A stretch of DNA of 64,000 bases from Acidimicrobiales bacterium (GTDB lineage: Bacteria; Actinomycetota; Acidimicrobiia; Acidimicrobiales; Aldehydirespiratoraceae): contig OY763490.2 in assembly GCA_963667505.2 (NCBI GenBank), positions 3,245,773 to 3,309,772 on the forward strand. The letters are read 5' to 3'. The position numbers and the translations under genes are program-made. The notes beneath the pieces are model-generated. The model was not told the DNA's origin. It saw only the letters and a list, made by a program, of their open reading frames with translations, and made no database searches. This document shows, in pieces, positions 1-64,000 of this stretch (the first letter of the stretch is position 1; the number at the start of each line of letters is the position of its first letter).

Positions 1-698
1 CCGAGTCCGGGTTCGTGGTGGACGAGGCGACGCCGGCCGAGCGGCAGCGGATGGTGTTCTCGGCCATCGACGCCATCGCCGGCATCAACAGCCTGGACTG
101 GCGACGCGCCGGCCTGGACTGGCTAGACCCGAGCGGCACGGGCCGGCCGACCACCGCGATGCAGATCGGCCTGTACCGCAGCCACGTCCGCTCCGAGTTG
201 GCGGGCCGGGAGCATCCAGTGCTGCACGAGTCGCTGGACTGGCTCGCCGACAACGACCCCGGCGACGAGCGCGTGGGCCTCACCTGGGGCGACGCCCGAC
301 TCGGCAACATCATCCTGCAGGACTACCGGCCCGCGGCCATCCTCGACTGGGAGGTCTGCGCGCTCAGTCCCACCGAGGCCGACGTGGGCTGGTGGCTGAT
401 GTTCGACCGGATGTCGTTCGACGACATGGGTATCGACCGCCTCGCCGGCTACCCGACCCGGGACGAGATGGTCGCCCACTACGAGCAGGTGTCGGGCCTA
501 GAGGTGCGCGACCCCCACTACTGGGAGGTGTTCGGCGCCATGCGCTTCTGCACCATCTTCATCCGCTTGGGCGACCGCCTCACCGCGGCCGGCCTCCTGC
601 CGCCCGAGAAGAACCCAGCCGTAGGCAACCAGGTCACCGTCGCCCTGGCGAAACTGCTAGAAATCGACAACCCCACCCCCGACGTGTTGGCCCAATAG
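1..698 (+). CDS. phosphotransferase (APH/choline-kinase-like) family protein, 5' end outside window
   Basis: Frame of ORF 15..698 stays open back to base 3, so the gene runs off the left edge. C-terminal kinase-fold motifs are present (GDARLGNIIL, ILDWEVCALSPTEADVGWWL). Confidence 0.6.
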   Translation, partial: ESGFVVDEATPAERQRMVFSAIDAIAGINSLDWRRAGLDWLDPSGTGRPTTAMQIGLYRSHVRSELAGREHPVLHESLDWLADNDPGDERVGLTWGDARLGNIILQDYRPAAILDWEVCALSPTEADVGWWLMFDRMSFDDMGIDRLAGYPTRDEMVAHYEQVSGLEVRDPHYWEVFGAMRFCTIFIRLGDRLTAAGLLPPEKNPAVGNQVTVALAKLLEIDNPTPDVLAQ

Positions 699-760
699 CG
701 GCGCAGCACCGCGGTCCGGCCTGGCGGGATCCCAGCGGTGTGCCGGAACGGTTCCGGCCC

Positions 761-1530
761 TCAGGCCCGGCTCGCGCTGATGCCTGGGAGTGGTTGCTGG
801 GCGAGTGTCTTGTAGGGGTCGTCCTCGGCTCTTGGCGGCCGACTCGATCGGACATCGGTCCACAGGGCGTGCAGCTCCGGCGAGCCGCGATAGATGCGTC
901 CTCTCCCTGCGCCAACAGCATTGAGCAGGCCGGCGTCGGTGAGGGCCCTGAGGTCGCGGCTGGCGCTGAGGTCGGAGATCGGGTCGCCGTCGGTGATCTC
1001 GACGAGTTTCGCGTAGAGGGACCGCTGGAGCCTTCGGCCTCGTGCAGCGTCGGCGAGCGCTCCGATGGATCGCGGCGGCAGTCCGCGCTTGGCGATTTCC
1101 TGGGCTAGGCCGTCATAGAGCTGCTCGGTCTCGTGGACGCGCCGCTGCAGCGTCCAGGCCTGGCGGTAGTGCGCCCGCAGCATGAACCGGATCCACGCAC
1201 GGGCCGAGATGTGCGGTTGCCAGCTGCCCTGCCCGACTCGGAGAGGACCGCGTAGTAGTCGAGGGTGTTGCGCCCGAGGTACTCCTCCACTGAGGAGAAC
1301 ACCGGCGAGACCATGCCCTCCCCGGCGAGGACCATCGTCTGCCGAGCCCGGCCCATCCGTCCGTTGCCGTCGCGGAACGGACGGATCATCACCAGGTTGA
1401 GGTGAGCCATCGCGGCGCGGAACGTACCATGGGTTCCTCGGGCATCCGTCGGCCTTACCCTCGCGCTGGCCCCTCGCACCGGCAACGCTGGGGAAGTCGA
1501 ACGACAACTGCTGGAACGGGTTCGGTGCAT
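761..1530 (-). pseudogene. Fic/DOC family protein remnant (frameshifted, 5'-truncated, catalytic His replaced)
   Basis: The Fic core (AAMAHLNLVMIRPFRDGNGRMGRA ... DYYAVLSE) lies in the frame of ORF 1105..1530. The continuation (VGQGSWQPHISARAWIRFML ... C-terminal wHTH-like part) lies in the frame of ORF 761..1624. The frames switch at about 1237-1240, consistent with a 1-nt deletion. The motif reads IRPF (CGT) instead of IHPF. No N-terminal Fic region precedes it. Confidence 0.7.
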
Positions 1531-1592
1531 GGCGACATCGGTTGATCACCGGGACGTCTCGGGCGACAGCAAGAGCAACAGGAGGCGAAGGA

Positions 1593-2588
1593 GTGAGATT
1601 CGGGCTCTGGTACGACTTCCGCAACCCTCGGCGGCAGCCGTGGCCGGAACTGTACGGCGAGTTGCTCGACCAGATCGAGTGGGCGGACTCGGCCGGCTTC
1701 GAGTCGGTCTGGCTGTCGGAGCATCATGTCACCGACGACGGCTACATGCCGTCGGTGTTCGCGATGCTGGCTGCGATTGCAGGCCGGACCCGGAACCTGC
1801 GGTTGGGCACCGCGGTGTGCCTGGCCCCGCTGCACCATCCGATCCGCTTGGCCGAGGACGCTGCCGTGGTGGACGTGCTCTCCGGCGGGCGTGTGGAACT
1901 CGGACTCGCGCCCGGATACCGGCCGTTCGAGTTCGAAGTGCTGGGCGTGCCCCGCTCCCAGCGCGGCGTGCGCACCGATGAGGCGCTGGAGATCCTGCGC
2001 CAGGCTTGGACCGGCGAGCAATTCTCGTACTCAGGGAAGGTCTTCGATTTGCGCGACGTGGTCGTTCAGCCGGTTCCGCTTCGGGGTGCCGACTCGCCGG
2101 TTCACGTCGGCGGCTCCAGTCCGGCAGCCGCCCGCCGGGCCGCACGCCACGGCTGCAGCTTCATGCCTGACGTCGGCACCGGCAAAGACCTGCACAACCA
2201 GTATCGGTCAGAGTTGCTGAGGGCCGGGTTCGACCCGGCGGACTTCGACATCACCATGAACGGGTGTGTCTTCGTATGCGACGAGCCCGACCGCGGCCGC
2301 GCCCAGGTCCGTCGGTCTCTCACCTACATGTACGAGCGCTACTACGCGTGGGGGAGGGAGGGCGAGAGCTCGGCTGTCTCGGAGTTCGAGCCCATCGCTA
2401 CCGAGCGGCTGGACGAGCTGTGCATCGTCGGCGGGCCGGGTGAGGTGATCAGCCGGGTGGGCGCCCTCCGCGACGAGTTCTCGCCTGACCGGTTCATCTT
2501 CTGGGGCCGACTGCCGGGGATGCCGATCGAGGACGCGAACAGGTCGCTTCAACTGTTCGTCGAAGAGGTGATGCCCGCCATCGGCTGA
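1593..2588 (+). CDS. LLM-class (luciferase-like) flavin/F420-dependent oxidoreductase
   Basis: Motifs RFGLWYDF...WLSEHHVTDDGYMPS...GRVELGLAPGY. GTG at 1593 is preceded by GGAGGCGAAGGA. The ORF track starts at 1542, so the start is uncertain. Confidence 0.75.
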   Translation: MRFGLWYDFRNPRRQPWPELYGELLDQIEWADSAGFESVWLSEHHVTDDGYMPSVFAMLAAIAGRTRNLRLGTAVCLAPLHHPIRLAEDAAVVDVLSGGRVELGLAPGYRPFEFEVLGVPRSQRGVRTDEALEILRQAWTGEQFSYSGKVFDLRDVVVQPVPLRGADSPVHVGGSSPAAARRAARHGCSFMPDVGTGKDLHNQYRSELLRAGFDPADFDITMNGCVFVCDEPDRGRAQVRRSLTYMYERYYAWGREGESSAVSEFEPIATERLDELCIVGGPGEVISRVGALRDEFSPDRFIFWGRLPGMPIEDANRSLQLFVEEVMPAIG

Positions 2589-2620
2589 GACGGAGCCGAC
2601 TGGCTTGCGATGCGCTCAGA

Positions 2621-3520
2621 TCAGAGATGGGTCTCGAACCAGTCTGCACACAGGACTGCGGCGTCGCCTCGTCGTCGCTGGTCCTTGTAGATCGTCTGGT
2701 GGGTTGACTTGCGGATGATCTCGAGCCGCTTGTCGCGGCAGGGGATAGCGTGAAAGGCATCGAGAGCAAGATCCCAGTGGGTGTGGTCATCGCCTTCGGC
2801 CAACACCACAAGGGTAGCGCACCTGTCGATTCGCTCGGCGTACGGGCGGACGTTGTACTCCAGCAGCCACTCGGTGGAGCGTGTAGTCGCCTTGCCGACG
2901 TAGTTCGGCCCTTCGTGGACGAGCTCGCGGAACATGTCGGCGCTGGTCGGAAACGGCCATGTGGCCAAGCCTTCGGGTTCTTGGGGATTGTGGTCGAGGT
3001 AGCCGGGCCGGCTGCCGCTGAACTGAGCCGAGCGGTCGGTTTCGACGGCTCTGAGCAGCTCGCGGAAAGAGATCGTGCCGTGCGCCAATCGCAGATTCTC
3101 GTAGCCGTTGATCACTGGCACGACGGAACTGGCGGCCTTGACTCGCCGGTCGGTGGCAGCCAACTGGAGGACATGTCCGCCGCTGTAGGAGATTCCCCAT
3201 ACACCGATGCGTTCGGGATCGACACCATCGATCTGCTGAGCGAATGAGATGGCGTTCTTGTAGTCCTCGATCTGGTCCCACGGATTGATCCGCTGTCGTG
3301 GCTCGCCTTCGGACTCTCCAAGGCAGCGATAGTCGAATACCAGCGCCGCCATGTTCCGCCTGTTGAATTCCCGGGCGAACGACGGTTGCACGATCTCTTT
3401 GACGTAGCACCATCCGCCCCCCTGCACGACTATGGGAATGGCGGCTGCGTCGACACCTTCAGGCAGGTAGAGATCTGCTGAGATCTTCAAGCCGTCACTA
3501 CGAAACGTGACGCGTTCCAT
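2621..3520 (-). CDS. alpha/beta hydrolase (dienelactone-hydrolase-like)
   Basis: 299 aa. Nucleophile elbow GVWGISYSGGH. Last gene of the co-directional minus-strand cluster. Confidence 0.7.
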   Translation of the reverse strand: MERVTFRSDGLKISADLYLPEGVDAAAIPIVVQGGGWCYVKEIVQPSFAREFNRRNMAALVFDYRCLGESEGEPRQRINPWDQIEDYKNAISFAQQIDGVDPERIGVWGISYSGGHVLQLAATDRRVKAASSVVPVINGYENLRLAHGTISFRELLRAVETDRSAQFSGSRPGYLDHNPQEPEGLATWPFPTSADMFRELVHEGPNYVGKATTRSTEWLLEYNVRPYAERIDRCATLVVLAEGDDHTHWDLALDAFHAIPCRDKRLEIIRKSTHQTIYKDQRRRGDAAVLCADWFETHL

Positions 3521-3588
3521 TGTTGCACCCCCGTCTCCAGCCAGCCTCTGGGGCTGGTGCTTCGTGTAATGGGCTCACAGTCAGTCTC

Positions 3589-4506
3589 TTAGCAGAACGT
3601 TTCCACAAGGCGGTTGCGCTTCGCGAGGCGGACTGCTTCGGTCATCGTTCTGAAGTGAAGGCCCGGACGGTCGGCTGTCTGCCGCAGCACGCGTTCAACC
3701 ATCTTCAACACATGAGCTCTGCCCGTCACCTGCGGGTGCATGGTGATGTTCACCACGCCGTTGGGCTCGTGCTCCAAGGCGTACTCGATGTGGTCGAGCC
3801 AGTCCCCGCCGATGGCCTCGGTGGATCCGTATCCCGGCCGCAACGGCTCCCACACGAACGTGAACGGAGGGAAGTCGTCCAGACTCCAGCTGACCGGAAC
3901 CTCCACGATGGACGTAGGCGTGCCGAACGAGTAGCTGCCGTCCTCGTTGAGTCGGTCGCCGTCGCGCAGCCAGTACATCCGCAGGTCGTGGGCCATGAGG
4001 CTGCTGTCGTACTGGAACCCGTAGTCGGCCAGCAGCCGCGGCGAATGGGCATTGAGATTCCAGGAGGGTGAGCGGTAGCCGACCGGGGATTGACCCGTGA
4101 GGCGCTCGATGGCGTCCATGCCCTGCTCCAAGTACCGGGTCTCGGTGGCTCTGTCGAGACCCTCGAGAGGCTCATGGGCGTAGCCGTGGTGCTGGACCTC
4201 GTGGCCGGCCTCGACGATCCTGGAGCACACCTCGGGGAAGGTGTCAATCGTGTGGCCTGGCACGAACCAGGTGCTCGTGATGTCGAAGTCTCGTAGGAGC
4301 CTCAGCACACGATCGGCTCCGACTCGGGCGCCGAACTCACCGCGCGACAGGGTTCCGGGCGCCGTCGTGCGCATCATCGTGAGCCAGATGCACAGCGCGT
4401 CGAAGTCGAACGTAAGCAGGACCGACAAACCCGGAGCCTCAGGCTCGCTGGGCCGCGGTGGGTTGCTGGTGCGCTGAGTCTCGCGGGGCCTCTGTGGGTC
4501 GCTCAC
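3589..4506 (-). CDS. polysaccharide deacetylase (NodB homology) family protein
   Basis: Motifs LLTFDFDALC...TWFVPGHT...HEVQHHGYAHE. GTG at 4506 overlaps the upstream permease stop (GTGA). The longer 382-aa ORF upstream of this is off-target Arg/Pro-rich sequence. Confidence 0.7.
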   Translation of the reverse strand: MSDPQRPRETQRTSNPPRPSEPEAPGLSVLLTFDFDALCIWLTMMRTTAPGTLSRGEFGARVGADRVLRLLRDFDITSTWFVPGHTIDTFPEVCSRIVEAGHEVQHHGYAHEPLEGLDRATETRYLEQGMDAIERLTGQSPVGYRSPSWNLNAHSPRLLADYGFQYDSSLMAHDLRMYWLRDGDRLNEDGSYSFGTPTSIVEVPVSWSLDDFPPFTFVWEPLRPGYGSTEAIGGDWLDHIEYALEHEPNGVVNITMHPQVTGRAHVLKMVERVLRQTADRPGLHFRTMTEAVRLAKRNRLVETFC

Positions 4507-5393
4507 GTTCGGGCTCCTGTGGGTTGCTGATGTCTGAAGGCTTTTCGCACGCTTCCGATGTACATCAAGAGCAGGATCAGGGAAACGGTGATGATCAGGA
4601 CGCCGAGCGCGAAGATCGAGGGGGTGATCCTCAGCTGTGCAGCCGAAACCAGCATGAGAGGCAGGGTTCGATCGGCGCCCATTATGAAGATGGAGTGCGC
4701 ATACTCGTCGAAGCTCAGCATGAACGCGAAGAGACATGATCCTATTATTGCCGGCTTCATGACGGGAACAGTGACCGTGAAGAACGTCTCAAGCTGGGAC
4801 GCGCCCAACGTGTGGGCGGCTTCCTCGATGCGCCGATCGAAGCGGTTGAACAACACCATGAAGAGCAGGAACGAGAAGGGCATGGTCCAGACAACATGGG
4901 CGATGATCCCGGTGGTGAACAGCCCAGCAGGGATGCCCAGCTCCGAGAAGATGGTGACAAGGCCCAAGCTCACCGCCAGCCCCGGAGTCACGATCCCGAG
5001 CAGGATCGCGTAGGTCGCCAAGCGAGCGCCGCGGAACTTGGACCGCATGGCCTGCGCCGCGGCCATCGCGACAATCGTCGAGATCACCGCGGTAGCGACC
5101 GCCAGCTTCAGGGAGTTGCCGATGCTCGCCTTGAAGTCGAAGACGGCCTGCCCGAGATAGTCGGGGTGATCGGTGATGACGGACAGGTCGGCGAGGGACC
5201 GGTACCAGAGAGTGCCCGGATCCGTGATCGGGAACGTCGCTCCACCCTGGGGGCCTTGAAATGACAGCAGCAATATCAGCAGGATAGGTATATAGATGAA
5301 ACCCAGCACGATCAGCACCGGGATCGCCAGCGAGATCCGGGCCCACAGGCCGAAACGGACCGGCGGTGCAGGTCGAACCGCGCTTGAGCGCAT
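4503..5393 (-). CDS. ABC transporter permease (PotC/spermidine-putrescine type)
   Basis: 296 aa, multi-TM, with an EAA-like loop (RIEEAAHTLGASQLETFFTVTVP). Abuts the upstream permease stop. Confidence 0.8.
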   Translation of the reverse strand: MRSSAVRPAPPVRFGLWARISLAIPVLIVLGFIYIPILLILLLSFQGPQGGATFPITDPGTLWYRSLADLSVITDHPDYLGQAVFDFKASIGNSLKLAVATAVISTIVAMAAAQAMRSKFRGARLATYAILLGIVTPGLAVSLGLVTIFSELGIPAGLFTTGIIAHVVWTMPFSFLLFMVLFNRFDRRIEEAAHTLGASQLETFFTVTVPVMKPAIIGSCLFAFMLSFDEYAHSIFIMGADRTLPLMLVSAAQLRITPSIFALGVLIITVSLILLLMYIGSVRKAFRHQQPTGART

Positions 5394-6209
5394 TCAGAGG
5401 TCCCTCTCGAGTTGGGCGAAACGCAGCAGCCCCACGGCGATGGACAACGTGATCACGACGAGGGCGACCGCCTGAGCGCTCGCTTGCGGCCACAGCAGCA
5501 GTTCAGCCCTTCGCCAGACGGTTCCAGCCAGGAGTGGCGAAAGGCCCCCGCCGATGATTCGCTCGGTGGCGAAGTCCGACAGAATCATGACTGACACGAA
5601 GATCCAGCCGACGATTATGCCTGGTCGGGCCAACGGCAACTCGACGGTCCAGAACGTCTTGAAGGGGGACGCGCCCAAGTTCTGGGCTGCCCGCAGCAGG
5701 TCCTCGTCGAGTTGGCGGAGCTTGAAGAAGGTAGGGCCGATGATGAAGGCAACATAGAGAAAGACGAGTGCGGTCATCATCGAGGGCGATGTGTACAAGA
5801 ACAAGTCAGATGGTTCATCCAAGATGCTGGCCTCCGTCAAGGCGGTGTTGAGAAGACCGGCTCGGCCGAAGAGCGGGATCCAGGTGATCATTCGGATCAC
5901 ATAGCTGACGATGAACGGAACAAAGAGGAGAAAGATCAGAGCAGTGCGAACCCATTCAACCGTCACGACCCGGGCGGCGAAGTATGCGACAAGGACTCCG
6001 AAGACAGTAGAGATGGCGAGAACGGTCGCCAGAACCTGCAGCGTCCAGCGAACGGTCGCCCAGAACGTGCCGCTTGTGAGGATGTTGGCGTAGTTCGAGG
6101 CGGTGAGATCGGAGCGCATCCCCACCGATGCGCCCGTCCAGAAGCTGAACACCACGATTGCGCCCAGGGGGACGGCGAGGCCGATGGCGACCCACAGCAG
6201 GGCAGGCAC
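5394..6209 (-). CDS. ABC transporter permease (PotB type)
   Basis: 271 aa, multi-TM, with an EAA loop (LLRAAQNLGASPFKTFWTVELP). GTG start. Confidence 0.8.
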   Translation of the reverse strand: MPALLWVAIGLAVPLGAIVVFSFWTGASVGMRSDLTASNYANILTSGTFWATVRWTLQVLATVLAISTVFGVLVAYFAARVVTVEWVRTALIFLLFVPFIVSYVIRMITWIPLFGRAGLLNTALTEASILDEPSDLFLYTSPSMMTALVFLYVAFIIGPTFFKLRQLDEDLLRAAQNLGASPFKTFWTVELPLARPGIIVGWIFVSVMILSDFATERIIGGGLSPLLAGTVWRRAELLLWPQASAQAVALVVITLSIAVGLLRFAQLERDL

Positions 6210-6329
6210 AGCCAGCCGAGCCTGGCCGGTGACCAGACTCAGCCGAGCGGTGCGATCAGCGGTGTCAGCGGATGGCTTCAGATGCTCGTGGCCCCCTCGG
6301 ATCCGCCTGCGGGAGGTGGACGGCTCGGT

Positions 6330-7574
6330 CTAGGACGCGACGAAGTCCTGCCACCTCGACTCCAGGTACTCCGACTCGTCCGGGAACTGCCACCACCAGG
6401 CCGCCTTGGATGCGATGTCATCGACGGAGCCGCGGTCGCGGCCGCCGCCGTTGTACCAGTAGTCCCAGGCGTTGACTCCCGGCTCGGGCGAGTCGGCGCC
6501 CTCCAGCGCGGCCTGGGCCACCGACGGCGTCGGCGTCATGTAGCCCTGGTTGGCGACCGCGGCCGGCGCGAAGCCCTCGTGCCAGAAGTTGGCGTAGGCG
6601 ACGGCTGCGTCGTAGTTGGGGGACTCGGCTGACAGCACGACACCGTGGAACCACATGTTGTAGCCCTCCTTGATGGTGCCGTACACAGCCGGCTTGCCTC
6701 GGGCCGCCACCTCTCGGACGATCGGCTCCCAGGCGTTCATCAAGGACACCTCCCCGGTGTCGAGGATCTCGATCGCCTGCCCGAAGTCGTCCCACAGGAG
6801 CCGGAACTGTCCGTCCCGCTTACGCTCGATGAGGAAGTCGATGGCGAAGTCGATGTCGTTGCGGCTGGGGTTGCCGATAGTGCCCTCGGTCTGGTACTCG
6901 CCGGTCCCGACGAATGTGGCCAGCACTTCCATCGGAGCGCGCAGCGAGGCGTTGAACAGCGCCACCTTGCCCGCGTACTTGGGGTCCCACAGCGCGGCGT
7001 AGGAGTCGAGCTCCTCATCGATCAGGTCTGTGCGGTAGCCGATGGAGTCGCCGTTCCAAACCGTCGGAACAACCCACACCTCGTCGAGAGCGCCTGAGTC
7101 GCGGGCCTCCTGGGTGTAGATCTGGGTGAACGGGTGGCCGTCGCCATCCTGGCCGGCCGCGCCCGGTACCCGGAACACCTCCAACAGAGCGTCCCAGTGC
7201 GTGATGTCGGCCACCTTGATGGGCTGCAGCGTCCCGGCCTCCACCAGCGGCGCGATCTGGGCGCCTTGGGCTTCCATGACGTCCCACTGGTTCTGATAGC
7301 CGCCCTGGATCCACTGGGGCACCATCTCGCCGAACCCGACCTGGGTGCCGGTGGCGGGGATGCCCGTCTCTGCCGTGTACTGCGCCAGCACGGGGTCGAG
7401 CACGGTGGTGCCGATGCCCATGGTCCTCAGCTCGAGCTGCTGCTCGACCCTGCTGCCGCTGCACGCCGCCAGGAACGCCGGCATGGCGCCAATCCCGAGG
7501 GTCGCGTACCCGGTGTTGGCGAGGAATCGCCTCCGGGTCATGCCTCGAGGTTCTGGGTTGGGTTGGTGGTCCAT
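6330..7574 (-). CDS. ABC transporter substrate-binding lipoprotein (PotD/PotF-like), Tat-type signal
   Basis: N-terminus MTRRRFLANTGYATLGIGAMPAFLAACSG (twin-Arg plus lipobox). GGGAGG lies 4 nt upstream of the ATG. Confidence 0.8.
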   Translation of the reverse strand: MDHQPNPEPRGMTRRRFLANTGYATLGIGAMPAFLAACSGSRVEQQLELRTMGIGTTVLDPVLAQYTAETGIPATGTQVGFGEMVPQWIQGGYQNQWDVMEAQGAQIAPLVEAGTLQPIKVADITHWDALLEVFRVPGAAGQDGDGHPFTQIYTQEARDSGALDEVWVVPTVWNGDSIGYRTDLIDEELDSYAALWDPKYAGKVALFNASLRAPMEVLATFVGTGEYQTEGTIGNPSRNDIDFAIDFLIERKRDGQFRLLWDDFGQAIEILDTGEVSLMNAWEPIVREVAARGKPAVYGTIKEGYNMWFHGVVLSAESPNYDAAVAYANFWHEGFAPAAVANQGYMTPTPSVAQAALEGADSPEPGVNAWDYWYNGGGRDRGSVDDIASKAAWWWQFPDESEYLESRWQDFVAS

Positions 7575-7596
7575 GCTGCCTCCCGTTGGGTTGTTG

Positions 7597-8712
7597 CTAT
7601 TGCATGAGATATGCGTGATCTATGTCCCAGCCGACGAGCACGTCGTCGCCGAGTCGAAGCTGGCCGATGCCGTTTCCAGACTCGCCGCGGCTCAGGGACT
7701 CGGGTTCCTCCATGCGGTACTCCGTGCCGTCGGCAGCCTTGACCAGGAAGGTCACCGTGGTGCCCGAGTACCGAGCCCCGGCGACTGTTCCCTTGAAGTG
7801 GTTGGGCGTCTGCGCGGGAGTCACCCGCCTCAACGCGTCAGCCCGCACGATCAGAGTCGCAGGCTTCCCTGAGAGGACCGGGTGGCCGTCGGATCCCTTG
7901 GCGAGGAACTCGCCGAGCGTCGTGCGGATCCTGTGCAAGCCGCCGTCGGCGACCTCGGTCGGCGTGGCGTCCATCAGATTGTTCTGGCCGACGAAGCTGG
8001 CCACGAAGCGGGTCTTGGGCCGGGCGAACACCTCAGCCGGTGTGCCGACCTGCTCGAGTTGGCCATCGTGCAGCACGAGTATGCGGTCGGCCATCGCGAT
8101 GGCCTCGCTCTGGTCGTGGGTCACATGGATGAAGCTGCAGGCCAGCTCCTTCTGCAGCCGCTTGAGTTCTGCTTGCATCTCGATGCGGAGGGCGGCGTCG
8201 AGCGCTCCGAGAGCCTCGTCGAGCAGAACGACCCTGGGCTCAGTGGCGATTGCCCTGGCCAGCGCGACGCGCTGCTGCTGCCCCCCGCTGAGCTGCTCGG
8301 CCCGGCGGTCGCCGAGTCCCTCCAGGCCGACCAGGCTCAGCAGGTCGTCGGCTCGGCTGCGTCGCTCGGGCTTGGAGACCCCTCGCATGCGAAGGCCGTA
8401 GGCGACGTTGTCCCGGATGTTCAGGTGCGGGAACAGGGCGTAGCTCTGGAACACCATGGGCGTCCCCCGCCGGTGGGGAGGAACCGCCGCGGCGTCCTCG
8501 CCGAAGAGCTTGACGGTTCCGCCGGTCGGAGCGTCGAGCCCGGCGATCATGCGGACGGTGGTCGTCTTGCCCGATCCGCTCGGCCCGATGATGGAGAAGA
8601 ACTCCCCTGCGCGCACGGTGAAGGACACCGAGTCCAGCGCCAGAGTGTCACCGAAGAGGCGGGACACCTCCTCGAACTCGACCGCAGAATCGAGAGCTTC
8701 GGATTCCCTCAC
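7597..8712 (-). CDS. ABC transporter ATP-binding protein (PotA-like, with C-terminal TOBE-like domain)
   Basis: Walker A GPSGSGKTT, signature LSGGQQQRVALARA, Walker B VVLLDEALGALD. Confidence 0.9.
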   Translation of the reverse strand: MRESEALDSAVEFEEVSRLFGDTLALDSVSFTVRAGEFFSIIGPSGSGKTTTVRMIAGLDAPTGGTVKLFGEDAAAVPPHRRGTPMVFQSYALFPHLNIRDNVAYGLRMRGVSKPERRSRADDLLSLVGLEGLGDRRAEQLSGGQQQRVALARAIATEPRVVLLDEALGALDAALRIEMQAELKRLQKELACSFIHVTHDQSEAIAMADRILVLHDGQLEQVGTPAEVFARPKTRFVASFVGQNNLMDATPTEVADGGLHRIRTTLGEFLAKGSDGHPVLSGKPATLIVRADALRRVTPAQTPNHFKGTVAGARYSGTTVTFLVKAADGTEYRMEEPESLSRGESGNGIGQLRLGDDVLVGWDIDHAYLMQ

Positions 8713-8884
8713 GCCGCCCCTTCGCTCGCTGTGTCGACTGGGTCGCTACGTCATCGGTGCTCGGGGGTTTGGGGGTGGGATGACAAGCGATTCGTCGGCC
8801 GTCCGCCGGGTGGCCCGAGATGTGAGGCTAGTTCCCGCAGATTGGGCCATGCAAACCGCGCCTAGCGTCCCGCAGCGGCTGGCG

Positions 8885-9865
8885 TCAGTGTCGGGCGAGA
8901 TCCCGGACAGCTGATTCGATGGCCGTCCGGTCGGGCACGATGGCCGACTCCAAGTGGGCCGCGAACGGGATGGGCGCCCTCGGCGCAGCCAGTCGACGGA
9001 CGGGCGCGTCGAGGGAGTAGAAGAGCTCCGACGCCGCCCATGCGCACATCTCCCCGCCCCAGCCGAAGTCTTGGACGGCTTCGTGTACGACGATCATCCG
9101 GTTGGTTCGCTGCACCGACTGCGCCAGTGACTCCCGGTCGTAGGGCCAGATGAACCGCAGGTCGATGATCTCGCAGTCGATGCCTTCAGCGGCGAGCGAC
9201 TCGGCCGCGGCGAGCGACTCGGCCACCATCCGTCCCGCGGTCACGACGGTGACGGACTCGCCACGCCGGGCGATGCGGGCGCCGTAGGGGTGGGCGGCCG
9301 CATCGCCCGGCCCGACCTCGCCGCTCTCGCGGAAGTACGAGTACTTGCTCTCGACGAACACCACCGGGTTGTCGTCTTGGATGGAGTGCCGCAACATCCA
9401 ATAGGCGTCCGGCACGGTGGAAGGCATGGCCACAACCAGGCCCGGCACGTGCGCGAACCAGGTCTCGAGATGCTGCGAATGCTGGGGGCCATGCCCGGTG
9501 CCGGCATCGGACGGCGTCCTGATGACGATCGGGACCGCCACCTGGCCGCCTGACATGTAGCGAAGCTTGGCCGCGCCGTTGACGATCTGGTCCATGGCGG
9601 TGGTGATGAAGTCCATGAACATGATCTCCACCACCGGGCGCAACCCCGCCATGGCCGCGCCGATGGCCCAGCCCACGGTCGCCGACTCGGCCAGGGGAGT
9701 GTCGAGCACCCTGCCCTCGAAGCTGTCAGCCAGTCCCTGGGTGGCGGTGAACACCCCGCCGAGAGCCTCTATCTCCTGTCCCATGACCACTACGGCGGGA
9801 TCGGACGCGAGCTCGTCGGCCAGGGCTTTGCGGATCGCTTCGGCGTACTTGATCTCACCAGCCAC
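8885..9865 (-). CDS. alpha-ketoacid/acetoin dehydrogenase E1 component beta subunit (transketolase-like)
   Basis: 326 aa. Motifs VVVMGQEI...RVLDTPLAESATVGWAIGAAMAGLRPVVEIMFMDF. GTG start overlaps the E1 alpha stop by 11 nt. Confidence 0.85.
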   Translation of the reverse strand: MAGEIKYAEAIRKALADELASDPAVVVMGQEIEALGGVFTATQGLADSFEGRVLDTPLAESATVGWAIGAAMAGLRPVVEIMFMDFITTAMDQIVNGAAKLRYMSGGQVAVPIVIRTPSDAGTGHGPQHSQHLETWFAHVPGLVVAMPSTVPDAYWMLRHSIQDDNPVVFVESKYSYFRESGEVGPGDAAAHPYGARIARRGESVTVVTAGRMVAESLAAAESLAAEGIDCEIIDLRFIWPYDRESLAQSVQRTNRMIVVHEAVQDFGWGGEMCAWAASELFYSLDAPVRRLAAPRAPIPFAAHLESAIVPDRTAIESAVRDLARH

Positions 9866-10892
9866 GCGACCGGCCCTCCTGCTCGAATGCCTCGGAGTAG
9901 ACGCCGGTCGTCGCGAGCTCCTCGGACGCCGCCCGTCCCTCGAAGGCGGTGTCCACCGCGTCGGCGATCTCCTGAGCGATCCGGTCGCGGACCGCGGCGG
10001 CCTCCGCCTCCGAAACCGGAAGGTCTCGTTCGGCGTTGGCGATCGGATCGTGGGTCTGCATGTGCGACTTGCCCAAGTCCCTCGGCAGGTACCGGTAGTC
10101 GGGATCGTTGAGGCTGTGGGCTCGCACCCGCCACACCTCGACCTCGAGGAACGCCGCCCTGCCCGTGGCGCGGACCTCGTCGATCATCTCGGCGGCGATC
10201 CGGTGCACCGCGAACACGTCATCTCCGGCGACGTACTCGGATCGAAGCCCGAAGCCCGCCGCCCAGGCGGCGATGGTTCCCGGCTCGCCAAAGGTGCGCT
10301 CCACCGGCATCGAATGGGCCAGATGGTTGTTCTCGCAGGCCACTAGCAACGGCGTTCCCCAGGTCCGCGCCATGCGCAGGGTCTCGGCCAGTACGCCCTG
10401 CGCCGCGCCGCCGTCGCCGACGAAGCTGACGGCCACGAGGTCCTTGCCCAGCCGCCGGGAGGCCCAGGCCGCGCCGGCGGCCCAGGGCACTCCGCCGGCG
10501 ACGATGGCGTTCTCTCCCAGGAACCCTGAGGCGATGTCGTGCAGGTGCATCGAGCCGCCCTTGCCGCCGGAGGACCCCTGCTTCAGGCCCAAAAGCTCGG
10601 CGACGATGGCCGCCGGGCTCATGCCTTTGGCGACGGCGTGGCCATGGCCCCGGTGGGTGGACGTGACCAGATCCGTCGGCCGGAGGCAGCCGATCACGCC
10701 CGCAGCCGCAGCCTCCTGTCCCATCGAGGAATGGAACGAACCGTGCATCCTCCCGGCGAAATGCAGCGCTTCGATGCGCGTCTCGAGCTCGCGGATGCGC
10801 ATCATGGTCTCGTAGAGCTCAAGGGAGCCCGAGGAGGCTGTCGCCACCGATGCTGGCTCGGGAGTTGCCGGCGCTTCGGAGCCGCCGGTCAT
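9855..10892 (-). CDS. TPP-dependent dehydrogenase E1 component alpha subunit
   Basis: C-terminal 345 aa of the 943-aa ORF. Motifs TSTHRGHGHAVAKG, GGKGGSMHL, VSFVGDGGAAQG, ACENN. The ATG at 10892 overlaps the upstream stop (ATGA). Confidence 0.85.
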   Translation of the reverse strand: MTGGSEAPATPEPASVATASSGSLELYETMMRIRELETRIEALHFAGRMHGSFHSSMGQEAAAAGVIGCLRPTDLVTSTHRGHGHAVAKGMSPAAIVAELLGLKQGSSGGKGGSMHLHDIASGFLGENAIVAGGVPWAAGAAWASRRLGKDLVAVSFVGDGGAAQGVLAETLRMARTWGTPLLVACENNHLAHSMPVERTFGEPGTIAAWAAGFGLRSEYVAGDDVFAVHRIAAEMIDEVRATGRAAFLEVEVWRVRAHSLNDPDYRYLPRDLGKSHMQTHDPIANAERDLPVSEAEAAAVRDRIAQEIADAVDTAFEGRAASEELATTGVYSEAFEQEGRSRGW

Positions 10893-12676
10893 TCCGCTTG
10901 CCGTCTGAGCCTGCGACGGGCGGCCAGCGTCGCCTCGACGTCGACGCGGCCGTCGCTTCGCACGACGACGCCGTACTCGGACTCGGCGGACGCGGCTGTC
11001 ACATAGCCCTCGACGACATCGGCCGCGACCCGCTGGGGCTCGCGGTCGAGCGGGTCGCCGTAGCCGCCGCCACCGGTGGTGGTGTTCTCCACGACCGTGC
11101 CCCGGGGGATGACTCGCCCGGCGAACTTGGACGGCGAGACCGTTCCGAAGGCCTCGGTGGCGTGCGCGAATCCCGCCGAGCCGGGGAGCCTGACCCTGAA
11201 GTCGTTGTAGTGGCCGCCCGCCGAGGGCAGCGGCGACTTGCCGCCGTTGGTGCCCGGCGGGGGATGCCGGAACCGGTCGGCGATGAGGTTGATGGAGCTG
11301 GAGGCCGACAGGGCCCGCATGCGTTGGCGGATACCGAGCCCGCCCCGGTTGTAGCCCGGCCCGCCGCTGTTCTCGTTGAGGCAGTACTCCTCGTAGCGCC
11401 ACGGGAAGCGGCTCTCGAATATCTCGACGGGCTGGTTCATGTCGTTGCCGACCGGGTTGATCTGCGCGGTCAGACCGTCGCCTGAGGCACGGCCGCCCCA
11501 CCCGCCCTCGTGGTAGACGTAGATGATCGAGTACTCGTCCAACTCGGGGTGCCGACTGCCCCCGGTGAAGTTCTGGCAGGTGCCGAAGCAGGCGCCCATG
11601 ACCCGGTCGGGCACCGCCTGCGCGAAGCAGGCCAGCAGCACGTCCATGATCCGTGAGGAGGTCTCGACGTTGCCTCCGAACACGGCCGCGGGGGATTCGG
11701 CGTTGACCACGCTGCCCGACGGGGCCACGATGTCGATCGGCCGGAAGGCGCCGTGGTTGGACGGCATGTCGGGATCCGAGACCTGGAACAGCACGGTGTA
11801 CACCTGCGAGGCGGTGACGCCGTAGGTGGCGTTGATGGGTCCCTGCACCTGCGGATCGCACCCGGTGAAGTCCGCGGTGACCGTGTCGCCGTCGATGGTC
11901 AGCCGGCACCGAACCTTCACCGGGTCCAGCGTCGGGCCGGCGTCGTCGAGCACGTCGGCGGCCTCGTAGGAACCGTCGGGGAGGGCCGAGATCATGGCCC
12001 GCATCCGGCGCTCGCTGTAGTTCTTGATCTCGTCGGTGGCCTCGACGAAGGTGTCGGGGCCGTACTTGCGGCAGTACTCCTGCACCCGGCGCTCGGCCAC
12101 CTTCAGCGATCCGAACATGGCCCTGAAGTCTCCGTGGACGATCTTGGGAACCCGGATGTTGGCCAGGATCAGGTCCCACACGTCCTTGACGGGCTCGCCT
12201 CTGCGATAGACCTTCACCGGGGGAACGATGAGCCCCTCTTGGAAGATCTCGGTGGCGTCGCCGGGGAAGCCGCCGGGCGCGGAGCCGCCCACGTCGATCT
12301 GATGGCCCCGCACCGCCGGTATCGCCACCAGCCGCCCGTCGTGGAACACCGGTGCCATCATCGTGAAGTCGGTCAGGTGGGTGCCGCCCCGGAACGGGTC
12401 GTTGTGGAGGATGACATCGCCCTCGTCGAGGTTGTCGAGGCCGATCTCCTTGACGGTCCATTCGACGGTGTACGGCATCGACCCGAGATGGACGGGGTTG
12501 AACTCGGCCTGGGCCACCATCTCGCCGGTCCCGTCGAAGAGCGCGCACGAGAAGTCGAACCCCTCGCTGAAGATGGGCGAGTAGGCGGTGCGCGACAGCG
12601 CGTGGCCCATGCTGCGGCACAGGGCCACCAAGCCCTCGCGGATCACCTGGAGTGTGACTTGGTCGATCATGCTCAC
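10889..12676 (-). CDS. hydantoinase B/oxoprolinase family protein
   Basis: 595 aa. N-terminus DQVTLQVIREGLVALCRSMGHALSRTAYSPIFSEGFDFSCALFDG is typical of the HyuB family. Start may be 12676 (GTG) or 12670 (ATG). Confidence 0.85.
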   Translation of the reverse strand: MSMIDQVTLQVIREGLVALCRSMGHALSRTAYSPIFSEGFDFSCALFDGTGEMVAQAEFNPVHLGSMPYTVEWTVKEIGLDNLDEGDVILHNDPFRGGTHLTDFTMMAPVFHDGRLVAIPAVRGHQIDVGGSAPGGFPGDATEIFQEGLIVPPVKVYRRGEPVKDVWDLILANIRVPKIVHGDFRAMFGSLKVAERRVQEYCRKYGPDTFVEATDEIKNYSERRMRAMISALPDGSYEAADVLDDAGPTLDPVKVRCRLTIDGDTVTADFTGCDPQVQGPINATYGVTASQVYTVLFQVSDPDMPSNHGAFRPIDIVAPSGSVVNAESPAAVFGGNVETSSRIMDVLLACFAQAVPDRVMGACFGTCQNFTGGSRHPELDEYSIIYVYHEGGWGGRASGDGLTAQINPVGNDMNQPVEIFESRFPWRYEEYCLNENSGGPGYNRGGLGIRQRMRALSASSSINLIADRFRHPPPGTNGGKSPLPSAGGHYNDFRVRLPGSAGFAHATEAFGTVSPSKFAGRVIPRGTVVENTTTGGGGYGDPLDREPQRVAADVVEGYVTAASAESEYGVVVRSDGRVDVEATLAARRRLRRQAE

Positions 12677-12704
12677 CCGCTCTCATCGACTGGATCGGTC
12701 ATAC

Positions 12705-14759
12705 TCACCCGCTCTGAGCCACGCTGACCACGATGTTGCCGAGGTCGTCGATGGCGGTGCTGTCGTCGGTGCCCCTGACCACCACGGTGGAGTCGGGCTC
12801 CTCGATGATCAAGGCGCCCGGCCGGGCCCAGCCCACGCTCAGGCCGCTCCGGTCGAACACGGGGGCCTCCACGACCTGGCCGGAGGAGGAGAACAGGGCC
12901 CGGCGCCCCTTGGCCTCGGCGCCGCCCTCGGGCTCGGGCGGGGCGAACTCCGGCTTCTCGACGGCCGCGATCACGGCGAGGCGCAGGCTGACGAACTCCA
13001 GCGCCTCGTCCTCCTTGTGGTGCCCGAACAGCCGAAGGTGCTCGGCGTGGAAGTTGTCGACGACGCGCCGCACGGTGGCCTCGGTGACCGGCCCCGGCGG
13101 GAAGGCGACGTTGACCTCGAAGTTCTGGCCGCTGTAGCGCACATCGGCGGTGAACTGCATAAGCGGTGCGGCGACGACCCCCATCCGGTCCATGGCCGCC
13201 TCGCCCTCGGCCACGAGCTCCTCCGACAGCGCCGTCAGCGTGGCCAGATCGAGTTCCTCCATGCGGCGCAGATAGCTGCGGACGAAGTCGAGGCGTATGT
13301 CGGCGCACAGGCCGCCGAACGCGCAGAACGCGCCCGGAAATCGCGGCACCAGCACCGTGCCCACACCGAGTTCTCGAGCCAGCTCGACTGCGGAGACGGG
13401 TCCGGCGCCGCCGTAGGCGATCATGGCGTAGTCCCGGGGGTCGTATCCCCGCTGGGTGGACACGATGTGCATCGCGCCGACCATGGACGCCTCCGCAACC
13501 CGCACGATCCCGAGAGCAGCCTCGGTCGCGGTCATGCCCACCCGGTCGCCGATCTGGTCGCTGATCGCCTGCCCGGCCGCCTCCGCGTCGAGCCGGACCC
13601 GACCACCGAGGAAATAGGCCGGGTCGATGAGGCCGATGGTCACGTAGGCGTCGGTGAGGGTGGGCAGCGCCCCTCCTTTGCCGTAGCACACCGGGCCCGG
13701 CTCCGACCCGGCCGAGTCCGGTCCGACCTGAATCAGGCCGCCCGGATCGACCCGGGCGATGCTGCCGCCTCCGGCCCCGATCGACTTGACGTCGACCAGC
13801 GGGATCTTGAAGGGGATGCCCCATTGGATGAACCCCTCCGTGGTGCGCGACGGGACTCCGCCCTCGATCAGGCTCACCTCGAAGCTGGTGCCGCCCACGT
13901 CTATGGCCAGGAGATTCGGATAGCCGCTCTGCACCCCGAGGTGGGCGGCCCCGATGACGCCGCCCGCGGGGCCCGACTGCAGGGTGCGCACCGGTGTCGC
14001 CCTGGCTTCGGCCACGGGCACGATCCCGCCGCCGGAGCTGATCACGGTCACGCCGCATTCCATGCCCCCGGAGGCCAGTCGCCGTTCCAGGTTCTCGAAG
14101 TACGCGCCCATCACCGGCTTGACGTACGCGTCGATCACCACCGTGCTGGAGCGCTCGTACTCCCTGATCTCGGGGAGGATCTCGCTGGAGATGGAGACCG
14201 GAACGTCAGGCCAGACCCGGGTGATGATGTCGCGGGCCTGACGCTCGTGAACCGGGCTCATGAAGGAGAACAGGAAGCACACCGCGATCGACTCCACGCC
14301 GGCGTCTCTCATCTCGGTGACCGTGGCCGCCAGGGCATCGGTGTCGAGCGGCGTGACCACCCGACCCCGGTAATCCACTCGCTCGGTCGCCTCGAAGCGC
14401 AGTCGTCGGGGCACTAGCGGCACCGGGCTCGCCCATTGGAGGTCGTAGTGGCGCTCCCGGTTGATCCGCATGATCTCCAGGGTGTCGCGGAACCCGGCCG
14501 TGGATATCAGGCCGACCCGGCCCCCTTTGCGCTCGACCACCGCGTTGGTGGCGGTGGTGGTGCCGTGCACGAACTGGCCGACGTCGGAGAGGGCGACCCC
14601 GCCCTCGGCCAGCACCTCCAGGACGCCGTCGGTGCGATCGGCGGGCGTGGTGAACGACTTGGACATCGACAGTTCGCCGGTAGTGCTGTCGAAGGCGACC
14701 AGATCGGTGAACGTGCCGCCGATGTCGACGCCGATCCGCAGCGGTCCGGGCGGGGTCAC
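12705..14759 (-). CDS. hydantoinase A/oxoprolinase family protein
   Basis: 684 aa. Motifs RIGVDIGGTFTDLV and LAIDVGGTSFEV (ASKHA-fold ATPase motifs). GTG start overlaps the upstream stop (GTGA). Confidence 0.85.
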   Translation of the reverse strand: MTPPGPLRIGVDIGGTFTDLVAFDSTTGELSMSKSFTTPADRTDGVLEVLAEGGVALSDVGQFVHGTTTATNAVVERKGGRVGLISTAGFRDTLEIMRINRERHYDLQWASPVPLVPRRLRFEATERVDYRGRVVTPLDTDALAATVTEMRDAGVESIAVCFLFSFMSPVHERQARDIITRVWPDVPVSISSEILPEIREYERSSTVVIDAYVKPVMGAYFENLERRLASGGMECGVTVISSGGGIVPVAEARATPVRTLQSGPAGGVIGAAHLGVQSGYPNLLAIDVGGTSFEVSLIEGGVPSRTTEGFIQWGIPFKIPLVDVKSIGAGGGSIARVDPGGLIQVGPDSAGSEPGPVCYGKGGALPTLTDAYVTIGLIDPAYFLGGRVRLDAEAAGQAISDQIGDRVGMTATEAALGIVRVAEASMVGAMHIVSTQRGYDPRDYAMIAYGGAGPVSAVELARELGVGTVLVPRFPGAFCAFGGLCADIRLDFVRSYLRRMEELDLATLTALSEELVAEGEAAMDRMGVVAAPLMQFTADVRYSGQNFEVNVAFPPGPVTEATVRRVVDNFHAEHLRLFGHHKEDEALEFVSLRLAVIAAVEKPEFAPPEPEGGAEAKGRRALFSSSGQVVEAPVFDRSGLSVGWARPGALIIEEPDSTVVVRGTDDSTAIDDLGNIVVSVAQSG

Positions 14760-15835
14760 GAATCAGCGCCTGCGCCGACGGCCGCGCTCAGCCCGCCCAG
14801 CCAGGCCCGGGCGGCCGGCAGCCGGCTGACCGGCAAGATTCCCGGCGGGGCGTCGATCACGGTCGGGATGCTGTTGACCAGATGGGCGGACGTCGCGTAG
14901 AGGGCGTCGTTGCCGGGGCGGAAACGGATGCGGATGGGATGCTCGCCTTCGATGTCGATGGAGTCGCCGACCTCGTGCCCGGCCTCGGCGGGCCGCAGGT
15001 GCAGCAGCAGGTCGAGGGTCATGAACTCCGCTCCGTTGACACGGCCCCTCGCGGTGTGCAGGAAGCCCTCCGTCGAGCCGGCCGGAACAGCTCCGTACAG
15101 CGTGGGCGCGTCTTGGGTGGCCACGTAGGGGACGAACTCCTGGGTGACCGAGCTGTCGAGCCTCAGTCCGAGCCCCTCGACGACCATGCGTATGGACTCC
15201 GGGAATCCGACGTGACCGGCGATGGAGCCGTCGGCGTGGCCCGCGTCGAACTCGTCCAGCGTGTAGCCGATCCCGAGCCGCCGGTGGATGTCCCGGCCGA
15301 ACCCGGACACGTCGACCACTCTGCGCCCGGTGATCCTGCCGATGTCCCAGCACAGGCCGCTGGCCGCCAGGACCAGGAAGTCGAAGATGAACCCGGGGTT
15401 GACCCCCGTCCCCAGAACCGAGGCGCCGCCCCGCTTGGCCGCTTCGTCTATGCGGTCCCATTCGGCCTCCCGGCCCGGCTCTCGATAGGCGAGCTCCTCG
15501 CACGCCGACACGAAGTTCACGCCCGCCGTCACACAGGCGACTACATCGTCGGCCACTTGATGCAGGAACGAGCGCGACCCGTCGATGACCGCCACCGGTG
15601 CCGTGGCCAAGAGCTCTGACAGCTCGCCGAACACGGGGATCGGCTTGTCCGAGGCCACCCCGGCAATCTCGGCCAAATCCCCGCCGATTGCATCACGGTC
15701 CGCGCTGCACGCCCCGACGAGTTGGTAGTCGTGACGATGGGTCAACAGCAGCCGGGCAGCGTGGCGGCCGACTCCCCCCGATCCGATTATCCCGATGGGA
15801 AGCACCCCGGTCCCCTCTCGTCGAGCCCCGGGCAT
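14756..15835 (-). CDS. DapB-like NAD(P)H-dependent amine dehydrogenase family protein
   Basis: Rossmann IGIIGSGGVGRH, then VLGTGVNPGFIFDFL, typical of the 2,4-diaminopentanoate-dehydrogenase/AmDH family. Candidate starts at 15844, 15835 or 15805. The first 76 aa of the tracked ORF are Pro/Ser/Arg-rich and unlikely to be coding. Confidence 0.6.
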   Translation of the reverse strand: MPGARREGTGVLPIGIIGSGGVGRHAARLLLTHRHDYQLVGACSADRDAIGGDLAEIAGVASDKPIPVFGELSELLATAPVAVIDGSRSFLHQVADDVVACVTAGVNFVSACEELAYREPGREAEWDRIDEAAKRGGASVLGTGVNPGFIFDFLVLAASGLCWDIGRITGRRVVDVSGFGRDIHRRLGIGYTLDEFDAGHADGSIAGHVGFPESIRMVVEGLGLRLDSSVTQEFVPYVATQDAPTLYGAVPAGSTEGFLHTARGRVNGAEFMTLDLLLHLRPAEAGHEVGDSIDIEGEHPIRIRFRPGNDALYATSAHLVNSIPTVIDAPPGILPVSRLPAARAWLGGLSAAVGAGADS

Positions 15836-15920
15836 GATACGCATCCGACTTCGGGGCCTTCCAAGGGCAGGACGGCGGGCCGGGCTCGGCGACCCCTGGC
15901 TGCGAGGCGCGTCGGCTGTA

Positions 15921-17216
15921 CTAGGTGCCGAAGTCGTCGGGGACGTGGACGGGCATGTCGGACTGGGCCCATTCCTTGATCGTGTCGGCCACTTGGGCTG
16001 CCTCCTCGGCGGGCATCGCGGCCACGATGCTGCGGCCGAGTGCCTCGAACACGGGAATCTCGTCGTCTTCAAGGGCTCGCATCGGCACTTTGCGGGCCAT
16101 GGCCGCGTCGAGGGCGGGGATCAGCCGGTCGAGCTTGGCCCGCTCGCGGTCGGCCTCGCCCTCAGCGAACTCGCCCATCACGTCGGCCGCGAACAGCTCC
16201 AGGGTCTCGCAGATGTGGTCGTGGCGGTTGTTGCCGCCCTGCTGGATGAACACCACTTGGTCGACACCGGCCTCGGCGAAGCCCCGCAGATGGTCGCGCA
16301 CCTGCTCGGGGGTACCGATGCCACTCTGCTCTCCCCGGTCCTCGATGGTGTGCCGGGCGGCGAGATAGTCAGCCCAGATGTCGGTCCGGCCCGGCTTGTG
16401 CTCGCCGAAGATGTAGTGGTGGCCGAGTCCGTAGCCGAAGAACTGGAAGCCGTCGAGGCCCCGGCGCCTGGCCTCGTCGGCGTCGGGATGCACCGACAGG
16501 CCGGTGACCATGGCGATGTTGGGGTTGACGACGTGGCCGATGGGCACGCACTCGGTCTCCAGGATCCGGTAGTAGTCCTGCACCCAGGCGGCCGCGTCAC
16601 CGGGATCGACGAACGAGAAAGTGAGGGCGCCGATGCCCAGCCGGGCGGCCAGCTTGATCGTCTCCCGGCTGGAGCAGGCCACCCACAGAGGCGGATGGGG
16701 CTTCTGCACCGGCTTGGGCACCACATTGCGGCACGGCATCGAGAAGTAGTCGCCGTCGTAACCCGGATACGGGTCCATGGCCATCATGTTGCAGCACTGC
16801 TCGACCGCTTCCTGCCAGGCAGGGCGCTTATGGTCGGCGTCCACGCCGAAGCCGCCCAGCTCCAGGATCGACGACGACTCGCCGGTGCCGAAGTCCACCC
16901 GCCCGCCCGACACCAGGTCGAGAGTAGAGATCCGCTCGGCCACCCGGGCCGGGTGGTTGTAGTCGGGTGGCATCAGCACGATGCCGTGGCCGAGCCGGAT
17001 CCGCTTGGTGCGCTGGCTGCAGGCGGCCAGGAACACCTCGGGCGCGGAGGAATGCGAGTACTCCTCCAGGAAGTGGTGCTCAACCTCCCAGGCGTAGTCG
17101 AAGCCGAGCCGGTCGGCCAGCTCCACCTGCTCCAACGCCTCGTTGAAGAGCCTCTGCTCGTCGCCCTCGCCCCAGGGCCGAGGCAACTGATGCTCATAGA
17201 AGATCCCGAACTTCAC
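15921..17216 (-). CDS. LLM-class flavin-dependent monooxygenase
   Basis: 431 aa. Motifs MKFGIFYEHQLPRPW...FDYAWEVEHHFLEEYSHSSAPEVFLAA. Confidence 0.8.
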   Translation of the reverse strand: MKFGIFYEHQLPRPWGEGDEQRLFNEALEQVELADRLGFDYAWEVEHHFLEEYSHSSAPEVFLAACSQRTKRIRLGHGIVLMPPDYNHPARVAERISTLDLVSGGRVDFGTGESSSILELGGFGVDADHKRPAWQEAVEQCCNMMAMDPYPGYDGDYFSMPCRNVVPKPVQKPHPPLWVACSSRETIKLAARLGIGALTFSFVDPGDAAAWVQDYYRILETECVPIGHVVNPNIAMVTGLSVHPDADEARRRGLDGFQFFGYGLGHHYIFGEHKPGRTDIWADYLAARHTIEDRGEQSGIGTPEQVRDHLRGFAEAGVDQVVFIQQGGNNRHDHICETLELFAADVMGEFAEGEADRERAKLDRLIPALDAAMARKVPMRALEDDEIPVFEALGRSIVAAMPAEEAAQVADTIKEWAQSDMPVHVPDDFGT

Positions 17217-17227
17217 GGAACGCGACT

Positions 17228-18643
17228 CTATGAGCCACCGGGATCAATCGCAGCCTCGGCTTCCCGCGCGCGGCGGCGGGGGTAGATGAGGCTGAACAGG
17301 ATTAGGTTGCAGAGGAAGCCTCCGGCGCACACCATCCACACGGTGCGGTAGGCGGCCAGCTGGGCGGCGGGGCTGTCGGACTGGCCGATCATGGCGAACG
17401 CCACCGCGATGGCGAGGGCTACGGATAGCTGGAAGAAGGTGGTGCGGCCGGCGGCGGCCATGGCGTAGCGCTCCGGGGGGATGTCCCGCAGCGCCGCGCC
17501 CACAAGTTGCGAGAAGCCGGTCCCGGCCGCCAGCCCCACGAGCGCGGTGGCCACCAGCAGCTTGGCCAGCGACGGCGCGGTGGTGATCGAGAGAATCAGC
17601 CAGAGCACGCCTGCCGCGCCGCAGGTCGATCCGACGATGAGGATGGGAGCGTTGCCGATCCGGTCGGCCAGGCGCCCGGCCTGTGGGGCGACGAGGAACG
17701 ACACGACCGGGCCCACCGCGTAGGCCAGGCCCGTCTTGATGATCGACCAGCCCCACACGTCCTGGATGAACGACGGCAACGGCACCAGCAGCGCGAAGAA
17801 ACCCAATGCGAAGAACAGCGACCCGAGATTGCCCAGCACGAAAGAGCGGATCCGCATGAGTGCCAGGTCGAACAGGGGGGCCGGGTGTCGCCTGCTGCGG
17901 ATCGTGAACACCGCGATCATGGCGGCGCCGGCCGCGAACGAGCCGAGCGTGGGAGCGGTTCCCCAGCCCCAGGCCTCGCCCTGCACGATCCCGAGGATGA
18001 TGGTGCCCACCCCGAACGACGCCAGTGGCACTCCGATGACATCAACACGGCCGCCGGTGCGGCCCGCCTTGCTCTCGGCCAGCGCCCTGGCGCCGAGCAG
18101 CAGCGAGGCCGCCGCGACGGGAACATTCACGTAGAACACGGCCCGCCAACTGAAGGCCTCGATCAGCAGAGCCCCGAGAGTGGGCCCCAGAGCGGCCGCC
18201 AGCCCGCCGGTGGCGCCCCATACTCCGATGGCGGTCTGGTGGCGCCCGCGGGGGAATGCGGTGAGCAGCAGTGCGAGTCCGGCGGGGTATTGCATGGATC
18301 CGCCGACGGCCTGCAAAGCTCTCGCCGCGATGAGCACGCCAATGCTCGTCGAGGCCCCGGCGACTATCGATCCCGCCGCGAAAAGCACCAGGCCGAACAG
18401 GAATATCCGGCGACGTCCGTAGCGGTCGGCCAGCCAGCCCGACAGCAACAGCAGCGCGGCCACCACGATCGAGTAGGCGTTCACCACCCACGACAGCGCC
18501 GCCGGAGTGGCACCCAGCGAGGCTCGGATCTTCGGCAGCGCCAGCGAGATGATGGTGAGCTCCATGGCCACCATGAACACCGCCACCGAGACCACGGCTA
18601 GCGTCAGCCAGGCCGACCGGGGGACGCGTTCCATTATCGGCAA
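17228..18643 (-). CDS. MFS transporter (DHA2/EmrB-like, about 14 TMS)
   Basis: 471 aa, hydrophobic throughout. Motif A-like GWLADRYGRRRIF. Confidence 0.8.
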   Translation of the reverse strand: MPIMERVPRSAWLTLAVVSVAVFMVAMELTIISLALPKIRASLGATPAALSWVVNAYSIVVAALLLLSGWLADRYGRRRIFLFGLVLFAAGSIVAGASTSIGVLIAARALQAVGGSMQYPAGLALLLTAFPRGRHQTAIGVWGATGGLAAALGPTLGALLIEAFSWRAVFYVNVPVAAASLLLGARALAESKAGRTGGRVDVIGVPLASFGVGTIILGIVQGEAWGWGTAPTLGSFAAGAAMIAVFTIRSRRHPAPLFDLALMRIRSFVLGNLGSLFFALGFFALLVPLPSFIQDVWGWSIIKTGLAYAVGPVVSFLVAPQAGRLADRIGNAPILIVGSTCGAAGVLWLILSITTAPSLAKLLVATALVGLAAGTGFSQLVGAALRDIPPERYAMAAAGRTTFFQLSVALAIAVAFAMIGQSDSPAAQLAAYRTVWMVCAGGFLCNLILFSLIYPRRRAREAEAAIDPGGS

Positions 18644-18744
18644 CTCTACGACGGCACGTCGTCCTCGAATGTCCGAGCGGACGGGCAGCCCTGCCGCAAC
18701 TCCACGACTGCCTGAAGGCTGTTCAAGAGCGAGACACGCGATGA

Positions 18745-18772
18745 TCTACTCTTAGGAAAGAGTCTCTACTCT
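18745..18772. promoter_or_regulatory. candidate operator in the MFS/gmaS divergent intergenic region
   Basis: Direct repeat TCTACTCT at 18745-18752 and 18765-18772 (20-bp spacing). It flanks the inverted repeat ACTCTT-AGGA-AAGAGT (18748-18763) in an AT-rich patch about 120 bp upstream of gmaS. Confidence 0.3.
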
Positions 18773-18890
18773 GGTTAGACATAAGGGCGGAGCTTGTAGT
18801 AGGGTCCGGCCGAGCGGGCACGTTGGCGACGCGTGCGCCCCTAGCGCTACGGTTTCGCTCGCACTCACAAGCAGCCCGATAGGGGGAGAA

Positions 18891-20291
18891 ATGGCCACTG
18901 ATCTTGAGAGGTTCGTCGAAGCGGACGGACGCGAAGAGCAGATCCGAGAGGTGGAGGCCCGCATCGAGGCCGACGACATCCGGTACCTGTACTGCCAGTT
19001 CGTCTCGGTCACGGGCCGGATCATGGGCAAGGGCATACCGGCCAAGCACTTCGGCATGATCGCCCGCAAGGGCTTCCAACTCGTCTACGGCTCCACCGCC
19101 AACCTCTTCATCGACCGCCACGGCAACTACATCGGCTACGGCCCCGAGGCCCGCGAGCTCGTCGGCATCGGCGAGCCCGAGACGTTCATGCCGCTGCCCT
19201 GGGACCCCAAGACGGCCCGAGTGTGGTGCACGCTGTTCCGAGGCCGCGAGGAGGAGGTCGACGGCGGCGCCTACCTGACCTCGGACTGCCGAGGCAACCT
19301 CAGGCGGCTCCACGCCGACTTCGAGGCCAAGCACGGGCTGCACCTGCGGGCCGGCTGCGAGCCCGAGATGATGTGGCTCAAGGCCGACGCCGACGGCAAG
19401 CCCACGGTGGAGGGCATGACCAAGCCGAACTGCTACCACATCGACCAGTTCGCCGAGCTCCAGCCGCTGATCCACAAGGTGGTGGAGTACTGCGAGGCCA
19501 TGGGCCTGGACATGATCCAGGGCGACCACGAGGACGCCCCCGGCCAGCTCGAGCTGAACTTCATGTTCGACCGGGCCGAGGTCACCGCCGACCGGCTCAC
19601 CACCTACCGCCAGGTGTGCAAGCAGGTGGGCCGGGAGCTGGGCGCCTTCCCGTGCTTCATGCCCAAGCCGTTCATGGGGGTGTCGGCCAACGGGTGCCAC
19701 CACAACATCTCGCTGTGGGACGGCGACGGCAACAACAAGTTCATGCCCGAGGGCGACAACCCGCAGCTGCCCGGCCCGGTCGGCATGAAGGCCATCGGCG
19801 GCATCCTCGAGCACGTCCGGGCGCTGACCTGTCTCACGTCGCCGACGGTCAACTCCTACCGCCGGCTGTGGGACACCGGCTTCTGGGCGCCGGTGTTCGC
19901 CGACTGGGGCTTCCAGAACCGCACCACCGCCCTGCGGGTGAGCGCCCCGGGCCGCTTCGAGTACCGCTCGGTGGACAGCGCGGTCAACCCGCACCTGTCG
20001 TTCGCGGGGCTGCTGCAGGCCATGGACGACGGCCTCGACCGCAGCCTCGACCCGGGCGAGCCCGAGGAGCGCAACATCTACGAGGCCATGGAGGCGGGCA
20101 AGGACGTCCAGAAGATCCCGCTCACCCTGGGCGAGGCCCTGGAGGCGCTGCGCAGCGACGAGGTCGTCATGCGCGCGCTGCCGGGCGAGATGAGCAAGGT
20201 GTTCTTCCACTACAAGGACGACGAGTGGGAGCGGTTCCTGGCCACCGTGTCGGACTGGGACGTGGAGGAGTACCTGGACGTCCTTCCCTGA
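18891..20291 (+). CDS. gmaS: glutamine-synthetase-family enzyme, probable gamma-glutamylmethylamide synthetase
   Basis: 466 aa with a GS catalytic-domain fold. Sits immediately upstream of mgsABC-like genes. GGGGGAGAA lies before the ATG. Confidence 0.65.
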   Translation: MATDLERFVEADGREEQIREVEARIEADDIRYLYCQFVSVTGRIMGKGIPAKHFGMIARKGFQLVYGSTANLFIDRHGNYIGYGPEARELVGIGEPETFMPLPWDPKTARVWCTLFRGREEEVDGGAYLTSDCRGNLRRLHADFEAKHGLHLRAGCEPEMMWLKADADGKPTVEGMTKPNCYHIDQFAELQPLIHKVVEYCEAMGLDMIQGDHEDAPGQLELNFMFDRAEVTADRLTTYRQVCKQVGRELGAFPCFMPKPFMGVSANGCHHNISLWDGDGNNKFMPEGDNPQLPGPVGMKAIGGILEHVRALTCLTSPTVNSYRRLWDTGFWAPVFADWGFQNRTTALRVSAPGRFEYRSVDSAVNPHLSFAGLLQAMDDGLDRSLDPGEPEERNIYEAMEAGKDVQKIPLTLGEALEALRSDEVVMRALPGEMSKVFFHYKDDEWERFLATVSDWDVEEYLDVLP

Positions 20292-20346
20292 CGGCCGAAG
20301 AAACCGAGCAACAGAACCACGACACCTCGAACAAGGGGGTAGCACC

Positions 20347-21276
20347 ATGTGCGGCATAGCCGGCGTGATCCACCGGCACGGCGCTGCCGACGTCGGCGCC
20401 GAGCTCACAGCCATGCTCCAGTCGATGAAGCACCGCGGGCCGGACTCCACCGGCTACGCGGTCTACGGACCGGCCGACGACATGGTCGTCATCCGTTTCG
20501 TGCTGGCCGAGCCCAACAAGAGCACCGGCTTCGGGATGGAGGAACGCCTCGAGCGAAACCGGGCCGAGGTGGAGAGCCGGCTGGCCAAGATCGGTGCCGA
20601 GGTGGCCACCGTCACCAGCGACACCGGCTACGCCTTCCGGGCCACCATCCGCTACGGCGGCGACCTGAAGGCTTTGGCCGACTACCTCGAGGACGTGCCC
20701 GGCTGCGAGGTGCTGTCGCTGGGCAGCTCTCTGGAGATCATCAAGGACCTCGGCGACGCCGAGACGGTCAGCGGCCAGTACGAACTGGGCTCTTTCCGGG
20801 GCACCCACGGCATCGGCCATGTGCGCATGGCCACCGAGTCCGAGGTCGACCTGGCCAGCGCCCACCCCTACTGGGCCTACCCGTTCGCGGACGTGGCCGT
20901 GGTCCACAACGGACAGCTCACCAACTACCACCAGTGGCGCCGCCGACTGGAGCAGCACGGCCACCGGTTCCAGAGCGAGTGCGACTCCGAGATCATCGCG
21001 GTGTACCTGGCCGAGTACATGTCGCGGGGCCTGTCGCTGGAGACGGCCATGAAGCACAGCCTCGACGACCTCGACGGCGTGTTCACCTACGTGTGCGTCA
21101 CCGGCAACGAGCTGGGCGTCGCCAAGGACGAGATGGCAGCCAAGCCGCTGGTGCTGTTCGAGTCCGATCCCCTGGTGGCGGTGGCCACCGAGGAGGTCGC
21201 CATCCGGGCCCTGGTCAAGCGCGAGGTCATAACCCGCGACCCCTACGAGCGGGAGGTGCTGGTGTGGCAGGTCTAG
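20347..21276 (+). CDS. mgsA: class-II glutamine amidotransferase domain protein, N-methylglutamate synthase subunit A-like
   Basis: N-terminal MCGIAGV (Ntn Cys2), 309 aa. Position between gmaS and the GXGXG-domain gene. Confidence 0.7.
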   Translation: MCGIAGVIHRHGAADVGAELTAMLQSMKHRGPDSTGYAVYGPADDMVVIRFVLAEPNKSTGFGMEERLERNRAEVESRLAKIGAEVATVTSDTGYAFRATIRYGGDLKALADYLEDVPGCEVLSLGSSLEIIKDLGDAETVSGQYELGSFRGTHGIGHVRMATESEVDLASAHPYWAYPFADVAVVHNGQLTNYHQWRRRLEQHGHRFQSECDSEIIAVYLAEYMSRGLSLETAMKHSLDDLDGVFTYVCVTGNELGVAKDEMAAKPLVLFESDPLVAVATEEVAIRALVKREVITRDPYEREVLVWQV

Positions 21277-21310
21277 GCAGCGTGACGGTCGGTGCTGGTG
21301 TGGCAGGTCT
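21255..21310 (+). repeat. 20-bp direct duplication of the mgsA 3' end
   Basis: GGTGCTGGTGTGGCAGGTCT occurs at 21255-21274 (ending in TAG) and again at 21291-21310 (followed by GA, giving TGA). Period is 36 bp. Confidence 0.9.
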
Positions 21311-21343
21311 GAGTCGGGATCCCAGCCCGAGAGGGGAGCGCTG

Positions 21344-22138
21344 ATGCCCGGCTCAGGGTCGCGCAGCGGCGTCAGCTACGACGCCCGGGGGCTGGTGGAG
21401 CCCCACGCCGAGATGCCCGACAACATCGAGATCGACGGAGGACGGGCTCGCTTCGACGCCACCGACCTGACCATCCGCCAGATCAACATGGCGCTGCGCA
21501 AGCTGATCTACAACGACGGCATCGGTGACGTGACCGTGCTCAACCCGTCCTCCAAGCACTCGCTGGCGGTCGGGATCCTCAAGCGCTGCCGCATCCACTT
21601 CGAGGGCAGCCCCGGCTGGTTCGCCTGCGGGCTCATCGACGGGCCCGAGGTCACCATCAACGGCCGGGTGGGCTGGTCGGTGGCCGAGAACATGATGTCG
21701 GGCGTGGTGACCGTCGAGCGCAGCGCGGGCTCGCTCACCGGGGCGGCCATCCGCGGCGGAGACCTGATCATCAAGGGCGACGTCGGGGCCCGCACCGGCA
21801 TCGACCAGAAGGGCGGCACCATCATCGTCACCGGCGACGTGGGCATCAACACCGGGTTCATGATGCAGCGTGGCCGCCAGATCATCTGCGGCAACGCCGG
21901 CATGAACCTGGGCGACTCCATGTACGACGGCACCATCTACGTGGCCGGCAAGGTGCGCTCGCTGGGCGTGGACTGCGTGCCGGGAGACTGGACCGACGCC
22001 GACACCGAGCTGATCAAGCGCAAGTTCCGCATCCACGGGCTCGGCGACCCGCCCGAGTTCCAGAAGTTCGTGTGCGGCAAGCAGCTCCACAACTACGACG
22101 CGCTGGAGCCCTCCGAGCGCAAGCTCGTCATCCACTAG
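21344..22138 (+). CDS. mgsB: GXGXG-motif (glutamate synthase alpha-subunit C-terminal domain-like) protein, N-methylglutamate synthase subunit B-like
   Basis: Repeated beta-helix G-x-G motifs (GDVGARTG, GDVGINTG, GNAGMNLG). Alternative start at 21413. Confidence 0.7.
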   Translation: MPGSGSRSGVSYDARGLVEPHAEMPDNIEIDGGRARFDATDLTIRQINMALRKLIYNDGIGDVTVLNPSSKHSLAVGILKRCRIHFEGSPGWFACGLIDGPEVTINGRVGWSVAENMMSGVVTVERSAGSLTGAAIRGGDLIIKGDVGARTGIDQKGGTIIVTGDVGINTGFMMQRGRQIICGNAGMNLGDSMYDGTIYVAGKVRSLGVDCVPGDWTDADTELIKRKFRIHGLGDPPEFQKFVCGKQLHNYDALEPSERKLVIH

Positions 22139-22252
22139 AGGCCGAGCGGAAGGGGAGCGATTCGTGAGCAAGTTCGCGAGGCATCGAGCGAGGCCGTGGC
22201 CCGAGCGGCCCGTGAGCGCAGCGAACAAGAGCGGGAATTAGGAGCACTGGTC

Positions 22253-23647
22253 ATGTCTGAAGTCAACAAGAGCACCGACGTCCTGGGCAAGAGCCGCATC
22301 TTCACGCCCGAGGTCATCAACGACATCCATGTGAAGTCCGAGCTGGGCCGCTACCGGATGCGAGGCTTCTCGATCTTCAAGAAGATCCCCCACTGGGACG
22401 AGCTGGTGTTCCTGCCGGGCACCCTCACCCGGTTCGTGATCGAGGGCTACCGCGAGAAGTGCGAGACCCGCACGGTCATCGGCTCGCGCTTCGCGGCCAA
22501 GCCCCTGGAGCTCGACATCCCGGTGTACATCACCGGCATGAGCTTCGGCGCGCTGTCGCTGGAGGCCAAGATGGCCCTGGCCAAGGGCGCCTCCATGGCC
22601 GGCACCGCCACCTGCTCGGGCGAGGGCGGGATGATCCCGCCCGAACGCGACCTGTCCACCAAGTGGTACTACCAGATCATCCAGAGCCGCTACGGCTTCA
22701 ACCCCCATCACCTGATGCTGGCCGACGCGGTGGAGTTCTTCATCGGACAGGGCTGCAAGGTCGGCCTCGGCGGCCACCTCATGGGCCAGAAGGTCACCGA
22801 GCAGGTGGCCGAGATGCGCTCGCTGCCCGCGGGCATCGACCAGCGCTCCCCGGCACGGCATCCCGACTGGCTCGGCCCCGACGACCTGTCGCTGAAGATC
22901 CAGGAGGTACGCGAGGCCACCGACTACCAGATCCCCATCCAGCTCAAGCTGGGCTCGGCCCGGGTCTACGACGACGTGCGCATGGCGGCCAAGTGCGGCC
23001 CCGACGTGATCTACCTCGACGGCGCCGAGGGTGGCACCGGCGCCGGACCCCACCTGGCCACCGAGGAGACCGGCATCCCGCTGATGGCGGCCATCCCCGA
23101 GGCCCGCCGGGCCCTCGAAGACGTGGGCCTGGCCGACGACATCGACCTGGTCGTGGCGGGCGGCATCCGCAACGGCGGCGACGTGGCCAAGTGCCTGGCC
23201 CTGGGGGCCGACGCGGTGGCGTTGGGCACGGCCGCGCTGATGGCGCTCAACTGCAACAAGGAGATCCCTGGCGTCACCGACTACGAGGGCACCATCGGCG
23301 TGCCCGCGGGCGAGTGCTACCACTGCCACACCGGCCGCTGCCCGGTGGGGGTGGCCACTCAGGACGTGGAGCTGCGCAAGCGCCTCGACGTCGACGAGGC
23401 CGCCCTGCGGGTCTACAACTTCCTGATCACGCTCACGATGGAGGTGCAGATGCTGGCCCGGGCCTGCGGCAAGACCGACATCCACTCACTGGAGCCCGAG
23501 GACCTGGCCGCCCTCACCCACGAGGCGGCGGCCATGGCCAAGGTGCCTCTGGCGGGAACCAACTACATCCCCGGCGTCACCGAGGAGCGCACCCTGGCCG
23601 AGATCAGGGACCTGTTCGACAAGCACGTCATCGACGGAGGAATGTGA
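22253..23647 (+). CDS. mgsC: FMN-binding glutamate synthase family protein, N-methylglutamate synthase subunit C-like
   Basis: GltS FMN-domain motifs (ITGMSFGALS, YLDGAEGGTGAGP, VAGGIRNGGDVAKCLALGADAV). TAGGAG lies upstream of the ATG at 22253. The tracked ORF starts at 22196. Confidence 0.75.
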   Translation: MSEVNKSTDVLGKSRIFTPEVINDIHVKSELGRYRMRGFSIFKKIPHWDELVFLPGTLTRFVIEGYREKCETRTVIGSRFAAKPLELDIPVYITGMSFGALSLEAKMALAKGASMAGTATCSGEGGMIPPERDLSTKWYYQIIQSRYGFNPHHLMLADAVEFFIGQGCKVGLGGHLMGQKVTEQVAEMRSLPAGIDQRSPARHPDWLGPDDLSLKIQEVREATDYQIPIQLKLGSARVYDDVRMAAKCGPDVIYLDGAEGGTGAGPHLATEETGIPLMAAIPEARRALEDVGLADDIDLVVAGGIRNGGDVAKCLALGADAVALGTAALMALNCNKEIPGVTDYEGTIGVPAGECYHCHTGRCPVGVATQDVELRKRLDVDEAALRVYNFLITLTMEVQMLARACGKTDIHSLEPEDLAALTHEAAAMAKVPLAGTNYIPGVTEERTLAEIRDLFDKHVIDGGM

Positions 23648-23688
23648 AATGGCTGGAACTGCCGACGCGACGACGAGGGAGCAGTGAC

Positions 23689-24144
23689 ATGGCCGGATCG
23701 GCGAGCACGGGCGAGAGCCCCCGCGAGACCCGCACGGTCGCCATCGACGCCGAGGTGCTGGCCGGCAAGCGCTTCGCCTATCAGGAGGACGTGTCGCTGG
23801 TGGAGGACATCGACCTGCTGGCGGCCACCCCCGGCCCCGACATCAACTGGCTGGAGGACATCACCCTGCTGGAGGAGGACGGCGTGCCCGCGGTGTTCGA
23901 CCGCTACTCGAACTCGTTTCTGAAGATCTACTTCCCGATCCCGCCCGGCCGCGAGGACGAGGTCGCCCGCAAGGTGCTCATCAAGCACCTGACCGAGGGC
24001 AACTCCTACGGGATCACGCTCAAGGACATCCACTGCAAGTTCCCGCAGGTAGAGCTGGGGCCGTGGGTGGACGATTCTCCGATCGTGGGCACCGACTGGC
24101 GCCAGCCGGTGCTGGAGGGATGGACCGCCCCCGCGAGCCACTGA
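23689..24144 (+). CDS. hypothetical acidic protein (151 aa), no family recognised
   Basis: In-frame tail of ORF 22459..24144. The ATG at 23689 is preceded by GAGGGAG. GC3-rich codon usage. Lies 41 nt after the mgsC stop and 42 nt before the flavoprotein gene. Confidence 0.55.
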   Translation: MAGSASTGESPRETRTVAIDAEVLAGKRFAYQEDVSLVEDIDLLAATPGPDINWLEDITLLEEDGVPAVFDRYSNSFLKIYFPIPPGREDEVARKVLIKHLTEGNSYGITLKDIHCKFPQVELGPWVDDSPIVGTDWRQPVLEGWTAPASH

Positions 24145-24186
24145 GACCGAGAGGCTGAGCGCGAGCAGACAAGGAGGGCAGCTCCA

Positions 24187-25518
24187 ATGGGACTTCCAGG
24201 CTCGGCACGCTATGTGATCATCGGCGCCGGCATACACGGCCTGTCGACTGCGTGGAACCTGGCCCGCGACCTGGGATCGTCGGGTCGGGGATCGGGCGAC
24301 GACGTGGTGGTCATCGACAAGACCGGCGTCGGCGCGGGCGCGTCCGGCATCGCCTGCGGCGTCGTGCGCAACAACTACTTCCAGCCGGCCATGCGCGAGC
24401 TGATGGCCCACTGCACCGACGTCTGGGAGAGCGACCCCGAGGCGTTCTCATACCATCCGGTGGGCTACCTGCAGATCAGCCACGAGGCCATGCGGGCCGA
24501 CGTGGCCTCGATCCACGCCCAGCAGCAGGCCATCGGCTACTCCTCGACCTTCGTCGAGGGCGCGGCGCCCTCGGCGGCGTACATGCGGGGGATCTTCGAC
24601 GACTGGCAGGCTCAGGGCGTCACCAGCGTGCTGCACGAGCACCGCGGCGGCTACGCCAACAACATGGCGTCGCTCAAGGGACTGCTGCAGAAGGCGGAAG
24701 CCGAGGGCGTGGCCGTGGTGGGCGGCGTGACCGTGACCGGCTTCGACCGCGACGCATCCGGGGCGGTCACTGCGGTGCTCACCGACCAGGGGCCGGTGGA
24801 GTGCGACCATGTGGTGGTGGCGGTCGGGCCGTGGGTCCAGCAGATCTGGGCCATGCTCGACCTGCCCTTCACTGTCGATGTGCTCGGACGCGACGGTCGC
24901 CTCCACCGCCGGCCCACCTGGACCTACATGTGCCTGCAGGAGGGCACGCTCGGTGTCGATCCGGGCTACCTCACCGACAACGACGGGAACATGCCGCCGG
25001 TGGTCCACATCGACACTGACGCCCCGCTGCACGACGAAGAAGGGCTGGTCACCGAGGGGCCGTGGGGCGTCTACTACAAGCCCGACTTCAACTTCGGCGG
25101 CGTGCAGGGCGGCTACATGCCCTACGTGGTGGACAAGCCCGCTGAGGAGGTCGCGGTCGATCCCTACGGCCCGGACTCGCCCGACTTCATCGTGGGCGCC
25201 GAGTTCTACCGCACCTGGAGCGCGGCGCTGGCCCACTGCCAGAAGCGCTTCGAGGGCAAGTCGCACCTGATGAGCACCGAGCCGTCGGGCGGCATCGGCA
25301 GCTTCTCGCCCGACAACTTCCCGGTGTTCGACACGTTCTGCGACAACGCCTACTTCATCGCCGACTCCAACCACGGCTACAAGATGATCGGCGTGGGCAG
25401 CCTGGTAGCCAAGGAGCTGCTGGGCGAGTCGCAGGCCCTGCTGGCGCCGTTCCGATGGTCGCGCTACGCCGAGGGCAGGCTCCACCCGGTCAGCAACTCG
25501 CCCTACCCCTGGAGCTGA
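24187..25518 (+). CDS. FAD-dependent oxidoreductase (DAO family, sarcosine-oxidase-beta-like)
   Basis: Dinucleotide fold YVIIGAGIHGLSTAWNLA. Motif GIACGVVRNNY resembles the SoxB/MgdA-type region. 443 aa. Confidence 0.7.
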   Translation: MGLPGSARYVIIGAGIHGLSTAWNLARDLGSSGRGSGDDVVVIDKTGVGAGASGIACGVVRNNYFQPAMRELMAHCTDVWESDPEAFSYHPVGYLQISHEAMRADVASIHAQQQAIGYSSTFVEGAAPSAAYMRGIFDDWQAQGVTSVLHEHRGGYANNMASLKGLLQKAEAEGVAVVGGVTVTGFDRDASGAVTAVLTDQGPVECDHVVVAVGPWVQQIWAMLDLPFTVDVLGRDGRLHRRPTWTYMCLQEGTLGVDPGYLTDNDGNMPPVVHIDTDAPLHDEEGLVTEGPWGVYYKPDFNFGGVQGGYMPYVVDKPAEEVAVDPYGPDSPDFIVGAEFYRTWSAALAHCQKRFEGKSHLMSTEPSGGIGSFSPDNFPVFDTFCDNAYFIADSNHGYKMIGVGSLVAKELLGESQALLAPFRWSRYAEGRLHPVSNSPYPWS

Positions 25519-25602
25519 CCGCAGCCCGGGGGACGGCTGCAACCAACAAGTCGCCGATCCGCTGAGGCCGTCCGGCCTATGGGTTTGGGATAGTTTGTCG
25601 CG

Positions 25603-27912
25603 GTGTACTCTTCGCTGGCCCGGCGGTGCTTCCGGCGTCCCTGGCGCGGACTCGTCGTCTGGCTCCTGGTCCTGTTCGCGGTGCTGGGTATCTCCGGGAA
25701 TCTCGGAGAGGCCTACAGCGCCGATTTGGCCATAGCCGGCACCGAGAGCCACGACGGCAACGACCTTCTCAAGCAGCACTTCGCCGGCGTTGGCGCCGGA
25801 CCGGCCGGCACCATCGTGTTCCGGGCCGAGCAAGGCGTGGACGATCCCGAGGTGCGGTCGGCGATGGGCGAGTTGTTCGCTCGGGTGAGGGCACTCGAGG
25901 ACACCTCCATCATCACGCCGTACGATCCGCTGGTCGGGCCGCTGCGAATCGCGCAGGACGGCGACCATGCAGGCCGCGTCGCATACGCCGATGTGAGTCT
26001 CCCGGCCGGGACGAGCGCCACCGAGGCCCAGGACATGGGAAGGACCATCGAGGGCCTGATCTCCGAGCTCGAGTTGCGATCCATCGAGGGCCTCGAGGTG
26101 GAAGTGGGCGGGGTCTGGTTCGCCGAACTGAGGCCGCCCGAGTCCGAGGCCATCGGGCTGGCCTTCGCGGTGTTCGTCCTCATCGCAATGCTGGGTTCGG
26201 TTATGGCCATGGGCGCCACTGTGGTGGCGGCTCTGGTCACCGTCGGCATCGGCGCGGCCACCATCATCGTCCTCAGCAACTTCATGACCGTGCCCGACTT
26301 CGCGCCGGCCATAGGCCTCATGATCGGGCTGGGCGTCGGCATCGACTACGCACTGTTCATCATCACCCGCTACCGGGACGCGCTGAGCGAGGGCCACGAG
26401 CGGGAGCAGGCCCTAGTGCTGGCGCTCGACTCCGCAGGCAGGTCCGTCATATTCGCGGGCGCGACTGTCGTCGTGTCGCTGCTGGGCATGCTGTTCATCG
26501 GGATCCCGTTCGTGACCGGCTTCGGCGTCGCCGCGGCCGCGACCGTGACAGTGGTGGTGGTCGGCTCGGTCACGCTGCTGCCGTCGCTGGTCGCCCTGCT
26601 CGGCGACCGGCTCACCACCACCCGGGTTCGGGGCGTGGTGGCCGCGGCGCTGTTCAGCGCAGCCCTGTTCGGCGCCGGCGCCGGGATCGAGCCGTTGGCC
26701 ATCGGCGCCGTGCCGGCTGCTCTGGTCGTGCTGGCGGCCGGGATGTTCGGAGGGGACGGGAACCCTCTGCGACGAAGGCTGCGGTCCCGTCGGACCCGTC
26801 CGCTCCGCGAGACGGGGTGGTACCGGCTCAGCCGCGCCGTGCAGGCTCGGCCGTGGAGCTTCGCCATAGGCGGCACCGCGCTGCTGCTGTTGTTGGCTGC
26901 TCCGGTGTTCGTGCTGCGGTTCGGATTCGCGGACGAGAGCAACTACGCCGCGGAGACCACCACCCGCAAGGCCTACGACCTGCTCGTCGACGGCTTCGGA
27001 GCGGGTGCCAACGGTCCTCTGCTGGTGGTGACCGAGGTGTCGGGCGTCGCCCAGATGGCCGAGTTGGCCAGCCTGGCAGGGGCCATCGAGGCCACCGACG
27101 GGGTCAGCTTCGTCAGCCCTCCCATCCCCAACAGCCCGCTGGCGCCGACCGCGGCCGCCCTCGAGGTCCGGCCGGCCACCGGGCCCCAGGCTGACGAGAC
27201 CGAGGCCCTCGTCAAGCACCTTCGCAGCAATGTGATCCCCGCGGCCGCCGCCGGGACGAGCCTCGATCCTGTGATCACCGGGCTGGTCGCGGTCAAGGCC
27301 GACGTCAGCGACTTCTTGAAGTCGCGCACCTTGGTGTTCTTCGTGGCGGTGCTGGGCGCCTCCTTCCTGCTGCTGATGGCCGTGTTCCGCTCGCTGGTCG
27401 TGCCGCTGAAGGCCGTCATCATGAACATGCTCTCGATCGGCGCGGCCTACGGCGTGCTGGTGGCCGTGTTCCAGTGGGGCTGGCTGGGCGGCCTCGTGGG
27501 GGTCGAGCCGGGGCCGATAGAGCCGTTCATGCCTATGATGCTGTTCGCGGTCCTGTTCGGCCTGTCCATGGACTACGAGGTGTTCCTCCTGTCGAGGATG
27601 AAGGAGGAGTTCGAACGCACCGGCGACGCGGTGAACTCCGTTGCCGACGGCTTGGCCCTGACAGCCCGAGTGATCACCGCGGCCGCCTTGATCATGGTGT
27701 TCGTGTTCGGGAGCTTCGTGTTCGAGGACCAGCGGGCAATCAAGATGTTCGGCGTCGGTTTGGCGGCCGCGGTTGCAGCCGACGCCAGCCTTGTACGGAT
27801 GCTCATCGTGCCCTCGACGATGGAGCTGCTCGGCGCTCGCAACTGGTGGCTCCCAGGCTGGCTCGACCGCATTCTTCCGAACGTCAGAGTTGAAGGCAGC
27901 AACATGGCCTGA
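25603..27912 (+). CDS. MMPL family (RND superfamily) transporter
   Basis: 769 aa with two 6-TM bundles. Motif GIDYALFIITRYRDAL recurs as SMDYEVFLLSRMKEEF. Confidence 0.85.
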   Translation: MYSSLARRCFRRPWRGLVVWLLVLFAVLGISGNLGEAYSADLAIAGTESHDGNDLLKQHFAGVGAGPAGTIVFRAEQGVDDPEVRSAMGELFARVRALEDTSIITPYDPLVGPLRIAQDGDHAGRVAYADVSLPAGTSATEAQDMGRTIEGLISELELRSIEGLEVEVGGVWFAELRPPESEAIGLAFAVFVLIAMLGSVMAMGATVVAALVTVGIGAATIIVLSNFMTVPDFAPAIGLMIGLGVGIDYALFIITRYRDALSEGHEREQALVLALDSAGRSVIFAGATVVVSLLGMLFIGIPFVTGFGVAAAATVTVVVVGSVTLLPSLVALLGDRLTTTRVRGVVAAALFSAALFGAGAGIEPLAIGAVPAALVVLAAGMFGGDGNPLRRRLRSRRTRPLRETGWYRLSRAVQARPWSFAIGGTALLLLLAAPVFVLRFGFADESNYAAETTTRKAYDLLVDGFGAGANGPLLVVTEVSGVAQMAELASLAGAIEATDGVSFVSPPIPNSPLAPTAAALEVRPATGPQADETEALVKHLRSNVIPAAAAGTSLDPVITGLVAVKADVSDFLKSRTLVFFVAVLGASFLLLMAVFRSLVVPLKAVIMNMLSIGAAYGVLVAVFQWGWLGGLVGVEPGPIEPFMPMMLFAVLFGLSMDYEVFLLSRMKEEFERTGDAVNSVADGLALTARVITAAALIMVFVFGSFVFEDQRAIKMFGVGLAAAVAADASLVRMLIVPSTMELLGARNWWLPGWLDRILPNVRVEGSNMA

Positions 27913-27974
27913 TCTACAGGGCCGCATTGGGTCGTAAAGCCCGTCGGCGAGGATAGGCCCACACCGATAGGCTG

Positions 27975-29189
27975 GTGAAGATGCACGTCGGCGAGCATGA
28001 AGCTGACGGCTCGCCCGTGGTGCCGTCCGACTATCGCGACTCGTTCAAGCGCGCGTATGCGGCGGACTCCGACCGGGCGACGAACTACATCGTGCACACG
28101 ATGGTGGCCGACCCGGTCTGTGACGAGATGATGGACCAGCTCGCCGCGGCTCCGATGGACGACTCGGACCGGTTCTTGCGGGCGGCCGTCGAGGATCCCG
28201 ACGATCCGGCGCTGAAGGACGCTCCGCCCGCGGTGCACGCCTTCGTCGAGGAGTTGGAGACGGTGCCCGACTGGGTCGACTTCGCAGACTTCACCGGCGG
28301 CGTCCGGGCCTTCCACCGGGACTCGGGGACGTGCCTGGCCGCGATGCTGGGCGGTGTGCTCGTCGAGGGCTTCTCCACCACCATCGCCAAGTCCTTCTTC
28401 ATCACCGGGCGGCTGCGCGATCAGGGGGTCAGGCGCCTGCACCAGAACAACCGTCACATGATCGAGATATTCCTGCCGTCCGGCTTGGAGACGAAGAACG
28501 ACGGCTGGAAGCTCTCGGTGCGGATCCGGTTGGTGCATGCCAAGGTCAGGCAACTCTTCAACAGTTCCCACGATTGGGACACCGACGCGCAGGGGGTGCC
28601 GGTCAGTGCGGCCCAGACCGCTTACGCACTGACGGCCTTCTCGGCGAGGATGCTGCTGCACATGAAGGGGCTGGGTGCCAGATACAGCGACGAGGAGCGC
28701 GACAGCTTCATGGCTGTCTGGCGGTATTCGGGGCATTTGATGGGAATCCCCTCCACTATCCTGCTACGCGACTACGCCGACGCGCTGGAGCTGTTCAGGA
28801 TCGGCAGCTTGTGCGAGCCCGACCCGGACATCGAGTCGATCGTCATGGCAAACTCACTGGTGCACTCGGCGCCCCTCGTGGCCGGAATCACCGATCCGGC
28901 CGATCGCCGCAAGATGGCGAAGTACATTTTCACGGTGTCGCGCGCCATGATCGGCGAAGCGCTGGCCGACCGGCTGCAGTATCCGTCCGGTCGCACGCTC
29001 GGCGTGCTGCCCTGGTTCCGCGTCCAGCGGCGATACCACCGCTTCATGAAGGATCGGATCCCGATGCTGACCCGGGAGTCGAACTTCACCGCGTTCAGCA
29101 CTCTGCTCGAAGTGTCGGCCCTGAAGGAGTTGGACATCGGTTACAGACTCCCCGACCACGTCTACGCGGAGGAGTCGCGTAGCTGGTGA
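27975..29189 (+). CDS. MpaB/DUF2236-family oxygenase-like protein
   Basis: 404 aa. Central RIRLVHAKVRQ motif and overall helical composition are typical of the family. Start is 27975 (GTG) or 27981 (ATG). Confidence 0.5.
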   Translation: MKMHVGEHEADGSPVVPSDYRDSFKRAYAADSDRATNYIVHTMVADPVCDEMMDQLAAAPMDDSDRFLRAAVEDPDDPALKDAPPAVHAFVEELETVPDWVDFADFTGGVRAFHRDSGTCLAAMLGGVLVEGFSTTIAKSFFITGRLRDQGVRRLHQNNRHMIEIFLPSGLETKNDGWKLSVRIRLVHAKVRQLFNSSHDWDTDAQGVPVSAAQTAYALTAFSARMLLHMKGLGARYSDEERDSFMAVWRYSGHLMGIPSTILLRDYADALELFRIGSLCEPDPDIESIVMANSLVHSAPLVAGITDPADRRKMAKYIFTVSRAMIGEALADRLQYPSGRTLGVLPWFRVQRRYHRFMKDRIPMLTRESNFTAFSTLLEVSALKELDIGYRLPDHVYAEESRSW

Positions 29190-29212
29190 GTCCGGCGGCA
29201 GGGGGCTTTCCG

Positions 29213-29235
29213 CCAGCAGGTCGGAAGCCTGCTGG
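29213..29235 (+). terminator. candidate stem-loop terminator after the MpaB-like gene
   Basis: CCAGCAGG-tcggaag-CCTGCTGG (8-bp stem) begins 24 nt after the stop. No U-tract. Confidence 0.3.
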
Positions 29236-29408
29236 GCCGCGCTGCCGCCGCTGGCCGGGGCGCCGCCGACCGTGGGTAGATCGCTTGCATCCGCCCGCAC
29301 GAGGTAAGCCGCAGCCCGGTCGCGCGCATGGCACCGTGGCGCCGTGTAGCATCGCGACGGGTCACAGCCGACTGCGATCGATCAGCGATTGCGAGGAGAG
29401 CGATTTCA

Positions 29409-29750
29409 TTGGACATCAGCACTGAGCGGCATGGTGCCGTCTTGATCGCAAGGGCCGAAGGCCGCGTCGACGGATCCAACGCGCAGCAGTTCCATCAGGC
29501 GGTGGAGTCGGCGCTGGGCGCTGATGATCTGGCGATGGCGCTTGACTTCAGTCGACTCTCATACATCAGCAGCGCAGGTCTTCGCGTGGTGCTGTTGACT
29601 GCCAAAACGTTACAACAGCGGCGAGGGCGTCTAGTTGTATGCTCACTTCCCAATGGCATAAGGGAACTCTTTCAGATCAGCGGTTTCGACAAGATCATCA
29701 CCATATGCGAGTCTTGTGACGAGGCAGTTGCTGAACTCAACGGCAGTTGA
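29409..29750 (+). CDS. STAS-domain anti-sigma-factor antagonist (RsbV/SpoIIAA-like)
   Basis: DFSRLSYISSAGLRVVL contains the conserved phospho-Ser context. TTG start at 29409 is assumed; the tracked ORF begins at 29328. Confidence 0.75.
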   Translation: MDISTERHGAVLIARAEGRVDGSNAQQFHQAVESALGADDLAMALDFSRLSYISSAGLRVVLLTAKTLQQRRGRLVVCSLPNGIRELFQISGFDKIITICESCDEAVAELNGS

Positions 29751-29850
29751 ATACACGAGGCAGCCTGACGATGTTCAGATCTACTATGCTATTAGCCAGT
29801 TCGCGTGATTCTATACAAATCGGACCATCAACGAAAGCAATTCAAATCCA

Positions 29851-31014
29851 ATGATAGAGCCTCCATACAAAATTCTGGTTGTCGATGATGAACCGGACCT
29901 CGAGCCTTTGGTGTTGCAACGTATGCGGCGGCATATTCGATCAGGCCAATACATATTCACCTTTGCCCAGAACGGGATTGAAGCCCTAGAGTGCCTGAGA
30001 GAGGACGAAGAGATACTAATTGTCTTGTCCGATATAAATATGCCGAAAATGGATGGTCTCACACTCCTTGAGAACATTCCTAGCGTAAATCCCAATGTGC
30101 GTTCTGTGATCATTTCAGCCTACGGAGACATGAAGAACATTCGCACTGCGATGAACCGTGGTGCTTTCGACTTTGTGACAAAGCCGGTGGACTTCGATGA
30201 TCTCAAGTTGACAATTGAACGTACATTGCAGCATTTGCTGGAATGGACCGAGGCACTGGCCGCTCGCGACAGGCTTGTAACGATCCAGAACGAACTGAGC
30301 GTGGCCAGTACCATGCAACAGTCGATACTGCCTAGGAGTTTCCCTACGTCAGACCTCTACGACGTGTACGCCAGCATGAAGCCCGCACGATCAGTGGGCG
30401 GCGACTTCTTCGACATAGTCATGCTCGACGCTGGCCGTGTCGGCATCGCCATCGCCGACGTTTCGGACAAGGGCGTGCCGGCTGCACTGTTCATGATGTC
30501 CAGCCGCACGCTGTTGAAGGGATCAGCCATCGGGATGGAGGCGCCCGGGGAAGTCCTGCGCGAGGTCAACGACCTTCTATGCGAGAATAATGACACTGCA
30601 ATGTTCGTCACGCTCTTCTATGCGGTCTATGATCCCCTCAGTGGGCGACTCACGTACGCTAACGGCGGACACAACACGCCAGTTATCGTGGACACTACTG
30701 GCGGATCGAGACAGCTACCGATGACCGGAGGTGTGGCACTAGGATTGATGTCGGGCCTCGAGTATGATCACGACTCTGTCGTGCTGAGACCCGGTGAGAC
30801 AGTTGTTCTGTACACAGACGGTGTAACCGAGGCAATGAATCTCGAAAAAGAAGAGTTCGGAATGGAGCGTCTTGAGCAGATGTTTGAAGGGTCGCCTCCA
30901 AATAATGCCAAAACAGCCAACGATCTGATTTTTGACGCTGTGAATGAGTTCGCGGGCGACGCTCCACAATCCGATGACATCACATGCATGACACTACGTC
31001 GCAACGAGGAGTGA
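29851..31014 (+). CDS. response-regulator receiver fused to PP2C/SpoIIE phosphatase (RsbU/RsbY-like)
   Basis: REC motifs: ILVVDDEPD, VLSDINMPKMDG, FVTKP. PP2C motifs: GGDFFDI, ADVSDKG, YTDGVTEA, SDDITCM. Confidence 0.85.
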   Translation: MIEPPYKILVVDDEPDLEPLVLQRMRRHIRSGQYIFTFAQNGIEALECLREDEEILIVLSDINMPKMDGLTLLENIPSVNPNVRSVIISAYGDMKNIRTAMNRGAFDFVTKPVDFDDLKLTIERTLQHLLEWTEALAARDRLVTIQNELSVASTMQQSILPRSFPTSDLYDVYASMKPARSVGGDFFDIVMLDAGRVGIAIADVSDKGVPAALFMMSSRTLLKGSAIGMEAPGEVLREVNDLLCENNDTAMFVTLFYAVYDPLSGRLTYANGGHNTPVIVDTTGGSRQLPMTGGVALGLMSGLEYDHDSVVLRPGETVVLYTDGVTEAMNLEKEEFGMERLEQMFEGSPPNNAKTANDLIFDAVNEFAGDAPQSDDITCMTLRRNEE

Positions 31015-31016
31015 AG

Positions 31017-31436
31017 ATGGCCGAGAAGCTGGTCCTTGAAGTAGACAACCATCGCAGTGAACTCGATCGCATTACCGCGGCTGTCGAAGAGTTGGGAGAG
31101 CGTGAGCAATGGCCACCGGCGCTCGTGTTCAAGGTCCATCTTGCGCTCGAGGAATTGGTGGTGAACGTGATGACCCATGGTCGGCATGAGAAGATGCACG
31201 AGATACGGGTGACGCTCACCTCAGACGACGAGGCGGTGTCAGTGGAGATTATGGACGACGGCCTGCCGTTCGACCCGTTGAATGACGCCCCCGAGCCGGA
31301 CCTCACGGGCCAGATCGAAGATCGTCGAGTGGGCGGTCTCGGCGTGTTCCTCGTGCTGGACATGGCGGATGAAGTCAACTACGCCCGAGAGCACGGGAAG
31401 AACTGCTTCTTCATGAAAGTGCTCCGGGACGCATGA
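31017..31436 (+). CDS. HATPase_c-type anti-sigma regulatory Ser kinase (RsbW/SpoIIAB-like)
   Basis: N-box-like LALEELVVNVMTHG and G-box DDGLPFDP...GGLGVFLV. The ATG at 31017 lies 3 nt after the upstream stop. Confidence 0.75.
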   Translation: MAEKLVLEVDNHRSELDRITAAVEELGEREQWPPALVFKVHLALEELVVNVMTHGRHEKMHEIRVTLTSDDEAVSVEIMDDGLPFDPLNDAPEPDLTGQIEDRRVGGLGVFLVLDMADEVNYAREHGKNCFFMKVLRDA

Positions 31437-31467
31437 GGGACGGCCCCGGAGTGAGAGGATCGCTTCG

Positions 31468-32727
31468 GTGAGCCGGGCCGGGCTCTGCGTCTCGGTGGCA
31501 GTTCTGATCGTGGTCGGGTGCGGTTCGTCGGGACCCGGCGACGACAGCTCGGTCATCTCCACTACTGTGCCGGAGAGCTTCGACGGCGAGGTGGGCACGG
31601 CCCAGCCTGCCGCGGACGCTGGCCCGACCCCCGGCGTGTCGGACCAGGCGGTCGTCTTCGGTCAGTCCGCCGCGTTCAGCGGCCCGGCCGCGGAGTTGGG
31701 CACCAGCATGCGGCTCGGGGTCGAGGCCGCCTTCGCCGAGGCGAACCGCGGCGGCGGCGTCCACGGTCGGCGGTTGGAGCTCGTCTCCCTCGACGATGCC
31801 TACGAGCCCGAGGCGGCCATCGCCAACACCCGCACGCTGATCGAGCAGGAGCAGGTGTTCGCGCTGATCGGCGCCGTGGGCACTCCGACTTCCCGTTCGG
31901 CGACGCCGGTGGCCGCCGAGAGCGGTGTGCCCTACGTTGCTCCATTCACCGGCGCGGCCTTCCTGCGCGACCCGCAGTGGGAGAATGTGATCAACCTCAG
32001 AGCCTCCTATTACCAGGAGACCGAGGAGATGGTGGAGCGCCTGACCTCCGACTTGGGCGTCGAGCGGATCGCGGTCATGTACCAGGACGACTCGTTCGGC
32101 CGGGCTGGGTACCGGGGCGCCCTCCAGGCTCTGGAGCGCCGGACTATGGAGCCCGTGTCTCTGGGGGTGTACACGCGCAACACGACTGCCGTGAAGTCGG
32201 GGTTGCTGGACGTGCGCCAGGGCGATCCCGACGCAGTCATCATCGTCGGAGCCTACAAGCCGGTGGCGTCGGTGATCACCTGGGCCCGGGTACTCGGGAT
32301 GGACGCCGTGTTCATCACCCTCTCCTTCGTGGGAAGCAACGCCCTCGCTGAGGAGCTTGGCAGCTACGCTCCCGGCGTCTTCGCCACGCAGGTGATGCCG
32401 TTTCCGACCGACGCCACGGTGCCGGCTGTGGCCGCCTACCTCGAGGCGCTGTCCGCGCACGATCCGGAGGCCGATCCGGGGTTCGTGTCCATCGAGGGCT
32501 ACCTGGCCGGGCGGCTCGCCATCGCCAGTCTCGAGCTGTGCGGCCCAGAGCTCGACCGGGCCTGCTTCCTGGCGAGCTTCAATGACTTGAGGGCCGAGCA
32601 CCTCGAGAGCTTCGAGCTGGACTTCGGACCCGACGACAACCAGGGTTCCGACGCGGTGTTCCTGACGGTGATCGACGAGAACGGCCAATACCGGCCCATC
32701 GAGACGATGTTGGAGGCGACTCGATGA
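31468..32727 (+). CDS. type-1 periplasmic binding protein (Leu/Ile/Val-binding family) lipoprotein
   Basis: Lipobox VLIVVGCGSS. Motifs GQSAAFSGPAAELG...LIGAVGTPT. No cognate ABC permease or ATPase nearby. Its stop overlaps the kinase start (ATGA). Confidence 0.75.
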   Translation: MSRAGLCVSVAVLIVVGCGSSGPGDDSSVISTTVPESFDGEVGTAQPAADAGPTPGVSDQAVVFGQSAAFSGPAAELGTSMRLGVEAAFAEANRGGGVHGRRLELVSLDDAYEPEAAIANTRTLIEQEQVFALIGAVGTPTSRSATPVAAESGVPYVAPFTGAAFLRDPQWENVINLRASYYQETEEMVERLTSDLGVERIAVMYQDDSFGRAGYRGALQALERRTMEPVSLGVYTRNTTAVKSGLLDVRQGDPDAVIIVGAYKPVASVITWARVLGMDAVFITLSFVGSNALAEELGSYAPGVFATQVMPFPTDATVPAVAAYLEALSAHDPEADPGFVSIEGYLAGRLAIASLELCGPELDRACFLASFNDLRAEHLESFELDFGPDDNQGSDAVFLTVIDENGQYRPIETMLEATR

Positions 32728-34973
32728 CGGATCTGCGCGGCGAGATGAAGGAACGGCTGGCGCAGCTCGCCCGGATGCGCTATCGCATATCGACAAGGCT
32801 CTACGTGGGCATCGGAACCTCGGTAGTGCTCACGATCCTGGCCGCTCTCGTCGGCCTCTTCTCGTTCAGCCAGGTCGCCGACGGCCAGAACAGGGTCAAC
32901 GAAGGCAGCGTGCCGTCGCTGGCGGCCGCGTTCAGGGTGGCGCAACTCAGCGGCGAGCTGGTCGCCACCGCGCCGGGCCTGGGCGCCTCGTCTCGTAGTG
33001 ACTTCGCATCGCTCTCCGCGAGTGCCGACACAACTTACTCCCATTTCGCGGAGAGCCTGGCCGCGCTCGAAGAGGCCGGCATCAGCGAAGCCCAGCGGGA
33101 TGAATTGCAGAGACTCAGCGCGAGGCTTCTCGCCAATGTCGAGGAGATCAAGGCCGACAAGCTCAAGATCTTCGAACTGGCCGAGAGCAGGGAGAGCCTC
33201 AAGTCCGAGTTGGACGAAGTGAGCGCAAGGCTCGACGTCACGCTGATTCCGACGATTGACGACCAGTTCTTCTACACCATGACGGGGTATCGTGCGCTTG
33301 CCGGCATTCGGGCGACCCGTTCGGTTCACCTGGCCGAGCGCGAGGTGGCGCACTACCGCTACCTGGCCGAGCTGCAGGCCGATGCTGACACTGCGGCGCA
33401 GCTGCTGGCCAGTGCGTTCGCGGTTTCGGACGCCTCCAGCGTCGAGCCGCTGATCGAGCGTTTCGAGTCGGCGCAAGGCCGTGTGGAGCGAAGCCTGTCG
33501 GGTTTGCAGGACTCGTCGGCTCGCACCCGGCTGCAGCCCATCTTCGATCAACTCCTCAGCCTGGGAGGTGAACAGGGCGGATTCGTTCTGAGGGTTGAAG
33601 AACTCAGGCTGATAGAGCACCAGGGGCAGCTGCTCCAGGACAACCGGGCGATCGCCGCCGACCTGCTTCACGGGGTCAACGATCTGGTCGGCTCGGCTGA
33701 GGCTGAGGTTCGGGCGGCCACCGACGCCTCGGAGGAGGCGATGGCCACGGGTCGGGCCCTGCTGCTGGCTATCGCGGCGATCGGCGTCGGCGGAGCGGTG
33801 CTGATCGTATTGCGGGTGGGCCGGGTGCTGGTGAGCCGACTGGCTCGCATCTCGGCCTGGATGCGTCGCATGGCGTCGGGCGACTTGGAGGCCACCGAGG
33901 AGATCGAGGGCCGCGACGAGGTGACCGAGATGGCCGCGGCGCTGGAGGTGTTCCGACAGCACGCTCTCGAGGTCCAGCGCCTGAACCTGGTGGAGATGCT
34001 GGCCGAGGAGCTCAAGGAGAAGAACGATCAGCTCGAGGAGGTGCTGGAGGACCTGCAGAAGGCCCAGGATCAGATCGTCATGCGGGAGAAGCTGGCCGCC
34101 CTCGGCGAGCTGACCGCGGGCGTGGCCCACGAGATAAAGAACCCGTTGAACTTCGTCAAGAACTTCTCCGAGGTGTCCGGGGAGCTGATCGAAGAGTTGA
34201 GGGAGGCGATCGACGACATCGGCGACGGGATCGAAGAAGACCAGAAGTCGTACATAGAGGAGATCTCCGATGATCTAACCGGCAATCTGGAGCGGATCCG
34301 CTCACACGGCGACCGGGCCAACCGCATTGTGCACGACATGCTGCAGATGGGCCGCGACACCGGCGAGTGGCAGATGGCGAAGATCAACGACCTCCTGGAG
34401 GAACACTCCCGTCTCGCCTATCACGCGGCTAGGGCCAATGACTCGGACTTCCAGCTCGACCTCAAGTTCGATCTCGATCCCGAGATCGGCCGCATCGAGG
34501 TGATACCGCGCGACCTGAGCCGCGTGTTCTTGAACATGATCGGCAACGCGGGCGACGCCACCGACGAGAAGCGGCGCAAGCTGCTGGCAGGCGACATCCA
34601 ACCGGCCCCCTCGGAGGAGTCCGAGCCCTACATGCCCACACTGTGGATTTCCAGTCGCCGTGATGCGGAGAAGATCGAGATCCGCATCAAGGACAACGGC
34701 ATGGGGATCCCTCCCGACGTGGCCGACAAGATCTTCAATCCGTTCTTCACCACCAAGCCCACCGACCGGGGAACCGGCCTGGGCCTGGCCATCTCGAGCG
34801 ACATCGTGCGCCAGCACGGCGGCAGCATCCGTGTGGAGTCCGAGCCGGGCCTGTCCACCGAGATGATCATCGAGCTGCCGCTGGAGCCGCCGCAAGCGGC
34901 ACGAGAGGCCGAACTCGCCCAGGCCGAACAGGCCGACGACGAGCCGTCTGCCGAGGAGCCGGTCGGAGTCTGA
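32724..34973 (+). CDS. sensor histidine kinase (TM - about 300-aa extracytoplasmic domain - TM - HAMP - coiled coil - HisKA - HATPase)
   Basis: H-box AGVAHEIKNPLNFV, N-box FLNMIGNAGDA, G-boxes IKDNGMGIP and GTGLGLAIS. HAMP after the second TM. No receiver domain. Confidence 0.85.
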   Translation: MTDLRGEMKERLAQLARMRYRISTRLYVGIGTSVVLTILAALVGLFSFSQVADGQNRVNEGSVPSLAAAFRVAQLSGELVATAPGLGASSRSDFASLSASADTTYSHFAESLAALEEAGISEAQRDELQRLSARLLANVEEIKADKLKIFELAESRESLKSELDEVSARLDVTLIPTIDDQFFYTMTGYRALAGIRATRSVHLAEREVAHYRYLAELQADADTAAQLLASAFAVSDASSVEPLIERFESAQGRVERSLSGLQDSSARTRLQPIFDQLLSLGGEQGGFVLRVEELRLIEHQGQLLQDNRAIAADLLHGVNDLVGSAEAEVRAATDASEEAMATGRALLLAIAAIGVGGAVLIVLRVGRVLVSRLARISAWMRRMASGDLEATEEIEGRDEVTEMAAALEVFRQHALEVQRLNLVEMLAEELKEKNDQLEEVLEDLQKAQDQIVMREKLAALGELTAGVAHEIKNPLNFVKNFSEVSGELIEELREAIDDIGDGIEEDQKSYIEEISDDLTGNLERIRSHGDRANRIVHDMLQMGRDTGEWQMAKINDLLEEHSRLAYHAARANDSDFQLDLKFDLDPEIGRIEVIPRDLSRVFLNMIGNAGDATDEKRRKLLAGDIQPAPSEESEPYMPTLWISSRRDAEKIEIRIKDNGMGIPPDVADKIFNPFFTTKPTDRGTGLGLAISSDIVRQHGGSIRVESEPGLSTEMIIELPLEPPQAAREAELAQAEQADDEPSAEEPVGV

Positions 34974-34977
34974 CCCG

Positions 34978-36210
34978 TCAAGCGCGGGCGCTGGGCCCGT
35001 ACGAGAGATGCATCAGCTCGCCGCTCGCGAAACGCGACGGCCGAAGGGCCCGGGCGTCGATGGCCGGCGCGTCGCCTACCTGATCGACGCCCAGAACGGC
35101 CGCGGCCGCGATCTCGCCCAACGCGGGCGACAGCTTGAGCCCGTGGCCGGAGAGGCCCACCGCCAGGTACAGGCCGGCCACGGGGCCGATCTCTTCGGCC
35201 CATCCCAGGATCGGGTGATAGTCCGGCGAGATGTCGTAGGCGCCGCTGGTCCTCCACACCACTGAGCCCGCCTCAAGGGTCGGGAGCCGCTCGGCCATGG
35301 CCCGAGTGATGCGGGCAGCGTGCGCCGTGTGATCGGCATGCGAGGCGTCGGCGAGCGGGTCATCGACCGGCGGCATCTCCGGGGGATAGGCCACTGCCAG
35401 CACGCGCCGGCCCATGTCGGGGCGGATCACCAGATTGGAGTTGCCGTCGGTGATGCAGGTGTGCAGTCCTCTCGCTCCCGGCGGCTGCGCCAGCATGGCC
35501 ATGTCGAGGCGCCGTCGTTCGACGGGCACGTCCACGCCCAGTGGATCGAGCAGATCCCGGGCCCATGCGCCCGTAGCCGCCACCACGACCGGCGCCCGGA
35601 TCGGGCCCCTCGAGGTGGCCACTCCGGCGACAGCGCCGTCGGACACCAGAATCTCCTCCACTGCCAATGGCGTCAGTACGGCCGCGCCCGCGCCCGCGGC
35701 CGCGGCCAACCAGCTCAGCACCATCTTGGTGACGTCGATATAGCCGCCGTCGGGCTCGTACGCTCCGCCCGCGATTCCGGCCGCATTCACCAGCGGCTCG
35801 ATGTCGACGATCTCGCTGCCGCGCACGAAGCGGGTGTCCACTCCGAGGCTCCGGCCCAGCTCGATGTTGTGGCGGAGCCCGCCGAGCTGGGCTTCTGTGA
35901 CCAGCAGCATGTAGCCGAACCTCGCGTAACCGGGATCACCGAACCCCACCGCCGCGTCCCAGTTGCGTATGCAGTGGAACCCTCTCTGGGCGATGCGCAC
36001 CATCAACTCGTTGGAGTAGTGCTGACGGATCTGGCCGAACGTGCGCCCCGAGATCCCCCCCACCGGCGGTCGGGCGTCGACCACCGCGATGCGCCGACCG
36101 GAGTGCCGAGCCAGTTGGTAGCCGATGCTCGCACCGGTCACGCCGGCGCCGATCACGACCACGTCGACCTCCGGCGGCACCGGCTGGCTGGGCCGGGGGC
36201 GGCCGCTCAC
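34978..36210 (-). CDS. FAD-dependent oxidoreductase (DAO family; glycine/sarcosine/D-amino-acid-oxidase-like)
   Basis: VDVVVIGAGVTGASIGYQLA. The GTG at 36210 overlaps the malate synthase stop (GTGA). The upstream 109 aa of the tracked ORF are Arg/Pro-rich and non-coding-like. Confidence 0.7.
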   Translation of the reverse strand: MSGRPRPSQPVPPEVDVVVIGAGVTGASIGYQLARHSGRRIAVVDARPPVGGISGRTFGQIRQHYSNELMVRIAQRGFHCIRNWDAAVGFGDPGYARFGYMLLVTEAQLGGLRHNIELGRSLGVDTRFVRGSEIVDIEPLVNAAGIAGGAYEPDGGYIDVTKMVLSWLAAAAGAGAAVLTPLAVEEILVSDGAVAGVATSRGPIRAPVVVAATGAWARDLLDPLGVDVPVERRRLDMAMLAQPPGARGLHTCITDGNSNLVIRPDMGRRVLAVAYPPEMPPVDDPLADASHADHTAHAARITRAMAERLPTLEAGSVVWRTSGAYDISPDYHPILGWAEEIGPVAGLYLAVGLSGHGLKLSPALGEIAAAAVLGVDQVGDAPAIDARALRPSRFASGELMHLSYGPSARA

Positions 36211-38396
36211 AGTGTCGTACCGGCCTTGACGGCCCGGCGATGAGCCCGGAGTATGCGCTCGGTGTAGCCGTTGGGCTCGGTGCGGGCCGAGCGGACCAAC
36301 TCCGCCGCGGCCTGGAAGGGGATGCTGGCGTCGTAGTCGGGCGCCATCGGCCGGTAGAGGGAATCTCCGCTGTTCTGCTGGTCGACGAGATTGGCCATGC
36401 GCCGCAGGGTCTTGTGCACCTGATCCTCGGTGACCAGCCCGTGGTGGAGCCAGTTGGCGATGTGCTGGCTGGAGATGCGCAGCGTGGCCAGGTCCTCCAT
36501 CAGGCCGATGCCGTTGACGTCGAGCACGGTGGAGCACCCCACGCCGTGGCCCACCCAGCGCACGACGTATCCGAGGATGCCTTGAACGTTGTTGTCGAGT
36601 TCCCGCTGGACTTCCGCGGGGCCCAGTTCCCGGCCGGGGGGCAGCGCCGGGATGTCGATCAGGTCGGCTGGAGAGGCCGGCGGCCGGCCGTCCAGACGGC
36701 GCTGGCGGTCGGCCACATCAACGGCGAAGTAGTGCAGGGCATGGAGGGTGGCCGCAGTGGGCGAAGGCACCCAGGCCGTGCTCGCCCCAGCGAGAGGATG
36801 CTGGATCTTGGCCTTCACCATGGCGGCCATCTCTGTCGGCATGGTCCACATGCCCTTGCCGATCTGGGCCCGGCCCCTGAGTCCGCAAGCCAGGCCGGTG
36901 TCGACGTTGGAGTTCTCGTAGGCGCCGAGCCATGTCGCCGCCTTCATCTCGGCTTTGGGGATCATCGGACCGGCTTCCATGTCGGTGTGGATCTCGTCGC
37001 CGGTGCGGTCAAGGAAGCCGGTGTTGATGAACACCACCCGGTCGCGGGCTGCTGCGATCGCCGCGGTCAGACCCAGCGACGTGCGCCGCTCCTCGTCCAT
37101 GATTCCCATCTTCAGGGTGGAACGGGACAGTCCGAGGGCGTCCTCGACCCTCCCGAACAGGTCGCAGGCCAGCGCCACCTCGTCGGGACCGTGCATCTTG
37201 GGCTTGACGATGTACACGGAGCCGGCCGCCGAGTTGCGGACCGGCCGGCCCTCGATGCGGCCATGCCCTCGCAGGTCTTGCAGGGCGCACAGCGCGCTGA
37301 CCATGGCGTCGAGCATCGTCTCGTGGATCGGCTCGTCATGGATCGTCACCATGTCGGTGGTGAGGTGCGGGCCGACATTGCGGACCAGCATCAGGCTGCG
37401 GCCCGGAAGCGTCAGAGGGCTGCCGTCGGTGCCGTTGAAGGAGCGGTCGCCGTTCAGGGCGCGATGCACCCGGGTGCCGTCGTCTCGCACGAAGCTCGCG
37501 TCCAGGTCGCCCTTCATCAGGCCGAGCCAGTTGCGGTAGACGACGACCTTGTCCTCGGTGTCCACCGCTGAGACCGAGTCTTCGTAGTCCATGATGGTGG
37601 TGACGGCCGACTCGAGGCGGATGTCGTGGACGCCCGCGTGGTCGCGCCCGCCCACTGGATGGCCGCGGTCGATGCAGACTTCGCAGTGCAGGCCGTTCTT
37701 GTGCAGCAGGATGGAGGCCGGTGCCTCCGCAGCGCCGGTGTATCCGACCAGCCGCTCGGGCTGCAGCATGGTGGAGGTGGTGCCGTCACCGTTGCGGGCC
37801 TGCAATTCTCCCTCGACGATCCTGTACTCGGTGATCCAGGCGTGCGAGGCCGAATCGAGAGCGAAGTGGCGGTCGAGGAAGGCGCGCCCCTCCGCCACCA
37901 CCCGGTCGCCTCTGATCGGGTTGTAGCCCCCACCTCTGCCGCAGCCGTCCGCCTCCGACAGCACGTCGGTTCCGTAGAGGGCGTCGTAGAGGCTGCCCCA
38001 GCGGGCGTTGGCCGCGTTGAGCGCATAGCGGGCGTTGTCGAGCGGCACCACGAGCTGAGGCCCGGCCACCGTGGCGATCTCCGGGTCCACGTTGGAGGTG
38101 GCCGCGGCGAACGGGCCGTCGTCGGGCCGCAGGTATCCGATGCTGCGAAGGAAATCGGCGTAGGCCTCTGGGTCGTGGTCTCGACCCTCGGCCCGGCCGG
38201 CCCGGTGCCAGTCGTCGATCTGGGCTTGGAGGTCGTCGCGCCGGGCCAGCAGCGCGGCGTTGCGCGGACCGAGTTCCGCGACGATCGACTCGAAGGCCTC
38301 CCAGAACTCGCTGGCCTCTATGCCCGTGCCGAACAGAGCCTCGTCGGCCACGAAGTCGTAGAGCGGTTGGTCAATCTCAAGTCTGCCGATGTGCAT
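36207..38396 (-). CDS. glcB: malate synthase G
   Basis: 729 aa from MHIGRLEIDQPLYDFV. Family-typical stretches are present (GSVYIVKPKMHGPDEV, MGIMDEERRTS, DRVVFINTGFLDRTGDEIHT). Confidence 0.9.
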   Translation of the reverse strand: MHIGRLEIDQPLYDFVADEALFGTGIEASEFWEAFESIVAELGPRNAALLARRDDLQAQIDDWHRAGRAEGRDHDPEAYADFLRSIGYLRPDDGPFAAATSNVDPEIATVAGPQLVVPLDNARYALNAANARWGSLYDALYGTDVLSEADGCGRGGGYNPIRGDRVVAEGRAFLDRHFALDSASHAWITEYRIVEGELQARNGDGTTSTMLQPERLVGYTGAAEAPASILLHKNGLHCEVCIDRGHPVGGRDHAGVHDIRLESAVTTIMDYEDSVSAVDTEDKVVVYRNWLGLMKGDLDASFVRDDGTRVHRALNGDRSFNGTDGSPLTLPGRSLMLVRNVGPHLTTDMVTIHDEPIHETMLDAMVSALCALQDLRGHGRIEGRPVRNSAAGSVYIVKPKMHGPDEVALACDLFGRVEDALGLSRSTLKMGIMDEERRTSLGLTAAIAAARDRVVFINTGFLDRTGDEIHTDMEAGPMIPKAEMKAATWLGAYENSNVDTGLACGLRGRAQIGKGMWTMPTEMAAMVKAKIQHPLAGASTAWVPSPTAATLHALHYFAVDVADRQRRLDGRPPASPADLIDIPALPPGRELGPAEVQRELDNNVQGILGYVVRWVGHGVGCSTVLDVNGIGLMEDLATLRISSQHIANWLHHGLVTEDQVHKTLRRMANLVDQQNSGDSLYRPMAPDYDASIPFQAAAELVRSARTEPNGYTERILRAHRRAVKAGTTL

Positions 38397-38443
38397 CGGG
38401 TCAGCTAACCATGTCCGGTCCGTTCCCAACCAGCCCGGCCGTC

Positions 38444-38511
38444 GGGACGGGGAGACTGCTGGCACGGGGAGGCCGCTGGGACGGGGAGGCCGCTGGGACG
38501 GGGATCCGATG
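38444..38511. repeat. 4 x 17-bp G-rich tandem repeat in the glcB/antiporter divergent intergenic region
   Basis: Units are GGGACGGGGAGACTGCT, GGCACGGGGAGGCCGCT, GGGACGGGGAGGCCGCT and GGGACGGGGATCCGATG. There are four GGGG tracts plus interspersed GGG. Confidence 0.9.
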
Positions 38512-38615
38512 GGGGGCCGTCCGATCAAACCGGACGCAGGAGGCTGGCTGCTGGCAGCCGGGATCGGTCGTCGCTAGTCTCGACGATCGCCGTCGACGAC
38601 CGGTGGAGGACGGCC

Positions 38616-40286
38616 TTGATCGACGAGGTCCTGTTCCCGATCGGGCTCCTCATAGTTGTGGCGAAGCTCATGGAGGGCTTCCTAGGCCGGCTGCGGCTGA
38701 ACTCGATAGTGGCCTACGCGCTGACCGGGATGATGCTCGGGCCGGTCCTCGGCTTCGTGGAGCCCACCTCCGAGCTCCACCTGTTCCTCGATATCGGCAT
38801 CTTCGTGCTCTTCTTCATCATCGGCCTCGAGGAGATCGACGTCCCTGCCTTCGTATCCACCCTGCGGGGCCGCTATTTCCTGGCCGCCATCATCTCAGTG
38901 GGGATCTCGATGCTGGCCGCGATGGCCGTCGTCTCGGATCTCTTCGACGCCGGCTTCGTGCTGGGCCTCGGGCTCGCGGACGCGCTGGCGCTGTCGGGCG
39001 TGCTGTCCCTGTCCAGCCTCGGCCTCGTGGCCAAGGTCCTGGCTGACGGCGGCCACCTCAAGGAGCCGATCGGGCTCAAGATGTTCGCGGTGGTGATCAT
39101 CGCCGAAGTGCTCGCCCTGCTCCTGGTGGGGTTCACCGTCGGCCAGACCGGTGAGGGACTGAGCTATCTGGGGGTGCTTCGGCTCTTCGGCCAGATCATC
39201 GGCTTCGTAGTGGTCGCTTGGATCCTGTCGGCAAGGCTGCTCCCCGCGGCGATCGGCTTCCTGCAACGGTTCCTGAACGTCCCGGAACTGTCGTTCGGAC
39301 TGCTCATCGGGGGTTTGTTCCTAATGGTGGTGGCAGCCGAGAGCGTCGGCCTGCATGGAACGATCGGCGCGCTGCTGTTCGGGGCGGCCCTGTCGGGGCT
39401 CCCCCATGAGATCCGAGCCGACATCCTGCCCGGGATGCGCAGCGCTTCGGAAGGGCTGTTCGTGCCGCTCTTCTTCGCCTCGGCGGGCTTGCACTTCGAC
39501 CTGTCCTTCGCTGACCTGCCCGCGGCCACCATCGCGGCCTTGGTGCTCGTGCCATTGTTGGGCAAGTTCCTCGGTGCCTTCGTCGGCGCCCGCGTCACCC
39601 GGATAGAGAGCCCGTTGGCTCTGACCGCCGGTCTGATGGCCAAGGGTGTGGCCGAGATCGCGCTGCTGCTGGTGCTCTTCGATGTCGGCGTGATCGACAA
39701 GCGGGTGTTCTCGTTGCTGGTGCTGGTCATGCTGGGCTACATACTGCTGATGCCCCAGGTGATCGGGCTGGCTGTGAGAAGGGCCCGCGAGACCGACCGC
39801 TCCGAGCTGCCGAGGTCGCTGCCTCCCTCGTTCGCTCGCCTCGCCCTTGAGGATGTGAAGGTCAGCAACGTCCTCGACACGGCCCGGGCCTATCCGGCAC
39901 CTCGGATCTCGGTGAGGGACTTCGTGAGCGAGTGGAGGGTGCCGAACCAGCACGACTACCTGGTAGTGGAGGACGGCCAGGTCGCGGGGATCGTCTCGAT
40001 GGTCAGGCTGCGGTTGCTCCCCAGAGGCTCCTGGGCCACCACCACGCTGAAGGACGTGCTCCGCCAGACCACGCCCCGAGCCCATCCAGACGAGCCGCTA
40101 GACGACGTGCTCGAGCGCATGACCCATCACTCGCTCACGGTGATCCCGGTAACCGATCCGGAATCGGGCGAGTTCCTTGGCTCGGTCGCAAGCCACGACG
40201 TCGTGGACCTCATCCTGTTGATGGACGAGATCGAGGGCGAGCTGCTGCAGCTGGACGAAGACGAGGAGACCCCGGAATCCCCGTAG
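38616..40286 (+). CDS. cation:proton antiporter (CPA family) with C-terminal CBS pair
   Basis: About 400-aa multi-TM Na_H_exchanger-like region, then two CBS-like modules (DYLVVEDGQVAGIVS; SLTVIPVTDPESGEFLGSVASHDVV). Non-ATG start. Confidence 0.75.
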   Translation: MIDEVLFPIGLLIVVAKLMEGFLGRLRLNSIVAYALTGMMLGPVLGFVEPTSELHLFLDIGIFVLFFIIGLEEIDVPAFVSTLRGRYFLAAIISVGISMLAAMAVVSDLFDAGFVLGLGLADALALSGVLSLSSLGLVAKVLADGGHLKEPIGLKMFAVVIIAEVLALLLVGFTVGQTGEGLSYLGVLRLFGQIIGFVVVAWILSARLLPAAIGFLQRFLNVPELSFGLLIGGLFLMVVAAESVGLHGTIGALLFGAALSGLPHEIRADILPGMRSASEGLFVPLFFASAGLHFDLSFADLPAATIAALVLVPLLGKFLGAFVGARVTRIESPLALTAGLMAKGVAEIALLLVLFDVGVIDKRVFSLLVLVMLGYILLMPQVIGLAVRRARETDRSELPRSLPPSFARLALEDVKVSNVLDTARAYPAPRISVRDFVSEWRVPNQHDYLVVEDGQVAGIVSMVRLRLLPRGSWATTTLKDVLRQTTPRAHPDEPLDDVLERMTHHSLTVIPVTDPESGEFLGSVASHDVVDLILLMDEIEGELLQLDEDEETPESP

Positions 40287-40373
40287 CGCGGCCTTGGATC
40301 CACGGGCCCGTCTGCGGCCCGGGCCGTCTATGCCGCCTGGGCCCGGTGCCGGTCGGCTGTCGGCGGTCTGAGG

Positions 40374-42410
40374 TCAGCGGTGCGACATCTGCGTGACGGC
40401 GTCCACGACCCGGGCTGCAGACGGAAGGTAGGCATCTTCCAGGGGCGGGCTGAAGGGCACCGGCGAGCGGGCCGCGGTGATTCGAGCCACGGGGGCGCGA
40501 AGCTGGTCGAACACAGCCTCTGTGATGGTGGCGGCAAGTTCGGAGGCCATGCTGCAGCCGGGCGGACTCTCGTCGATCACGACTGCTCGGCCGGTGCGCT
40601 CCACCGAGGCGGCGACAGTGCCCGCGTCGAGGGGCGACAGGGTCCGCAGATCGATGACCTCGGCCGAGGTCTGGTGCTCGGCCGCCAGCCGTTCGGCGGC
40701 TTGGACAGCCAACGGCACGGTCGCGCCGAAGGCGATCAGGCTCACGTCGTCGCCGCGGCGCTGCACCGCGGCCTTCCCGATCGGCAGCCCATAGCGTCCT
40801 TCGGGCAAGGGCCCGCGGGTGCGGTACAGGCCCATGTGCTCCAGGAACACGACCGGGTCGTTGTCGGCGATCGCCTGCAGGAGCAGGCCCTTGGCGGTAG
40901 CCGGAGTGGCCGGAGCCACCACCTTCAGGCCCGGAATGCTGGCGAAGATCTGGTGAAGCGTGTCGGAGTGCTGGCCTCCGGCCCGGAGCCCGGCGCCGGC
41001 CGCCATGCGCAGCACCACAGGCACGTCGGCCTGGCCGCCGAACATGTAGCGCATCTTGGCGGCCTGGTTGAAGATCTGGTCGAAGCAGTACGGGATGAAG
41101 CTGGCCCACATGACATCGACCACAGGCCGCAGGCCGGCCACGGCCGCCCCGACGGCTGCGCCCACGAAACCGGCCTCCGAGATCGGGGTGTCGCGGACAC
41201 GGGTGGGACCGAACTCCTCGATCAGGCCCTTGGTGGCGCCGAACGTACCGCCCATGGCGCCCTCCAGGGGGGCGCCGAGCCCGGCGCCGCCGGCGATGTC
41301 CTCGCCGAGAACGATTACACGGGTGTCGGCCCGCATGGCTTCGACCAGCGCTTCATGGACGGCCTGGAGATAGGAGCCCTCCCGCGCGGTCGTCGGCGGC
41401 TCGCGCGCCGGTTCTCGGTCGGGCCGCTCCTCGCTGATCACGTAGCGCTCGACTTCTGCCGGATCGGGCCAGGGCGCGGCCCGAGCGGCGCGGTAGGCGT
41501 CGTCGAGTTCGGCTTCGACCTCGGCCGTCAAGGCCCGGGCGTCGACGCCCGCGGAGCTGACCAGCCGCGCGACGGGGTCGGTGGCCCGAGCGGCGCGGCG
41601 CTGCTCGCGGGAACGGTAGTGCTCGGGATCGCCGACGTAGTGGCCGCGCATTCGCACGATCTTGGCCTCGACGAGGGTGGGGCCGTCGCCCCGGCGGGCT
41701 CGGTCGATGGCGGTTCCGGCCCCGGTGAGCACATCGAGGTAGTCCGACCCGTCGACCACCGCGGCGGCCATGCCGTAGGCCTGGGCCCGCACCGCTATGT
41801 CGGTGACGCTGGTGGCGTAGGCGGCGGGCGTCGACTCGGCCCAGCCGTTGTTCTCGCACACGAAGACCACCGGCAGACGCCAGATCGCGGCCAGGTTGAG
41901 TGACTCGTGGAAGATGCCTTGGTTGGCTGCTCCGTCGCCGAAGAACGAGACGGCCACCCGGCCGTCGCCGAGCACGCTGGCCGCCAGTGCCGCGCCGACG
42001 GCCAGCGAGATGCCGCCGCCCACGATGGCGTTCGCGCCGAGCACGCCCTTCGTGAAGTCGGCGATGTGCATTGATCCGCCTCGGCCCTTGCACAGGCCGC
42101 TCTCCCGTCCGTAGAGCTCCGACACCATCGCGGCGAGGTCGCAGCCCTTGGCGATGCAGTGGCCGTGGCCCCGGTGGGTGCTGGTGATGATGTCGTCTTC
42201 GTTCAGATGGGCGCAGACCCCCGCGGCCACCGGCTCGGCGCCGTGGTAGGTGTGAACGAAACCGGGCATGTCGCCCTTGGCGAACTCTCGGAGGACCCGG
42301 TCCTCGAACACCCGGATGCGCAGCATCGTCCGCAGTCCGGCCTCGAGCAGCTCCGCGGGCGTCCCCGGCATCACGGGCTGCGGGTCGGGCGGGCTCGGGG
42401 ATCGGTCCAT
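40374..42410 (-). CDS. fused TPP-dependent dehydrogenase E1 alpha-beta protein
   Basis: 678 aa. The N-terminal half has E1-alpha motifs (TSTHRGHGHCIAKG, GRGGSMH, VSFFGDGAANQG, CENN). The C-terminal half has E1-beta motifs (VIVLGEDI...RVRDTPISEAGFVGAAVGAAVAGLRPVV). Confidence 0.85.
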   Translation of the reverse strand: MDRSPSPPDPQPVMPGTPAELLEAGLRTMLRIRVFEDRVLREFAKGDMPGFVHTYHGAEPVAAGVCAHLNEDDIITSTHRGHGHCIAKGCDLAAMVSELYGRESGLCKGRGGSMHIADFTKGVLGANAIVGGGISLAVGAALAASVLGDGRVAVSFFGDGAANQGIFHESLNLAAIWRLPVVFVCENNGWAESTPAAYATSVTDIAVRAQAYGMAAAVVDGSDYLDVLTGAGTAIDRARRGDGPTLVEAKIVRMRGHYVGDPEHYRSREQRRAARATDPVARLVSSAGVDARALTAEVEAELDDAYRAARAAPWPDPAEVERYVISEERPDREPAREPPTTAREGSYLQAVHEALVEAMRADTRVIVLGEDIAGGAGLGAPLEGAMGGTFGATKGLIEEFGPTRVRDTPISEAGFVGAAVGAAVAGLRPVVDVMWASFIPYCFDQIFNQAAKMRYMFGGQADVPVVLRMAAGAGLRAGGQHSDTLHQIFASIPGLKVVAPATPATAKGLLLQAIADNDPVVFLEHMGLYRTRGPLPEGRYGLPIGKAAVQRRGDDVSLIAFGATVPLAVQAAERLAAEHQTSAEVIDLRTLSPLDAGTVAASVERTGRAVVIDESPPGCSMASELAATITEAVFDQLRAPVARITAARSPVPFSPPLEDAYLPSAARVVDAVTQMSHR

Positions 42411-42427
42411 CCGTCTGGGCCTCGTCG

Positions 42428-42676
42428 TCAGCCCGGGTCCGGCCCGGCGGCGATGACCCCGATGCGGGTGCCGATGGGGGCTTCGAGGCCCGGCTCGGCC
42501 TCATGGCGGATCAGGCCTGAGAACTCGGCCTCGATCTCCATCTCCACCTTGTCGCTCTCCATCACGAACAGCGGCTCGCCCGCTTCGACTTCGCCGCCGT
42601 CCTCGACGAGCCACTCGACCAGGGTGACGTCCCCCTCGTACATCCCCGTCTTGGGCAGGATCACCTCGCGGGTCAT
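42428..42676 (-). CDS. stand-alone lipoyl/biotinyl-attachment domain protein (82 aa)
   Basis: VEAGEPLFVMESDKVEMEIEAEFSG carries the lipoyl-lysine motif. No E2 catalytic domain follows. Confidence 0.75.
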   Translation of the reverse strand: MTREVILPKTGMYEGDVTLVEWLVEDGGEVEAGEPLFVMESDKVEMEIEAEFSGLIRHEAEPGLEAPIGTRIGVIAAGPDPG

Positions 42677-42720
42677 CGCCGGTGCATCCCCGTCTTGGGC
42701 AGGATCGCGGCGCCGGTCAT
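42673..42720 (-). CDS. repeat-encoded 15-codon mini-ORF (MTGAAILPKTGMHRR), proximal copy
   Basis: ATG at 42720. Its TGA overlaps the lipoyl-gene ATG (ATGA). Translation status unknown. Confidence 0.2.
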   Translation of the reverse strand: MTGAAILPKTGMHRR

Positions 42721-42764
42721 CGCCGGTGCATCCCCGTCTTGGGCAGGATCGCGGCGCCGGTCAT
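42717..42764 (-). CDS. repeat-encoded 15-codon mini-ORF (MTGAAILPKTGMHRR), distal copy
   Basis: The ATG at 42764 overlaps the GntR stop (ATGA). Its TGA overlaps the next mini-ORF ATG. Translation status unknown. Confidence 0.2.
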   Translation of the reverse strand: MTGAAILPKTGMHRR

Positions 42765-43462
42765 CGCTCGGGGCTAGGGCCAGCCGTGCGGATGGCGCCG
42801 TAGAGGATGTGGAGCGTGTCGGTCGTCAGATGGAGGTGCTGGCCCAGGACCTCGGCGAGTTCGTCGCCGCGGCGTTCCTCGCACAGCTCGACCATGCGCC
42901 GGTGCTGCTCGTCGGCCACGGGAAGGGCGGCCCCCCGGGTGAGCATCAGGTATCGCTTGGTCACCCCCCACAGCCGGTCGAGAGCCCTCTCGATGGTGGG
43001 CGTGAGGCCGGGGGCCAGCAGGACTCGATGGAACCGCTGGTGGGTTGCGATGTAGCCGGCGTCCATGGTTCCGGGCGTCTCGGCTGAGTTCTCCACATCG
43101 GCCAGGGCGGCGTGCAGAACCGGGATGTGCTTGTCGGGCATGCCCGCCGCGGCGCGCCGCGCCACCGGTGGCTCGATGAGGCGGCGCAGGTCGTACACGT
43201 CGGCGAGCTCGTCCAGCGAGATCCTGGTGGCCACCGCTCCCACGTTGGGCATTGTTTCCACCAGCCCCTCGGCCTGGAGCATCCGGATGCCCTCCCTGAT
43301 CGGGATGTGGGAGACCTGGAGGCGCCGCTCCAGGTCTCGGACATTGATGCGCTCGCCGGGGCCGATCGTGCCGTCGAGGATCAGACTGCGCACCTCCTCC
43401 GCGACGGCGTCGGGCACCGAGGTGGAGTTCTTCCTCGACTCGCGGCTGCCAGTGACGTTCAT
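42761..43462 (-). CDS. GntR/FadR-family transcriptional regulator
   Basis: 233 aa. wHTH region RINVRDLERRLQVSHIPIREGIRMLQAEGLV plus a helical FCD-like C-terminus. This is the C-terminal part of the 608-aa tracked ORF. Confidence 0.8.
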   Translation of the reverse strand: MNVTGSRESRKNSTSVPDAVAEEVRSLILDGTIGPGERINVRDLERRLQVSHIPIREGIRMLQAEGLVETMPNVGAVATRISLDELADVYDLRRLIEPPVARRAAAGMPDKHIPVLHAALADVENSAETPGTMDAGYIATHQRFHRVLLAPGLTPTIERALDRLWGVTKRYLMLTRGAALPVADEQHRRMVELCEERRGDELAEVLGQHLHLTTDTLHILYGAIRTAGPSPER

Positions 43463-43518
43463 CGGGCCGTCACCTGTTCGCGCTCGCTCTAGGCCCCGGG
43501 GGCGTGGACGCGGCGGTG

Positions 43519-44562
43519 TCATATCTCGGCTCCTGTGGCTCGACGCTCGAAGTATCTGCTGGTGGCGTCGAGGGCGGCCGCGGCCACGAGGGCGACGCCG
43601 GCGCTCACCCGGACCCAGAAGGGCTTGGCCCCGAGCAGCAGCAGCCCGTCGTTGAGCACGCCGATGAACAGCACCCCGGCCGCTACGCCGAGAAGGTTGC
43701 CCTTTCCGCCACCGAAGGCCACTCCGCCCAGCAGGATCGCGCTGAGCACCTCGATCTCGATCCCCTCGCCCAGGGTCGGGGGTGCCGAGTTGAGCCGGGA
43801 CACCAGCACCACGGCGCCCACGCCCGCGCCGACACTGCTGGCGATGTACAGCAGGAGAGGCAGCCGCCACAGGCTGATGCCGGCCCGGCGGGCCGCTTCG
43901 GCGTTCACGCCGAGGGCCATCATGTGGCGCCCCCACAGCGTCTTGGTGTGGAACAGCCCGCCGATGATGAAGATCGCCCCGGCGATCACCACCGGATTGG
44001 GAATGCCGACGCCGGGTAGTAGGCCCTGGCCGATCTCTTGGAACCCGCCGGTCCACCCGCTGGCCAGATCCCCGTCGTTGACCACGAAGGTGAGGCCCCG
44101 GACTGCGGTGTAGAAGCCCAAGGTGACGATTATCGGAGCGAAGCGCCCCAGCGTCGCCAGGGCGCCCTGGGAGGCGCCGACCGTGCCCGCCAGGAGGATG
44201 GCGACGACGCAGGCGAGGACGGGTTGGACCCCCGCCTCGAGCTGTTTGCCCAGAACGACCGCGCTCAGGCCGAGGGTAGACCCGACCGCGAAGTCGATGT
44301 AGCCCGACATCAAGAGCAGAGCCGTGGGCACCGCCATGATTCCGACCACGGCCACTTGCAGGAAGATGAGCCGGATGTTGGCCGTGGTCATGAACTTCTC
44401 GGACTGCGACCAGAAGAAGAGCACCTCCACGACAAGCGCGACGACGATGCCGTTCCTGAGGAACCCGGCTCGGACCCGGGCGAGCCGAGCCTCGGGATCG
44501 GCGCCCACCGCGCCCGCCGTGCGGACGCGCGGCTTCGTAGGGGAAGCTCCGGCAGTGCTCAT
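43519..44562 (-). CDS. ABC transporter permease (RbsC/BPD_transp_2 type)
   Basis: 347 aa with about 10 TM. Typical N-terminus ...NGIVVALVVEVLFFW.... Confidence 0.8.
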   Translation of the reverse strand: MSTAGASPTKPRVRTAGAVGADPEARLARVRAGFLRNGIVVALVVEVLFFWSQSEKFMTTANIRLIFLQVAVVGIMAVPTALLLMSGYIDFAVGSTLGLSAVVLGKQLEAGVQPVLACVVAILLAGTVGASQGALATLGRFAPIIVTLGFYTAVRGLTFVVNDGDLASGWTGGFQEIGQGLLPGVGIPNPVVIAGAIFIIGGLFHTKTLWGRHMMALGVNAEAARRAGISLWRLPLLLYIASSVGAGVGAVVLVSRLNSAPPTLGEGIEIEVLSAILLGGVAFGGGKGNLLGVAAGVLFIGVLNDGLLLLGAKPFWVRVSAGVALVAAAALDATSRYFERRATGAEI

Positions 44563-44611
44563 TCTGGTCGGGATCGCCTTGGGTCAAGAGCGGCCCGCGC
44601 CTGACTCGGGA

Positions 44612-45613
44612 TCAGCCGCCCGTGAACTCGGTGTAGGCGTCGAGGATCTCCTGGGCCCTCGCGGCGTCGTCCGGAGTCACCAGCTCGTAGGGCAGCTCCA
44701 GATTCGCCGTGGTGGTGCCCTCGACGATGTTGATGGGCAGATCGGCCACCGCCCTGCCCAGGTCGTCGAGTACGAGGGCGCCGCTGGCCCGGTAGATGCC
44801 GCCCTCGCCGCCGCCGGCAGCGAGGAGTTCGAGAGCCTCGTTCTGGCCGTCCATCCCGGCCACGAAGAACTCGCTGGCGTCGCGTCCCGCTCTCATCTGC
44901 GCCAGGACCGCCTGGTAGGCGCCTAGGGCGCCGGCGTCGTTGATGCCGATGATCATGGCGATGTTGGGATTGGACTGGAAGAACGTCTCGGTGCTGGTCA
45001 GGCCGGCGTCCTCGGCCACGACCTCTGCCTCGAGAGGAGCAACTCCGGTGGCCCCGACGATGATCTCCCTGATCGGATCAGTGCGCTGCGTGCAGGCCGA
45101 ACCGCACTGGTCGAAGGTGAACAGCACCCACGAGAAATCGTCGCGGTCGCCGGTGAAGTCCTCCTCCAGCCACCTGAGCGCCTCGTTCGCCACCTTCTCC
45201 GCGCCGGCCACGTTCTGGTAGACGATGGCTGCGTCGCCGTTGGGCACCTCGGTCGAGTAGCCGACGACGACGATTCCCTCCGCCTTGGCCTTGTCGATCG
45301 TCGCTTGGAGCGGTTCCACACCGCACAGTGGTAGGACCACGATGGCGTCCACCTGCTGGACGATGAAGTTCTCCACGTCTTGGACTTGCTGGTCGCAGTC
45401 GCCGTTGGCCGCGCCCTCGACGAACTCGTAGCCCCGTGACTCCGCCTGGATCCGGGCCGGCCCGGCCACGATCGGGTAGATACCGGCCGTCTCGTTGCCG
45501 TAGCTGAAGGCGATCGTCCCTTTGGACGAGTCGTCATCGCTGCCGCTGCAGCCGACAGCCAGCAGCGTCAGCGCCGCCAGCGCGGCCAAGAGACGAATGA
45601 AGCTTCTCGACAT
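44612..45613 (-). CDS. sugar-type ABC substrate-binding lipoprotein (RbsB-like periplasmic binding protein)
   Basis: Signal peptide and lipobox LTLLAVGCSGS. The ATG at 45613 is preceded by CAGGGGGA. The tracked ORF starts at 45640. Confidence 0.75.
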   Translation of the reverse strand: MSRSFIRLLAALAALTLLAVGCSGSDDDSSKGTIAFSYGNETAGIYPIVAGPARIQAESRGYEFVEGAANGDCDQQVQDVENFIVQQVDAIVVLPLCGVEPLQATIDKAKAEGIVVVGYSTEVPNGDAAIVYQNVAGAEKVANEALRWLEEDFTGDRDDFSWVLFTFDQCGSACTQRTDPIREIIVGATGVAPLEAEVVAEDAGLTSTETFFQSNPNIAMIIGINDAGALGAYQAVLAQMRAGRDASEFFVAGMDGQNEALELLAAGGGEGGIYRASGALVLDDLGRAVADLPINIVEGTTTANLELPYELVTPDDAARAQEILDAYTEFTGG

Positions 45614-45667
45614 GGGATCCCCCTGTGTTGTTTCGGTCACCGGATGGTGACGGTGATTGTGTGTCGA

Positions 45668-46516
45668 TCAGGCCGGCACGAGCGCGGGCATCGAGCGGTA
45701 GTAGTCGGCGTAGGAGACGATCTCGACGTCCATCTCCCTCGCGTAGGAGAGGAGGGCGCGGACCCACTGCGTCCCGGCCTCGTCGTAGCGGAGCATGGCC
45801 CAGTCGTGGAAGCAGGCACCGTAAACGAGGTCGTCGGCGACGATTTCGTCGATGGCGCTCCGCAGCACCCGGCCGAACTCCCGGCCCCGGTCGAGGCCGT
45901 TGGCCTCGAACCATATGCCGTCGAGCCAGTGCTGGAACGGGATCTCGAGGATGTCGGGATGCCCCTGCTCGGAGTACCAGAACGGCTGCGTCGAAATGGG
46001 CGTGGGGTTGCCCCCGTCGGGGCCGCGCCCCCATGAGCTCACGAACCGGATGCCGCACCGCTCGAGGATGTCGAGCAACTCGGGCCGGTCGCTCAGTCCC
46101 AGGTAGTGGCCGTGGGGCGTGCGCAGGCCGATGCACTCGACGCCGAGGTGCGTCTGTATGGCGGCCGACGTCGTCTGCAGCTCCGTCTCGAGCGCTTCGG
46201 CGGGCGAGGCTAGGAACACACCGCCGTTCCAGTAGTCGGGCTTGAAGAGGGCGTGGCTGTAGGTGTGCTGCTGGATGTCGATCAACGGATGGCGGACCAG
46301 ATCCTGGAACAGAGCGACGTGATGCACGAGAGTCCGGCCGCAAACGAATATCGTCGCAGGCGCATCGAACTCCTCGTGGTTTCGGAGTATCACTTCGATG
46401 CCCTTGGGGGTGGAGTCCGGCTCGATCGCCTGGGCCATCCCGTGATCGCCGAGTCGGGCGAGGCCCTCTCCTATGGCGAAAGACTCGACGTCGTAGCCGA
46501 CCAGAAGCTTCGCCAT
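45668..46516 (-). CDS. polysaccharide deacetylase (NodB homology) family protein
   Basis: MAKLLVGYDVE...ATIFVCGRT...IQQHTYSH. GGAAGGAG lies before the ATG at 46516. It sits between the ABC ATPase and binding-protein genes. Confidence 0.65.
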   Translation of the reverse strand: MAKLLVGYDVESFAIGEGLARLGDHGMAQAIEPDSTPKGIEVILRNHEEFDAPATIFVCGRTLVHHVALFQDLVRHPLIDIQQHTYSHALFKPDYWNGGVFLASPAEALETELQTTSAAIQTHLGVECIGLRTPHGHYLGLSDRPELLDILERCGIRFVSSWGRGPDGGNPTPISTQPFWYSEQGHPDILEIPFQHWLDGIWFEANGLDRGREFGRVLRSAIDEIVADDLVYGACFHDWAMLRYDEAGTQWVRALLSYAREMDVEIVSYADYYRSMPALVPA

Positions 46517-46564
46517 GAAGGCTCCTTCCTCGCGCTCTCTGGCTCTCTGCCGAACTGGCGAGAA

Positions 46565-46573
46565 TATAGTATA
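46565..46573. promoter_or_regulatory. TATAGTATA odd palindrome (candidate -10 element or operator), copy 1
   Basis: 9-bp AT-only-arm palindrome in the 106-bp intergenic region upstream of the deacetylase gene. An identical 9-mer occurs at 50479-50487. Confidence 0.3.
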
Positions 46574-46622
46574 GCTCCGGCTGCGGTACGGGAAAGTCGG
46601 ATGGGCCACTCGGCGGCGCCGC

Positions 46623-47369
46623 TCAGGCCGCGGCTCCCGTTGTGATGAGTTGGACGAGGTCCCGACTGGTTACATCGGCGAGTTCGATGTCAGCGACGGC
46701 CTCGCCGTGGCGCAGCACCACAACCCGGGAGCAGGCGTCGAGCACTTCCTGCATGTTGTGGCTGATCAGCACGACGGCGAGGCCGCGGTCTCGCAGCGTC
46801 CTGATGAGCTCTAGCACGAGGCGGGACTGCTCGACGCCGAGCGCGGCCGCCGGCTCGTCCATGAGCACGATCTGGCGTCCCCAGGCCACGGCCCGCCCGA
46901 CCGCGACGGCCTGCCGCTGCCCGCCCGACAGTTTCTCGATCGGGTGGCGCACTGAGCTGATGTTGATGTGCAAGCCCTCGAGGATCTTCTTGGCCTCGAG
47001 GTGCATGCGGCGCTTGTCTATCCACCCCGCGAGCCGAGGTCGGCGGGTGAGCTCCCGGTTCAGGAAGATGTTGCCGGTCACATCCAGCGTCTCGATGAGC
47101 GCGAGGTCCTGATGGACGGTCTCGATGCCCCGGTCGTGGGCGTCGCGTGGAGAGGCCAACTCGACGGCGGTGCCATGGATGAGGATCTCGCCCGCGTCGG
47201 GCTTGATGATCCCGGCGACGCACTTGACGAGCGTCGACTTGCCGGCGCCGTTGTCGCCGATCAGCCCCAGCACCTCCCCGGCCCGCACGCCGAAGCTCAC
47301 CTGGCGCAGGGCCTGCACTGCGCCGAAGGACTTGTCGATTCTGCGGACCTCGAGAACGAAGTCAGTCAT
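46623..47369 (-). CDS. ABC transporter ATP-binding protein (single NBD)
   Basis: Walker A GDNGAGKST, signature LSGGQRQAVAVGRA, Walker B IVLMDEPAAALG. Confidence 0.9.
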   Translation of the reverse strand: MTDFVLEVRRIDKSFGAVQALRQVSFGVRAGEVLGLIGDNGAGKSTLVKCVAGIIKPDAGEILIHGTAVELASPRDAHDRGIETVHQDLALIETLDVTGNIFLNRELTRRPRLAGWIDKRRMHLEAKKILEGLHINISSVRHPIEKLSGGQRQAVAVGRAVAWGRQIVLMDEPAAALGVEQSRLVLELIRTLRDRGLAVVLISHNMQEVLDACSRVVVLRHGEAVADIELADVTSRDLVQLITTGAAA

Positions 47370-48195
47370 GGCCGACGGTGACGTAGCCCTCGAGGGGCTG
47401 GATGAGGATTCCTCCGTCTACCGCGAGGAGCGCGCCCGTCACGAACTCCGCCATGTCAGAGGCCAGGAACACCGCGGCGCGGCCCACGTCGTCGGGCCGG
47501 CACAGGCGTCCGAGCGGAGTGCGGTCCACTATGCCCGCCCACTGGGCCTCAAGATCGATGCCTTGAGGGGCGCCGGCTTTGACGAACTCGATCGTGCCCT
47601 CGGTCATGGCCGCCCCGGGGCACACGGCGTTGACGCGGATGCCGTGGGGGGCTAGCTCCATGGCCAGCGACCGGGTCAGGCCCGCTATGGCGTGCTTGGA
47701 CGTCGTGTAGTGGGCCAGCCCTTCCGCCGAGGGCGCCTGGGCATCAACCGAGGCGACGTTGACGATGACCCCGGACCGGCGCGGCTTCATGCTGCGGGCC
47801 GCGGCCCGCGCGCACAGGAAGCCGCCCGTGACGTTCACGTCGATGATCCGAGCGAACTCGTCGCGGGGCATCTCGGTGGCCAGGTAGTTGGAGAACACGC
47901 CGGCGTTGTTGACCAGGACGTCCACGGGTCCGACTCGCGACTCGACGGCGTCGAACAGTGCTGCCACCGAGGCCTCCTCAGACACGTCGACGCGATGGCC
48001 GTGACAGGCTCGGCCGGTCGAGTCCGCCAGGCGGTCGGCCGTCGACTGGGCGGCTGCCTCGTTGATGTCGGCCACGGTGACGGCCGCGCCGGCCTCGGCC
48101 AGCCGGCGGGAGATGGCGGCCCCAAACCCTTGGGCCGCGCCGGTGACGATGGCACAGCGTCCCGCGAGCGACCACAGGTCCTCGAGGGGAGTCAC
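47362..48195 (-). CDS. SDR-family oxidoreductase
   Basis: TGAAQGFG, NNAG and YTTSKHA catalytic motifs. The GTG at 48195 overlaps the amidohydrolase stop (GTGA). The rest of the 680-aa tracked ORF is off-frame overlap. Confidence 0.85.
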   Translation of the reverse strand: MTPLEDLWSLAGRCAIVTGAAQGFGAAISRRLAEAGAAVTVADINEAAAQSTADRLADSTGRACHGHRVDVSEEASVAALFDAVESRVGPVDVLVNNAGVFSNYLATEMPRDEFARIIDVNVTGGFLCARAAARSMKPRRSGVIVNVASVDAQAPSAEGLAHYTTSKHAIAGLTRSLAMELAPHGIRVNAVCPGAAMTEGTIEFVKAGAPQGIDLEAQWAGIVDRTPLGRLCRPDDVGRAAVFLASDMAEFVTGALLAVDGGILIQPLEGYVTVGHD

Positions 48196-49517
48196 GGGAC
48201 GTGGCGCTCGAACCGAGCCGGCGCGTAGGGGCGGGCCTGCTCGAAGGGCATGCGTCGGGCCGGCGGGGCGTCGGGTCGCCACGGCCTGACCTCCCGCCCG
48301 CCCTTGACGACGCGCAGACGGCGCCGGTCGGCCAGCACCGCCACGTTCTCGTCGGGCCGTCCGTCGACGATCAGCAGGTCGGCGTACTTGCCCGGGGTCA
48401 GCGTGCCGATCATGGCCGAATGCGCCGGTGCTGCGACGGCCGCGTCGCGGGTCATGCACAACAGGGCTCGCATGTCGGTCATGCCGAGGTGACTGACGAA
48501 GAGCTCCAGTTCGCGGGTGTGCCACTGGCCATAGGGCGTCATGGCGAACCCGCTCTCGGATCCGGCCATCAGCGTGGCACCCTGCTCGTGGGCCTTGGAC
48601 AGGATGGACACGGCCGCGTCGAGCTCGCGCCGGATGGCGTCGTTGGCGGCGGGCCGCATGCCGCCGGCCTCGAGGGAGTTGACGAGCAGGGTCATGGCCG
48701 GCAGCAGCGGTATGCCTCGGGCCAGGACTCGGTCGAGGGTCTCGGTGTCCATGTAGGAGGCGTGCATGATCCAGTCGACTCCGGCGGCGGCCGCATCGGC
48801 GACGGACTGGCGCGACCGGGCGTGCATGGCCAGCGGGCGGCCGAGCCGGTGGGCCTCGCTGACCGCCAGTTCCAACTCGTCGAGCCGGAACGCGGCCCAC
48901 TCGGTGGTGCCCGGGCCGGACCCGGCGATCTTGACCATGTCCACCCCGTCCTTCACCTGGTCGCGTATCTCGTTCAAGAGCTCGTCCCGACCGCGGACGA
49001 GAGCGCCGAATGAGGACTCCTGGACGTCGATCCAGCGGGGCAGGGTGTCGCCTATGCCCTGCTGGGTGGTGATCTGCCTGCCCGCGGCCGAGAGCCTCGG
49101 GCCTTGGATGAGCCCGGCTTCCACCGCGTCGCGCACAGCCGAGGCGACTCCGGTCGGCCCGCCCGGGTCGCAGGCGCTGGTCACTCCGGCCATCAGGACC
49201 GTCTCGGCGCTGGCCGCCGCCCGGATGGCCCGGTACGGCGACGGCGTGTAGATGTAGAGCTCCTCCTCGGTCTGAGGCTCGCCGAAGCTGATGTGCATGT
49301 GGCCGTCGACCAGGCCCGGCATGACAGTGGCGCCGCCCGCGTCGTCGGTCGGGACCGTCTCGCCCCGGAACTCTCGGGGCAGGTCGCGCGATGCGCCGGC
49401 CCACGCGATCAGCTCGCCGTCGACCACCACCGTGCCGTCGTCGATCACGGTCTCATCGACGCATGGAAGCAGTCGGGCATTCTCGATGCGGCTCAGTTCC
49501 CGACCGGCCGCGCTCAT
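48192..49517 (-). CDS. amidohydrolase-superfamily metallohydrolase
   Basis: 441 aa with the MPGLVDGHMHI metal-binding motif. Confidence 0.8.
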   Translation of the reverse strand: MSAAGRELSRIENARLLPCVDETVIDDGTVVVDGELIAWAGASRDLPREFRGETVPTDDAGGATVMPGLVDGHMHISFGEPQTEEELYIYTPSPYRAIRAAASAETVLMAGVTSACDPGGPTGVASAVRDAVEAGLIQGPRLSAAGRQITTQQGIGDTLPRWIDVQESSFGALVRGRDELLNEIRDQVKDGVDMVKIAGSGPGTTEWAAFRLDELELAVSEAHRLGRPLAMHARSRQSVADAAAAGVDWIMHASYMDTETLDRVLARGIPLLPAMTLLVNSLEAGGMRPAANDAIRRELDAAVSILSKAHEQGATLMAGSESGFAMTPYGQWHTRELELFVSHLGMTDMRALLCMTRDAAVAAPAHSAMIGTLTPGKYADLLIVDGRPDENVAVLADRRRLRVVKGGREVRPWRPDAPPARRMPFEQARPYAPARFERHVP

Positions 49518-49594
49518 CGCTGGTCCTCCCAGCCGGCGATGACGGCGACCGTCTCGCCGACTCGCTGGCTCGGCTCCCTGCGGGGCGCGCTCAT
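49514..49594 (-). CDS. 26-codon mini-ORF (MSAPRREPSQRVGETVAVIAGWEDQR)
   Basis: ATG preceded by GAGGAGGAG plus a 5-nt spacer. Its TGA overlaps the amidohydrolase ATG (ATGA). Below the ORF-track length cut-off. Confidence 0.3.
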   Translation of the reverse strand: MSAPRREPSQRVGETVAVIAGWEDQR

Positions 49595-49611
49595 CTTTGC
49601 TCCTCCTCGGA

Positions 49612-50466
49612 TCAGAACGGGACGAGCGGGAAGTACTCGCCCCCTATGGGATCTCCGGCAGCCAGCCCGAGTTCGGCGTCACTGTAGTTGTACTCGTAGC
49701 GCTGCGAGCCGAGCCAGACGGTCCCGTCGCCCACGAATCGTATGACGAGGGCCCGCCTCGGACGGTCGCTCCGGTTGGTGCCGGACGCGTGCCACACGAG
49801 CGACGAGTGAAGCGACACCTCGCCGGCCGCGAGGGCGAGCGTCCGGACCTCGAACCCCAGTTCGCGGGGATCCCCTATGGGCTTGACCGCAGCCGGCCGC
49901 TGGTCTCGGAGGTACGGCGTGCCCGTGCCGAAGACGGCGGGTAGACGCTCCCCGGCCAGATGGCTGCCGGCGGCCATGTGCATCGCGCCGTTGTGGGCGT
50001 CGGTGTCGTCCAGCGCCACCCAGGCCGTCACCGCGTTGGGCTGGGCCAGCGGCCAGTAGGGGAAGTCCTGATGCCATTTCAGCTCGCCCCCCGAGCCCGG
50101 AGCCTTCGTGAGGGCATTGTCCTCGAGGAGCCGCACCTGGCGGGCGCCGATGAGCTGGGCCGCCCAGCGGGCCAGAGTGGGGTTGAACACGAAAGCCCGA
50201 ATCTCGGGCTCCACCCTCCACAGATTGAACAGGAACTCGACGGGGCCCGCTCCCTCTGGCCTCGGTTCGTCAGTGTCGGGCCACAGGTCGGGGTCGAGCA
50301 GGTCGTAGAGCCGTCCCTCGCTGCGCTCGCGGTCCTGCACCGAGGCCACAAGGCCGCGGATGGCCTCGATTTCCTTGTCGCCAAAGACGCGGCCTGGGCA
50401 CAGGAACCCTGATTCGTAGAACTCGAAGATCTCAGGACCGGTGAGAGGATCGCCGCGTGAGGTCAT
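49612..50466 (-). CDS. phytanoyl-CoA dioxygenase (PhyH) family Fe(II)/2-oxoglutarate oxygenase
   Basis: WHQDFPYW (HxD) and distal VSLHSSLVWHASGTNRS. Start taken at MTSRGDPLTGPEIFEFYESGF (50466). Confidence 0.75.
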   Translation of the reverse strand: MTSRGDPLTGPEIFEFYESGFLCPGRVFGDKEIEAIRGLVASVQDRERSEGRLYDLLDPDLWPDTDEPRPEGAGPVEFLFNLWRVEPEIRAFVFNPTLARWAAQLIGARQVRLLEDNALTKAPGSGGELKWHQDFPYWPLAQPNAVTAWVALDDTDAHNGAMHMAAGSHLAGERLPAVFGTGTPYLRDQRPAAVKPIGDPRELGFEVRTLALAAGEVSLHSSLVWHASGTNRSDRPRRALVIRFVGDGTVWLGSQRYEYNYSDAELGLAAGDPIGGEYFPLVPF

Positions 50467-50478
50467 CGACGGATAGGC

Positions 50479-50487
50479 TATAGTATA
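50479..50487. promoter_or_regulatory. TATAGTATA odd palindrome, copy 2
   Basis: Lies in the 43-bp divergent region between the PhyH gene and the cupin gene. TAGGCT and TAGTAT hexamers overlap it. Confidence 0.3.
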
Positions 50488-50509
50488 TCTTTCGTCACTG
50501 GTCGAGTGC

Positions 50510-50977
50510 GTGTGCTGGCACACCGAGAGTGCGAGGCCTGTTTCGCACTCCCACCCGAGAGGCAGGCAGAACTTGGGAGAGCAAGTCGTTCGAGCAGACA
50601 CGACGGAGCCCGATGACTGGTCCGACACGGCGTTCGCGCATCTCGACGTGCGCACGCTGATCTCGGAGGACCGCCTCGGCTCGGAGAGGGTGATGGTGGG
50701 TCAGACCATCTATCCGCCCGGAAGCACCCACGAGCACCACCTCCACCCCGACGCGGAGGAAGTGGTGATTGTCATTTCGGGCCGAGGCTGGCACCGGGTC
50801 GGGTCGGAGTTTTACGACATCGGCCCGGGCGACATCGTCTTCATCCCGGCCAACGCTGCGCACTCCGCGGGCAGCGACCCCGGCGAGCCGATGGTCATAC
50901 TCTGGATCCTGGGCGGCGTCCCGTCGCTGGAGAAGGCCGGCTACGTGGCCGTTCCGACGATCCATCGAAGTCGTTGA
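50510..50977 (+). CDS. cupin-domain protein
   Basis: GSTHEHHLHPDAEEVVIVISGRG...GDIVFIPANAAHS. Start uncertain (GTG at 50510 or a downstream TTG). Confidence 0.65.
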   Translation: MCWHTESARPVSHSHPRGRQNLGEQVVRADTTEPDDWSDTAFAHLDVRTLISEDRLGSERVMVGQTIYPPGSTHEHHLHPDAEEVVIVISGRGWHRVGSEFYDIGPGDIVFIPANAAHSAGSDPGEPMVILWILGGVPSLEKAGYVAVPTIHRSR

Positions 50978-52494
50978 CCGAGCTTTGGCAACTGGGGGTC
51001 CGCGGTCTGGCCCGTCTCTACGGTGCCCGTCAGGCAAGCCCCGTGGAAGCGCTCGAAGCCTCACTTGATCGCATACGGGCGGTGGACGGGATGGTCGGCG
51101 CCTTCGCATGCGTGCTCGCCGAGGCGGCCTATGATGCGGCTCGCCGCCGGGAAGACGAGCTTGTCAGGGGGGTGGTCCGCGGTCCCCTTCACGGCATTCC
51201 CGTCGCCGTGAAGGAGCTGTTCGACGTCGAGGGCGCCCCAGGCGACTACGGGTCCGATGCGTTGTCGGGCCGGGTTTCCGCTGCTGATGCCGAGCTGGTC
51301 CGCCGGCTGCGGCGGGGCGGCGCGCTGATTGTGGGCACGACTCGCTCCCACGAGTTCGGATGGGGCATCACCACCCAGCACGAGCGAAGGGTCGGCACTC
51401 GGAATCCCTGGAATCTCGATCGCGTTCCCGGCGGGTCCAGCGGCGGCTCGGGCGCCGCTGTCGCCTCGGGGATGGTGCCGGCGGCCGTCGGCAGCGACAC
51501 AGGAGGCTCGATTCGCATCCCGGCCAGCTTCTGCGGAGTGTCCGGGCTCAAGCCCACGTTCGGCCGGGTCAGTCGCACGGGCGGGGTGGCGCTGGCGCCC
51601 TCGTTCGACACTGCGGGGGCGCTGGGCCGCACTGTCGAGGACGCGGCGACGGTGGTGGAGGCCATGAGCGGCGCCGACGGCGTCGACCCCGCGTGCCCGC
51701 CGGATCTGCCTATTGCGAGCGCAATCCCGGTGCCGAGTTCGCTGGACGGTGTTCGCGTCGGCGTCTCGGCCGACCTGATGGATGTGGGGCTGGATGCGGG
51801 CATCGAGGCGGTCTTCAAGACCGCGGCGGGCGCCTTGGAGGCACTGGGCGCCGAGATCGTGGAGGTTGCCCTGCCTGACGCCGAGTCGATCCGAGCATCG
51901 TTCGCGCCCCTTCAAATGGCCGAGGCCTACCACGTGCATCACCGGTCGATGGGTCTGTACCCGCAGCGGGCCGGCGACTACGGCGCCGACGTCCGCTCGC
52001 GTCTCGAGGCGGCGGCCGACGTGTCGGTGGGCGACTATCTGACCGCCCAGAAGGAGCGCGGCCGGATCGTTGCGGCTTTCGAGCGAAGACTCAGGTCTCT
52101 GGATGCCATGCTGAGCCCGGTCTCGGGGGTCGGGCCGAGTCGCGTCGATGACAGTGATCAGGCTGTTTGGAACGGTCGGGCTCGACCGCTGCGCGATGCG
52201 GTGATGATCTATACCGTGCCCAACAACATGACCGGGCTGCCGACCAGCGTCGTGCCCGTTGGAGTTGATCCGGACGGTCTGCCGGTGGGCGTCCAGTTGA
52301 TGGCCGAACGCTGGCGGGAGGACAAGGCTGTGGAGATTGGCGAGGCGCTGAGGCTGGCCGTCGAACCAGCCGTGGCGGCATTCCCCGAGCCCGGCGGTCG
52401 CTCCGGCGCGAGAACGGCAAGGCCGGAGTCTCGGAGGCATCCCGAGCCCGGAGGCGCCGGGGCGGCTCTTCCGGTCGGAACGGCAAGCGGATAG
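50974..52494 (+). CDS. amidase (amidase-signature family)
   Basis: GGSSGGSGAAVASG...GSDTGGSIRIPA. TTG start overlaps the cupin stop. Confidence 0.85.
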   Translation: MTELWQLGVRGLARLYGARQASPVEALEASLDRIRAVDGMVGAFACVLAEAAYDAARRREDELVRGVVRGPLHGIPVAVKELFDVEGAPGDYGSDALSGRVSAADAELVRRLRRGGALIVGTTRSHEFGWGITTQHERRVGTRNPWNLDRVPGGSSGGSGAAVASGMVPAAVGSDTGGSIRIPASFCGVSGLKPTFGRVSRTGGVALAPSFDTAGALGRTVEDAATVVEAMSGADGVDPACPPDLPIASAIPVPSSLDGVRVGVSADLMDVGLDAGIEAVFKTAAGALEALGAEIVEVALPDAESIRASFAPLQMAEAYHVHHRSMGLYPQRAGDYGADVRSRLEAAADVSVGDYLTAQKERGRIVAAFERRLRSLDAMLSPVSGVGPSRVDDSDQAVWNGRARPLRDAVMIYTVPNNMTGLPTSVVPVGVDPDGLPVGVQLMAERWREDKAVEIGEALRLAVEPAVAAFPEPGGRSGARTARPESRRHPEPGGAGAALPVGTASG

Positions 52495-52504
52495 GAGTTC
52501 TGGC

Positions 52505-53305
52505 ATGCCCTATGCACAGTCCGGCGACGCTCGGATCTATTTCGAGCAGCACGGCGAGGGTTCGGGCCCGCCCCTGGTACTGATACGGGGCACCGGCGCC
52601 GACGGGACTCGCTGGATGCCTCAGGTCGAGGCTTATTCGCCCGAAGTACCGTGTGTGATCTTCGACGGACGGGGCGTCGGCCGAAGCGAGACGACGCCGG
52701 CGCCGTACACGGTGGAGCAGATGGCCGGGGACACCCTTGCCGTGATGGATGCGGCTGGCGTCGATGCAGCCCACATTGCCGGCTCGTCGTTGGGAGGGGC
52801 CATCGGCCTCCACCTGGCCGTTCATGCTCCCGCTCGGGTGCTAACGCTGCAGCTGCACTCGAGTTGGCTGGCTACCCGAGGATTCTCCGCCTACTCGCTC
52901 GGCCTGCTGAAGAAGTTCCTCGTGACGGGGGGGACCGACTTCTACTACGAGGCGACCCTGCCGCTGCTGTTCAGTTGCTCCTTCATGATGGACAACTTCG
53001 AGGACCTCATGAAGATCCTTGCCCACATGCAGGCCAACTCCGCCACCAGGGAGGGGCTGCTCGGGCAGATCGAGGCCAATCTCAGCTATGACCTGAGCGC
53101 CGAGGCCGGGCGGGTGCAGGCACCCACCCTGATAACCGTCGGCGACCAAGACTATGTGCTGCCGGTGTCGTGCTCCCGGGAGCTTCACTCCGCCATCGAG
53201 GGATCGGAACTTGTCGTCTTCGAGGGCTGCGGGCATCTCGTCACGATGGAGAACTCCGAGGAGTTCAATCGGGTCACGCTCGACTGGCTGCGGCCGCACC
53301 TCTAG
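52505..53305 (+). CDS. alpha/beta hydrolase (enol-lactonase-like)
   Basis: HGEGSGPPLVLIRG, nucleophile elbow GSSLGGAIG, C-terminal GCGHL. Confidence 0.8.
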   Translation: MPYAQSGDARIYFEQHGEGSGPPLVLIRGTGADGTRWMPQVEAYSPEVPCVIFDGRGVGRSETTPAPYTVEQMAGDTLAVMDAAGVDAAHIAGSSLGGAIGLHLAVHAPARVLTLQLHSSWLATRGFSAYSLGLLKKFLVTGGTDFYYEATLPLLFSCSFMMDNFEDLMKILAHMQANSATREGLLGQIEANLSYDLSAEAGRVQAPTLITVGDQDYVLPVSCSRELHSAIEGSELVVFEGCGHLVTMENSEEFNRVTLDWLRPHL

Positions 53306-54561
53306 AGGCAGGGGCTGGAGGAGGCGAGAGACTCGCGGTCGTATCGGGCCACCCGCTTGTAGCGGTCCGACAGCGCGGCCATCTCGTCGGCGGTGATCAC
53401 GTCGTCGATCCGCTCGAAGGGCCGGTCGCCGGTGCGCTCGTGGACCTCCTTGAGGATCACGTCGGGGGGCGCGCTGCGGCTGGCGTGCACCACCGCCGAT
53501 GTGGCTTCCAGCCGCTGGTCCTCGTAGGCCTGGAGCGCCTCGGGCACCGACTCCGACGACTGCAGGCAGTCGGCCAAGGCCCGGGCGTCGAGGATGGCCT
53601 GGCCCGCACCGTTGGAGCCGCGAGGGTACATGGGGTGGGCGGCGTCGCCCAGCAGGGTGGCCCGGCCGTGAGTCCATCTCGGCAGCGGGTCGCGGTCCAC
53701 CATCGGATACTCCAGGATCTGCTCGGAGTCCCGGATCAGCCCGGCCACGTCGAGCCAGTCGAAGGTCCAGTCGGCGAAGACGCCGTGGAAGTCCTCCAAG
53801 CGGCCGACGCGGTTCCAGTCCTGCTCGTTGAACTGGTCGGTCTGCACCTCCGCCACCCAGTTCACGAGCTGGCGGCCCTCGCCGTCCACATCGTGGCGGA
53901 TCGGGTAGATCACCATCTTTCCGACTGTCAGCCAGCCCGCCCGCAAGTAGGTGGATCCGCTCAGGAACGGCGCCCAGACGGTGGTTCCCCTCCACATGTT
54001 CACGCCCGAGTACACGGGAGGGCCCTCGTCGGGAAAGAACTGCCGGCGCACGACGGAGTGGATTCCGTCGCAACCGATCACCGCGACGCCCTTGCCTTCT
54101 TGCAGGGAGCGTCCGGTGGCGGCATCGACGAACCGGGCGGTGGCGCTGTCAGCGTCGGAGTCCACCCCGATGCAGCGATGGCCGGTCAGGACCCGGCCCG
54201 CGCCGTCGTCGACCCGGTCGAGGTAGGCGCGATAGAGGACCTGTTGCAGGTCGCCCCGGTGGATCTGAAACTGGGGCCAGTCGTAGCCCGCGTAGCGGCC
54301 CACCGGCTCGGAGTACACGAACTGCCCGAACCGGTTGAAGAAGCACGACTCCCTGGTGGTGACGGCCGCCTCGGCCAGGGCGTCGGTCAGTCCGAGCAGG
54401 CCCAGCTCCTTGCTGGCGTGGGGCAGCAGGCTGATGCCCACCCCGATGGGCTCGATCCGGGGCGCGGCCTCGTAGACGCGGGCGACGATGCCCCGCTCAT
54501 GGAGCATCAGGGCCAGCGTCAGGCCACCGATGCCGCCTCCGACGATGATCACATCGTCCAT
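53302..54561 (-). CDS. FAD-dependent (group A aromatic-hydroxylase-like) monooxygenase
   Basis: MDDVIIVGGGIGGLTLA, DGIHSVVR, LLGDAAHPMYPRGSNGAGQAILDA. Confidence 0.8.
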   Translation of the reverse strand: MDDVIIVGGGIGGLTLALMLHERGIVARVYEAAPRIEPIGVGISLLPHASKELGLLGLTDALAEAAVTTRESCFFNRFGQFVYSEPVGRYAGYDWPQFQIHRGDLQQVLYRAYLDRVDDGAGRVLTGHRCIGVDSDADSATARFVDAATGRSLQEGKGVAVIGCDGIHSVVRRQFFPDEGPPVYSGVNMWRGTTVWAPFLSGSTYLRAGWLTVGKMVIYPIRHDVDGEGRQLVNWVAEVQTDQFNEQDWNRVGRLEDFHGVFADWTFDWLDVAGLIRDSEQILEYPMVDRDPLPRWTHGRATLLGDAAHPMYPRGSNGAGQAILDARALADCLQSSESVPEALQAYEDQRLEATSAVVHASRSAPPDVILKEVHERTGDRPFERIDDVITADEMAALSDRYKRVARYDRESLASSSPCL

Positions 54562-54612
54562 GGCGGGGCGGTGCCTGAGGTCCGGTGCCCGCGGCCCGGC
54601 GGCGGCGCCTCC

Positions 54613-55956
54613 TCAGGCCGAGTCGGCCAGGTAGGACTCCAGCGAGTCGTCGAGGGCGTCCTCCCACCGGGTGTGGTGGATGGGCGCCACCGTGCCCGTC
54701 AGCGGCGACGTGTGCCCGTGGTCGCGGTAGCCGATGATCGACTGCTTCTTGTGCTTCTTCCAGTCGTAGAACATCTTGTTGACCAGTGGCGTGTTGAAGT
54801 CCGGGTAGTCGGTCTGGTCCACCAGGTCCTGGGTGTAGTCGCCCTGGAAGTCGATGCAGGCGTAGTCGTCGGCCAGCGCGTCCTCCGCGGCCTGGGCCTC
54901 CGCGATCCAGCGGGCCTGCTCGTCGGCGCCGGGCAGGTCGATACGGCCCATGATCACGTCGCGGGCGTACCAGGCTTGCGCGTCGAACATGTTGAACGTG
55001 TACCACTGGTCCTGCATCCCCAGGTACATGATCCGGTTCTCGGGCTGGAACACCACGCCGCGGTACAGCATCGAGGTGGCCAGCCGGTTGGCGGTCACCA
55101 GCCGCAGCTCGTCGTCCATGAACGGGAAGTGGTGCAGGTAGCCGGTGCACGACACGATGGCGTCCACCTCGGCGGTCGAGCCGTCGGCGAAGTGCACTGT
55201 CCGGCCCTCCACCCGGGTCAGGATGGGCCGCTCGGTGATGCCCTCGGGCCAGTCGAAGCCCATGGGGCCGCTGCGCGACGAGCAGACCACCGAGCGGGCC
55301 CCGTACTTCCAGAGCTGCGAGGCGACGTCCTCGGCCGAGTAGCTGGCTCCGATCACCAGCACGTCGCGGTCGGCGAACTGCACCGCGTCGCGGAAGTCGT
55401 GGGCGTGCATGAGCGTGCCCCCGAAGGTCTCATAGCCGGGGTAGTGGGGCATGTTGGGGACCGAGAAGTGCCCGGTGGACACCACCACATAGTCGAAGTC
55501 CTCGCTGATGTCGGCGTCGTCGGCCTGGTCGTGGGCGGTCACGGTGAAGCCGTCGCCTTGGGCGGAGCGGCTCACTCGGCGCACCGGATGGTTGAAGCGG
55601 ATCTGGTCGCGGAAGCCGCTGCGGTCGGCCCGGCCCACGATGTAGTCGTAGAGCACCTCGCGGGGCGGGAACGACGCGATCGGCCTGCCGAAGTGCTCCT
55701 CGAAGCCGTAGTCGGCGAACTCGAGGCACTCCTTGGGGCCGTTGGACCACAGGTAGCGGTACATGCTGGCGTGGCAGGGCTCCCCGTGCTCGTCGAGCCC
55801 GGTGCGCCAGCTGTAGTTCCAGAGCCCGCCCCAGTCCTCCTGCTTCTCGAAACAGACGACGGTGGGCGCGGCGTCACCCGCGGCGGTGTCGCTGGCGAAG
55901 GCGTGGAGTTGCGACAGCCCGCACGGCCCGGCTCCGATGACAGCCACTCGTGTCAT
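54613..55956 (-). CDS. tmm: flavin-containing monooxygenase, probable trimethylamine monooxygenase
   Basis: 447 aa. Motifs VIGAGPCG, EKQEDWGGLWNYSWRTGLDEHGEPCHASMYRYLWSNGPKECLEF, FMO motif FGGTLMHAHDFRD, and NADPH site VIGASYSAED. From memory this closely matches bacterial Tmm. Adjacent to the tdm-like gene. Confidence 0.8.
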   Translation of the reverse strand: MTRVAVIGAGPCGLSQLHAFASDTAAGDAAPTVVCFEKQEDWGGLWNYSWRTGLDEHGEPCHASMYRYLWSNGPKECLEFADYGFEEHFGRPIASFPPREVLYDYIVGRADRSGFRDQIRFNHPVRRVSRSAQGDGFTVTAHDQADDADISEDFDYVVVSTGHFSVPNMPHYPGYETFGGTLMHAHDFRDAVQFADRDVLVIGASYSAEDVASQLWKYGARSVVCSSRSGPMGFDWPEGITERPILTRVEGRTVHFADGSTAEVDAIVSCTGYLHHFPFMDDELRLVTANRLATSMLYRGVVFQPENRIMYLGMQDQWYTFNMFDAQAWYARDVIMGRIDLPGADEQARWIAEAQAAEDALADDYACIDFQGDYTQDLVDQTDYPDFNTPLVNKMFYDWKKHKKQSIIGYRDHGHTSPLTGTVAPIHHTRWEDALDDSLESYLADSA

Positions 55957-56085
55957 ATCCGAATCTCCCCTGTGGTTGGACGCGCCGGTAGTGGCATCAA
56001 AAGCTAGCGCAGCCCGTCGGTGCTGTGTGGAGACGGGTGGCGGCGCGTGACAGGCGACTCGTCGAGAGGCGCTCCGCCGATGCGG

Positions 56086-58476
56086 TCAGGCGAGACCGCG
56101 GACGCGGGTCTTGTCGGGATCGTAGAACGGGTAGCGGACCACCTCGGCTTCGATGCGCTTCTCGTGACCGTCGAGCTTGCCGACCTCCACGGCTGTGCCG
56201 ATCTCGGTGTACTCCACCGCCATGCGGCACAGGGCGATGTTCTTGCGCAGGATCGGCGAGATGGTGGCGCTGGTGACCACGCCCACCTGGTTGCGCCCCG
56301 CGTACACGCCGTCGCCGTGGGCGGCGGGCTCGCCTCCGCCCAGTTCCAGGCCGACCAGGCGGCGCTGCGGGTTGTCGCGGCGCTTGGTGAGCGCCTCGCG
56401 GCCGATGAAGTCGTCGTCGTTGGTCTTGAGAGCGACCGTGAAGCCGATGCCGGCCTCGTACGGGTCGGTCTGGTCGCAGAACTCGTGGCCCGCGAAGATC
56501 AGCCCCGCCTCGATCCGCAGGATGTCCAGCGCGGCCAGGCCCATGGGCACGAGGCCGTGGTCGGCGCCTGCCTGGAAGACTGCATCCCACACCGCGGGGG
56601 CGTCGGAGGGATGGCAGAACACCTCGTAGCCGAGCTCGCCGGTGTAGCCGGTGCGAGACACCACCAGCGGGATGCCGTCGTGGTCGCCGATACGGGCGAT
56701 GGCGAACCGGAACCACCCCATCTCCGCGATGGTGGGCTGGTCGGGGCGGGTCCAGGTGGCCTGCTCGAGGATGCGACGGCTGTTGGGCCCCTGCACCTGC
56801 AGGTTGTGGAGCTGCTCGGTGGAACTGCGGACCCAGGCCTGCAGTCCCAGGCGCTGGGCCTGCTCGCGCAGCCAAACTCCGCTGTATCCGAGCTGCCCGC
56901 CGATCCAGCGGAAGTTCTCGCGGCCCAGCCGGAACACGGTGCCGTCGTCGATCATGCCGCCCGTCGGGTGGCACATGGCGGTGTAGACCACCTGGCCGTC
57001 GGCGAGGCGGCGTATGTTGCGGGTGACGCAGGTCTGCATCAGCAGCTCGGCGTCGGGGCCGGTGACCTCGTACTTGCGCAGCGGGGAGAGGTCGATGGCC
57101 GCGGCGGCCTGCCGACAGGCCCAGTACTCGGCGACCGGGCCGTGGGCGGTGTAGGAGTCGGCCAGCCAGTAGCCGCAGTACTCGCTGAAGCTGCGGGTCA
57201 GCGCGGAGGTGCGGGGATGGAAGCCGGTCTCGGAGGTGAGCTGTGCCTCGGAGTCTGCGGTCATGCGGATGGCCGTCGCTTTCTTGAACCGGTTGGCGGC
57301 TGGGTACACCCGCACCGCGATGTCGGTCGGGTTCCAGGCGTTGGCCGCGTCGATGTCGTCGGGGCAGGCGGTGGTGACGCAAACCAGGTCCTCGAGGGCT
57401 CGCAGCAGCACGTAGTCGCCGGGGCGGGACCAGGGCTCGTCCAGGTAGATCTGGTTGGCGTCGTCGAGGTTGGTGTTGTAGAAGAAGTTGATGGCCTCCC
57501 AGCCCCGGCGGCGGGCCACGCCGTAGGGATCGAGGGCGTCGTTGATGTTTTCGGTGCAGTTGACGTGGCCGGGGTAGCCCATCTCCTCGTAGTAGCGGGC
57601 GTTGCAGGCGGTGTTGAAGGTGTCGTGACGGCCGACGGTGTCCTGGACCACCTCCACCAGCGGCTGCATCCTGGCGTTGAAGAACTTCGAGTACAGGCCG
57701 GGCGCGGGACAGCTCGCCCCCATGAGGGTGCGGGTGATGGTGGCGTCGAGGCTCAGCTCGACGCCACCGTCTAGGTCGGCCGCCGCGAAGCACTGGAAGT
57801 CCGAGCACTGCCGCCCCTCAACGTCCACCACCTGGAACCAGTCGCCCTTGGCCACCTCGTATGCCGCCGCGGTGCAGCGACCGACGATGAAGTCCTGGCT
57901 GGGGTCGGTCAGCGGCGCCGGCAGCAGAGGCTCGACTTCGGCAGCGGGGTTGCTTCGGTGGACGTAGGCGACCAGGTCGGTGGGCGGCACGCCGCCGTGG
58001 GCCGACATGGGCTCGCCGGGCGCGGCGACCGCGCAGGCCACGTCGGCGTGGGCCACCACTCGGGCGGTGACGCCCGGCGGGGTGTCGCCGCTCAGGACCC
58101 GCAGCGGCGTCGCGGCCCGCACCGCGGCCAGGTCGATGCCGGCCCGCGCCAGTCCGGCCCGCACCCGGCGGGCGTCCGCCAGCGGCGCGGACAGGATCCC
58201 CAGCGCGGCCGGCTTGTCGTCGCCCGATGCCCGCCCGCGGTGGCCGTCGCCGTCGACGACGCTGAGCAGGCCTGGGTCGGATCGGCCCGCCGTGTCGAAG
58301 GTGACCAGTTCACAGCCCTGCCGCCCCTCGGGATCGACGACCTCTAGTTCGTCTCCGGCGTCGAGGGCCACCACGGTGGCGCCGCCACCGGTCACCCGGT
58401 AGCGCTCCACCCCCGGCCCGAGCAGCATCAGCCCCGGCACCACCATCCGGGACTGCTCAGGCGAGATCGTTGTCAT
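56086..58476 (-). CDS. tdm: DUF1989 plus GcvT (aminomethyltransferase-fold) fusion, probable trimethylamine-N-oxide demethylase
   Basis: 796 aa from MTTISPEQ. N-terminal half is DUF1989-like (WFQVVDVEGRQCSDFQCF...CPDDIDAANAWN). C-terminal half is GcvT-like (IDLSPLRKYEVTGPDA...VSRTGYTGELGYEV). The 130 Arg-rich residues upstream in the tracked ORF were discarded. Confidence 0.8.
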   Translation of the reverse strand: MTTISPEQSRMVVPGLMLLGPGVERYRVTGGGATVVALDAGDELEVVDPEGRQGCELVTFDTAGRSDPGLLSVVDGDGHRGRASGDDKPAALGILSAPLADARRVRAGLARAGIDLAAVRAATPLRVLSGDTPPGVTARVVAHADVACAVAAPGEPMSAHGGVPPTDLVAYVHRSNPAAEVEPLLPAPLTDPSQDFIVGRCTAAAYEVAKGDWFQVVDVEGRQCSDFQCFAAADLDGGVELSLDATITRTLMGASCPAPGLYSKFFNARMQPLVEVVQDTVGRHDTFNTACNARYYEEMGYPGHVNCTENINDALDPYGVARRRGWEAINFFYNTNLDDANQIYLDEPWSRPGDYVLLRALEDLVCVTTACPDDIDAANAWNPTDIAVRVYPAANRFKKATAIRMTADSEAQLTSETGFHPRTSALTRSFSEYCGYWLADSYTAHGPVAEYWACRQAAAAIDLSPLRKYEVTGPDAELLMQTCVTRNIRRLADGQVVYTAMCHPTGGMIDDGTVFRLGRENFRWIGGQLGYSGVWLREQAQRLGLQAWVRSSTEQLHNLQVQGPNSRRILEQATWTRPDQPTIAEMGWFRFAIARIGDHDGIPLVVSRTGYTGELGYEVFCHPSDAPAVWDAVFQAGADHGLVPMGLAALDILRIEAGLIFAGHEFCDQTDPYEAGIGFTVALKTNDDDFIGREALTKRRDNPQRRLVGLELGGGEPAAHGDGVYAGRNQVGVVTSATISPILRKNIALCRMAVEYTEIGTAVEVGKLDGHEKRIEAEVVRYPFYDPDKTRVRGLA

Positions 58477-58481
58477 CGCGG

Positions 58482-58898
58482 TCAGCGGCGGCGGCCTAGG
58501 GGTCCTGACAGGCCTCGGCCGCTTGGGCGATCGCCGTCGGTGCCGTCTCCAGGGGCGGCGACGTTGGCGAACATGTCCCAGACCAGCAGTACGGCAGCCA
58601 CGACGGATGCCGCGGCCGCGATCCAGAGACCGGCGGCCGGGTCGGTCTTGTCGTCGAACACGGCTCGCAGCGCGGTGGCGGCCGCGAACCCGGCGCCGAT
58701 CCAGGCCGGCCGCCAGCCCACCTGCACCAGCCCGACGGTCACCAGGCCCGCCACCAGGACGAGCTGGCCCTCGTTGGTCTCGACGCCCTGCACCGACTTG
58801 GTCGCGCTGCCTGATGCGGCCGTGTGCCAAGGCAGGAACATCGCCGCGGCCGCGCCGGCCATGCACACTTGGGCGACCCGTCTGCGGATGCTCCTCAC
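58482..58898 (-). CDS. hypothetical integral membrane protein (126-138 aa)
   Basis: 3-4 hydrophobic segments. GTG at 58898 or ATG at 58862. The stop lies 5 nt before the tdm ATG. Confidence 0.5.
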   Translation of the reverse strand: MRSIRRRVAQVCMAGAAAAMFLPWHTAASGSATKSVQGVETNEGQLVLVAGLVTVGLVQVGWRPAWIGAGFAAATALRAVFDDKTDPAAGLWIAAAASVVAAVLLVWDMFANVAAPGDGTDGDRPSGRGLSGPLGRRR

Positions 58899-58922
58899 GG
58901 CGTCAGGGTCGGGGGTTCAGGC

Positions 58923-58968
58923 GCGGACGGGCGCCGCATCGCCATGTGACGACGCGGCGCCCGTCCGC
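58923..58968 (-). terminator. strong GC stem-loop (candidate intrinsic terminator, attenuator or processing site)
   Basis: Perfect 15-bp inverted repeat: GCGGACGGGCGCCGC (58923-58937) and GCGGCGCCCGTCCGC (58954-58968), with a 16-nt loop. Lies 22 nt after the stop of the 42-aa ORF. No U-tract. Confidence 0.45.
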
Positions 58969-58990
58969 ATTGAATGGGGTGAGTCAGCCG

Positions 58991-59119
58991 TCAGCCAACG
59001 GCCTGGATGCAGATGAGCGTGAAGACGATGCAGGCCAGGCCGAAGATGACGATGGCCATCTCGATGCCCTTGTCGTGGCCCTGCTTGCCCTTGAGCTCGA
59101 AGTGCTTGCGGTTGGCCAT
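58991..59119 (-). CDS. 42-aa single-pass membrane micro-protein (MANRKHFELKGKQGHDKGIEMAIVIFGLACIVFTLICIQAVG)
   Basis: Hand-translated; below the ORF-track cut-off. The ATG lies 1 nt after the upstream stop, with GGAGGA 6 nt upstream. Basic N-terminus plus one TM. Confidence 0.5.
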   Translation of the reverse strand: MANRKHFELKGKQGHDKGIEMAIVIFGLACIVFTLICIQAVG

Positions 59120-59120
59120 G

Positions 59121-59345
59121 TCAGTCCTCCGAGTTGTACTTGTCGGCGAGACGGTCGGCCGCGTCGTTGAGGAGCTTGTCCTCGCGGGCGGTGATCATCA
59201 CAGCCATGATCACTGAGACGGCTATGGCGATGATCGCCAGGACCACCGAGGCCGTGTTGCCGCCGGGCCCCCAGGTGAAGTACCCGGTAGTGCCGTCGGC
59301 CGCTTCCAAGGCGGCCTCCCAGCTGTCGTATGGGAAGGTGTTCAT
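59121..59345 (-). CDS. 74-aa single-pass membrane protein
   Basis: ORF-track entry. Central TM segment VVLAIIAIAVSVIMAVMI. AGGAGGA before the ATG. GC3-rich codons. Confidence 0.55.
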   Translation of the reverse strand: MNTFPYDSWEAALEAADGTTGYFTWGPGGNTASVVLAIIAIAVSVIMAVMITAREDKLLNDAADRLADKYNSED

Positions 59346-59503
59346 TCAGTCCTCCTGTTGGGTGAACTAGATCGGTCGTTGCGTCTGTCGTGATGTTGCG
59401 CCTCTTGCTGTGCCCGCCTGCGCTTGCCCCAGTACCCGGCGGCGGCGACCACCGCGTACATGAGGGCTATGGCGAGGACTAGCTGCAGCCATGAGGCGGA
59501 CAC
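59342..59503 (-). CDS. 53-aa single-pass membrane protein (GTG start assumed)
   Basis: In-frame tail of ORF 59342..59593, beginning 4 nt after the amt stop. TM segment WLQLVLAIALMYAVVAAAGYW, then a basic tail. Its TGA overlaps the next ATG (ATGA). No clear SD. Confidence 0.35.
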   Translation of the reverse strand: MSASWLQLVLAIALMYAVVAAAGYWGKRRRAQQEAQHHDRRNDRSSSPNRRTE

Positions 59504-59507
59504 CCGG

Positions 59508-60896
59508 CTAGCGGCTATTGCTGTAGTCGGACTGCAGCACGCCCGCAGAGACCACTTCAGTTCCGTCGGGCTGGATGATCGTCTCGTCGGCACGGCCGTG
59601 CTCCGGGAAGAAGTCCATCCCGTACTCGGCCATGTCGAGGCCCTCGATCTCGACCTCGGGCGGCACCCTCAGCAGGTTGAGCTTCTTGAGGATCCACGAG
59701 GCGATGTAGCCAGTGAAGAACGCCAGCGGTATGAGCGCGGCAGCCCCCACGAGCTGGCCCAGGAAGCTGGTCTCCACGCCGGCCGGACCGGTCGGGTACC
59801 CGGCTGCGAAGATGCCGACGCATATCACCCCGAAGAAGCCCATCACGCCGTGGACGGTCACCGCGCCGACGGCATCGTCGATGCGGGCCCTCGTGTCGAA
59901 CCAGTTGCCCACGTGGTAGGCGATCCCGGCCGAGAAGAAGGCGAGGATCAGGACCAGGTTCGGGCTGTAGATGTCGGCGCCCGCCGAGACGGTCACGACG
60001 CCTGCCAGGCCCCCGGAGATGGTCCAGAACGGATCGCCCCGAGAGAAGAGGTAGCCGCCGGCGAAGCCGCCCGCGAAGCCCATGGTGATGGTGTAGGTGA
60101 TGGCCGACAGAGTGGCCGGGTTGAAGTAGATGTTCGCCCAGCCCGGAGTGGTGTCGGCCGTAATGGCCAGGCACGCCGCGTAGAACGCGTAGAACGCCGA
60201 GAAGATGATCATCAGCCCCATCAGCGTCATGTGGACGTTGTGGGGTTTGAACGTTCGGGCGTTGCCGTCGGCGTCGTACCTCCCGATTCTCGGGCCGAGG
60301 TTGAACAGCACCCCCAAGGCGAAGATGCCCGAGATGCCGTGGACCACGCCGGAGGCGGCGAAGTCGTGGTAGCCGAAGTGGACGGTCAGCCAGCCGCCGT
60401 AGCTCCATCCCCAAGCCGCGGCCACGACCCAGACCAGGCCGCCCATCAGGGCGGTCAGCCACAGGTAGGCCGAGATGCGGATGCGCTCCAGGACTGCGCC
60501 GGACATGATCGATCCGGTCGTCCACGAGAACAGCACGAAGGCCGCCCAGAAGACGCCGGTGATGTTGTCGCCGAGGTTCGGTCCCGCGGAGCCGTCCCAC
60601 GGCAGGCCGTAGCCGTCGCCGCAGAAGTACAGCCCCTCAAGTCCTGCGGGGCTGGCGCCGTCGGCTGAGACCGTGAACTTCAGTCCCTCCTGCATGCAGA
60701 AGTACACGTACCAGCCGAAGTAGTAGAACGTCGGTGTCACGACGGCTATTGTCATGATGTTCTTCATTGCCGTGGACATGATGTTCTTGCGTCGTGATAC
60801 ACCGGCTTCATATGTCATGAAGCCCACATGCAAGAACCACATGAGAGCGACAGTGAAGAAGTAGTAAGCCTCGGTGAACACAATAGAAGTGTCCAT
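59508..60896 (-). CDS. amt: ammonium transporter (Amt/MEP family)
   Basis: About 462 aa from MDTSIVFTEAYYFF with about 11 TM. Family stretches DFAASGVVHGISG, AVTVHGVMGFFGVI. Confidence 0.85.
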   Translation of the reverse strand: MDTSIVFTEAYYFFTVALMWFLHVGFMTYEAGVSRRKNIMSTAMKNIMTIAVVTPTFYYFGWYVYFCMQEGLKFTVSADGASPAGLEGLYFCGDGYGLPWDGSAGPNLGDNITGVFWAAFVLFSWTTGSIMSGAVLERIRISAYLWLTALMGGLVWVVAAAWGWSYGGWLTVHFGYHDFAASGVVHGISGIFALGVLFNLGPRIGRYDADGNARTFKPHNVHMTLMGLMIIFSAFYAFYAACLAITADTTPGWANIYFNPATLSAITYTITMGFAGGFAGGYLFSRGDPFWTISGGLAGVVTVSAGADIYSPNLVLILAFFSAGIAYHVGNWFDTRARIDDAVGAVTVHGVMGFFGVICVGIFAAGYPTGPAGVETSFLGQLVGAAALIPLAFFTGYIASWILKKLNLLRVPPEVEIEGLDMAEYGMDFFPEHGRADETIIQPDGTEVVSAGVLQSDYSNSR

Positions 60897-61041
60897 CGAC
60901 TCACCCCCAATTCTTCTGGTCTGTCCCCGGCCGGCTGGCCGGGCCACCGCTCACGATAGCACACCGATGCAATCCGCCCCGAATCAGGCAAGGACGGACG
61001 CTGTTTGCGGCCTGGCCGGTGGTGCGTGCGGCGGGTGGGCC

Positions 61042-61464
61042 TCAGTCGTCGCCGGGCTCGTCCACGTTGATCTGTTCGAGCTCGCCCGATCCGGCGTTCA
61101 CCCACACCGCGGCGCGGTGCAGGAAGTCTTCGGGGCCGCCGTCGGGCTCGCGCACGGTGAACACCACCACCCACATCGACTCGGGCGGGAAGCCCTGTCG
61201 CAGTACCTGCGCCTCGGTGTGCTCGGGGGCGAACGCCCCGGGGTGGGCGGCCAGCGCGGCGCGGGCGGTGGCCTGGGCCTCCTGTTCGGAGATGTCGACT
61301 CCCTGGCAGCTGCGGGTGAAGAAGAGCACGGCCAGCAGGACCCCGACGGCGATCAGCAGCACGGTGCGTCCCTGTAGTCGGCCCAGCCGCGAGAGAAAGC
61401 TGTTCGACCGCGCGCCGGCCGGCTCGGGATCGTGCGGCTCGGGCGCGGAGGGCAGGTCAGTCAT
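61042..61464 (-). CDS. hypothetical membrane-anchored protein
   Basis: Start taken at MTDLPS (61464). One TM (TVLLIAVGVLLAVLFF) followed by a soluble domain of about 95 aa. Overlaps the upstream gene by 8 nt. Confidence 0.5.
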   Translation of the reverse strand: MTDLPSAPEPHDPEPAGARSNSFLSRLGRLQGRTVLLIAVGVLLAVLFFTRSCQGVDISEQEAQATARAALAAHPGAFAPEHTEAQVLRQGFPPESMWVVVFTVREPDGGPEDFLHRAAVWVNAGSGELEQINVDEPGDD

Positions 61465-61681
61465 CTCGGGGCGGGCGGACCAGGAAGCGCAACACGATGT
61501 ATCCCACCACATGGGTGATGGCCACGAAGCTGATCCACCACAACGCGACCGTGAGTCGGTACTGCCGTTCCCGGCACTCCCACCAGGTGAGCCCCACCGC
61601 GCCGGCCAGCAGGATCCACAGCAGCAGGCTGTTGCCGGGGTTGCTGTCGCTCAGCCAGCCCAGCACGATCAGCAGGCCCAC
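61457..61681 (-). CDS. hypothetical small membrane protein (74 aa, 2-3 TM, Trp-rich)
   Basis: ORF-track entry. Starts 4 nt after the regulator stop. Confidence 0.45.
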   Translation of the reverse strand: MGLLIVLGWLSDSNPGNSLLLWILLAGAVGLTWWECRERQYRLTVALWWISFVAITHVVGYIVLRFLVRPPRDD

Positions 61682-61685
61682 AGCA

Positions 61686-62366
61686 TCATCCTCCTGCGTC
61701 TCGCGGCTCGCCGGCCGGGTACACCTTGATGGAGATGAACCGTATCGGCAACGTAACGAGCTCGACCGGACCGTGGGCCACCTCGCCGTGGATCTGCATG
61801 GTGTCGCCGGGGTTCAGGCGGTAGGCGGTGCCGCCGTAGCCGTAGTCGAGCGAGCCCTCCAGCACATGCAGGAACTCCACGCCGGGATGCTGGTACAGCG
61901 GGAACACGCCGCCCGGCTCGGTGATGGTGGTGATCATCGGCTCGATGACTCGGCCGGGGCCCCGCAGGGCGCCGAGATCCTGGTACAGCCGTCCGGGCCC
62001 TCCGCCCTGGTGGTGGATCTCGTGGCCCTCGCCGGCTCGCACGATCACCAGGTCGTGCTCCTCGTCGAGGCCCCGGAACAGGGCGGTGACCGGCACCTGG
62101 GCGGTGGCCGCCAGCCGTACCAGCGTCGAGAGGCTCGGCGCGCTCTGGCCATGCTCGATCTTGGACAGCATTCCCAGCGAGATCTCCGCGGCGGCCGCGA
62201 AGGCCGACATGGTCATGTTGAGAGCCTGGCGGAACTCGCGCACCCGGCTCCCTACCACTCGGCAGACCTCCTCGGTAGACACCGACGCCCCCAACGCGGC
62301 GGCGAAGTCGCTGGCACCGGGGTCGTTCGCAGCCATCGACGCCATCTCCCGATTATTGCCCGACAT
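61686..62366 (-). CDS. XRE-family HTH regulator with C-terminal cupin domain
   Basis: HTH region MSAFAAAAEISLGMLSKIEHGQSAPSLSTLVRLA. Cupin region HPGVEFLHVLEGSL...GDTMQIHGEVAHG. Start may be internal because the divergent gene is only 32 bp away. Confidence 0.8.
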   Translation of the reverse strand: MSGNNREMASMAANDPGASDFAAALGASVSTEEVCRVVGSRVREFRQALNMTMSAFAAAAEISLGMLSKIEHGQSAPSLSTLVRLAATAQVPVTALFRGLDEEHDLVIVRAGEGHEIHHQGGGPGRLYQDLGALRGPGRVIEPMITTITEPGGVFPLYQHPGVEFLHVLEGSLDYGYGGTAYRLNPGDTMQIHGEVAHGPVELVTLPIRFISIKVYPAGEPRDAGG

Positions 62367-62398
62367 CGGAGGCCCCGCGACACGCCTTCGGCGTTCGG

Positions 62399-63034
62399 GT
62401 GCCCGCAGCGGGCGTCGGACCCGCGGTCTACCATCGGTGCATCTTGATCCTTCTGCGGCATGGCCGCACTCCGAACAATGCCGAGGCCCGGCTTCAGGGA
62501 CAGTCCGACTCGCCTCTCGACGAGGTCGGCTTCGAGCAGTCCGCGGTGGTCGGCCGGGCCATCAGGGAGCGGTGGACGGTGGACCGGGTGGTGGCGTCAT
62601 CGCGCCGCCGCACCCGCCAGACGGCCCGGGCGGCCGGCCTCGGCGACCTGCCCACCACCATCGACGACCGCTGGATGGAGATCGACTTCGGCACCTACGA
62701 CGACCGTCGGATAGGCGAGGTCATGGCCGAGCTCGGCGCGGCCTGGGCCTCCGACATCTCGTTTGTGCCGCCCGGGGGCGAGTCGATGGCCTCGTTGCAC
62801 GAGCGGGTGGGCGAGGCGGTGGCCGACATCGCGGAGGAGGCGACCGCCCGCAACATCGTGGTTGTGACCCATGCGACCCCGGTGAAGTCTGCGGTGGTGC
62901 GGCTGCTGGGCGGGGGCGCCGAGATGATCATGCGGCTGCGAGTCAGCCTGGCGTCGGTCACCGTGTTCGGCCCGGTGGCGCACGGGCTCGTGCTCACCGA
63001 GTTCAACTGGTGTCCGGCTCGCGGCGTCGCCTGA
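62399..63034 (+). CDS. histidine phosphatase (phosphoglycerate-mutase-like) family protein
   Basis: LLRHGRTPNN catalytic RHG motif and distal VVTHATP. Start uncertain. Confidence 0.75.
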   Translation: MPAAGVGPAVYHRCILILLRHGRTPNNAEARLQGQSDSPLDEVGFEQSAVVGRAIRERWTVDRVVASSRRRTRQTARAAGLGDLPTTIDDRWMEIDFGTYDDRRIGEVMAELGAAWASDISFVPPGGESMASLHERVGEAVADIAEEATARNIVVVTHATPVKSAVVRLLGGGAEMIMRLRVSLASVTVFGPVAHGLVLTEFNWCPARGVA

Positions 63035-63163
63035 CGACCGCACCGTCGGCTGGCTGCCAGGAAATCGCCTGACGGTCACGCGGTTGGCTGGCTGCCCACC
63101 GCTCGCTCGACGACCGGGCTTTGCCGTTGCGGTCGTCAAGGGCCTATCTTCGAGCCGAGTCCT

Positions 63164-63646
63164 ATGGTTCCGAAGATCTCGCGGATGAACCACGCCGTCC
63201 TTTACGTGCGCGACGCCCGTCGCCATCAGAGGTTCTACGCCGACGTGCTCGGCTTCACCACCGTGATCGACGGGCCCGGGGCCTACGTGTTCATGCGGGC
63301 GCCGGGCTCGGAGAACCACCACGACATCGTGTTCTTCTCGGTCGGCGAGCAGGCCGGCCCCTCGCAGGCGGGCCGCAGCACCGTCGGCCTCTACCACATC
63401 GCCTGGGAGGTCGGCACCCTCGACGAGCTCGTCGCCATGCGCGAGCGCCTCTCCGAGGCCGGAGCTCTGGTGGGCCAGAGCGACCACGGCCCCAACAAGA
63501 GCCTGTACGCCAAGGACCCCGACGGCCTGGAGTTCGAGGTGATGTGGCTGGTGCCCCGCCGGCACTGGGGCGACGAGGAGCACCAGGCCATCATCCGCCC
63601 GCTCGACCTCGACGCCGACCGCAAGCGCTTCGCGACTCTCGGCTGA
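63164..63646 (+). CDS. VOC (glyoxalase/bleomycin-resistance/extradiol dioxygenase) family protein
   Basis: MNHAVLYVRDARRHQRFYADVLGF...LYHIAWEV...SLYAKDPDGLEFEV. Confidence 0.8.
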   Translation: MVPKISRMNHAVLYVRDARRHQRFYADVLGFTTVIDGPGAYVFMRAPGSENHHDIVFFSVGEQAGPSQAGRSTVGLYHIAWEVGTLDELVAMRERLSEAGALVGQSDHGPNKSLYAKDPDGLEFEVMWLVPRRHWGDEEHQAIIRPLDLDADRKRFATLG

Positions 63647-63689
63647 GTGCCGACACGGCAGAGACGAAGGACACGAAGGAGCAGAGCCC

Positions 63690-64000
63690 ATGAGCATCGC
63701 CGAGAGCCTCGGCAACCCGTACTGCTATTTCCTCGACGACGACGCCTTCGTCGAGACGGCCCGGCCCGGCTTCAGGCACCGGGTGATCACCGGCGAGCAC
63801 CTGCAGTTCTGCTTCTGGCGCATCGCCGGCGGGGCGTCGGGGTCGGTGTTGCACAACCACACCGAGAACGAGCAACTCGGCATCATCATGAAGGGCAAGC
63901 TCGACTTCCGCATCGGCCCCGACGGCGACAACGACGAGCGCATCGTGCTCGGCGAGGGCGACTCGTATCTGGCGCCTCGGTCGGTGTGGCACGGCGACTC
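63690..64000 (+). CDS. cupin-domain protein, 3' end outside window
   Basis: Hand-translated: MSIAESLGNPYCYFLDDDAF...SVLHNHTENEQLGIIMKGKL...GDSYLAPRSVWHG. GAAGGAG lies upstream of the ATG. Open to the window edge. Confidence 0.6.
   Translation, partial: MSIAESLGNPYCYFLDDDAFVETARPGFRHRVITGEHLQFCFWRIAGGASGSVLHNHTENEQLGIIMKGKLDFRIGPDGDNDERIVLGEGDSYLAPRSVWHGD

What the first reader, a model, noticed from the sequence alone, without database searches (positions are those of the whole stretch)
2621..18643. 16-kb co-directional cluster combining HyuA/HyuB (ATP-dependent lactamase/carboxylase family), an AmDH-like amine dehydrogenase, an LLM monooxygenase, E1 alpha/beta and a polyamine-type ABC importer
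Fourteen minus-strand genes are packed with overlaps or short gaps. GTGA or ATGA overlaps occur at 14756-14759, 10889-10892 and 4503-4506, and E1 alpha/beta overlap by 11 nt.

Gene order: MFS, LLM monooxygenase, DapB-like amine dehydrogenase, hydantoinase A, hydantoinase B, E1 alpha, E1 beta, PotA-like ATPase, PotD-like binding protein, two permeases, NodB deacetylase, alpha/beta hydrolase.

HyuAB homologues open lactams or hydantoins, or carboxylate ketones (oxoprolinase, N-methylhydantoinase, caprolactamase, acetone/acetophenone carboxylase). Pairing them with an amine dehydrogenase, a TPP-dependent E1 and a polyamine-like importer does not match any pathway I can name.

It may be a route for a cyclic amide or a diamine-derived compound.
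Basis: inference. Interest (0 to 1): 0.6.

Follow-up and report, generated by a model that had tools for sequence, protein, structure and literature searches.

The report
Conserved lactamase–amine dehydrogenase–E1 catabolic module
Inside this 16-kb gene row sits a six-gene set (ring-opening ATP-dependent amidase, an amine dehydrogenase of unknown natural role, a thiamine-dependent E1 pair and a serine hydrolase) that travels together in distant bacteria and probably breaks down a small cyclic amide by a route not yet described.

Summary
The genes, coordinates and overlaps are real, but there are 13 genes, not 14, and three spacers are 115-172 nt long.

The stretch is composite. Only six genes form a conserved unit: the Ord-like native amine dehydrogenase (AmDH), HyuA, HyuB, E1 alpha, E1 beta and an S15/DLH-type serine hydrolase.
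- Among 13 non-redundant loci with an AmDH 45-80% identical, HyuA, E1a and E1b each occur in 12, HyuB in 10 and the hydrolase in 9.
- Among 111 loci with more distant AmDH/Ord homologues, none has any of them.
- Carriers include Actinomadura, Kribbella, Mycolicibacterium, Dormibacteraceae and marine Acidimicrobiales.
- The three cultured actinomycetes add a lipoyl E2, and most loci add an IclR regulator.

The MFS, the 431-aa LLM, NodB and the Pot-fold importer occur only in close relatives. Elsewhere the transporter is Liv- or Opp-type. The binding protein lacks PotD's polyamine-binding acidic residues.

HyuAB is lactamase-type, not carboxylase-type, and lies outside the caprolactamase and N-methylhydantoinase clades.

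Best reading (about 0.5): an ATP-dependent cyclic-amide catabolic route. The ring is opened to an amine, the amine is oxidised to a carbonyl, and E1/E2 cleaves that to acyl-CoA. The substrate is unknown.

I found no description of this combination.

The parts
1542..2588 (+). F420-dependent LLM-class oxidoreductase (Rv2161c/TIGR03619 family).
   Evidence: Pfam Bac_luciferase. TIGR03619 scores 170.9 bits against a cut-off of 166.9. A 60% homologue sits next to IclR-AmDH in L091, and weaker ones occur in L009, L099, L174 and L176.
2621..3520 (-). Core gene: serine alpha/beta hydrolase (Peptidase_S15 / CocE-NonD / DLH-like), 299 aa, with an intact catalytic triad.
   Evidence: Pfam and NCBIfam. 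Orthologues at 47-66% identity occur in L090, L091, L094, L099, L102 and L174-176, with invariant WGISYSGGH, AEGDDHTHWD and His274. The AF2 model has pLDDT 83; the best PDB folds are 7qjm esterase, DcsB thioesterase, YcjY and GrgF.
3589..4506 (-). NodB/CE4-family deacylase (HpPgdA-like, distantly PuuE-like). Lineage-specific add-on.
   Evidence: Pfam Polysacc_deac_1. PDB 3qbu at 1.4e-51. No homologue was seen in any module locus with AmDH 45-80% identical; close relatives could not be checked because their loci end within the second permease gene.
4503..5393 (-). ABC permease 2 (BPD_transp_1). Lineage-specific.
   Evidence: Pfam. Synteny is seen only in L003-L007.
5394..6209 (-). ABC permease 1 (BPD_transp_1). 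Lineage-specific.
   Evidence: Pfam. Synteny is seen only in L003-L007.
6330..7574 (-). Solute-binding protein with the PotD fold (SBP_bac_8) but without the polyamine-binding acidic residues.
   Evidence: Pfam and no NCBIfam hit. In the PotD alignment W229 and W255 are kept, while D168 becomes A, E171 becomes A and D257 becomes H.
7597..8712 (-). ABC ATPase with a TOBE domain, PotA-like but below the PotA cut-offs.
   Evidence: Pfam. NF006987 scores 333 against 482, and TIGR01187 scores 317 against 356.
8713..8884 (.). 172-nt spacer with blocks conserved in relatives. It is a candidate internal promoter or operator for the importer genes.
   Evidence: Alignment with L003, L006 and L007. No Rfam family matches.
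8885..9865 (-). Core gene: E1 beta (Transket_pyr + Transketolase_C).
   Evidence: Pfam. PRK09212 scores 313.6 against 321. Present in 12 of 13 module loci.
9855..10892 (-). Core gene: E1 alpha (E1_dh), of the PDH/acetoin type.
   Evidence: Pfam. TIGR03182 scores 254 against 394. In the PDB it is closest to human PDH E1 alpha (138 bits), ahead of BCKDH (80 bits). Present in 12 of 13 module loci.
10889..12676 (-). Core gene: HyuB, the metal-containing hydrolytic subunit of an ATP-dependent lactamase/hydantoinase.
   Evidence: Pfam score 594 bits. [quoted passage not shown] In the tree it sits in a 100/100 clade separate from CapB and N-methylhydantoinase.
12705..14759 (-). Core gene: HyuA, the ATP-binding subunit.
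   Evidence: Pfam Hydant_A_N + Hydantoinase_A + Hydant_A_C. PDB scores are 465 bits to N-methylhydantoinase and 411 to caprolactamase, against 253-278 to the carboxylases.
14756..15805 (-). Core gene: NAD(P)-dependent native amine dehydrogenase (DAP_DH_C) of a distinct Ord-related clade.
   Evidence: Pfam. NF040740 scores 248 against 400. Compared with AmDH4, Glu102, Arg161, Phe168 and His197 are kept, while Asn163 becomes Val and His264 becomes Leu; these are invariant in the 14 clade members aligned.
15921..17216 (-). 431-aa LLM-class flavin oxidoreductase/monooxygenase. Found only in close relatives.
   Evidence: Pfam. All NCBIfam hits are below cut-off. Present only in L003-L005 and L007.
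17228..18643 (-). MFS transporter. Found only in close relatives, and shares a divergent region with the gmaS/mgsABC-like genes.
   Evidence: Pfam MFS_1. Present only in L003-L005 and L007, and absent from L006.

Best explanation
The stretch is a composite catabolic island built around a conserved six-gene module: AmDH, HyuA, HyuB, E1 alpha, E1 beta and a serine hydrolase.

Proposed mechanism:
1. A small cyclic amide (lactam, hydantoin or diketopiperazine class) is imported. Here the importer is a Pot-fold ABC system that does not look polyamine-specific.
2. HyuAB opens the ring at the cost of ATP and exposes an amino group.
3. The Ord-related amine dehydrogenase oxidatively deaminates that carbon to a carbonyl, using NAD(P)+.
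4. The PDH/acetoin-type E1 alpha/beta cleaves the resulting 2-oxo acid or alpha-hydroxy/alpha-dicarbonyl compound and passes the acyl group to a lipoyl E2, giving acyl-CoA. The E2 and E3 are encoded elsewhere in this genome but inside the module in Actinomadura, Mycolicibacterium and Kribbella.
5. The conserved serine hydrolase performs one further ester, thioester or amide hydrolysis. Its position in the sequence of steps is unknown.

NodB, the F420-type LLM, the 431-aa LLM and the MFS are lineage-specific trimmings.

Shown: gene identities, catalytic residues, co-conservation, lactamase-type placement of HyuAB, and presence of E2 in other carriers.

Inferred: the order of steps, the direction (catabolic), and the substrate class.
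For: Co-conservation is clade-specific.
- In 13 non-redundant loci with AmDH 45-80% identical and at least 6 kb of flank, HyuA occurs in 12, E1a in 12, E1b in 12, HyuB in 10 and ABH in 9.
- In 111 loci with AmDH homologues below 45% identity, none of these occurs.
- Gene order differs between carriers, which argues for selection on co-location rather than inherited synteny.

E2 and regulator.
- An E2 sits in the module in L174, L175 and L176. It carries a lipoyl domain in L174 and L175; in L176 only E3_binding and 2-oxoacid_dh were recorded. This makes E1ab a true dehydrogenase-complex E1.
- An IclR regulator is present in 8 of the 13 loci whose genes I clustered and again in L175 and L176, and an importer is present in most loci. 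This pattern is typical of catabolic operons.

HyuAB is lactamase-type.
- The metal tetrad is conserved.
- Scores to N-methylhydantoinase and caprolactamase far exceed those to acetone and acetophenone carboxylases.

Functional substitution.
- The wider HyuB clade (100/100 support) is habitually next to an amine-removing enzyme. These are a BCAT plus E1ab in L092, class III aminotransferases in L177 and L178, a Kdd-like amine dehydrogenase in L177, and a class IV aminotransferase in L093.

AmDH and hydrolase look active.
- The AmDH keeps the catalytic Glu and the distal Arg but not the residues specific for 2,4-diaminopentanoate.
- The hydrolase triad is invariant.
Against: - No substrate is identified, and nothing here shows activity or co-transcription.
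- The window lacks both the E2 and the IclR gene seen elsewhere.
- Two unrelated HyuAB clades serve the same module, so the ring-opening step may not be the same reaction in all carriers.
- The hydrolase's structural neighbours are esterases and thioesterases rather than amidases, which does not fit neatly into a pure amide pathway.
- The AmDH's Phe168-equivalent and distal Arg suggest a methyl-bearing amine with a remote carboxylate. Oxidising that does not obviously give a 2-oxo acid.
- Spacers of 115-172 nt suggest several transcription units.
Confidence: 0.5

Rival explanations
1. Amine-to-ketone-to-beta-keto-acid route. The AmDH first converts an imported primary amine to a ketone. HyuAB then acts as an ATP-dependent ketone carboxylase (acetone or acetophenone carboxylase type), and the beta-keto acid enters CoA metabolism.
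For: - HyuAB belongs to the same superfamily as Acx and Apc.
- Native AmDHs are known to interconvert simple ketones and amines (PMC11164908).
- L090 and L095 carry 3-oxoacid-CoA-transferase-like genes nearby.
- A small Cys4 protein follows HyuB in several relatives. Like the small gamma subunit of acetone carboxylase (own knowledge), it would be a small extra subunit; no homology between them was tested.
Against: - Scores to the carboxylases are far lower than to the lactamases: HyuA 253-278 against 411-465 bits, and HyuB 87-135 against 287-297 bits.
- Apc equivalog scores are 140-294 against cut-offs of 1250-1500.
- There is no third subunit gene in the window.
- A beta-keto acid is not an E1 substrate, so the invariably linked E1ab/E2 would be left unexplained.
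Confidence: 0.1
2. Creatinine / N-methylhydantoin route tied to the neighbouring methylamine genes.
1. HyuAB is an N-methylhydantoinase.
2. A hydrolase (ABH or NodB) decarbamoylates N-carbamoylsarcosine.
3. The AmDH splits sarcosine into glyoxylate and methylamine.
4. The divergent gmaS/mgsABC-like cluster assimilates the methylamine.
For: - The best PDB match of both HyuA and HyuB is an N-methylhydantoinase.
- HyuB shares a pocket Glu38 with it that CapB lacks.
- gmaS/mgsABC-like genes lie divergently next to the cluster and stay there in L003-L005 and L007.
Against: - Identity to the N-methylhydantoinase is modest and equals that to caprolactamase. In the tree the window's clade excludes it.
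- The gmaS neighbourhood is absent from L006, L090, L091, L095 and from all soil and actinomycete carriers.
- No creatinine deaminase or isochorismatase-type carbamoylsarcosine amidase is present.
- The role of E1ab/E2 on glyoxylate would be unusual.
Confidence: 0.07
3. Lower branch of an N-heterocycle (pyridone, pyridine-carboxylate or pyrrole-carboxylate) pathway.
1. A molybdenum hydroxylase and ene-reductases make a saturated carboxy-lactam, such as 6-oxopipecolate or a 5-oxoproline analogue.
2. HyuAB opens it to an alpha-amino dicarboxylate.
3. The AmDH makes the 2-oxo acid.
4. E1/E2 makes the acyl-CoA.
For: - In Mycolicibacterium sp. CBM1 the module is followed by a FadH/OYE-type flavoprotein, a 2Fe-2S subunit and a molybdenum-hydroxylase large subunit, and is preceded by an OYE.
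- L091 has the same 721-aa FadH/OYE type, and L090 has an OYE.
- This would give a true 2-oxo acid for E1 and a distal carboxylate for the conserved Arg.
Against: - The reductases and the hydroxylase are absent from the window and from most carriers.
- The E1 is of the heterotetrameric PDH/acetoin type rather than the 2-oxoglutarate/2-oxoadipate type.
- The hydrolase has no role in this scheme.
Confidence: 0.1
4. No shared pathway. The genes are neighbours by chance or by island mosaicism in a genome very rich in HyuAB and E1 paralogues.
For: - The genome has about 7 HyuB, 10 HyuA and 7 E1 pairs.
- The cluster's 3' genes have lower GC3, 0.75-0.80 against 0.86-0.93.
- The peripheral genes are not co-conserved.
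Against: The six core genes recur together, in different orders, in Actinomycetota and Dormibacterota, and only with this AmDH clade: 12/13 against 0/111.
Confidence: 0.04

Closest known systems
Caprolactam catabolic genes of Pseudomonas jessenii (CapAB caprolactamase plus omega-transaminase; PMC6061476, PMC8453981). Related lactam routes, from my own knowledge: OplBA for valerolactam, NmpAB for N-methylpyrrolidone, IaaCE and SktIJ for oxindoles.
   Same: - A two-subunit ATP-dependent HyuA/HyuB-type lactamase opens a stable ring.
- A neighbouring enzyme then removes the freed amino group.
- The HyuB metal tetrad is conserved.
   Different: - Scores are 530 and 345 bits against equivalog cut-offs of 1000.
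- CapB's vicinal Cys pair and hydrophobic pocket residues are replaced by Glu38, Asn60 and Phe136.
- The window's HyuB falls in a separate clade.
- Deamination is by an NAD(P)-dependent amine dehydrogenase, not a transaminase.
- An E1ab(/E2) and a serine hydrolase are obligatory partners.
2,4-diaminopentanoate dehydrogenase (Ord) of the ornithine fermentation cluster, and its structural homologue AmDH4 (PDB 6g1m). This is group G2 of the native AmDH family (PMC11164908).
   Same: - Same fold and family (PF19328).
- The catalytic Glu, Arg161, Phe168 and His197 equivalents are conserved.
- It is the closest solved relative, at E 1e-46 to 1e-57.
   Different: - NF040740 scores 248 against 400.
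- Asn163 becomes Val and His264 becomes Leu, invariantly in the clade.
- Its neighbours are HyuAB, E1ab and a hydrolase, a combination seen in none of 111 loci of more distant AmDH/Ord homologues.
Heterotetrameric E1 of pyruvate / acetoin dehydrogenase complexes (E1 alpha2 beta2 with lipoyl E2 and E3).
   Same: - Same domain set.
- The best NCBIfam and PDB matches are acetyl-transferring PDH E1.
- A canonical E2 is encoded in the module in three cultured carriers.
   Different: - Scores are below the PDH equivalog cut-offs.
- There is no E2 or E3 in this window. Lipoyl proteins lie only at other E1 loci.
- The substrate is unknown and presumably not pyruvate itself.
Hydantoin-utilisation genes: ATP-dependent HyuAB with a carbamoylase, as in Pseudomonas sp. 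NS671, and the N-methylhydantoinase step of creatinine degradation (own knowledge).
   Same: - ATP-dependent HyuAB plus a second hydrolase.
- The best PDB hit is an N-methylhydantoinase.
- The related locus L092 pairs HyuAB with a CN_hydrolase, BCAT and E1ab.
   Different: - No M20, CN_hydrolase or isochorismatase-type carbamoylase, and no racemase.
- The second hydrolase is an esterase-like alpha/beta hydrolase.
- AmDH and E1 steps are not part of the known hydantoin routes.
PotABCD / PotFGHI polyamine importers.
   Same: One ATPase with a TOBE domain, two permeases and one PotD-fold binding protein.
   Different: - The ATPase scores below the PotA cut-offs.
- The binding protein matches PotD at only E about 1e-4.
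- It lacks Asp168, Glu171 and Asp257, though it keeps Trp229 and Trp255.

Membership tests
ATP-dependent lactamase/hydantoinase (HyuA/HyuB, oxoprolinase superfamily) | HyuA with Hydant_A_N + Hydantoinase_A (+ Hydant_A_C), and a separate HyuB with Hydantoinase_B | tested here: met
   Pfam E-values are 4e-85, 3e-52 and 4e-178.
ATP-dependent lactamase/hydantoinase (HyuA/HyuB, oxoprolinase superfamily) | [quoted passage not shown] | tested here: met
   All four residues align and are invariant in 12 sequences.
ATP-dependent lactamase/hydantoinase (HyuA/HyuB, oxoprolinase superfamily) | ATP-dependent hydrolysis of a cyclic amide | not testable with these tools
   This needs an enzyme assay.
Caprolactamase CapAB (NCBIfam NF050156 / NF050157 equivalogs) | Score at or above the equivalog cut-off (1000 bits), plus the vicinal Cys410-Cys411 pair of CapB | tested here: not met
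   Scores are 530 and 345 bits. The Cys pair is replaced by Asn-Pro. CapB lies outside the window's 100/100 clade.
Acetone / acetophenone carboxylase | Equivalog-level similarity and additional small subunit(s) | tested here: not met
   Apc models score 140-294 bits against cut-offs of 1250-1500. PDB scores to carboxylases are 87-278 bits, against 287-465 to lactamases. No extra subunit ORF lies between HyuB and E1a.
2,4-diaminopentanoate dehydrogenase (Ord, NF040740) | Equivalog score of at least 400 | tested here: not met
   The score is 248 bits.
2,4-diaminopentanoate dehydrogenase (Ord, NF040740) | Substrate-binding Asn163 and His264 of AmDH4 (roles from my own recollection of Mayol et al. 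2019) | tested here: not met
   These positions are Val174 and Leu276, invariant in the clade.
Native amine dehydrogenase family (PF19328 DAP_DH_C; PMC11164908) | DAP_DH_C domain after a Rossmann domain, with a catalytic Glu at the AmDH4 Glu102 position | tested here: met
   PF19328 E-value is 4.6e-43. Glu113 aligns with Glu102 and is invariant.
2-oxo acid / acetoin dehydrogenase complex E1 (alpha2 beta2 type) | E1_dh alpha subunit plus Transket_pyr/Transketolase_C beta subunit | tested here: met
   Pfam.
2-oxo acid / acetoin dehydrogenase complex E1 (alpha2 beta2 type) | Cognate lipoyl E2 encoded with the E1 | tested here: not met
   There is none in 1542-18643, and lipoyl domains occur only at other loci of the genome. 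The feature is met in L174 and L175. In L176 the adjacent E2 showed only E3_binding and 2-oxoacid_dh, with no lipoyl domain.
Pyruvate dehydrogenase E1 (TIGR03182 / PRK09212) | Score at or above the curated cut-offs | tested here: not met
   Scores are 254 against 394 (alpha) and 313.6 against 321 (beta).
PotABCD polyamine importer | Binding protein with the acidic residues that hold polyamine nitrogens (PotD Asp168, Glu171, Asp257; own knowledge of Sugiyama et al. 1996) | tested here: not met
   The residues are Ala, Ala and His in a low-scoring alignment anchored by conserved Trp229 and Trp255.
PotABCD polyamine importer | PotA equivalog or subfamily score | tested here: not met
   Scores are 333 against 482 and 317 against 356.
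Carbohydrate esterase 4 / NodB deacetylase | Polysacc_deac_1 domain | tested here: met
   Pfam E-value is 2.6e-18. PDB 3qbu matches at 1.4e-51. The catalytic motifs were not inspected.

The most novel reading that the evidence does not exclude
This module gives a clade of 'native amine dehydrogenases' its first physiological setting outside ornithine fermentation. In this reading the AmDH is the deaminating step of a previously undescribed ATP-dependent pathway. That pathway mineralises a stable cyclic amide to acyl-CoA through a dedicated E1/E2. Candidate substrates are a 5-substituted hydantoin, a 2,5-diketopiperazine or a methyl-substituted gamma-lactam. The genes for diketopiperazine breakdown in particular were still unidentified in the one study I found (PMC3852281).
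Probability: 0.3. Interest if true: 0.75.

Novelty: new variant of a known kind. Interest (0 to 1): 0.6.

Why it matters
Native amine dehydrogenases are sought-after biocatalysts whose natural roles are largely unknown. The largest survey found no consensual genomic context outside the Ord group (PMC11164908 and its Supplementary Fig. 4). Here one clade has a strict, cross-phylum partnership with an ATP-dependent lactamase, an E1/E2 and a hydrolase.

This turns 'what is the natural substrate?' into a testable question in cultured strains: Actinomadura chibensis, Kribbella sancticallisti and Mycolicibacterium sp. CBM1.

It would also add a new route for stable cyclic amides. These matter for nylon-monomer and lactam biodegradation and for the turnover of natural hydantoins and diketopiperazines.

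It offers matched enzyme sets (lactamase plus AmDH) for biocatalysis.

Tried and rejected
- **Promoter, terminator and Rfam scans:** the promoter and terminator scan gave nothing above shuffles. The Rfam scan of 1-20000 found no family.
- **Genome contigs and metagenome scans with the AmDH alignment:** Only 4 and 12 clade members were recovered. The Ord loci served as the negative control.
- **Plasmid collection:** only distant homologues, at no more than 37% identity.
- **Whole-genome sampling:** 0 of 200 Acidimicrobiia and 0 of 400 Actinomycetota genomes carry the clade's AmDH. This shows rarity but gave no new loci.
- **Earlier scan notes:** searching by words and by sequence returned nothing.
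- **Literature:** searches for HyuAB with E1, with Ord or with diketopiperazines found no description of the module.
- **ABH as an AcoC-like E2 substitute:** rejected. There is no hit to the AcoC model, and canonical E2 genes coexist with the ABH in L174-L176.
- **ABH as a clear-cut amidase or peptidase:** weakened, because its structural neighbours are esterases and thioesterases.
- **'One 13-gene operon':** rejected in favour of a conserved core plus add-ons.
- **AmDH ASMC group (G1-G5):** could not be assigned, because the paper's P1-P21 position map is not in the text held.

Full report
**Observation**

The window belongs to a 4.48-Mb Acidimicrobiales assembly. The nearest named relative is Candidatus Aldehydirespirator sp..

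Between 2621 and 18643 the minus strand carries 13 genes, not 14. Pfam and NCBIfam assign them as follows:
- an MFS transporter;
- a 431-aa LLM-class flavoenzyme;
- a DAP_DH_C amine dehydrogenase;
- HyuA and HyuB;
- E1 alpha and E1 beta;
- a PotA-like ATPase;
- an SBP_bac_8 binding protein;
- two permeases;
- a NodB/CE4 enzyme;
- an S15/DLH-like alpha/beta hydrolase.

The three 4-nt overlaps and the 11-nt E1 overlap are exactly as described. The AmDH starts at GTG 15805, behind a GAGAGGGGA ribosome-binding site. This gives 349 aa, as in its relatives.

Packing is not uniform. Spacers of 172, 120 and 115 nt interrupt the row. The 172-nt spacer before the ATPase gene keeps conserved blocks in three relatives. 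I therefore expect several co-directional transcription units.

**What is conserved**

Relatives with an AmDH 84-90% identical keep the gene order from the AmDH through the importer genes (L003-L007). L003-L005 and L007 also keep the MFS and the 431-aa LLM; L006 lacks them.

Further away, only part of it survives. I combined metagenome and genome loci fetched through the AmDH and through HyuB. Every AmDH at 45-80% identity with enough flank sits with HyuA, HyuB, E1 alpha, E1 beta and the same alpha/beta hydrolase.

| AmDH identity class | Loci | HyuA | E1a | E1b | HyuB | Hydrolase |
|---|---|---|---|---|---|---|
| 45-80%, at least 6 kb flank, non-redundant | 13 | 12 | 12 | 12 | 10 | 9 |
| below 45% (mostly true Ord genes of anaerobes) | 111 | 0 | 0 | 0 | 0 | 0 |

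Misses in the first row are mostly at contig ends or just beyond the 10-kb range.

The order of the genes differs between carriers:
- AmDH-HyuA-HyuB-E1a-E1b in marine contigs;
- E1a-E1b-hydrolase-AmDH-HyuA-HyuB, or AmDH-E1a-E1b-HyuA-HyuB, in soil contigs and actinomycetes.

Carriers include a Dormibacteraceae MAG (L009), Actinomadura chibensis, Mycolicibacterium sp. CBM1 and Kribbella sancticallisti.

An IclR regulator accompanies the module in eight of the thirteen loci whose genes I clustered and again in L175 and L176. An F420-type LLM of the Rv2161c family recurs too.

The transporter changes with the host. It is Pot-fold here, Opp-type in L090, and Liv-type in L091, L009, L099, L174 and L176.

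The MFS, the 431-aa LLM and the Pot-fold importer are confined to the close relatives. NodB has no counterpart in the 13 distant module loci either, but whether the close relatives keep it could not be checked, because their loci end within the second permease gene.

The AmDH clade is rare. It was found in none of 200 other Acidimicrobiia genomes and none of 400 sampled Actinomycetota genomes.

**The parts**

*HyuAB.*
- HyuA and HyuB score far better against the solved N-methylhydantoinase (465 and 297 bits) and caprolactamase (411 and 287) than against acetone and acetophenone carboxylases (253-278 and 87-135).
- They stay far below the caprolactamase equivalog cut-offs.
- The HyuB Asp-His-Asp-His metal site described for CapB (PMC8453981) is intact. 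CapB's vicinal cysteines and several hydrophobic pocket residues are replaced: Glu38, as in the N-methylhydantoinase, plus Asn60 and Phe136.
- In a maximum-likelihood tree the window's HyuB lies in a 100/100 clade with eight metagenomic proteins. CapB and the N-methylhydantoinase both lie outside it.
- The HyuB of the soil and actinomycete modules forms a different, long-branched clade nearer CapB. Two HyuAB lineages have therefore been recruited to one AmDH/E1/hydrolase set.

*AmDH.*
- Its closest solved relatives are 2,4-diaminopentanoate-dehydrogenase-type enzymes (7xdu and AmDH4 6g1m).
- It keeps the catalytic Glu and the equivalents of AmDH4 Arg161, Phe168 and His197.
- It has Val and Leu at Asn163 and His264. 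All of these are invariant in the 14 aligned clade members.
- It scores 248 against 400 for the Ord equivalog.

*E1.*
- It is of the PDH/acetoin kind.
- In the three cultured carriers an E2 gene lies inside the module. It carries a lipoyl domain in L174 and L175; the L176 gene showed only the E3-binding and catalytic domains. The E1 is therefore a real dehydrogenase-complex component.
- In this genome lipoyl proteins are found only at other E1 loci, one of them 30 kb away in the window.

*Hydrolase.*
- It is the best conserved core protein, with a mean column identity of 69% and an invariant Ser-Asp-His triad.
- Its AlphaFold model (pLDDT 83) is closest to a Chloroflexus esterase, the DcsB thioesterase, YcjY, PA2218 and GrgF.

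*Binding protein.*
- It aligns with PotD only at E about 1e-4.
- It keeps Trp229 and Trp255 but has Ala, Ala and His at Asp168, Glu171 and Asp257.
- 'Polyamine-type' therefore describes the fold, not the ligand.

**How it most likely works**

The wider HyuB clade is regularly next to an enzyme that removes an amino group:
- a BCAT-type aminotransferase, together with E1ab, a CN_hydrolase and RidA, in L092;
- class III aminotransferases in L177 and L178;
- a Kdd-like amine dehydrogenase in L177;
- a class IV aminotransferase in L093.

This is the logic of the known lactam routes: the ring is opened, then the amine is removed. It also shows an aminotransferase standing where the AmDH stands here.

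I therefore read the module in four steps:
1. ATP-dependent ring opening by HyuAB.
2. NAD(P)-dependent oxidative deamination of the freed amine by the AmDH.
3. Thiamine-dependent cleavage of the resulting 2-oxo or alpha-hydroxy/dicarbonyl compound by E1ab, with transfer to E2 and CoA.
4. One extra hydrolysis by the serine hydrolase.

The gene functions and the association are shown. The order of steps, the direction and the substrate are inferred.

Two clues about the substrate pull in different directions:
- Loci that contain E1 also contain a second hydrolase: the alpha/beta hydrolase here and a CN_hydrolase in L092. The simple HyuAB-aminotransferase loci do not. This suggests a ring with two hydrolysable bonds, such as a hydantoin, dihydropyrimidine or diketopiperazine, which would yield an alpha-amino acid and then a 2-oxo acid.
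- The AmDH's Ord-like pocket (Phe at the methyl site, a distal Arg) and the esterase-like fold of the hydrolase fit better with a methyl-substituted gamma-lactam. Its keto product would carry a neighbouring oxygen function and would be cleaved like acetoin.

I cannot decide between these with sequence data alone.

**Rivals**

- A ketone-carboxylase role for HyuAB is disfavoured by the similarity scores, the missing third subunit and the unexplained E1.
- A creatinine / N-methylhydantoin / sarcosine route feeding the adjacent gmaS/mgsABC-like genes is attractive locally. However, that neighbourhood is absent from L006 and from all distant carriers.
- A lower branch of an N-heterocycle pathway is suggested by the molybdenum hydroxylase and FadH/OYE genes beside the module in Mycolicibacterium, L091 and L090. 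Those genes are not general.
- Chance adjacency is excluded for the core genes by the 12/13 against 0/111 contrast.

**Comparison with what is known, and novelty**

Each enzyme family is known, and lactamase-plus-deaminating-enzyme clusters are known for caprolactam and other lactams (PMC6061476, PMC8453981). I found no description of the obligatory combination of HyuAB, an Ord-like AmDH, E1ab(/E2) and a serine hydrolase.

The survey of native amine dehydrogenases states that context analysis gave no clue to function, and that no consensual context exists outside the Ord group.

I rate this a new variant of a known kind: an undescribed catabolic pathway built from known families. It has moderate to high interest because cultured carriers make it directly testable.

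Noticed in passing
window 8713-8884: The 172-nt spacer between E1 beta and the ABC ATPase gene keeps blocks in relatives L003, L006 and L007. The blocks include GCGCGGTTTGCATGG..ATCTGCGGGAACTA, TTCGCTTGTCATC and GCGATGACGTAGCGA; the last two contain the inverse hexamers GTCATC and GATGAC. This is a possible operator or promoter of the importer genes.
   Followed up: partly
L090:11812-11997, L091:11751-11993, L092:11802-11990, L177:11801-12007, L178:11102-11284: A small (60-80 aa) Cys4 protein with the pattern CxxCG...(F/Y)CSxxC directly follows HyuB in five loci of the window's HyuB clade. It is absent from the window and its close relatives, where E1 alpha overlaps the HyuB stop. It may be a third, zinc-binding subunit or chaperone of this HyuAB clade.
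   Followed up: partly
L001 / L008 (Acidimicrobiales chromosome OZ241331), about 10000-16700: A relative with AmDH 74-75% identical appears to carry a decaying copy of the module. The AmDH 3' end and the HyuA 5' end overlap (HyuA called at 547 aa). E1 beta is replaced by a fibronectin-type-III gene, and there is no importer.
   Followed up: partly
window 40374-42676: A second thiamine system lies here: a fused E1 alpha-beta protein (678 aa) followed by a free-standing 82-aa lipoyl-domain protein, next to a sugar-type ABC importer with another NodB-family gene. A free lipoyl carrier could in principle also serve the orphan E1ab at 8885-10892.
   Followed up: partly
window 2621-6209: The hydrolase and both permease genes have lower GC3 (0.75-0.80) than the rest of the cluster (0.86-0.93). 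The hydrolase is closer to L091 (66%) than to L090 (50%), whereas the AmDH shows the opposite (50% against 59%). This points to a mosaic history of the module.
   Followed up: partly
genome contig C16:32237-36597: A second contig holds copies of the 431-aa LLM (94% identity) and the gmaS-like gene (97% identity). This is probably strain heterogeneity in the assembly, whose estimated contamination is 7%.
   Followed up: no
genome C1:3309970-3313729 (starts about 200 nt after the window's end) and six further loci: The 4.5-Mb genome carries about 10 HyuA and 7 HyuB paralogues and 7 E1 alpha/beta pairs. One HyuAB pair begins immediately beyond the window. This is an unusual expansion of ATP-dependent lactamase/carboxylase genes.
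   Followed up: no
L009:12887-13852 and L100:7116-7958: A Cyclase-family (kynurenine-formamidase / isatin-hydrolase type) gene accompanies the module in two soil-type loci. It occupies the place taken by NodB here and by a CN_hydrolase in L092. A small-amide deacylase may be a recurring optional step.
   Followed up: partly

Follow-up and report, generated by a model that had tools for sequence, protein, structure and literature searches.

A small protein conserved behind mgsC-like genes and a lone flavoprotein at the expected mgd position: candidate parts of a divergent N-methylglutamate pathway in Acidimicrobiales

Methylated amines are major nitrogen and C1 compounds in the sea and in soil. 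The N-methylglutamate pathway of proteobacterial methylotrophs, such as Methyloversatilis universalis, Methylobacterium extorquens, and Ruegeria pomeroyi, consists of GmaS, MgsABC, and MgdABCD. In the window, i.e., the whole stretch of 64,000 nucleotides of Acidimicrobiales DNA that was analyzed, the place expected for mgdABCD is taken by a gene for an acidic protein of 151 residues (p151) and a gene for a single DAO-family flavoprotein, which raises the question of what these two proteins do and whether they belong together. The earlier note on this DNA suggested that they form a pair.

Layout of the locus and its paralogous synthase genes

The ORF list and a Pfam scan gave the same coordinates and gene content as first described. 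Six genes on the forward strand form an operon in Acidimicrobiia with the order GS-like, MgsA-like, MgsB-like, MgsC-like, p151, and flavoprotein, and its nearest relatives are found in sponge-associated MAGs. The first gene encodes a GmaS-like paralogue, a GS-like ligase of 466 residues (18891 to 20291; Pfam Gln-synt_C, E = 6e-84). The MgsABC architecture of separate genes follows: an MgsA-like class-II amidotransferase subunit of 309 residues (20347 to 21276; GATase_6/7), the N terminus of which (MCGI) retains the Cys1 nucleophile; an MgsB-like GXGXG β-helix subunit of 264 residues (21344 to 22138; GXGXG, E = 2e-14); and an MgsC-like FMN subunit of 483 residues (22196 to 23647; Glu_synthase, E = 7e-94), for which the ATG at 22253 may be the true start. 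As the earlier note stated, p151 (23689 to 24144) is separated by 41 nt (23648 to 23688) from the mgsC-like gene and by 42 nt (24145 to 24186) from the gene of the 443-residue flavoprotein (24187 to 25518), and an MMPL transporter gene (25603 to 27912; Pfam MMPL) comes next on the same strand. The transporter gene is 3' of the cluster at only 2 of 80 loci (L002 and L006); it is a neighbor that is not conserved and lies outside the conserved system.

Three further genes are located on the reverse strand of the window, namely, those of the trimethylamine monooxygenase Tmm (54613 to 55956; NF058570, 738 bits, cutoff 675), the TMAO demethylase Tdm (56086 to 58866; NF053776, 1169 bits, cutoff 1100; Pfam DUF1989, GCV_T, and GCV_T_C), and the ammonium/methylammonium transporter Amt (59508 to 60947; Ammonium_transp, E = 2e-64). 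Because Tmm and Tdm are recognized at the equivalog level and Amt is also present, methylated-amine catabolism is the context of the operon. The earlier description of Tdm as the only THF-binding GcvT fold in the window agrees with our scan, in which Tdm contains the sole GCV_T domain; likewise, the window ORFs scanned include no homologues of the Sox/Mgd alpha, gamma, or delta subunits.

The first four genes are of the types that the earlier note named gmaS and mgsABC, but they are not the canonical genes. Identities to the canonical proteins are 31% for GmaS (against those of Paracoccus and Methylobacterium), 35% for MgsA, 36% for MgsB, and 53 to 54% for MgsC. The GS-like protein scores 327 bits against the GmaS equivalog model TIGR03105, under its cutoff of 469.6, and its best PDB match is 9qur, a "glutamate--methylamine ligase" (221 bits), with GS-I barely lower (approximately 205 bits). 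Canonical MgsC proteins from Paracoccus, Methylobacterium, Pseudomonas, and Streptomyces-plasmid clusters are 75 to 81% identical to one another, even between phyla, and the MgsC-like protein falls outside this group; its identity to p151-type MgsC of other classes is 84 to 98%. At one locus (L022), a p151-type set adjoins a canonical set, the MgsC of which is 75 to 80% identical to proteobacterial genes, and none of the 47 complete p151 loci contains a canonical MgsC. Judged from these identities, the GS/MgsABC set is a paralogue of canonical GmaS/MgsABC. Given the degree of paralogy (31 to 53% identity) and the canonical neighbor at L022, the amine substrate of the synthase may be one other than methylamine.

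The MgsC-like protein has a cysteine motif comprising C353 (in ALNC), an 18-residue insert, C374, C377, and C382 (GECYHCHTGRCPVG; 23243 to 23350, forward strand). In alignments to GltB (7mfm and 2vdc), C353, C377, and C382 fall on the three positions that ligate the cluster, and the motif is present in all 71 p151-type MgsC proteins and missing from canonical MgsC, which suggests that the MgsC-like protein binds an Fe-S cluster. The three cysteines and a CPVGVATQ motif are shared with GltB, to which the MgsC-like protein is approximately 35% similar over 313 residues (123 bits, compared with 400 bits for canonical MgsC). Unlike GltB, the MgsC-like polypeptide is the FMN domain alone, it has the 18-residue insert and a fourth cysteine, and a gene for a GltD or ferredoxin partner is absent from the window operon. 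At the C terminus, 23 residues extend beyond PLAGTNYIPG (23576 to 23644, forward strand), and such an extension, of 20 to 46 residues, is found in 69 of 69 p151-type MgsC proteins in which the motif was located.

The cluster thus shares with the proteobacterial pathway the GS-like ligase together with the class-II amidotransferase, GXGXG, and FMN Glu_synthase genes, the linked tmm, tdm, and amt genes, and an amine-oxidizing flavoprotein in the cluster. It differs from that pathway in that GS is placed first, p151 is an additional obligatory gene, MgsC contains Fe-S-type cysteines and is extended at its C terminus, and MgdBCD are missing, with one flavoprotein instead of four subunits.

p151 and its coupling to mgsC

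The GC content of p151 by codon position (0.65/0.43/0.95) is that of real genes in this window of 68% GC, and the predicted protein has a pI of 4.5. An alternative start, GTG at 23644, overlaps the TGA of mgsC, has a GGAGGA Shine-Dalgarno sequence, and would give a protein of 166 residues. The protein had been regarded as an orphan, a description contradicted by 7,471 homologues at an E value of 1e-3 or lower, in a family spread over at least 593 species genomes. The best 80 matches belong to Acidimicrobiia and to Thermoleophilia (Solirubrobacterales and Gaiellales among them) and range from soil bacteria to symbionts of sponges. Real members are approximately 65% identical or more, and at 65 positions the invariance over three actinobacterial classes is 97% or higher; the lone cysteine, C116, is not among the invariant residues, and a cofactor-binding motif is absent. 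As in the earlier note, no motif was recognized: searches of Pfam, NCBIfam, and PDB sequences gave no match, Pfam at E values up to 10 gave noise only without a match to SoxD or SoxG, and the AF2 model compared with the PDB by Foldseek gave a best E value of 1.8, with no fold assigned. The model (pLDDT 69) has a small confident core and low-confidence tails, which we read as typical of a subunit that becomes ordered on its partner. The family is large, unnamed, and wholly unannotated; a look-up of the names of cluster members returned no annotation, and a literature search turned up no work on "Poriferisodalis," on actinobacterial GmaS, or on a fourth mgs gene. No tblastn match to p151 or the flavoprotein was obtained in 72,556 plasmids, a collection that served as a negative control with respect to canonical clusters. 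Apparent MgsC-p151 and p151-DAO fusions (P0245, 617 residues, and P0299, 596 residues) contain Arg/Pro-rich out-of-frame stretches and were rejected as frameshift artifacts.

The position of p151 is strictly linked to mgsC. An mgsC-like gene is immediately 5' of p151 at all 72 GTDB loci with sufficient upstream DNA, and the complete GS-A-B-C set precedes it at 60 of 62. In the converse test with metagenome contigs seeded by MgsC, p151 is immediately 3' at 76 of 76 loci, so that p151 follows mgsC at 148 of 148 loci in both sets combined. The co-occurrence with mgsABC that the earlier note proposed to check for the p151-flavoprotein pair is therefore a property of p151, and the flavoprotein is separable. 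The first conserved motif of p151 lies a median of 44 nt after the mgsC stop; a start that overlaps the mgsC stop is available at 77 of 155 loci, and a gap of 0 to 20 nt is available at 57 more, which gives tight stop/start spacing at 134 of 155. The presence of p151 correlates with the C-terminal extension of MgsC. This extension is absent from the six canonical-type MgsC proteins examined, and p151 was not found in the canonical mgs clusters examined; in the MgsC of locus L085, the cysteines are kept, and both the extension and p151 are absent. Since p151 is always behind mgsC and the flavoprotein is there only sometimes, p151 tracks MgsC. Considering its sequence and synteny, p151 most likely serves the NMG-synthase-like enzyme as its fourth subunit or as an accessory and would be expected to bind physically to MgsC.

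The stand-alone flavoprotein

The flavoprotein matches Pfam DAO at residues 9 to 227 (E = 7e-32) and the SoxB model TIGR01373 at residues 10 to 223 alone (72.4 bits, cutoff 529); the sequence models cover just the N-terminal half of the protein. The AF2 model (pLDDT 87) takes the two-domain DAO/GR2 fold, and its top Foldseek matches are PDH1 beta, TSOX beta, MSOX, and DMGO (1y56_B, 3ada_B, 2gag_B, 1pj5, and 2gb0; TMq = 0.67 to 0.73, E = 1e-25 to 1e-22), all of which are C-N-oxidizing amino-acid flavoenzymes. Sequence identity to these SoxB/MSOX/DMGO-like folds is 16 to 20%, and the GxGxxG FAD motif is common to the flavoprotein, SoxB/MgdA, MSOX, DMGO, and the L-proline dehydrogenase beta subunit of P. 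horikoshii. The conserved Arg and Lys of SoxB, which we take from the TSOX and MSOX structures to bind the substrate carboxylate, are matched in the alignment by R61 and K399; the SoxB motifs I-I-R-S-N-Y and G-G-F-K-G correspond to V-V-R-N-N-Y and H-G-Y-K-M in the flavoprotein. The fold together with Arg and Lys at these positions places the protein in the SoxB/MSOX/DMGO structural class. In the profile alignment, A-K-H-D-H of SoxB, which contains the covalent-FMN His, presumably the SoxB-defining residue, aligns to A-N-N-M-A. Unlike SoxB/MgdA and DMGO, the flavoprotein has neither partner subunits nor a fused GcvT domain. Of its earlier description as SoxB-like, the fold and the Arg/Lys pair are retained, but by its model score the protein is outside the SoxB/MgdA family.

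The subfamily of this flavoprotein is 70 to 75% identical over four phyla. Its gene is directly 3' of p151 at 23 of 74 genome loci (31%), mostly in Acidimicrobiia, and at 14 of 55 metagenome loci (25%). Within 10 kb of p151, it is found at 31 of the 47 complete loci, in three arrangements, and is absent at the other 16; in Solirubrobacterales, it is upstream on the opposite strand, and p151 stays behind mgsC. The same flavoprotein is found without p151 at 72 to 77% identity at four loci (L083, L084, L085, and L086); in Gammaproteobacteria, Gemmatimonadota, and a Verrucomicrobiales-labeled contig, where the identity is 75 to 77%, no mgs genes are nearby. At L085, it is part of a DAO-ACAD-Tdm-FolD operon beside canonical mgsABC/gmaS, and a GcvT-like gene is directly 3' of the flavoprotein gene at L070. 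The lone DAO flavoprotein at the mgd position thus recurs beside both p151-type and canonical-type mgs clusters; it is a separate, mobile enzyme and not the partner of p151. A function as a single-subunit N-methylglutamate oxidase or dehydrogenase is plausible from fold and context. Because the flavoprotein occurs in other phyla without nearby mgs genes, the substrate could also be another N-methyl amino acid, e.g., sarcosine.

A proposed pathway and its alternatives

We give a probability of roughly 0.6 to the reading in which p151 is the fourth subunit or an accessory of the synthase and the flavoprotein is a lone N-methylglutamate-oxidizing enzyme that replaces MgdABCD. The first four genes would encode a divergent paralogue of GmaS and N-methylglutamate synthase, with an MgsC that has a C-terminal tail as well as the cysteines known from the Fe-S site of glutamate synthase. 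p151 would be translated together with MgsC and bind tightly to the synthase as a structural or accessory subunit that is small, acidic, largely extended, and dependent on its partner for folding, and the flavoprotein would not include it as a subunit. As an independent single-polypeptide amine oxidoreductase, the flavoprotein would oxidize the C-N bond to the N-methyl group in N-methylglutamate (or in the N-alkylglutamate made by the synthase), so that glutamate is recovered and the C1 unit leaves as formaldehyde, and would in this manner do the work of MgdABCD alone.

The earlier proposal of a minimal N-methylglutamate oxidizer made up of p151 and the flavoprotein, in which p151 would then take the part of a Sox/Mgd gamma or delta subunit, fits their close, same-strand adjacency here and at the other loci with this arrangement. 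However, the synteny described above largely refutes it, as p151 is invariably behind mgsC, the flavoprotein follows p151 in a minority of loci, and the flavoprotein also occurs without p151 or on the opposite strand. The searches gave no match to SoxD or SoxG, and Foldseek found none even though its library holds the TSOX structures (2gag, 1vrq, and 3ad7) that were matched by the flavoprotein; we consider this proposal very improbable. Instead of a stoichiometric subunit, p151 could be a chaperone or a regulator; if it helped to assemble the Fe-S-bearing MgsC-like protein, inserted its cofactor, or regulated it, the same synteny and translational coupling would be seen, and the absence of a cofactor-binding motif, the variable C116, and the L085 MgsC, which has the cysteines without p151, are consistent with such a role. 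The stop/start coupling and the 65 near-invariant positions would be more in keeping with a stoichiometric partner that has a large interface, and we regard a role as a factor as unlikely.

Another possibility, somewhat less doubtful than the latter, concerns the chemistry: the p151-type set may use another amine (dimethylamine, ethylamine, or a sponge or soil amine) or may be a reductive, Fe-S-dependent synthase that aminates 2-oxoglutarate, with the flavoprotein oxidizing the matching N-alkylglutamate. The distinct paralogous clade, the two sets side by side at L022, and the failure of the GS-like protein against the GmaS model are in line with this idea, as are the GOGAT cluster cysteines, which are lost in canonical NMGS, a redox-neutral enzyme. 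Furthermore, the product of Tdm is dimethylamine, and no DmmABC homologues were found in the window or within 4 to 10 kb of approximately 160 clusters, despite the linked Tdm. That absence covers only these 4 to 10 kb, however, and the linkage to Tmm, Tdm, and Amt fits methylamine equally. Moreover, since canonical MgsC is missing from the complete loci, the p151-type set may simply be the actinobacterial methylamine version, and the canonical set at L022 resembles a horizontal acquisition. A more elaborate scheme, which we hold to be quite unlikely, is a four-subunit, Fe-S-dependent N-alkylglutamate synthase in which p151 would cap or gate MgsC on its cluster side; this synthase and the flavoprotein would jointly make up a glutamate-mediated route, perhaps for dimethylamine as well, which would fill the "missing Dmm" step where tmm and tdm occur and dmmDABC do not.

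To our knowledge, the glutamate-mediated pathway is annotated everywhere through the proteobacterial eight-gene model. A large block of Actinomycetota, in which p151 occurs, has a different version, with a paralogous synthase containing Fe-S-type cysteines, an obligatory unannotated fourth protein, and often a lone flavoprotein for MgdABCD. A homarine degrader without mgdABCD has been noted to have a gap at N-methylglutamate oxidation (PMC13236597), and the flavoprotein is a concrete candidate for this step in mgd-less organisms. In these lineages, the KO and HMM calls of gmaS, mgsABC, and mgdA rest on paralogues.

Gene order and surroundings

The genes at 18891-27912 form a compact run on the (+) strand that shows no notable promoter- or terminator-like interruption, in a window of 68% GC. 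They encode a GS-like ligase (18891-20291), a class-II amidotransferase with the N-terminus MCGI (MgsA-like; 20347-21276), a GXGXG protein (MgsB-like; 21344-22138), an FMN Glu_synthase protein (MgsC-like; 22196-23647), the 151-aa protein p151 (23689-24144), a 443-aa DAO-family flavoprotein (24187-25518), and an MMPL transporter (25603-27912). The gaps of 41 and 42 nt before and after p151 and the position of the transporter directly after the flavoprotein are as the earlier note described them. The p151 ORF (pI 4.5) has a GC3 of 0.95, on par with the adjoining genes, and an alternative start, GTG at 23644 with GGAGGA ahead, overlaps the mgsC stop codon. The nearest homologues of the window proteins are from Acidimicrobiia MAGs, several of which are Candidatus Poriferisodalis or Aldehydirespirator.

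Approximately 30 kb downstream of the operon, a trimethylamine monooxygenase and a TMAO demethylase (Tdm) both exceed their NCBIfam equivalog cut-offs, and an Amt transporter lies near them; thus, the methylated-amine context of the operon is real. Among the window ORFs scanned, SoxD, SoxG, and SoxA/GcvT-domain genes other than Tdm were not found, in agreement with the earlier statements that alpha, gamma, and delta subunit genes are absent and that Tdm is the only GcvT-domain gene. A 156-aa ORF with good coding signal (61042-61512, (-) strand), located between Amt and an XRE/PuuR-like regulator, has no match in Pfam or NCBIfam. Divergently upstream of the operon, on the (-) strand (10889-17216 and 17228-18643), are genes for hydantoinases B and A and a DAP_DH_C-type dehydrogenase, together with two that keep this position in close Acidimicrobiia loci (L001-L007 and L010) and encode a luciferase-like monooxygenase and a DHA2 MFS transporter.

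p151 and its coupling to mgsC

By its gene neighbourhood, p151 belongs to the synthase side and is not half of a flavoprotein pair. It had been called an orphan; instead, a search of 5.8 billion proteins gave 7,471 homologues, every one unnamed, and at least 593 genomes carry a relative when one genome per GTDB species is scanned, the best 80 being from Acidimicrobiia and Thermoleophilia, including Solirubrobacterales and Gaiellales. Since only 184 clusters, the bulk of them fragmentary or frameshifted sequences, came from an exhaustive phmmer run over 1.84 billion representatives at 50% identity, the family is large yet very tight, with real members approximately 65% identical or more.

Around p151 in these best 80 loci, where the denominators vary with the DNA available, an mgsC-like gene is immediately 5' in 72/72 loci with enough DNA, and the full GS-A-B-C set precedes it in 60/62. 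The flavoprotein is immediately 3' in only 23/74 loci and within 10 kb in 31 of the 47 complete ones. In those 31 loci it takes three positions: 3' on the same strand, 5' in divergent orientation, or 3' in convergent orientation. In the converse test, in which metagenome contigs were seeded with the MgsC-like protein, p151 is immediately 3' in 76/76 loci, and the flavoprotein comes next after it in 14/55. The first conserved p151 motif lies a median of 44 nt beyond the mgsC stop (155 loci); a start codon overlapping the mgsC stop (ATGA or GTGA) is possible for p151 in 77 of these, and the gap is 0 to 20 nt in 57 more. Flavoprotein homologues also occur without p151 or mgs genes nearby in Gammaproteobacteria and in Gemmatimonadota (Ca. 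Palauibacter), one genome each at 75% identity, and on a contig labelled Verrucomicrobiales (77%), and a 72% identical one lies beside canonical-type mgsCBA/gmaS without p151 on contig L085. From these counts and occurrences, p151 tracks one type of MgsC and the flavoprotein is an independent module. The proposed functional pair is therefore not upheld: in the loci counted, p151 is always behind an mgsC-like gene, and the flavoprotein is present in only part of them. In 13 Solirubrobacterales-type loci (e.g., L023:10339-10797 and L030:10423-10842), p151 precedes a conserved protein of 139 aa that combines a zinc-ribbon-like CxxC...CxxC motif with a hydrophobic C-terminal segment.

A paralogous synthase clade

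The genes read earlier as gmaS/mgsABC are of the same types but belong to a paralogous clade. In the canonical clusters compared, on plasmids of Paracoccus, Methylobacterium, Pseudomonas, and Streptomyces, mgsA, mgsB, and mgsC are accompanied by glnT (gmaS), which either follows mgsC or precedes mgsA, and no p151-like ORF was found. Canonical MgsC proteins are 75 to 81% identical to each other, whereas the window proteins share with their canonical counterparts 53 to 54% (MgsC), 35% (MgsA), 36% (MgsB), and 31% (GS) identity, and on the GmaS/type III GS model the GS-like protein reaches 327 bits, below the cut-off of 469.6. Both sets adjoin in one Acidimicrobiales genome (L022). There, a canonical gmaS/mgsABC set, with an MgsC 75 to 80% identical to alphaproteobacterial genes, directly follows the p151-type operon and flavoprotein (L022:8075-12602), which suggests either that the canonical set was acquired horizontally or that the two sets differ in substrate.

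By alignment, Cys353, Cys374, Cys377, and Cys382 of the window MgsC comprise three residues at the 3Fe-4S ligand positions of GltB plus a fourth, with an 18-aa insert separating Cys353 from the others. The motif is present in 71/71 p151-type MgsC proteins, while canonical MgsC lacks cysteines at these positions; the synthase is a paralogous NMG-synthase-like enzyme that probably contains an Fe-S cluster. A C-terminal extension of 20 to 46 aa is likewise specific to p151-type MgsC and absent from the canonical proteins. Because the MgsC of L085 keeps the cysteines and lacks both the extension and p151, it is the extension that co-varies with p151, rather than the cysteines.

No match to p151 was found in Pfam, NCBIfam, or PDB sequence searches. 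Its AF2 model (52 homologues; mean pLDDT 69) has a confident core of approximately 80 residues (31 to 110) with three short strands and two helices between low-confidence tails, and the best Foldseek match in a PDB library that includes TSOX (heterotetrameric sarcosine oxidase) entries, matched by the flavoprotein, and GOGAT entries, matched by sequence, has an E value of 1.8. At least 97% invariance across three classes is seen at 65 positions, including many acidic and aromatic residues, His100, His115, and His151; the sole cysteine is not among them. As a small, acidic, strongly constrained, and partly extended protein translationally coupled to MgsC, p151 would most simply be a fourth subunit, or an accessory, bound tightly to the MgsC-like enzyme; its docking site may be the tail of MgsC or the cluster face. 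Alternatively, p151 may act in assembly or regulation.

The flavoprotein and related amine genes

The AF2 model of the flavoprotein (pLDDT 87, pTM 0.89) matches the Pyrococcus horikoshii L-proline dehydrogenase beta subunit, the heterotetrameric sarcosine oxidase beta subunit, the Thermomicrobium and Bacillus sarcosine oxidases, and dimethylglycine oxidase and dehydrogenase (TMq 0.67 to 0.73, 16 to 20% identity), all of which oxidise a C-N bond of N-substituted amino acids. Its description as SoxB-like is correct for the fold and for Arg61 (VVRNNY) and Lys399 (NHGYKM), which align in profiles with IIRSNY and GGFKG of SoxB, whose Arg and Lys bind the substrate carboxylate in the TSOX and MSOX (monomeric sarcosine oxidase) structures. 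It does not extend to the family, as the SoxB model gives 72 bits where 529 are required, sequence models cover only the N-terminal half, and the covalent-FMN histidine of SoxB is missing in the profile alignment. Two homologues (70 to 72%), one of them the L085 protein adjoining canonical mgs genes, carry the JGI label "methylglutamate dehydrogenase subunit A." In L070, the gene immediately 3' of the flavoprotein encodes a GcvT-like protein of 374 aa (L070:11839-12984); such genes occur in 7/47 complete p151 loci, which hints that C1 capture by THF, where present, is supplied in trans. Taken together, the fold, the aligned residues, the labels, and these two contexts make the flavoprotein a reasonable candidate for a single-subunit N-methylglutamate oxidase or dehydrogenase. 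Its presence away from any mgs genes is consistent with action on other substrates, which is also possible. Replacement of MgdABCD, the four-subunit N-methylglutamate dehydrogenase, is thus plausible for the flavoprotein and not for p151, which sits on the synthase side. The whole is a variant of the known pathway, combining a paralogous NMG-synthase-like enzyme, a fourth protein that is obligatory and unannotated, and a single flavoprotein of the SoxB class; no description of it was found in the searchable literature.

In a gammaproteobacterial MAG (L083:8558-11320), a Peptidase_M24-family gene ends 16 nt ahead of a flavoprotein homologue (75%), and ETF alpha and beta genes are close by. This setting hints that the homologue works as a dehydrogenase there or that its substrate in this organism is a different N-methyl amino acid. 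Stand-alone GcvT-like aminomethyltransferase genes (approximately 374 aa), sometimes two in tandem, are found near p151-type clusters in L077, L078, and L068 (approximately 12.2 to 14.9 kb) and in L070, and could encode demethylases or C1 acceptors that depend on THF; in L077 and L078 the flavoprotein is missing within 10 kb. An acyl-CoA-dehydrogenase-fold protein (468 to 478 aa) adjoins Tdm in L085 (2686-4122) and as c18/c23 genes in L023, L030, L033, L042, L047 (e.g., L047:16068-17474), and L072, accompanied in Thermoleophilia loci by a flavin reductase (approximately 218 aa). The loci with this gene beside Tdm showed no FMO-type Tmm, and the two proteins may be a two-component amine monooxygenase in place of Tmm or Dmm. 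In some Solirubrobacterales loci (L015:10552-18058), the cluster adjoins Puu-like genes for a flavin amine oxidase, a PuuD-like gamma-glutamyl hydrolase, an aldehyde dehydrogenase, and a second DAO/PuuB-like oxidase.

What the first reader, a model, noticed from the sequence alone, without database searches (positions are those of the whole stretch)
29400..34973. Low-GC partner-switching island (STAS / REC-PP2C / RsbW-like kinase) placed upstream of a solute-binding-protein + HAMP histidine kinase pair, with no sigma factor
Five co-directional genes with tiny gaps (3 nt, 31 nt, and an ATGA overlap) look like one signalling unit.
- Input: a lipoprotein of the Leu/Ile/Val-binding family that has no ABC partner, translationally coupled to a receiver-less HAMP histidine kinase with a large extracytoplasmic domain.
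- Transmission: a receiver domain fused to a PP2C phosphatase, which is the obvious phospho-acceptor.
- Output: an RsbV-like STAS protein and an RsbW-like Ser kinase.

No sigma factor or other evident output gene is present in the window.

The three partner-switching genes are visibly AT-richer than the genome. The first 60 nt of the phosphatase gene are 28/60 G+C, against roughly two-thirds G+C in the flanks. The binding protein and kinase have host-like composition. This suggests a horizontally acquired switch module was plugged into a resident sensor pair.

REC-PP2C partner-switching systems are known (the RsbY/RsbK and HsbR/HsbA type). This split architecture with a binding-protein co-sensor, a compositional seam and no visible target is worth characterising.
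Basis: partly seen in the sequence, partly recalled or inferred. Interest (0 to 1): 0.7.

Follow-up and report, generated by a model that had tools for sequence, protein, structure and literature searches.

The report
Mobile five-gene sensor and partner-switch cassette
The five genes are real and form one signalling cassette that bacteria of at least six phyla carry as a unit, so the AT-rich stretch is a patch overwritten inside that cassette, not a foreign switch added to a resident sensor.

Summary
Observation confirmed. Five co-directional genes encode a STAS protein, a REC-PP2C phosphatase, an RsbW-like Ser kinase, a Leu/Ile/Val-family binding lipoprotein and a two-TM HAMP histidine kinase. 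The window has no sigma factor. A unique low-GC tract is present (GC3 0.60 vs 0.86; tetranucleotide z = -8.5).

- All five genes travel together, in the same order, in about 70 of 80 related loci from six phyla.
- Their divergences are correlated (r 0.71-0.85), and REC-PP2C is the most conserved protein.
- In syntenic close relatives the chromosomal slot holds the whole cassette, the cassette inverted, or nothing. It never holds the PBP-HK pair alone.
- The compositional seams lie inside the STAS and RsbW genes (about 29522 and 31118).
- A sister genome with 92-96% identical flanking proteins is low-GC throughout and carries the cassette in the same slot.

The tract is therefore best read as like-for-like recombination within an existing cassette.

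The kinase has a TorS-type periplasmic sensor, which supports the binding protein as co-sensor. The closest characterised analogue is Mycobacterium smegmatis RsfS/RsfR-RsfB-RsbW2, which also has no linked sigma factor. Ligand and output are unknown. Recurrent neighbours (ammonium transporter, methylated-amine catabolism) hint at nitrogen sensing. I classify it as a new variant of a known kind.

The parts
29409..29750 (+). STAS single-domain protein (anti-sigma-factor-antagonist type), 113 aa, TTG start
   Evidence: Pfam STAS 66 bits; TIGR00377 75.7 bits, above its cut-off. The closest solved structure is SpoIIAA. Both Ser of the 'SYISSAGL' motif are conserved in at least 95% of 67 homologues. 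The first 38 or so codons have host-like GC3 and the rest is low.
29751..29850 (+). 100-nt AT-rich spacer (43% GC) between STAS and REC-PP2C
   Evidence: Sequence. No Rfam match. No consensus promoter or terminator.
29851..31014 (+). Response-regulator receiver fused to a PP2C (SpoIIE-family) Ser phosphatase, 387 aa
   Evidence: Response_reg 80 bits plus SpoIIE 178 bits. The best solved relative is 3eq2/3f7a, deposited as 'probable two-component response regulator' (P. aeruginosa PA2798/RssB from my own knowledge). The DD, D and K residues of the receiver and the GGDFFD, DVSDKG, TDG and SDD motifs are invariant in 76 homologues. It is the most conserved cassette protein.
31017..31436 (+). RsbW/SpoIIAB-like GHKL Ser kinase, 139 aa
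   Evidence: HATPase_c_2 90 bits. Weak match to SpoIIAB structures. N-box E/N, DxG and GGLG are conserved in 77 homologues. It is fused to the phosphatase in one ORF in L037, and the Pfam domain content of P0030 indicates the same.
31468..32727 (+). Extracytoplasmic Leu/Ile/Val-family (Peripla_BP_6) binding lipoprotein, 419 aa; proposed co-sensor
   Evidence: Peripla_BP_6 195 bits. Closest structure 4kv7, E 3e-70. VVGC lipobox. No ABC partner in the window or among the conserved neighbours.
32724..34973 (+). Two-TM sensor histidine kinase: TorS-type periplasmic domain, HAMP, HisKA, HATPase_c; no receiver domain
   Evidence: Pfam. TIGR02956 TorS aligns to residues 22-442. A profile of 26 homologues hits the TorS sensor-domain structures 3o1h/3o1i/3o1j and 3i9y at E 2e-6 across the whole domain. 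TM segments at residues 24-53 and 339-373.
29522..31118 (.). Low-GC3 tract (GC3 0.60 against 0.86 outside), with both seams inside genes
   Evidence: Two-change-point maximum-likelihood fit, log-likelihood ratio 76. Tetranucleotide z = -8.5 and rare codons 25-29%. Present in an independent assembly.
30330..30560 (.). Host-like GC3 island (about 0.8) inside the low-GC tract, making the tract a mosaic
   Evidence: Sliding 25-codon GC3.
24187..25518 (+). Upstream border of the chromosomal slot: FAD oxidoreductase (N-methylglutamate dehydrogenase subunit A-like)
   Evidence: Pfam DAO. Homologues are 81-95% identical in syntenic relatives. JGI names some homologues 'methylglutamate dehydrogenase subunit A'.
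25603..29189 (+). MMPL transporter plus MpaB/Lcp-family oxygenase, lying between the slot border and the cassette in this genome only
   Evidence: Pfam. Absent at this position in L082, L084 and L085. L083 has a P450 gene and an MMPL remnant instead.
34978..38528 (-). Downstream border of the slot: FAD oxidoreductase (DAO) and malate synthase G, convergent on the cassette
   Evidence: Pfam. Same genes in L029, L082, L083, L085 and L087.

Best explanation
**What it is.** A self-contained accessory sensory cassette that moves between genomes as a five-gene unit. It joins a two-component front end to a partner-switching back end.

**Proposed pathway. Every step is inferred from homology and conserved residues. 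None has been shown biochemically.**
1. The surface-anchored Leu/Ile/Val-family binding protein captures a small ligand. It docks on the TorS-type periplasmic domain of the histidine kinase, as TorT does on TorS.
2. The kinase sets the phosphorylation state of the receiver Asp of REC-PP2C. This raises or lowers the phosphatase activity; the sign is unknown.
3. REC-PP2C dephosphorylates the conserved Ser of the STAS protein. The small RsbW-like kinase re-phosphorylates it.
4. The unphosphorylated STAS protein is the output. It acts on a partner encoded elsewhere in the genome. The partner could be an anti-sigma factor, as RsfB acts on RsbW1, or a non-sigma target.

**The low-GC tract (29522-31118).** It is not a separate inserted module. 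It is a stretch of the cassette overwritten by like-for-like recombination with a lower-GC allele. The likely source is one of the low-GC sister lineages that carry the same cassette in the same chromosomal slot.
For: **One unit**
- Same order and strand in about 70 of 80 loci from Chloroflexota, Actinomycetota, Latescibacterota, Gemmatimonadota, Acidobacteriota and Pseudomonadota.
- Pairwise-identity matrices of the five proteins correlate at r 0.71-0.85.
- The phosphatase and kinase are fused in one ORF in L037 and, by domain content, in P0030.

**Accessory and exchanged**
- Cross-phylum identities reach 74-88%, while within-phylum minima are 54-57%.
- In the window's own clade, where flanking enzymes are 87-97% identical, the slot is filled in the window, L082, L083, L084 and L085. 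It is inverted in L029 and empty in L086 and L087.

**Functional competence**
- All catalytic and phospho-acceptor residues are conserved.

**Co-sensor**
- TorS-type sensor domain.
- The binding protein has no ABC partner.

**Precedent for each later step**
- RsfS phosphorylates RsfR (REC-PP2C) on Asp74. This modulates dephosphorylation of RsfB (STAS).
- RsbW2 only phosphorylates RsfB and does not bind sigma.
- No sigma factor lies at that locus (PMC10950880).

**Recombination patch**
- The seams are inside genes and the GC3 profile is mosaic.
- The anomaly is absent from cassettes in other high-GC genomes: the mean PP2C minus HK GC3 difference is 0.001.
- It is present to varying degrees in the syntenic relatives L083, L082, L084 and L029.
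- Third-position identity to the nearest relative drops to 0.42-0.52 in the tract, against 0.71-0.73 in PBP and HK, although PP2C is the most conserved protein.
- L085 has flank proteins 92-96% identical to the window but GC3 0.52-0.64 throughout, and it carries the cassette in the same slot.
Against: - No donor was found. The nearest PP2C (89%, L082) is itself GC-rich.
- No switch of nearest neighbour is seen along PP2C.
- Synonymous sites are saturated between all available relatives, so recombination cannot be shown directly.
- An attenuated GC3 dip in several clade members could equally reflect an old event, or a local selective or mutational effect.
- No phosphotransfer, ligand or target has been demonstrated.
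- STAS is missing from the locus in L084, L085 and the six gammaproteobacterial loci. The back end is therefore not always encoded in cis.
- Four Dehalococcoidia loci have PBP-HK alone.
- Taxon labels come from MAG record titles and some could be wrong.
Confidence: 0.6

Rival explanations
1. A foreign three-gene partner-switching module (STAS, REC-PP2C, RsbW) was inserted upstream of a resident, vertically inherited PBP-HK sensor pair.
For: The three genes are AT-richer and the PBP and HK are host-like in GC3. Four distant Dehalococcoidia loci show that PBP-HK can exist alone.
Against: - All five genes co-occur and co-diverge in six phyla.
- Close syntenic relatives have either the whole cassette or none.
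- The seams are inside STAS and RsbW, and a host-like island lies in PP2C.
- The first 38 or so codons of STAS and the last three quarters of RsbW are host-like in GC3.
- No flanking repeats.
Confidence: 0.05
2. The low GC3 arose in place, without any transfer. The cause would be local selection for rare, AT-ending codons that throttle expression of the switch proteins, or a local mutational bias.
For: - Several syntenic relatives (L082, L083, L084, L029) also show lower GC3 in the upstream genes.
- No donor was found, and the protein nearest neighbour is the same along the whole of PP2C.
- Rare codons are strongly enriched.
Against: - Cassettes in other high-GC genomes show no dip (L004, L027, L034, L038, L062).
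- The size and extent of the dip differ between close relatives, and the boundaries are sharp and mosaic.
- The tract's GC3 (0.60) matches the genome-wide GC3 of a sister lineage (L085).
Confidence: 0.2
3. Classical output. The RsbW-like protein is a true anti-sigma factor that sequesters an alternative sigma factor encoded elsewhere. STAS merely releases that sigma factor.
For: It matches the HATPase_c_2, RsbW and SpoIIAB families, and its size (139 aa) is typical. Sigma factors unlinked to their switch genes are known (PMC10950880).
Against: - The cassette functions as a portable unit in six phyla without carrying a sigma factor. One locus of 80 has one, and it is housekeeping RpoD.
- RsbW is the least conserved cassette protein (mean 50%).
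- The M. smegmatis counterpart RsbW2 does not bind sigma.
- Non-sigma outputs are documented (HenR/All4160).
Confidence: 0.3
4. The two halves are only neighbours. The kinase signals to a response regulator encoded elsewhere, and REC-PP2C is fed by another kinase.
For: Four loci have PBP-HK without the switch genes. Phosphotransfer is untested.
Against: - No other receiver protein is conserved near the cassette.
- Gaps are tiny and one junction overlaps.
- HK and PP2C divergences correlate at r = 0.81.
- They move together between phyla.
Confidence: 0.1

Closest known systems
Mycobacterium smegmatis RsfS/RsfR two-component system with RsfB (STAS) and RsbW2 (PMC10950880)
   Same: A membrane histidine kinase with a periplasmic sensor, a REC-PP2C response regulator, a STAS protein and a small RsbW-like Ser kinase are clustered at one locus with no sigma factor. 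The kinase phosphorylates the receiver Asp and so tunes dephosphorylation of STAS~P. The host phylum is the same (Actinomycetota).
   Different: RsfS senses through a CHASE3 domain and has no binding-protein partner. The genes lie in two divergent operons, together with an extra DNA-binding regulator. Sequence similarity is low (RsfB structure 8ih8, E 3e-4). That system is not known to move between phyla.
Bacillus cereus RsbK/RsbY-RsbV-RsbW-SigB
   Same: A sensor kinase controls a REC-PP2C phosphatase, which drives an RsbV/RsbW partner switch (established knowledge; PMC4574943 listed).
   Different: RsbK is a cytoplasmic-sensing hybrid kinase with its own receiver and a methyltransferase partner, RsbM. 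The switch genes sit in the sigB operon. Here the kinase is not hybrid, has a periplasmic TorS-type domain, and no sigma factor is linked.
Pseudomonas HsbR/HsbA (HptB pathway) and Shewanella CrsR/CrsA
   Same: REC, PP2C and RsbW-like kinase activities act on one STAS protein, and outputs go beyond a dedicated sigma factor (PMC6482189 listed). The fused form REC-PP2C-HATPase_c_2 occurs in the cassette relative L037 and probably in P0030.
   Different: In the window the phosphatase and kinase are separate genes, 2 nt apart. There is no Hpt intermediary. The input is a dedicated PBP and kinase pair encoded in the same cassette.
TorT/TorS (TMAO sensing); more loosely LuxP/LuxQ and ChvE/VirA
   Same: The periplasmic sensor domain is homologous to that of TorS, and a periplasmic binding-protein gene overlaps the kinase gene. 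This suggests ligand sensing through a binding-protein and kinase complex.
   Different: TorS is a hybrid kinase with receiver and HPt domains that signals to the OmpR-type regulator TorR. From my own knowledge, TorT belongs to a different binding-protein family from Peripla_BP_6; I did not check this here. The ligand is unknown here.
Anabaena HenR/All4160 partner-switching-like module (bioRxiv 10.64898/2026.04.08.717354)
   Same: The abstract describes a phosphatase (HenR), a STAS-domain protein and Ser kinases whose output is not a sigma factor.
   Different: The genes are dispersed. There, STAS is a domain of a protein tied to polysaccharide synthesis, not a stand-alone protein. No binding-protein and kinase front end has been described.

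Membership tests
Partner-switching system (SpoIIAA/SpoIIAB/SpoIIE, RsbV/RsbW/RsbU type) | Single-domain STAS protein with a phosphorylatable Ser in the DSSG-like loop | tested here: met
   Pfam STAS 66 bits; TIGR00377 above its cut-off. The Ser-Ser of 'ISSAGL' is conserved in at least 95% of 67 homologues. The best PDB match is SpoIIAA.
Partner-switching system (SpoIIAA/SpoIIAB/SpoIIE, RsbV/RsbW/RsbU type) | GHKL Ser kinase of the HATPase_c_2 family with N, G1 and G2 boxes | tested here: met
   HATPase_c_2 90 bits. E/N, DxG and GGLG are conserved in 77 homologues.
Partner-switching system (SpoIIAA/SpoIIAB/SpoIIE, RsbV/RsbW/RsbU type) | PP2C (SpoIIE-family) phosphatase with metal-binding Asp residues | tested here: met
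   SpoIIE 178 bits. The GGDFFD, DVSDKG, TDG and SDD motifs are invariant.
Partner-switching system (SpoIIAA/SpoIIAB/SpoIIE, RsbV/RsbW/RsbU type) | A target (classically a sigma factor) bound by the kinase/anti-sigma protein, usually encoded alongside | tested here: not met
   No Sigma70 domain in any scanned ORF of the window. Only one of 80 related loci has a sigma factor nearby, and it is RpoD. A target elsewhere in the genome cannot be excluded.
Partner-switching system (SpoIIAA/SpoIIAB/SpoIIE, RsbV/RsbW/RsbU type) | Reversible Ser phosphorylation of STAS, and exchange of binding partners | not testable with these tools
   Needs biochemistry (Phos-tag, pull-downs).
TCS-controlled partner switch (RsfS/RsfR type; RsbK/RsbY type) | Response regulator made of a receiver plus PP2C, with an intact phospho-acceptor Asp, next to a histidine kinase | tested here: met
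   Response_reg plus SpoIIE in one protein. DD, D and K are invariant. The kinase lies 1.7 kb downstream in the same gene string and is co-inherited.
TCS-controlled partner switch (RsfS/RsfR type; RsbK/RsbY type) | Phosphotransfer from the kinase to the REC-PP2C that changes phosphatase activity | not testable with these tools
   Inferred from co-inheritance only.
TCS-controlled partner switch (RsfS/RsfR type; RsbK/RsbY type) | Sensor type of the characterised members (CHASE3 in RsfS; hybrid kinase with receiver in RsbK) | tested here: not met
   No CHASE3 and no receiver in the kinase. The sensor is TorS-type.
TorS/TorT TMAO sensor | TorS-type helical periplasmic sensor domain | tested here: met
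   TIGR02956 aligns to residues 22-442. The profile hits 3o1h and 3i9y at E 2e-6 over the full domain. The whole-protein score of 150 bits is far below the TorS cut-off of 676.5.
TorS/TorT TMAO sensor | Hybrid kinase with C-terminal receiver and HPt domains, signalling to the OmpR-type regulator TorR | tested here: not met
   No receiver or HPt domain. No OmpR-type regulator in the cassette.
TorS/TorT TMAO sensor | TorT-family binding protein that binds TMAO | tested here: inconclusive
   The partner is Peripla_BP_6, with LIV-type nearest structures. That TorT belongs to another binding-protein family rests on my own knowledge. The ligand is unknown. TMA/TMAO catabolic genes lie 20 kb away, which is only circumstantial.
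High-affinity branched-chain amino-acid ABC uptake (LivJ/K type) | Binding protein encoded with LivHMGF-type permease and ATPase genes | tested here: not met
   No such genes next to it in the window or among the conserved neighbours of 80 loci. NF011933 scores 60.7 bits against a cut-off of 477.

The most novel reading that the evidence does not exclude
The cassette is a habitat-specific sensory island, exchanged between phyla among marine sponge and coral symbionts. It senses a host-derived nitrogen compound (a methylated amine, ammonium-related compound or amide). Its STAS output directly gates a cassette-linked ammonium or methylammonium transporter, taking the place of the PII protein GlnK. 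It may also control the co-transferred circularly permuted ATP-grasp / Alpha-E / transglutaminase system.

**Leads**
- An Amt gene lies within 10 kb in 28 of 80 loci.
- A co-directional Amt-then-STAS gene pair occurs in 12 loci of three phyla.
- No glnK lies beside these Amt genes.
- The ATP-grasp cluster co-diverges with the cassette (r 0.83-0.93).
- In the window's clade the cassette sits inside an N-methylglutamate-pathway locus.
Probability: 0.1. Interest if true: 0.8.

Novelty: new variant of a known kind. Interest (0 to 1): 0.5.

Why it matters
Partner-switching modules driven by a two-component system are known from a few model organisms. This one is a compact, portable five-gene version whose front end is a binding protein plus a TorS-type kinase.

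**Why the distribution is interesting**
- It has been passed between at least six phyla at 50-88% protein identity.
- Most carriers are uncultured lineages whose names and record titles point to sponge and coral microbiomes.
- A sensory pathway that works after transfer into both monoderm and diderm hosts, without bringing a sigma factor, must act on something widely conserved or on genes that travel with it.
- That makes the long-standing question of what sigma-less partner switches control directly testable.

**Why the neighbours are interesting**
- The recurrent neighbours are an ammonium transporter, methylated-amine catabolism and an uncharacterised ATP-grasp system.
- They give a concrete physiological hypothesis for symbionts that live on host nitrogen waste.

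**Method point**
- A local GC dip is not proof of an inserted gene module.
- Here it marks a recombination-like patch with breakpoints inside genes.

Tried and rejected
- **Insertion signatures around the low-GC tract.** No flanking direct or inverted repeats above chance. The only transposase seen is in one distant locus, L024.
- **Regulatory RNA or operon punctuation.** No Rfam match at E <= 0.1 in 27-37 kb. No promoter-like or terminator-like sites above the shuffled expectation. The consensus used is a poor fit for a high-GC actinobacterium, so this says little.
- **Donor hunt.** The protein search gave a best non-self PP2C of 89%, from a GC-rich locus. Segment-wise identity shows no change of nearest neighbour. 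Third-position identity between the window and the other low-GC3 allele (L083) is at saturation (0.50). No donor was identified.
- **Single-sequence PDB search with the kinase sensor domain.** It found nothing. Only the profile search recovered TorS.
- **Sigma factor or GlnK near the cassette.** tblastn probes found essentially none. The one sigma factor is RpoD in L076.
- **A cassette-type Amt, ATP-grasp, Alpha-E or transglutaminase gene in the window.** Absent. The window's Amt (59508-60947) is only 26-27% identical to the cassette-linked ones.
- **Literature.** I found no paper in the held library linking sponge symbionts with SpoIIE, or Amt with stand-alone STAS proteins. MAG accession numbers are not indexed. 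MAG-name searches gave only indirect support for a sponge origin.
- **Failed look-up.** One look-up of encoding contigs (P0140) returned nothing.
- **Not used.** I did not use structure prediction. It could not address complexes or ligands with the tools available.

Full report
**1. The observation**

Five + strand ORFs occupy 29409-34973:

| Gene | Coordinates | Note |
|---|---|---|
| STAS | 29409-29750 | TTG start preceded by GAGGAG; 113 aa, matching the median length of homologues (about 112 aa) |
| REC-PP2C | 29851-31014 | |
| RsbW-like kinase | 31017-31436 | |
| Binding protein (PBP) | 31468-32727 | |
| Histidine kinase (HK) | 32724-34973 | |

- The gaps are 100 nt, 2 nt, 31 nt and a 4-nt ATGA overlap.
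- Pfam and NCBIfam confirm every domain call:
  - STAS (TIGR00377 above its cut-off);
  - Response_reg plus SpoIIE;
  - HATPase_c_2;
  - Peripla_BP_6;
  - HAMP, HisKA and HATPase_c, with no receiver.
- The binding protein has a lipobox (VVGC).
- The kinase has two TM helices around a periplasmic domain of about 285 residues.

**2. Composition**

- The tract is the only sub-60% GC region of the 64-kb window. Its 1-kb minimum is 0.514, against a mean of 0.676 and sd of 0.033.
- GC3 is 0.61-0.74 in the three upstream genes, against 0.85-0.89 in the PBP and HK.
- A two-change-point likelihood fit puts the seams at 29522 and 31118.
  - The first lies inside the STAS gene and the second inside the RsbW gene.
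  - GC3 is 0.60 inside and 0.86 outside, with a log-likelihood ratio of 76.
  - A host-like island (about 30330-30560) interrupts the tract.
- Tetranucleotide usage of 29601-31200 is the strongest outlier of the window (z = -8.5). Rare codons rise from 5-6% to 25-29%.
- An independently assembled scaffold (L001) is colinear at 99.28% identity over 16.4 kb across both seams, so this is not a chimera.

**3. The five genes are one inherited unit**

A scan of one genome per species with the kinase returned 80 loci at 50-63% identity.

- About 70 loci carry all five genes in the same order and strand. REC-PP2C is the most conserved protein, at 63-73%.
- Pairwise-identity matrices of the five proteins correlate at r 0.71-0.85 over 66 loci.
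- Catalytic and phospho-acceptor residues are conserved in 67-77 homologues:
  - the receiver DD, D and K;
  - the PP2C Asp motifs;
  - the kinase N, G1 and G2 boxes;
  - the STAS Ser.
- In L037 the phosphatase and kinase are one ORF, and the domain content of P0030 indicates the same. This is the HsbR/CrsR domain order.
- PBP-HK alone occurs in only four Dehalococcoidia loci.

**4. The unit is accessory and is exchanged between genomes**

- By their record titles, the loci come from Chloroflexota, Actinomycetota, Latescibacterota, Gemmatimonadota, Acidobacteriota, and Gamma- and Alphaproteobacteria.
- Cross-phylum identities over four concatenated proteins reach 74-88%. Within-phylum minima are 54-57%.

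Closer relatives share the window's chromosomal context. That context is:
- upstream, a glutamine-synthetase-like gene, then GATase_6, GXGXG, Glu_synthase, a 151-aa ORF and a DAO gene;
- then the slot;
- downstream, a convergent DAO gene and malate synthase G.

With upstream flanking enzymes 81-97% identical to the window, the slot holds:

| Locus | Content of the slot |
|---|---|
| Window, L082, L083 | Whole cassette |
| L084, L085 | Cassette without a detectable STAS gene |
| L029 | Cassette inverted, only 47-66% identical by tblastn |
| L086 | Unrelated genes |
| L087 | Nothing; the two DAO genes are 55 nt apart |

- PBP-HK alone is never seen in this slot.
- MMPL and MpaB (25603-29189) are an extra insertion specific to the window's lineage.

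**5. What the low-GC tract is**

- Across the 80 loci the mean GC3 difference between PP2C and HK is 0.001. High-GC genomes of other lineages show no dip. The dip is therefore not a property of the genes.
- It recurs, to different extents, in the syntenic relatives:

| Locus | GC3, upstream genes | GC3, PBP or HK |
|---|---|---|
| L083 | 0.63 (PP2C) | 0.86 |
| L082 | 0.82 (PP2C) | 0.94 |
| L084 | 0.79 (PP2C) | 0.86 |
| L029 | 0.63-0.79 | 0.86-0.89 |

- Against the nearest relative, third-position identity at identical residues is 0.42-0.52 in the tract and 0.71-0.73 in the PBP and HK. Yet PP2C is the more conserved protein.
- L085 has flank proteins 92-96% identical to the window, but is low-GC throughout (GC 0.56, GC3 0.52-0.64). 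It carries the cassette in the same slot. Lineages with the tract's composition and a homologous cassette therefore exist.
- I conclude that the tract is most likely a like-for-like recombination patch.
- The case is not closed. No donor was found, there is no nearest-neighbour switch along PP2C, and synonymous sites are saturated. In-place selection or mutational bias stays as a rival at about 0.2.

**6. The sensor**

- NCBIfam's TorS model aligns to residues 22-442.
- A profile of 26 homologues (A1) hits the TorS sensor-domain structures 3o1h/3o1i/3o1j and 3i9y at E 2e-6 over the whole domain.
- From established knowledge, TorS senses through the periplasmic binding protein TorT.
- Here a binding-protein gene overlaps the kinase gene and has no ABC partner. 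Its nearest structure is an uncharacterised LIV-type protein, 4kv7.
- This supports the co-sensor idea but says nothing about the ligand.

**7. The back end and its precedent**

- In M. smegmatis, the rsfB (STAS)-rsbW2 operon lies next to rsfR (REC-PP2C)-rsfS (CHASE3 kinase).
- RsfS phosphorylates RsfR on Asp74, which lowers dephosphorylation of RsfB~P.
- RsbW2 does not bind sigma and only phosphorylates RsfB.
- SigF and its anti-sigma factor are encoded elsewhere (PMC10950880).
- Non-sigma outputs are also documented.
- The absence of a sigma factor in the window and in 79 of 80 relatives is therefore not anomalous. It is still an open question for a cassette that moves between phyla.

**8. 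Context clues**

*In the window:*
- Trimethylamine monooxygenase (54613-55956) and TMAO demethylase (56086-58866) both score above NCBIfam's curated cut-offs.
- A GmaS/MgsABC-like set lies at 18891-23647.
- An MgdA-like DAO gene borders the slot.
- An Amt gene lies at 59508-60947.

*In other phyla:*
- A conserved Amt lies within 10 kb in 28 of 80 loci.
- In 12 loci it forms a co-directional Amt-then-STAS pair. Essentially no glnK lies in any of the loci: two weak PII-like hits, neither beside a cassette-linked Amt.
- A circularly permuted ATP-grasp / Alpha-E / transglutaminase cluster follows the kinase in about 24 loci.
- That cluster co-diverges with the cassette at r 0.83-0.93.
- A CBS-domain cation/proton antiporter recurs too.

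These clues suggest nitrogen- or amine-related sensing. They are circumstantial.

**9. Habitat**

- Family names (Aldehydirespiratoraceae, formerly UBA11606; Poriferisodalis) and MAG names point to sponge and coral holobionts.
- This rests on record titles and my own knowledge of those MAG series. I ran no habitat test.

**10. Verdict**

- The mechanistic reading as a PBP/kinase to REC-PP2C to STAS/RsbW pathway is well supported by comparative evidence, but is untested biochemically.
- The 'foreign module plugged into a resident sensor' reading is not supported.
- The system is a new variant of a known kind: a two-component-driven partner switch with a TorS-type, binding-protein-assisted sensor.
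- Its main points of interest are its portability across phyla and its recurrent nitrogen-related neighbours.

Noticed in passing
window 54613-58866 (-), 18891-25518 (+), 59508-60947 (-): The window encodes a methylated-amine catabolic set. Trimethylamine monooxygenase scores 738 bits (cut-off 675) and TMAO demethylase 1169 bits (cut-off 1100). There are also a glutamine-synthetase-like gene with GATase_6, GXGXG and Glu_synthase (GmaS/MgsABC-like), an MgdA-like oxidoreductase and an ammonium transporter. The TorS-type sensor cassette sits in the middle of this set.
   Followed up: partly
L003, L007, L019, L028, L035, L037 (upstream of STAS); L065, L067-L069, L077, L078 (minus strand after HK): A co-directional gene pair of an ammonium transporter followed by STAS, 33-200 nt apart, recurs in three phyla. 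No glnK (PII) gene lies beside the transporter. An Amt gene lies within 10 kb of the cassette in 28 of 80 loci.
   Followed up: partly
e.g. L004 13070-17894; L025 12414-17195; L038 12192-15475: A circularly permuted ATP-grasp / Alpha-E / transglutaminase cluster, often with an Amt gene embedded, follows the kinase in about 24 loci. It co-diverges with the cassette (r 0.83-0.93; ATP-grasp mean identity 77% across phyla). A larger island appears to be co-transferred. Its function is unknown.
   Followed up: partly
L085 (whole 21-kb locus) compared with window 18891-25518: A sister genome has flank enzymes 92-96% identical to the window, yet GC3 of about 0.6 against about 0.9 (locus GC 0.56 against 0.68). 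This is a very large genome-wide GC shift between close relatives.
   Followed up: no
L029 3058-19038: In a Candidatus Aldehydirespirator sp. chromosome the cassette lies between the same two flanking gene sets but is inverted. By tblastn it is only 47-66% identical to the window's, while the upstream-flank enzymes (GS-like to MgdA-like DAO) are 92-97% identical and the downstream DAO and malate synthase G 76-79%.
   Followed up: partly
window 25603-29189: MMPL transporter and MpaB/Lcp-family oxygenase genes lie between the MgdA-like gene and the cassette only in this lineage. L083 has a P450 gene and an MMPL remnant there, and L082, L084 and L085 have nothing. The upstream edge of the slot is a rearrangement hot spot.
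   Followed up: partly
window 38616-40286; L008, L025, L030-L032: A 556-aa Na_H_Exchanger-CBS antiporter lies 3.6 kb downstream of the kinase. Its roughly 60% identical homologues sit upstream of STAS, or between STAS and REC-PP2C, in loci labelled Chloroflexota, Latescibacterota and Gemmatimonadota.
   Followed up: partly
L037 7044-8672; protein P0030: In L037, REC-PP2C and the RsbW-like kinase are fused into one ORF of 542 aa, giving the HsbR/CrsR-type domain order. P0030 (534 aa) carries all the same Pfam domains, which suggests the same fusion.
   Followed up: partly
L084 17141-19771; L086 11432-12391: Defence or toxin genes (DarT, a Macro/RAMA protein, AbiEii) lie just beyond the slot in L084. 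A RAMA-domain gene occupies the empty slot in L086.
   Followed up: no
L024 4768-6267; L043 2070-4212: A DDE transposase is inserted between STAS and REC-PP2C in L024. L043 carries a second STAS-PP2C-RsbW copy 4 kb upstream of a cassette that lacks PP2C.
   Followed up: no
L001 4576-5238 (window 29190-29850): The public gene call for the ENA scaffold omits the STAS gene, which has a TTG start and low GC. Automated annotation of this genome probably under-reports the cassette.
   Followed up: no
window 10889-14759 (-), 48192-52494: Hydantoinase/oxoprolinase A and B subunits, an amidohydrolase and an amidase show that the window is rich in organic-nitrogen catabolism beyond the methylamine genes.
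   Followed up: no
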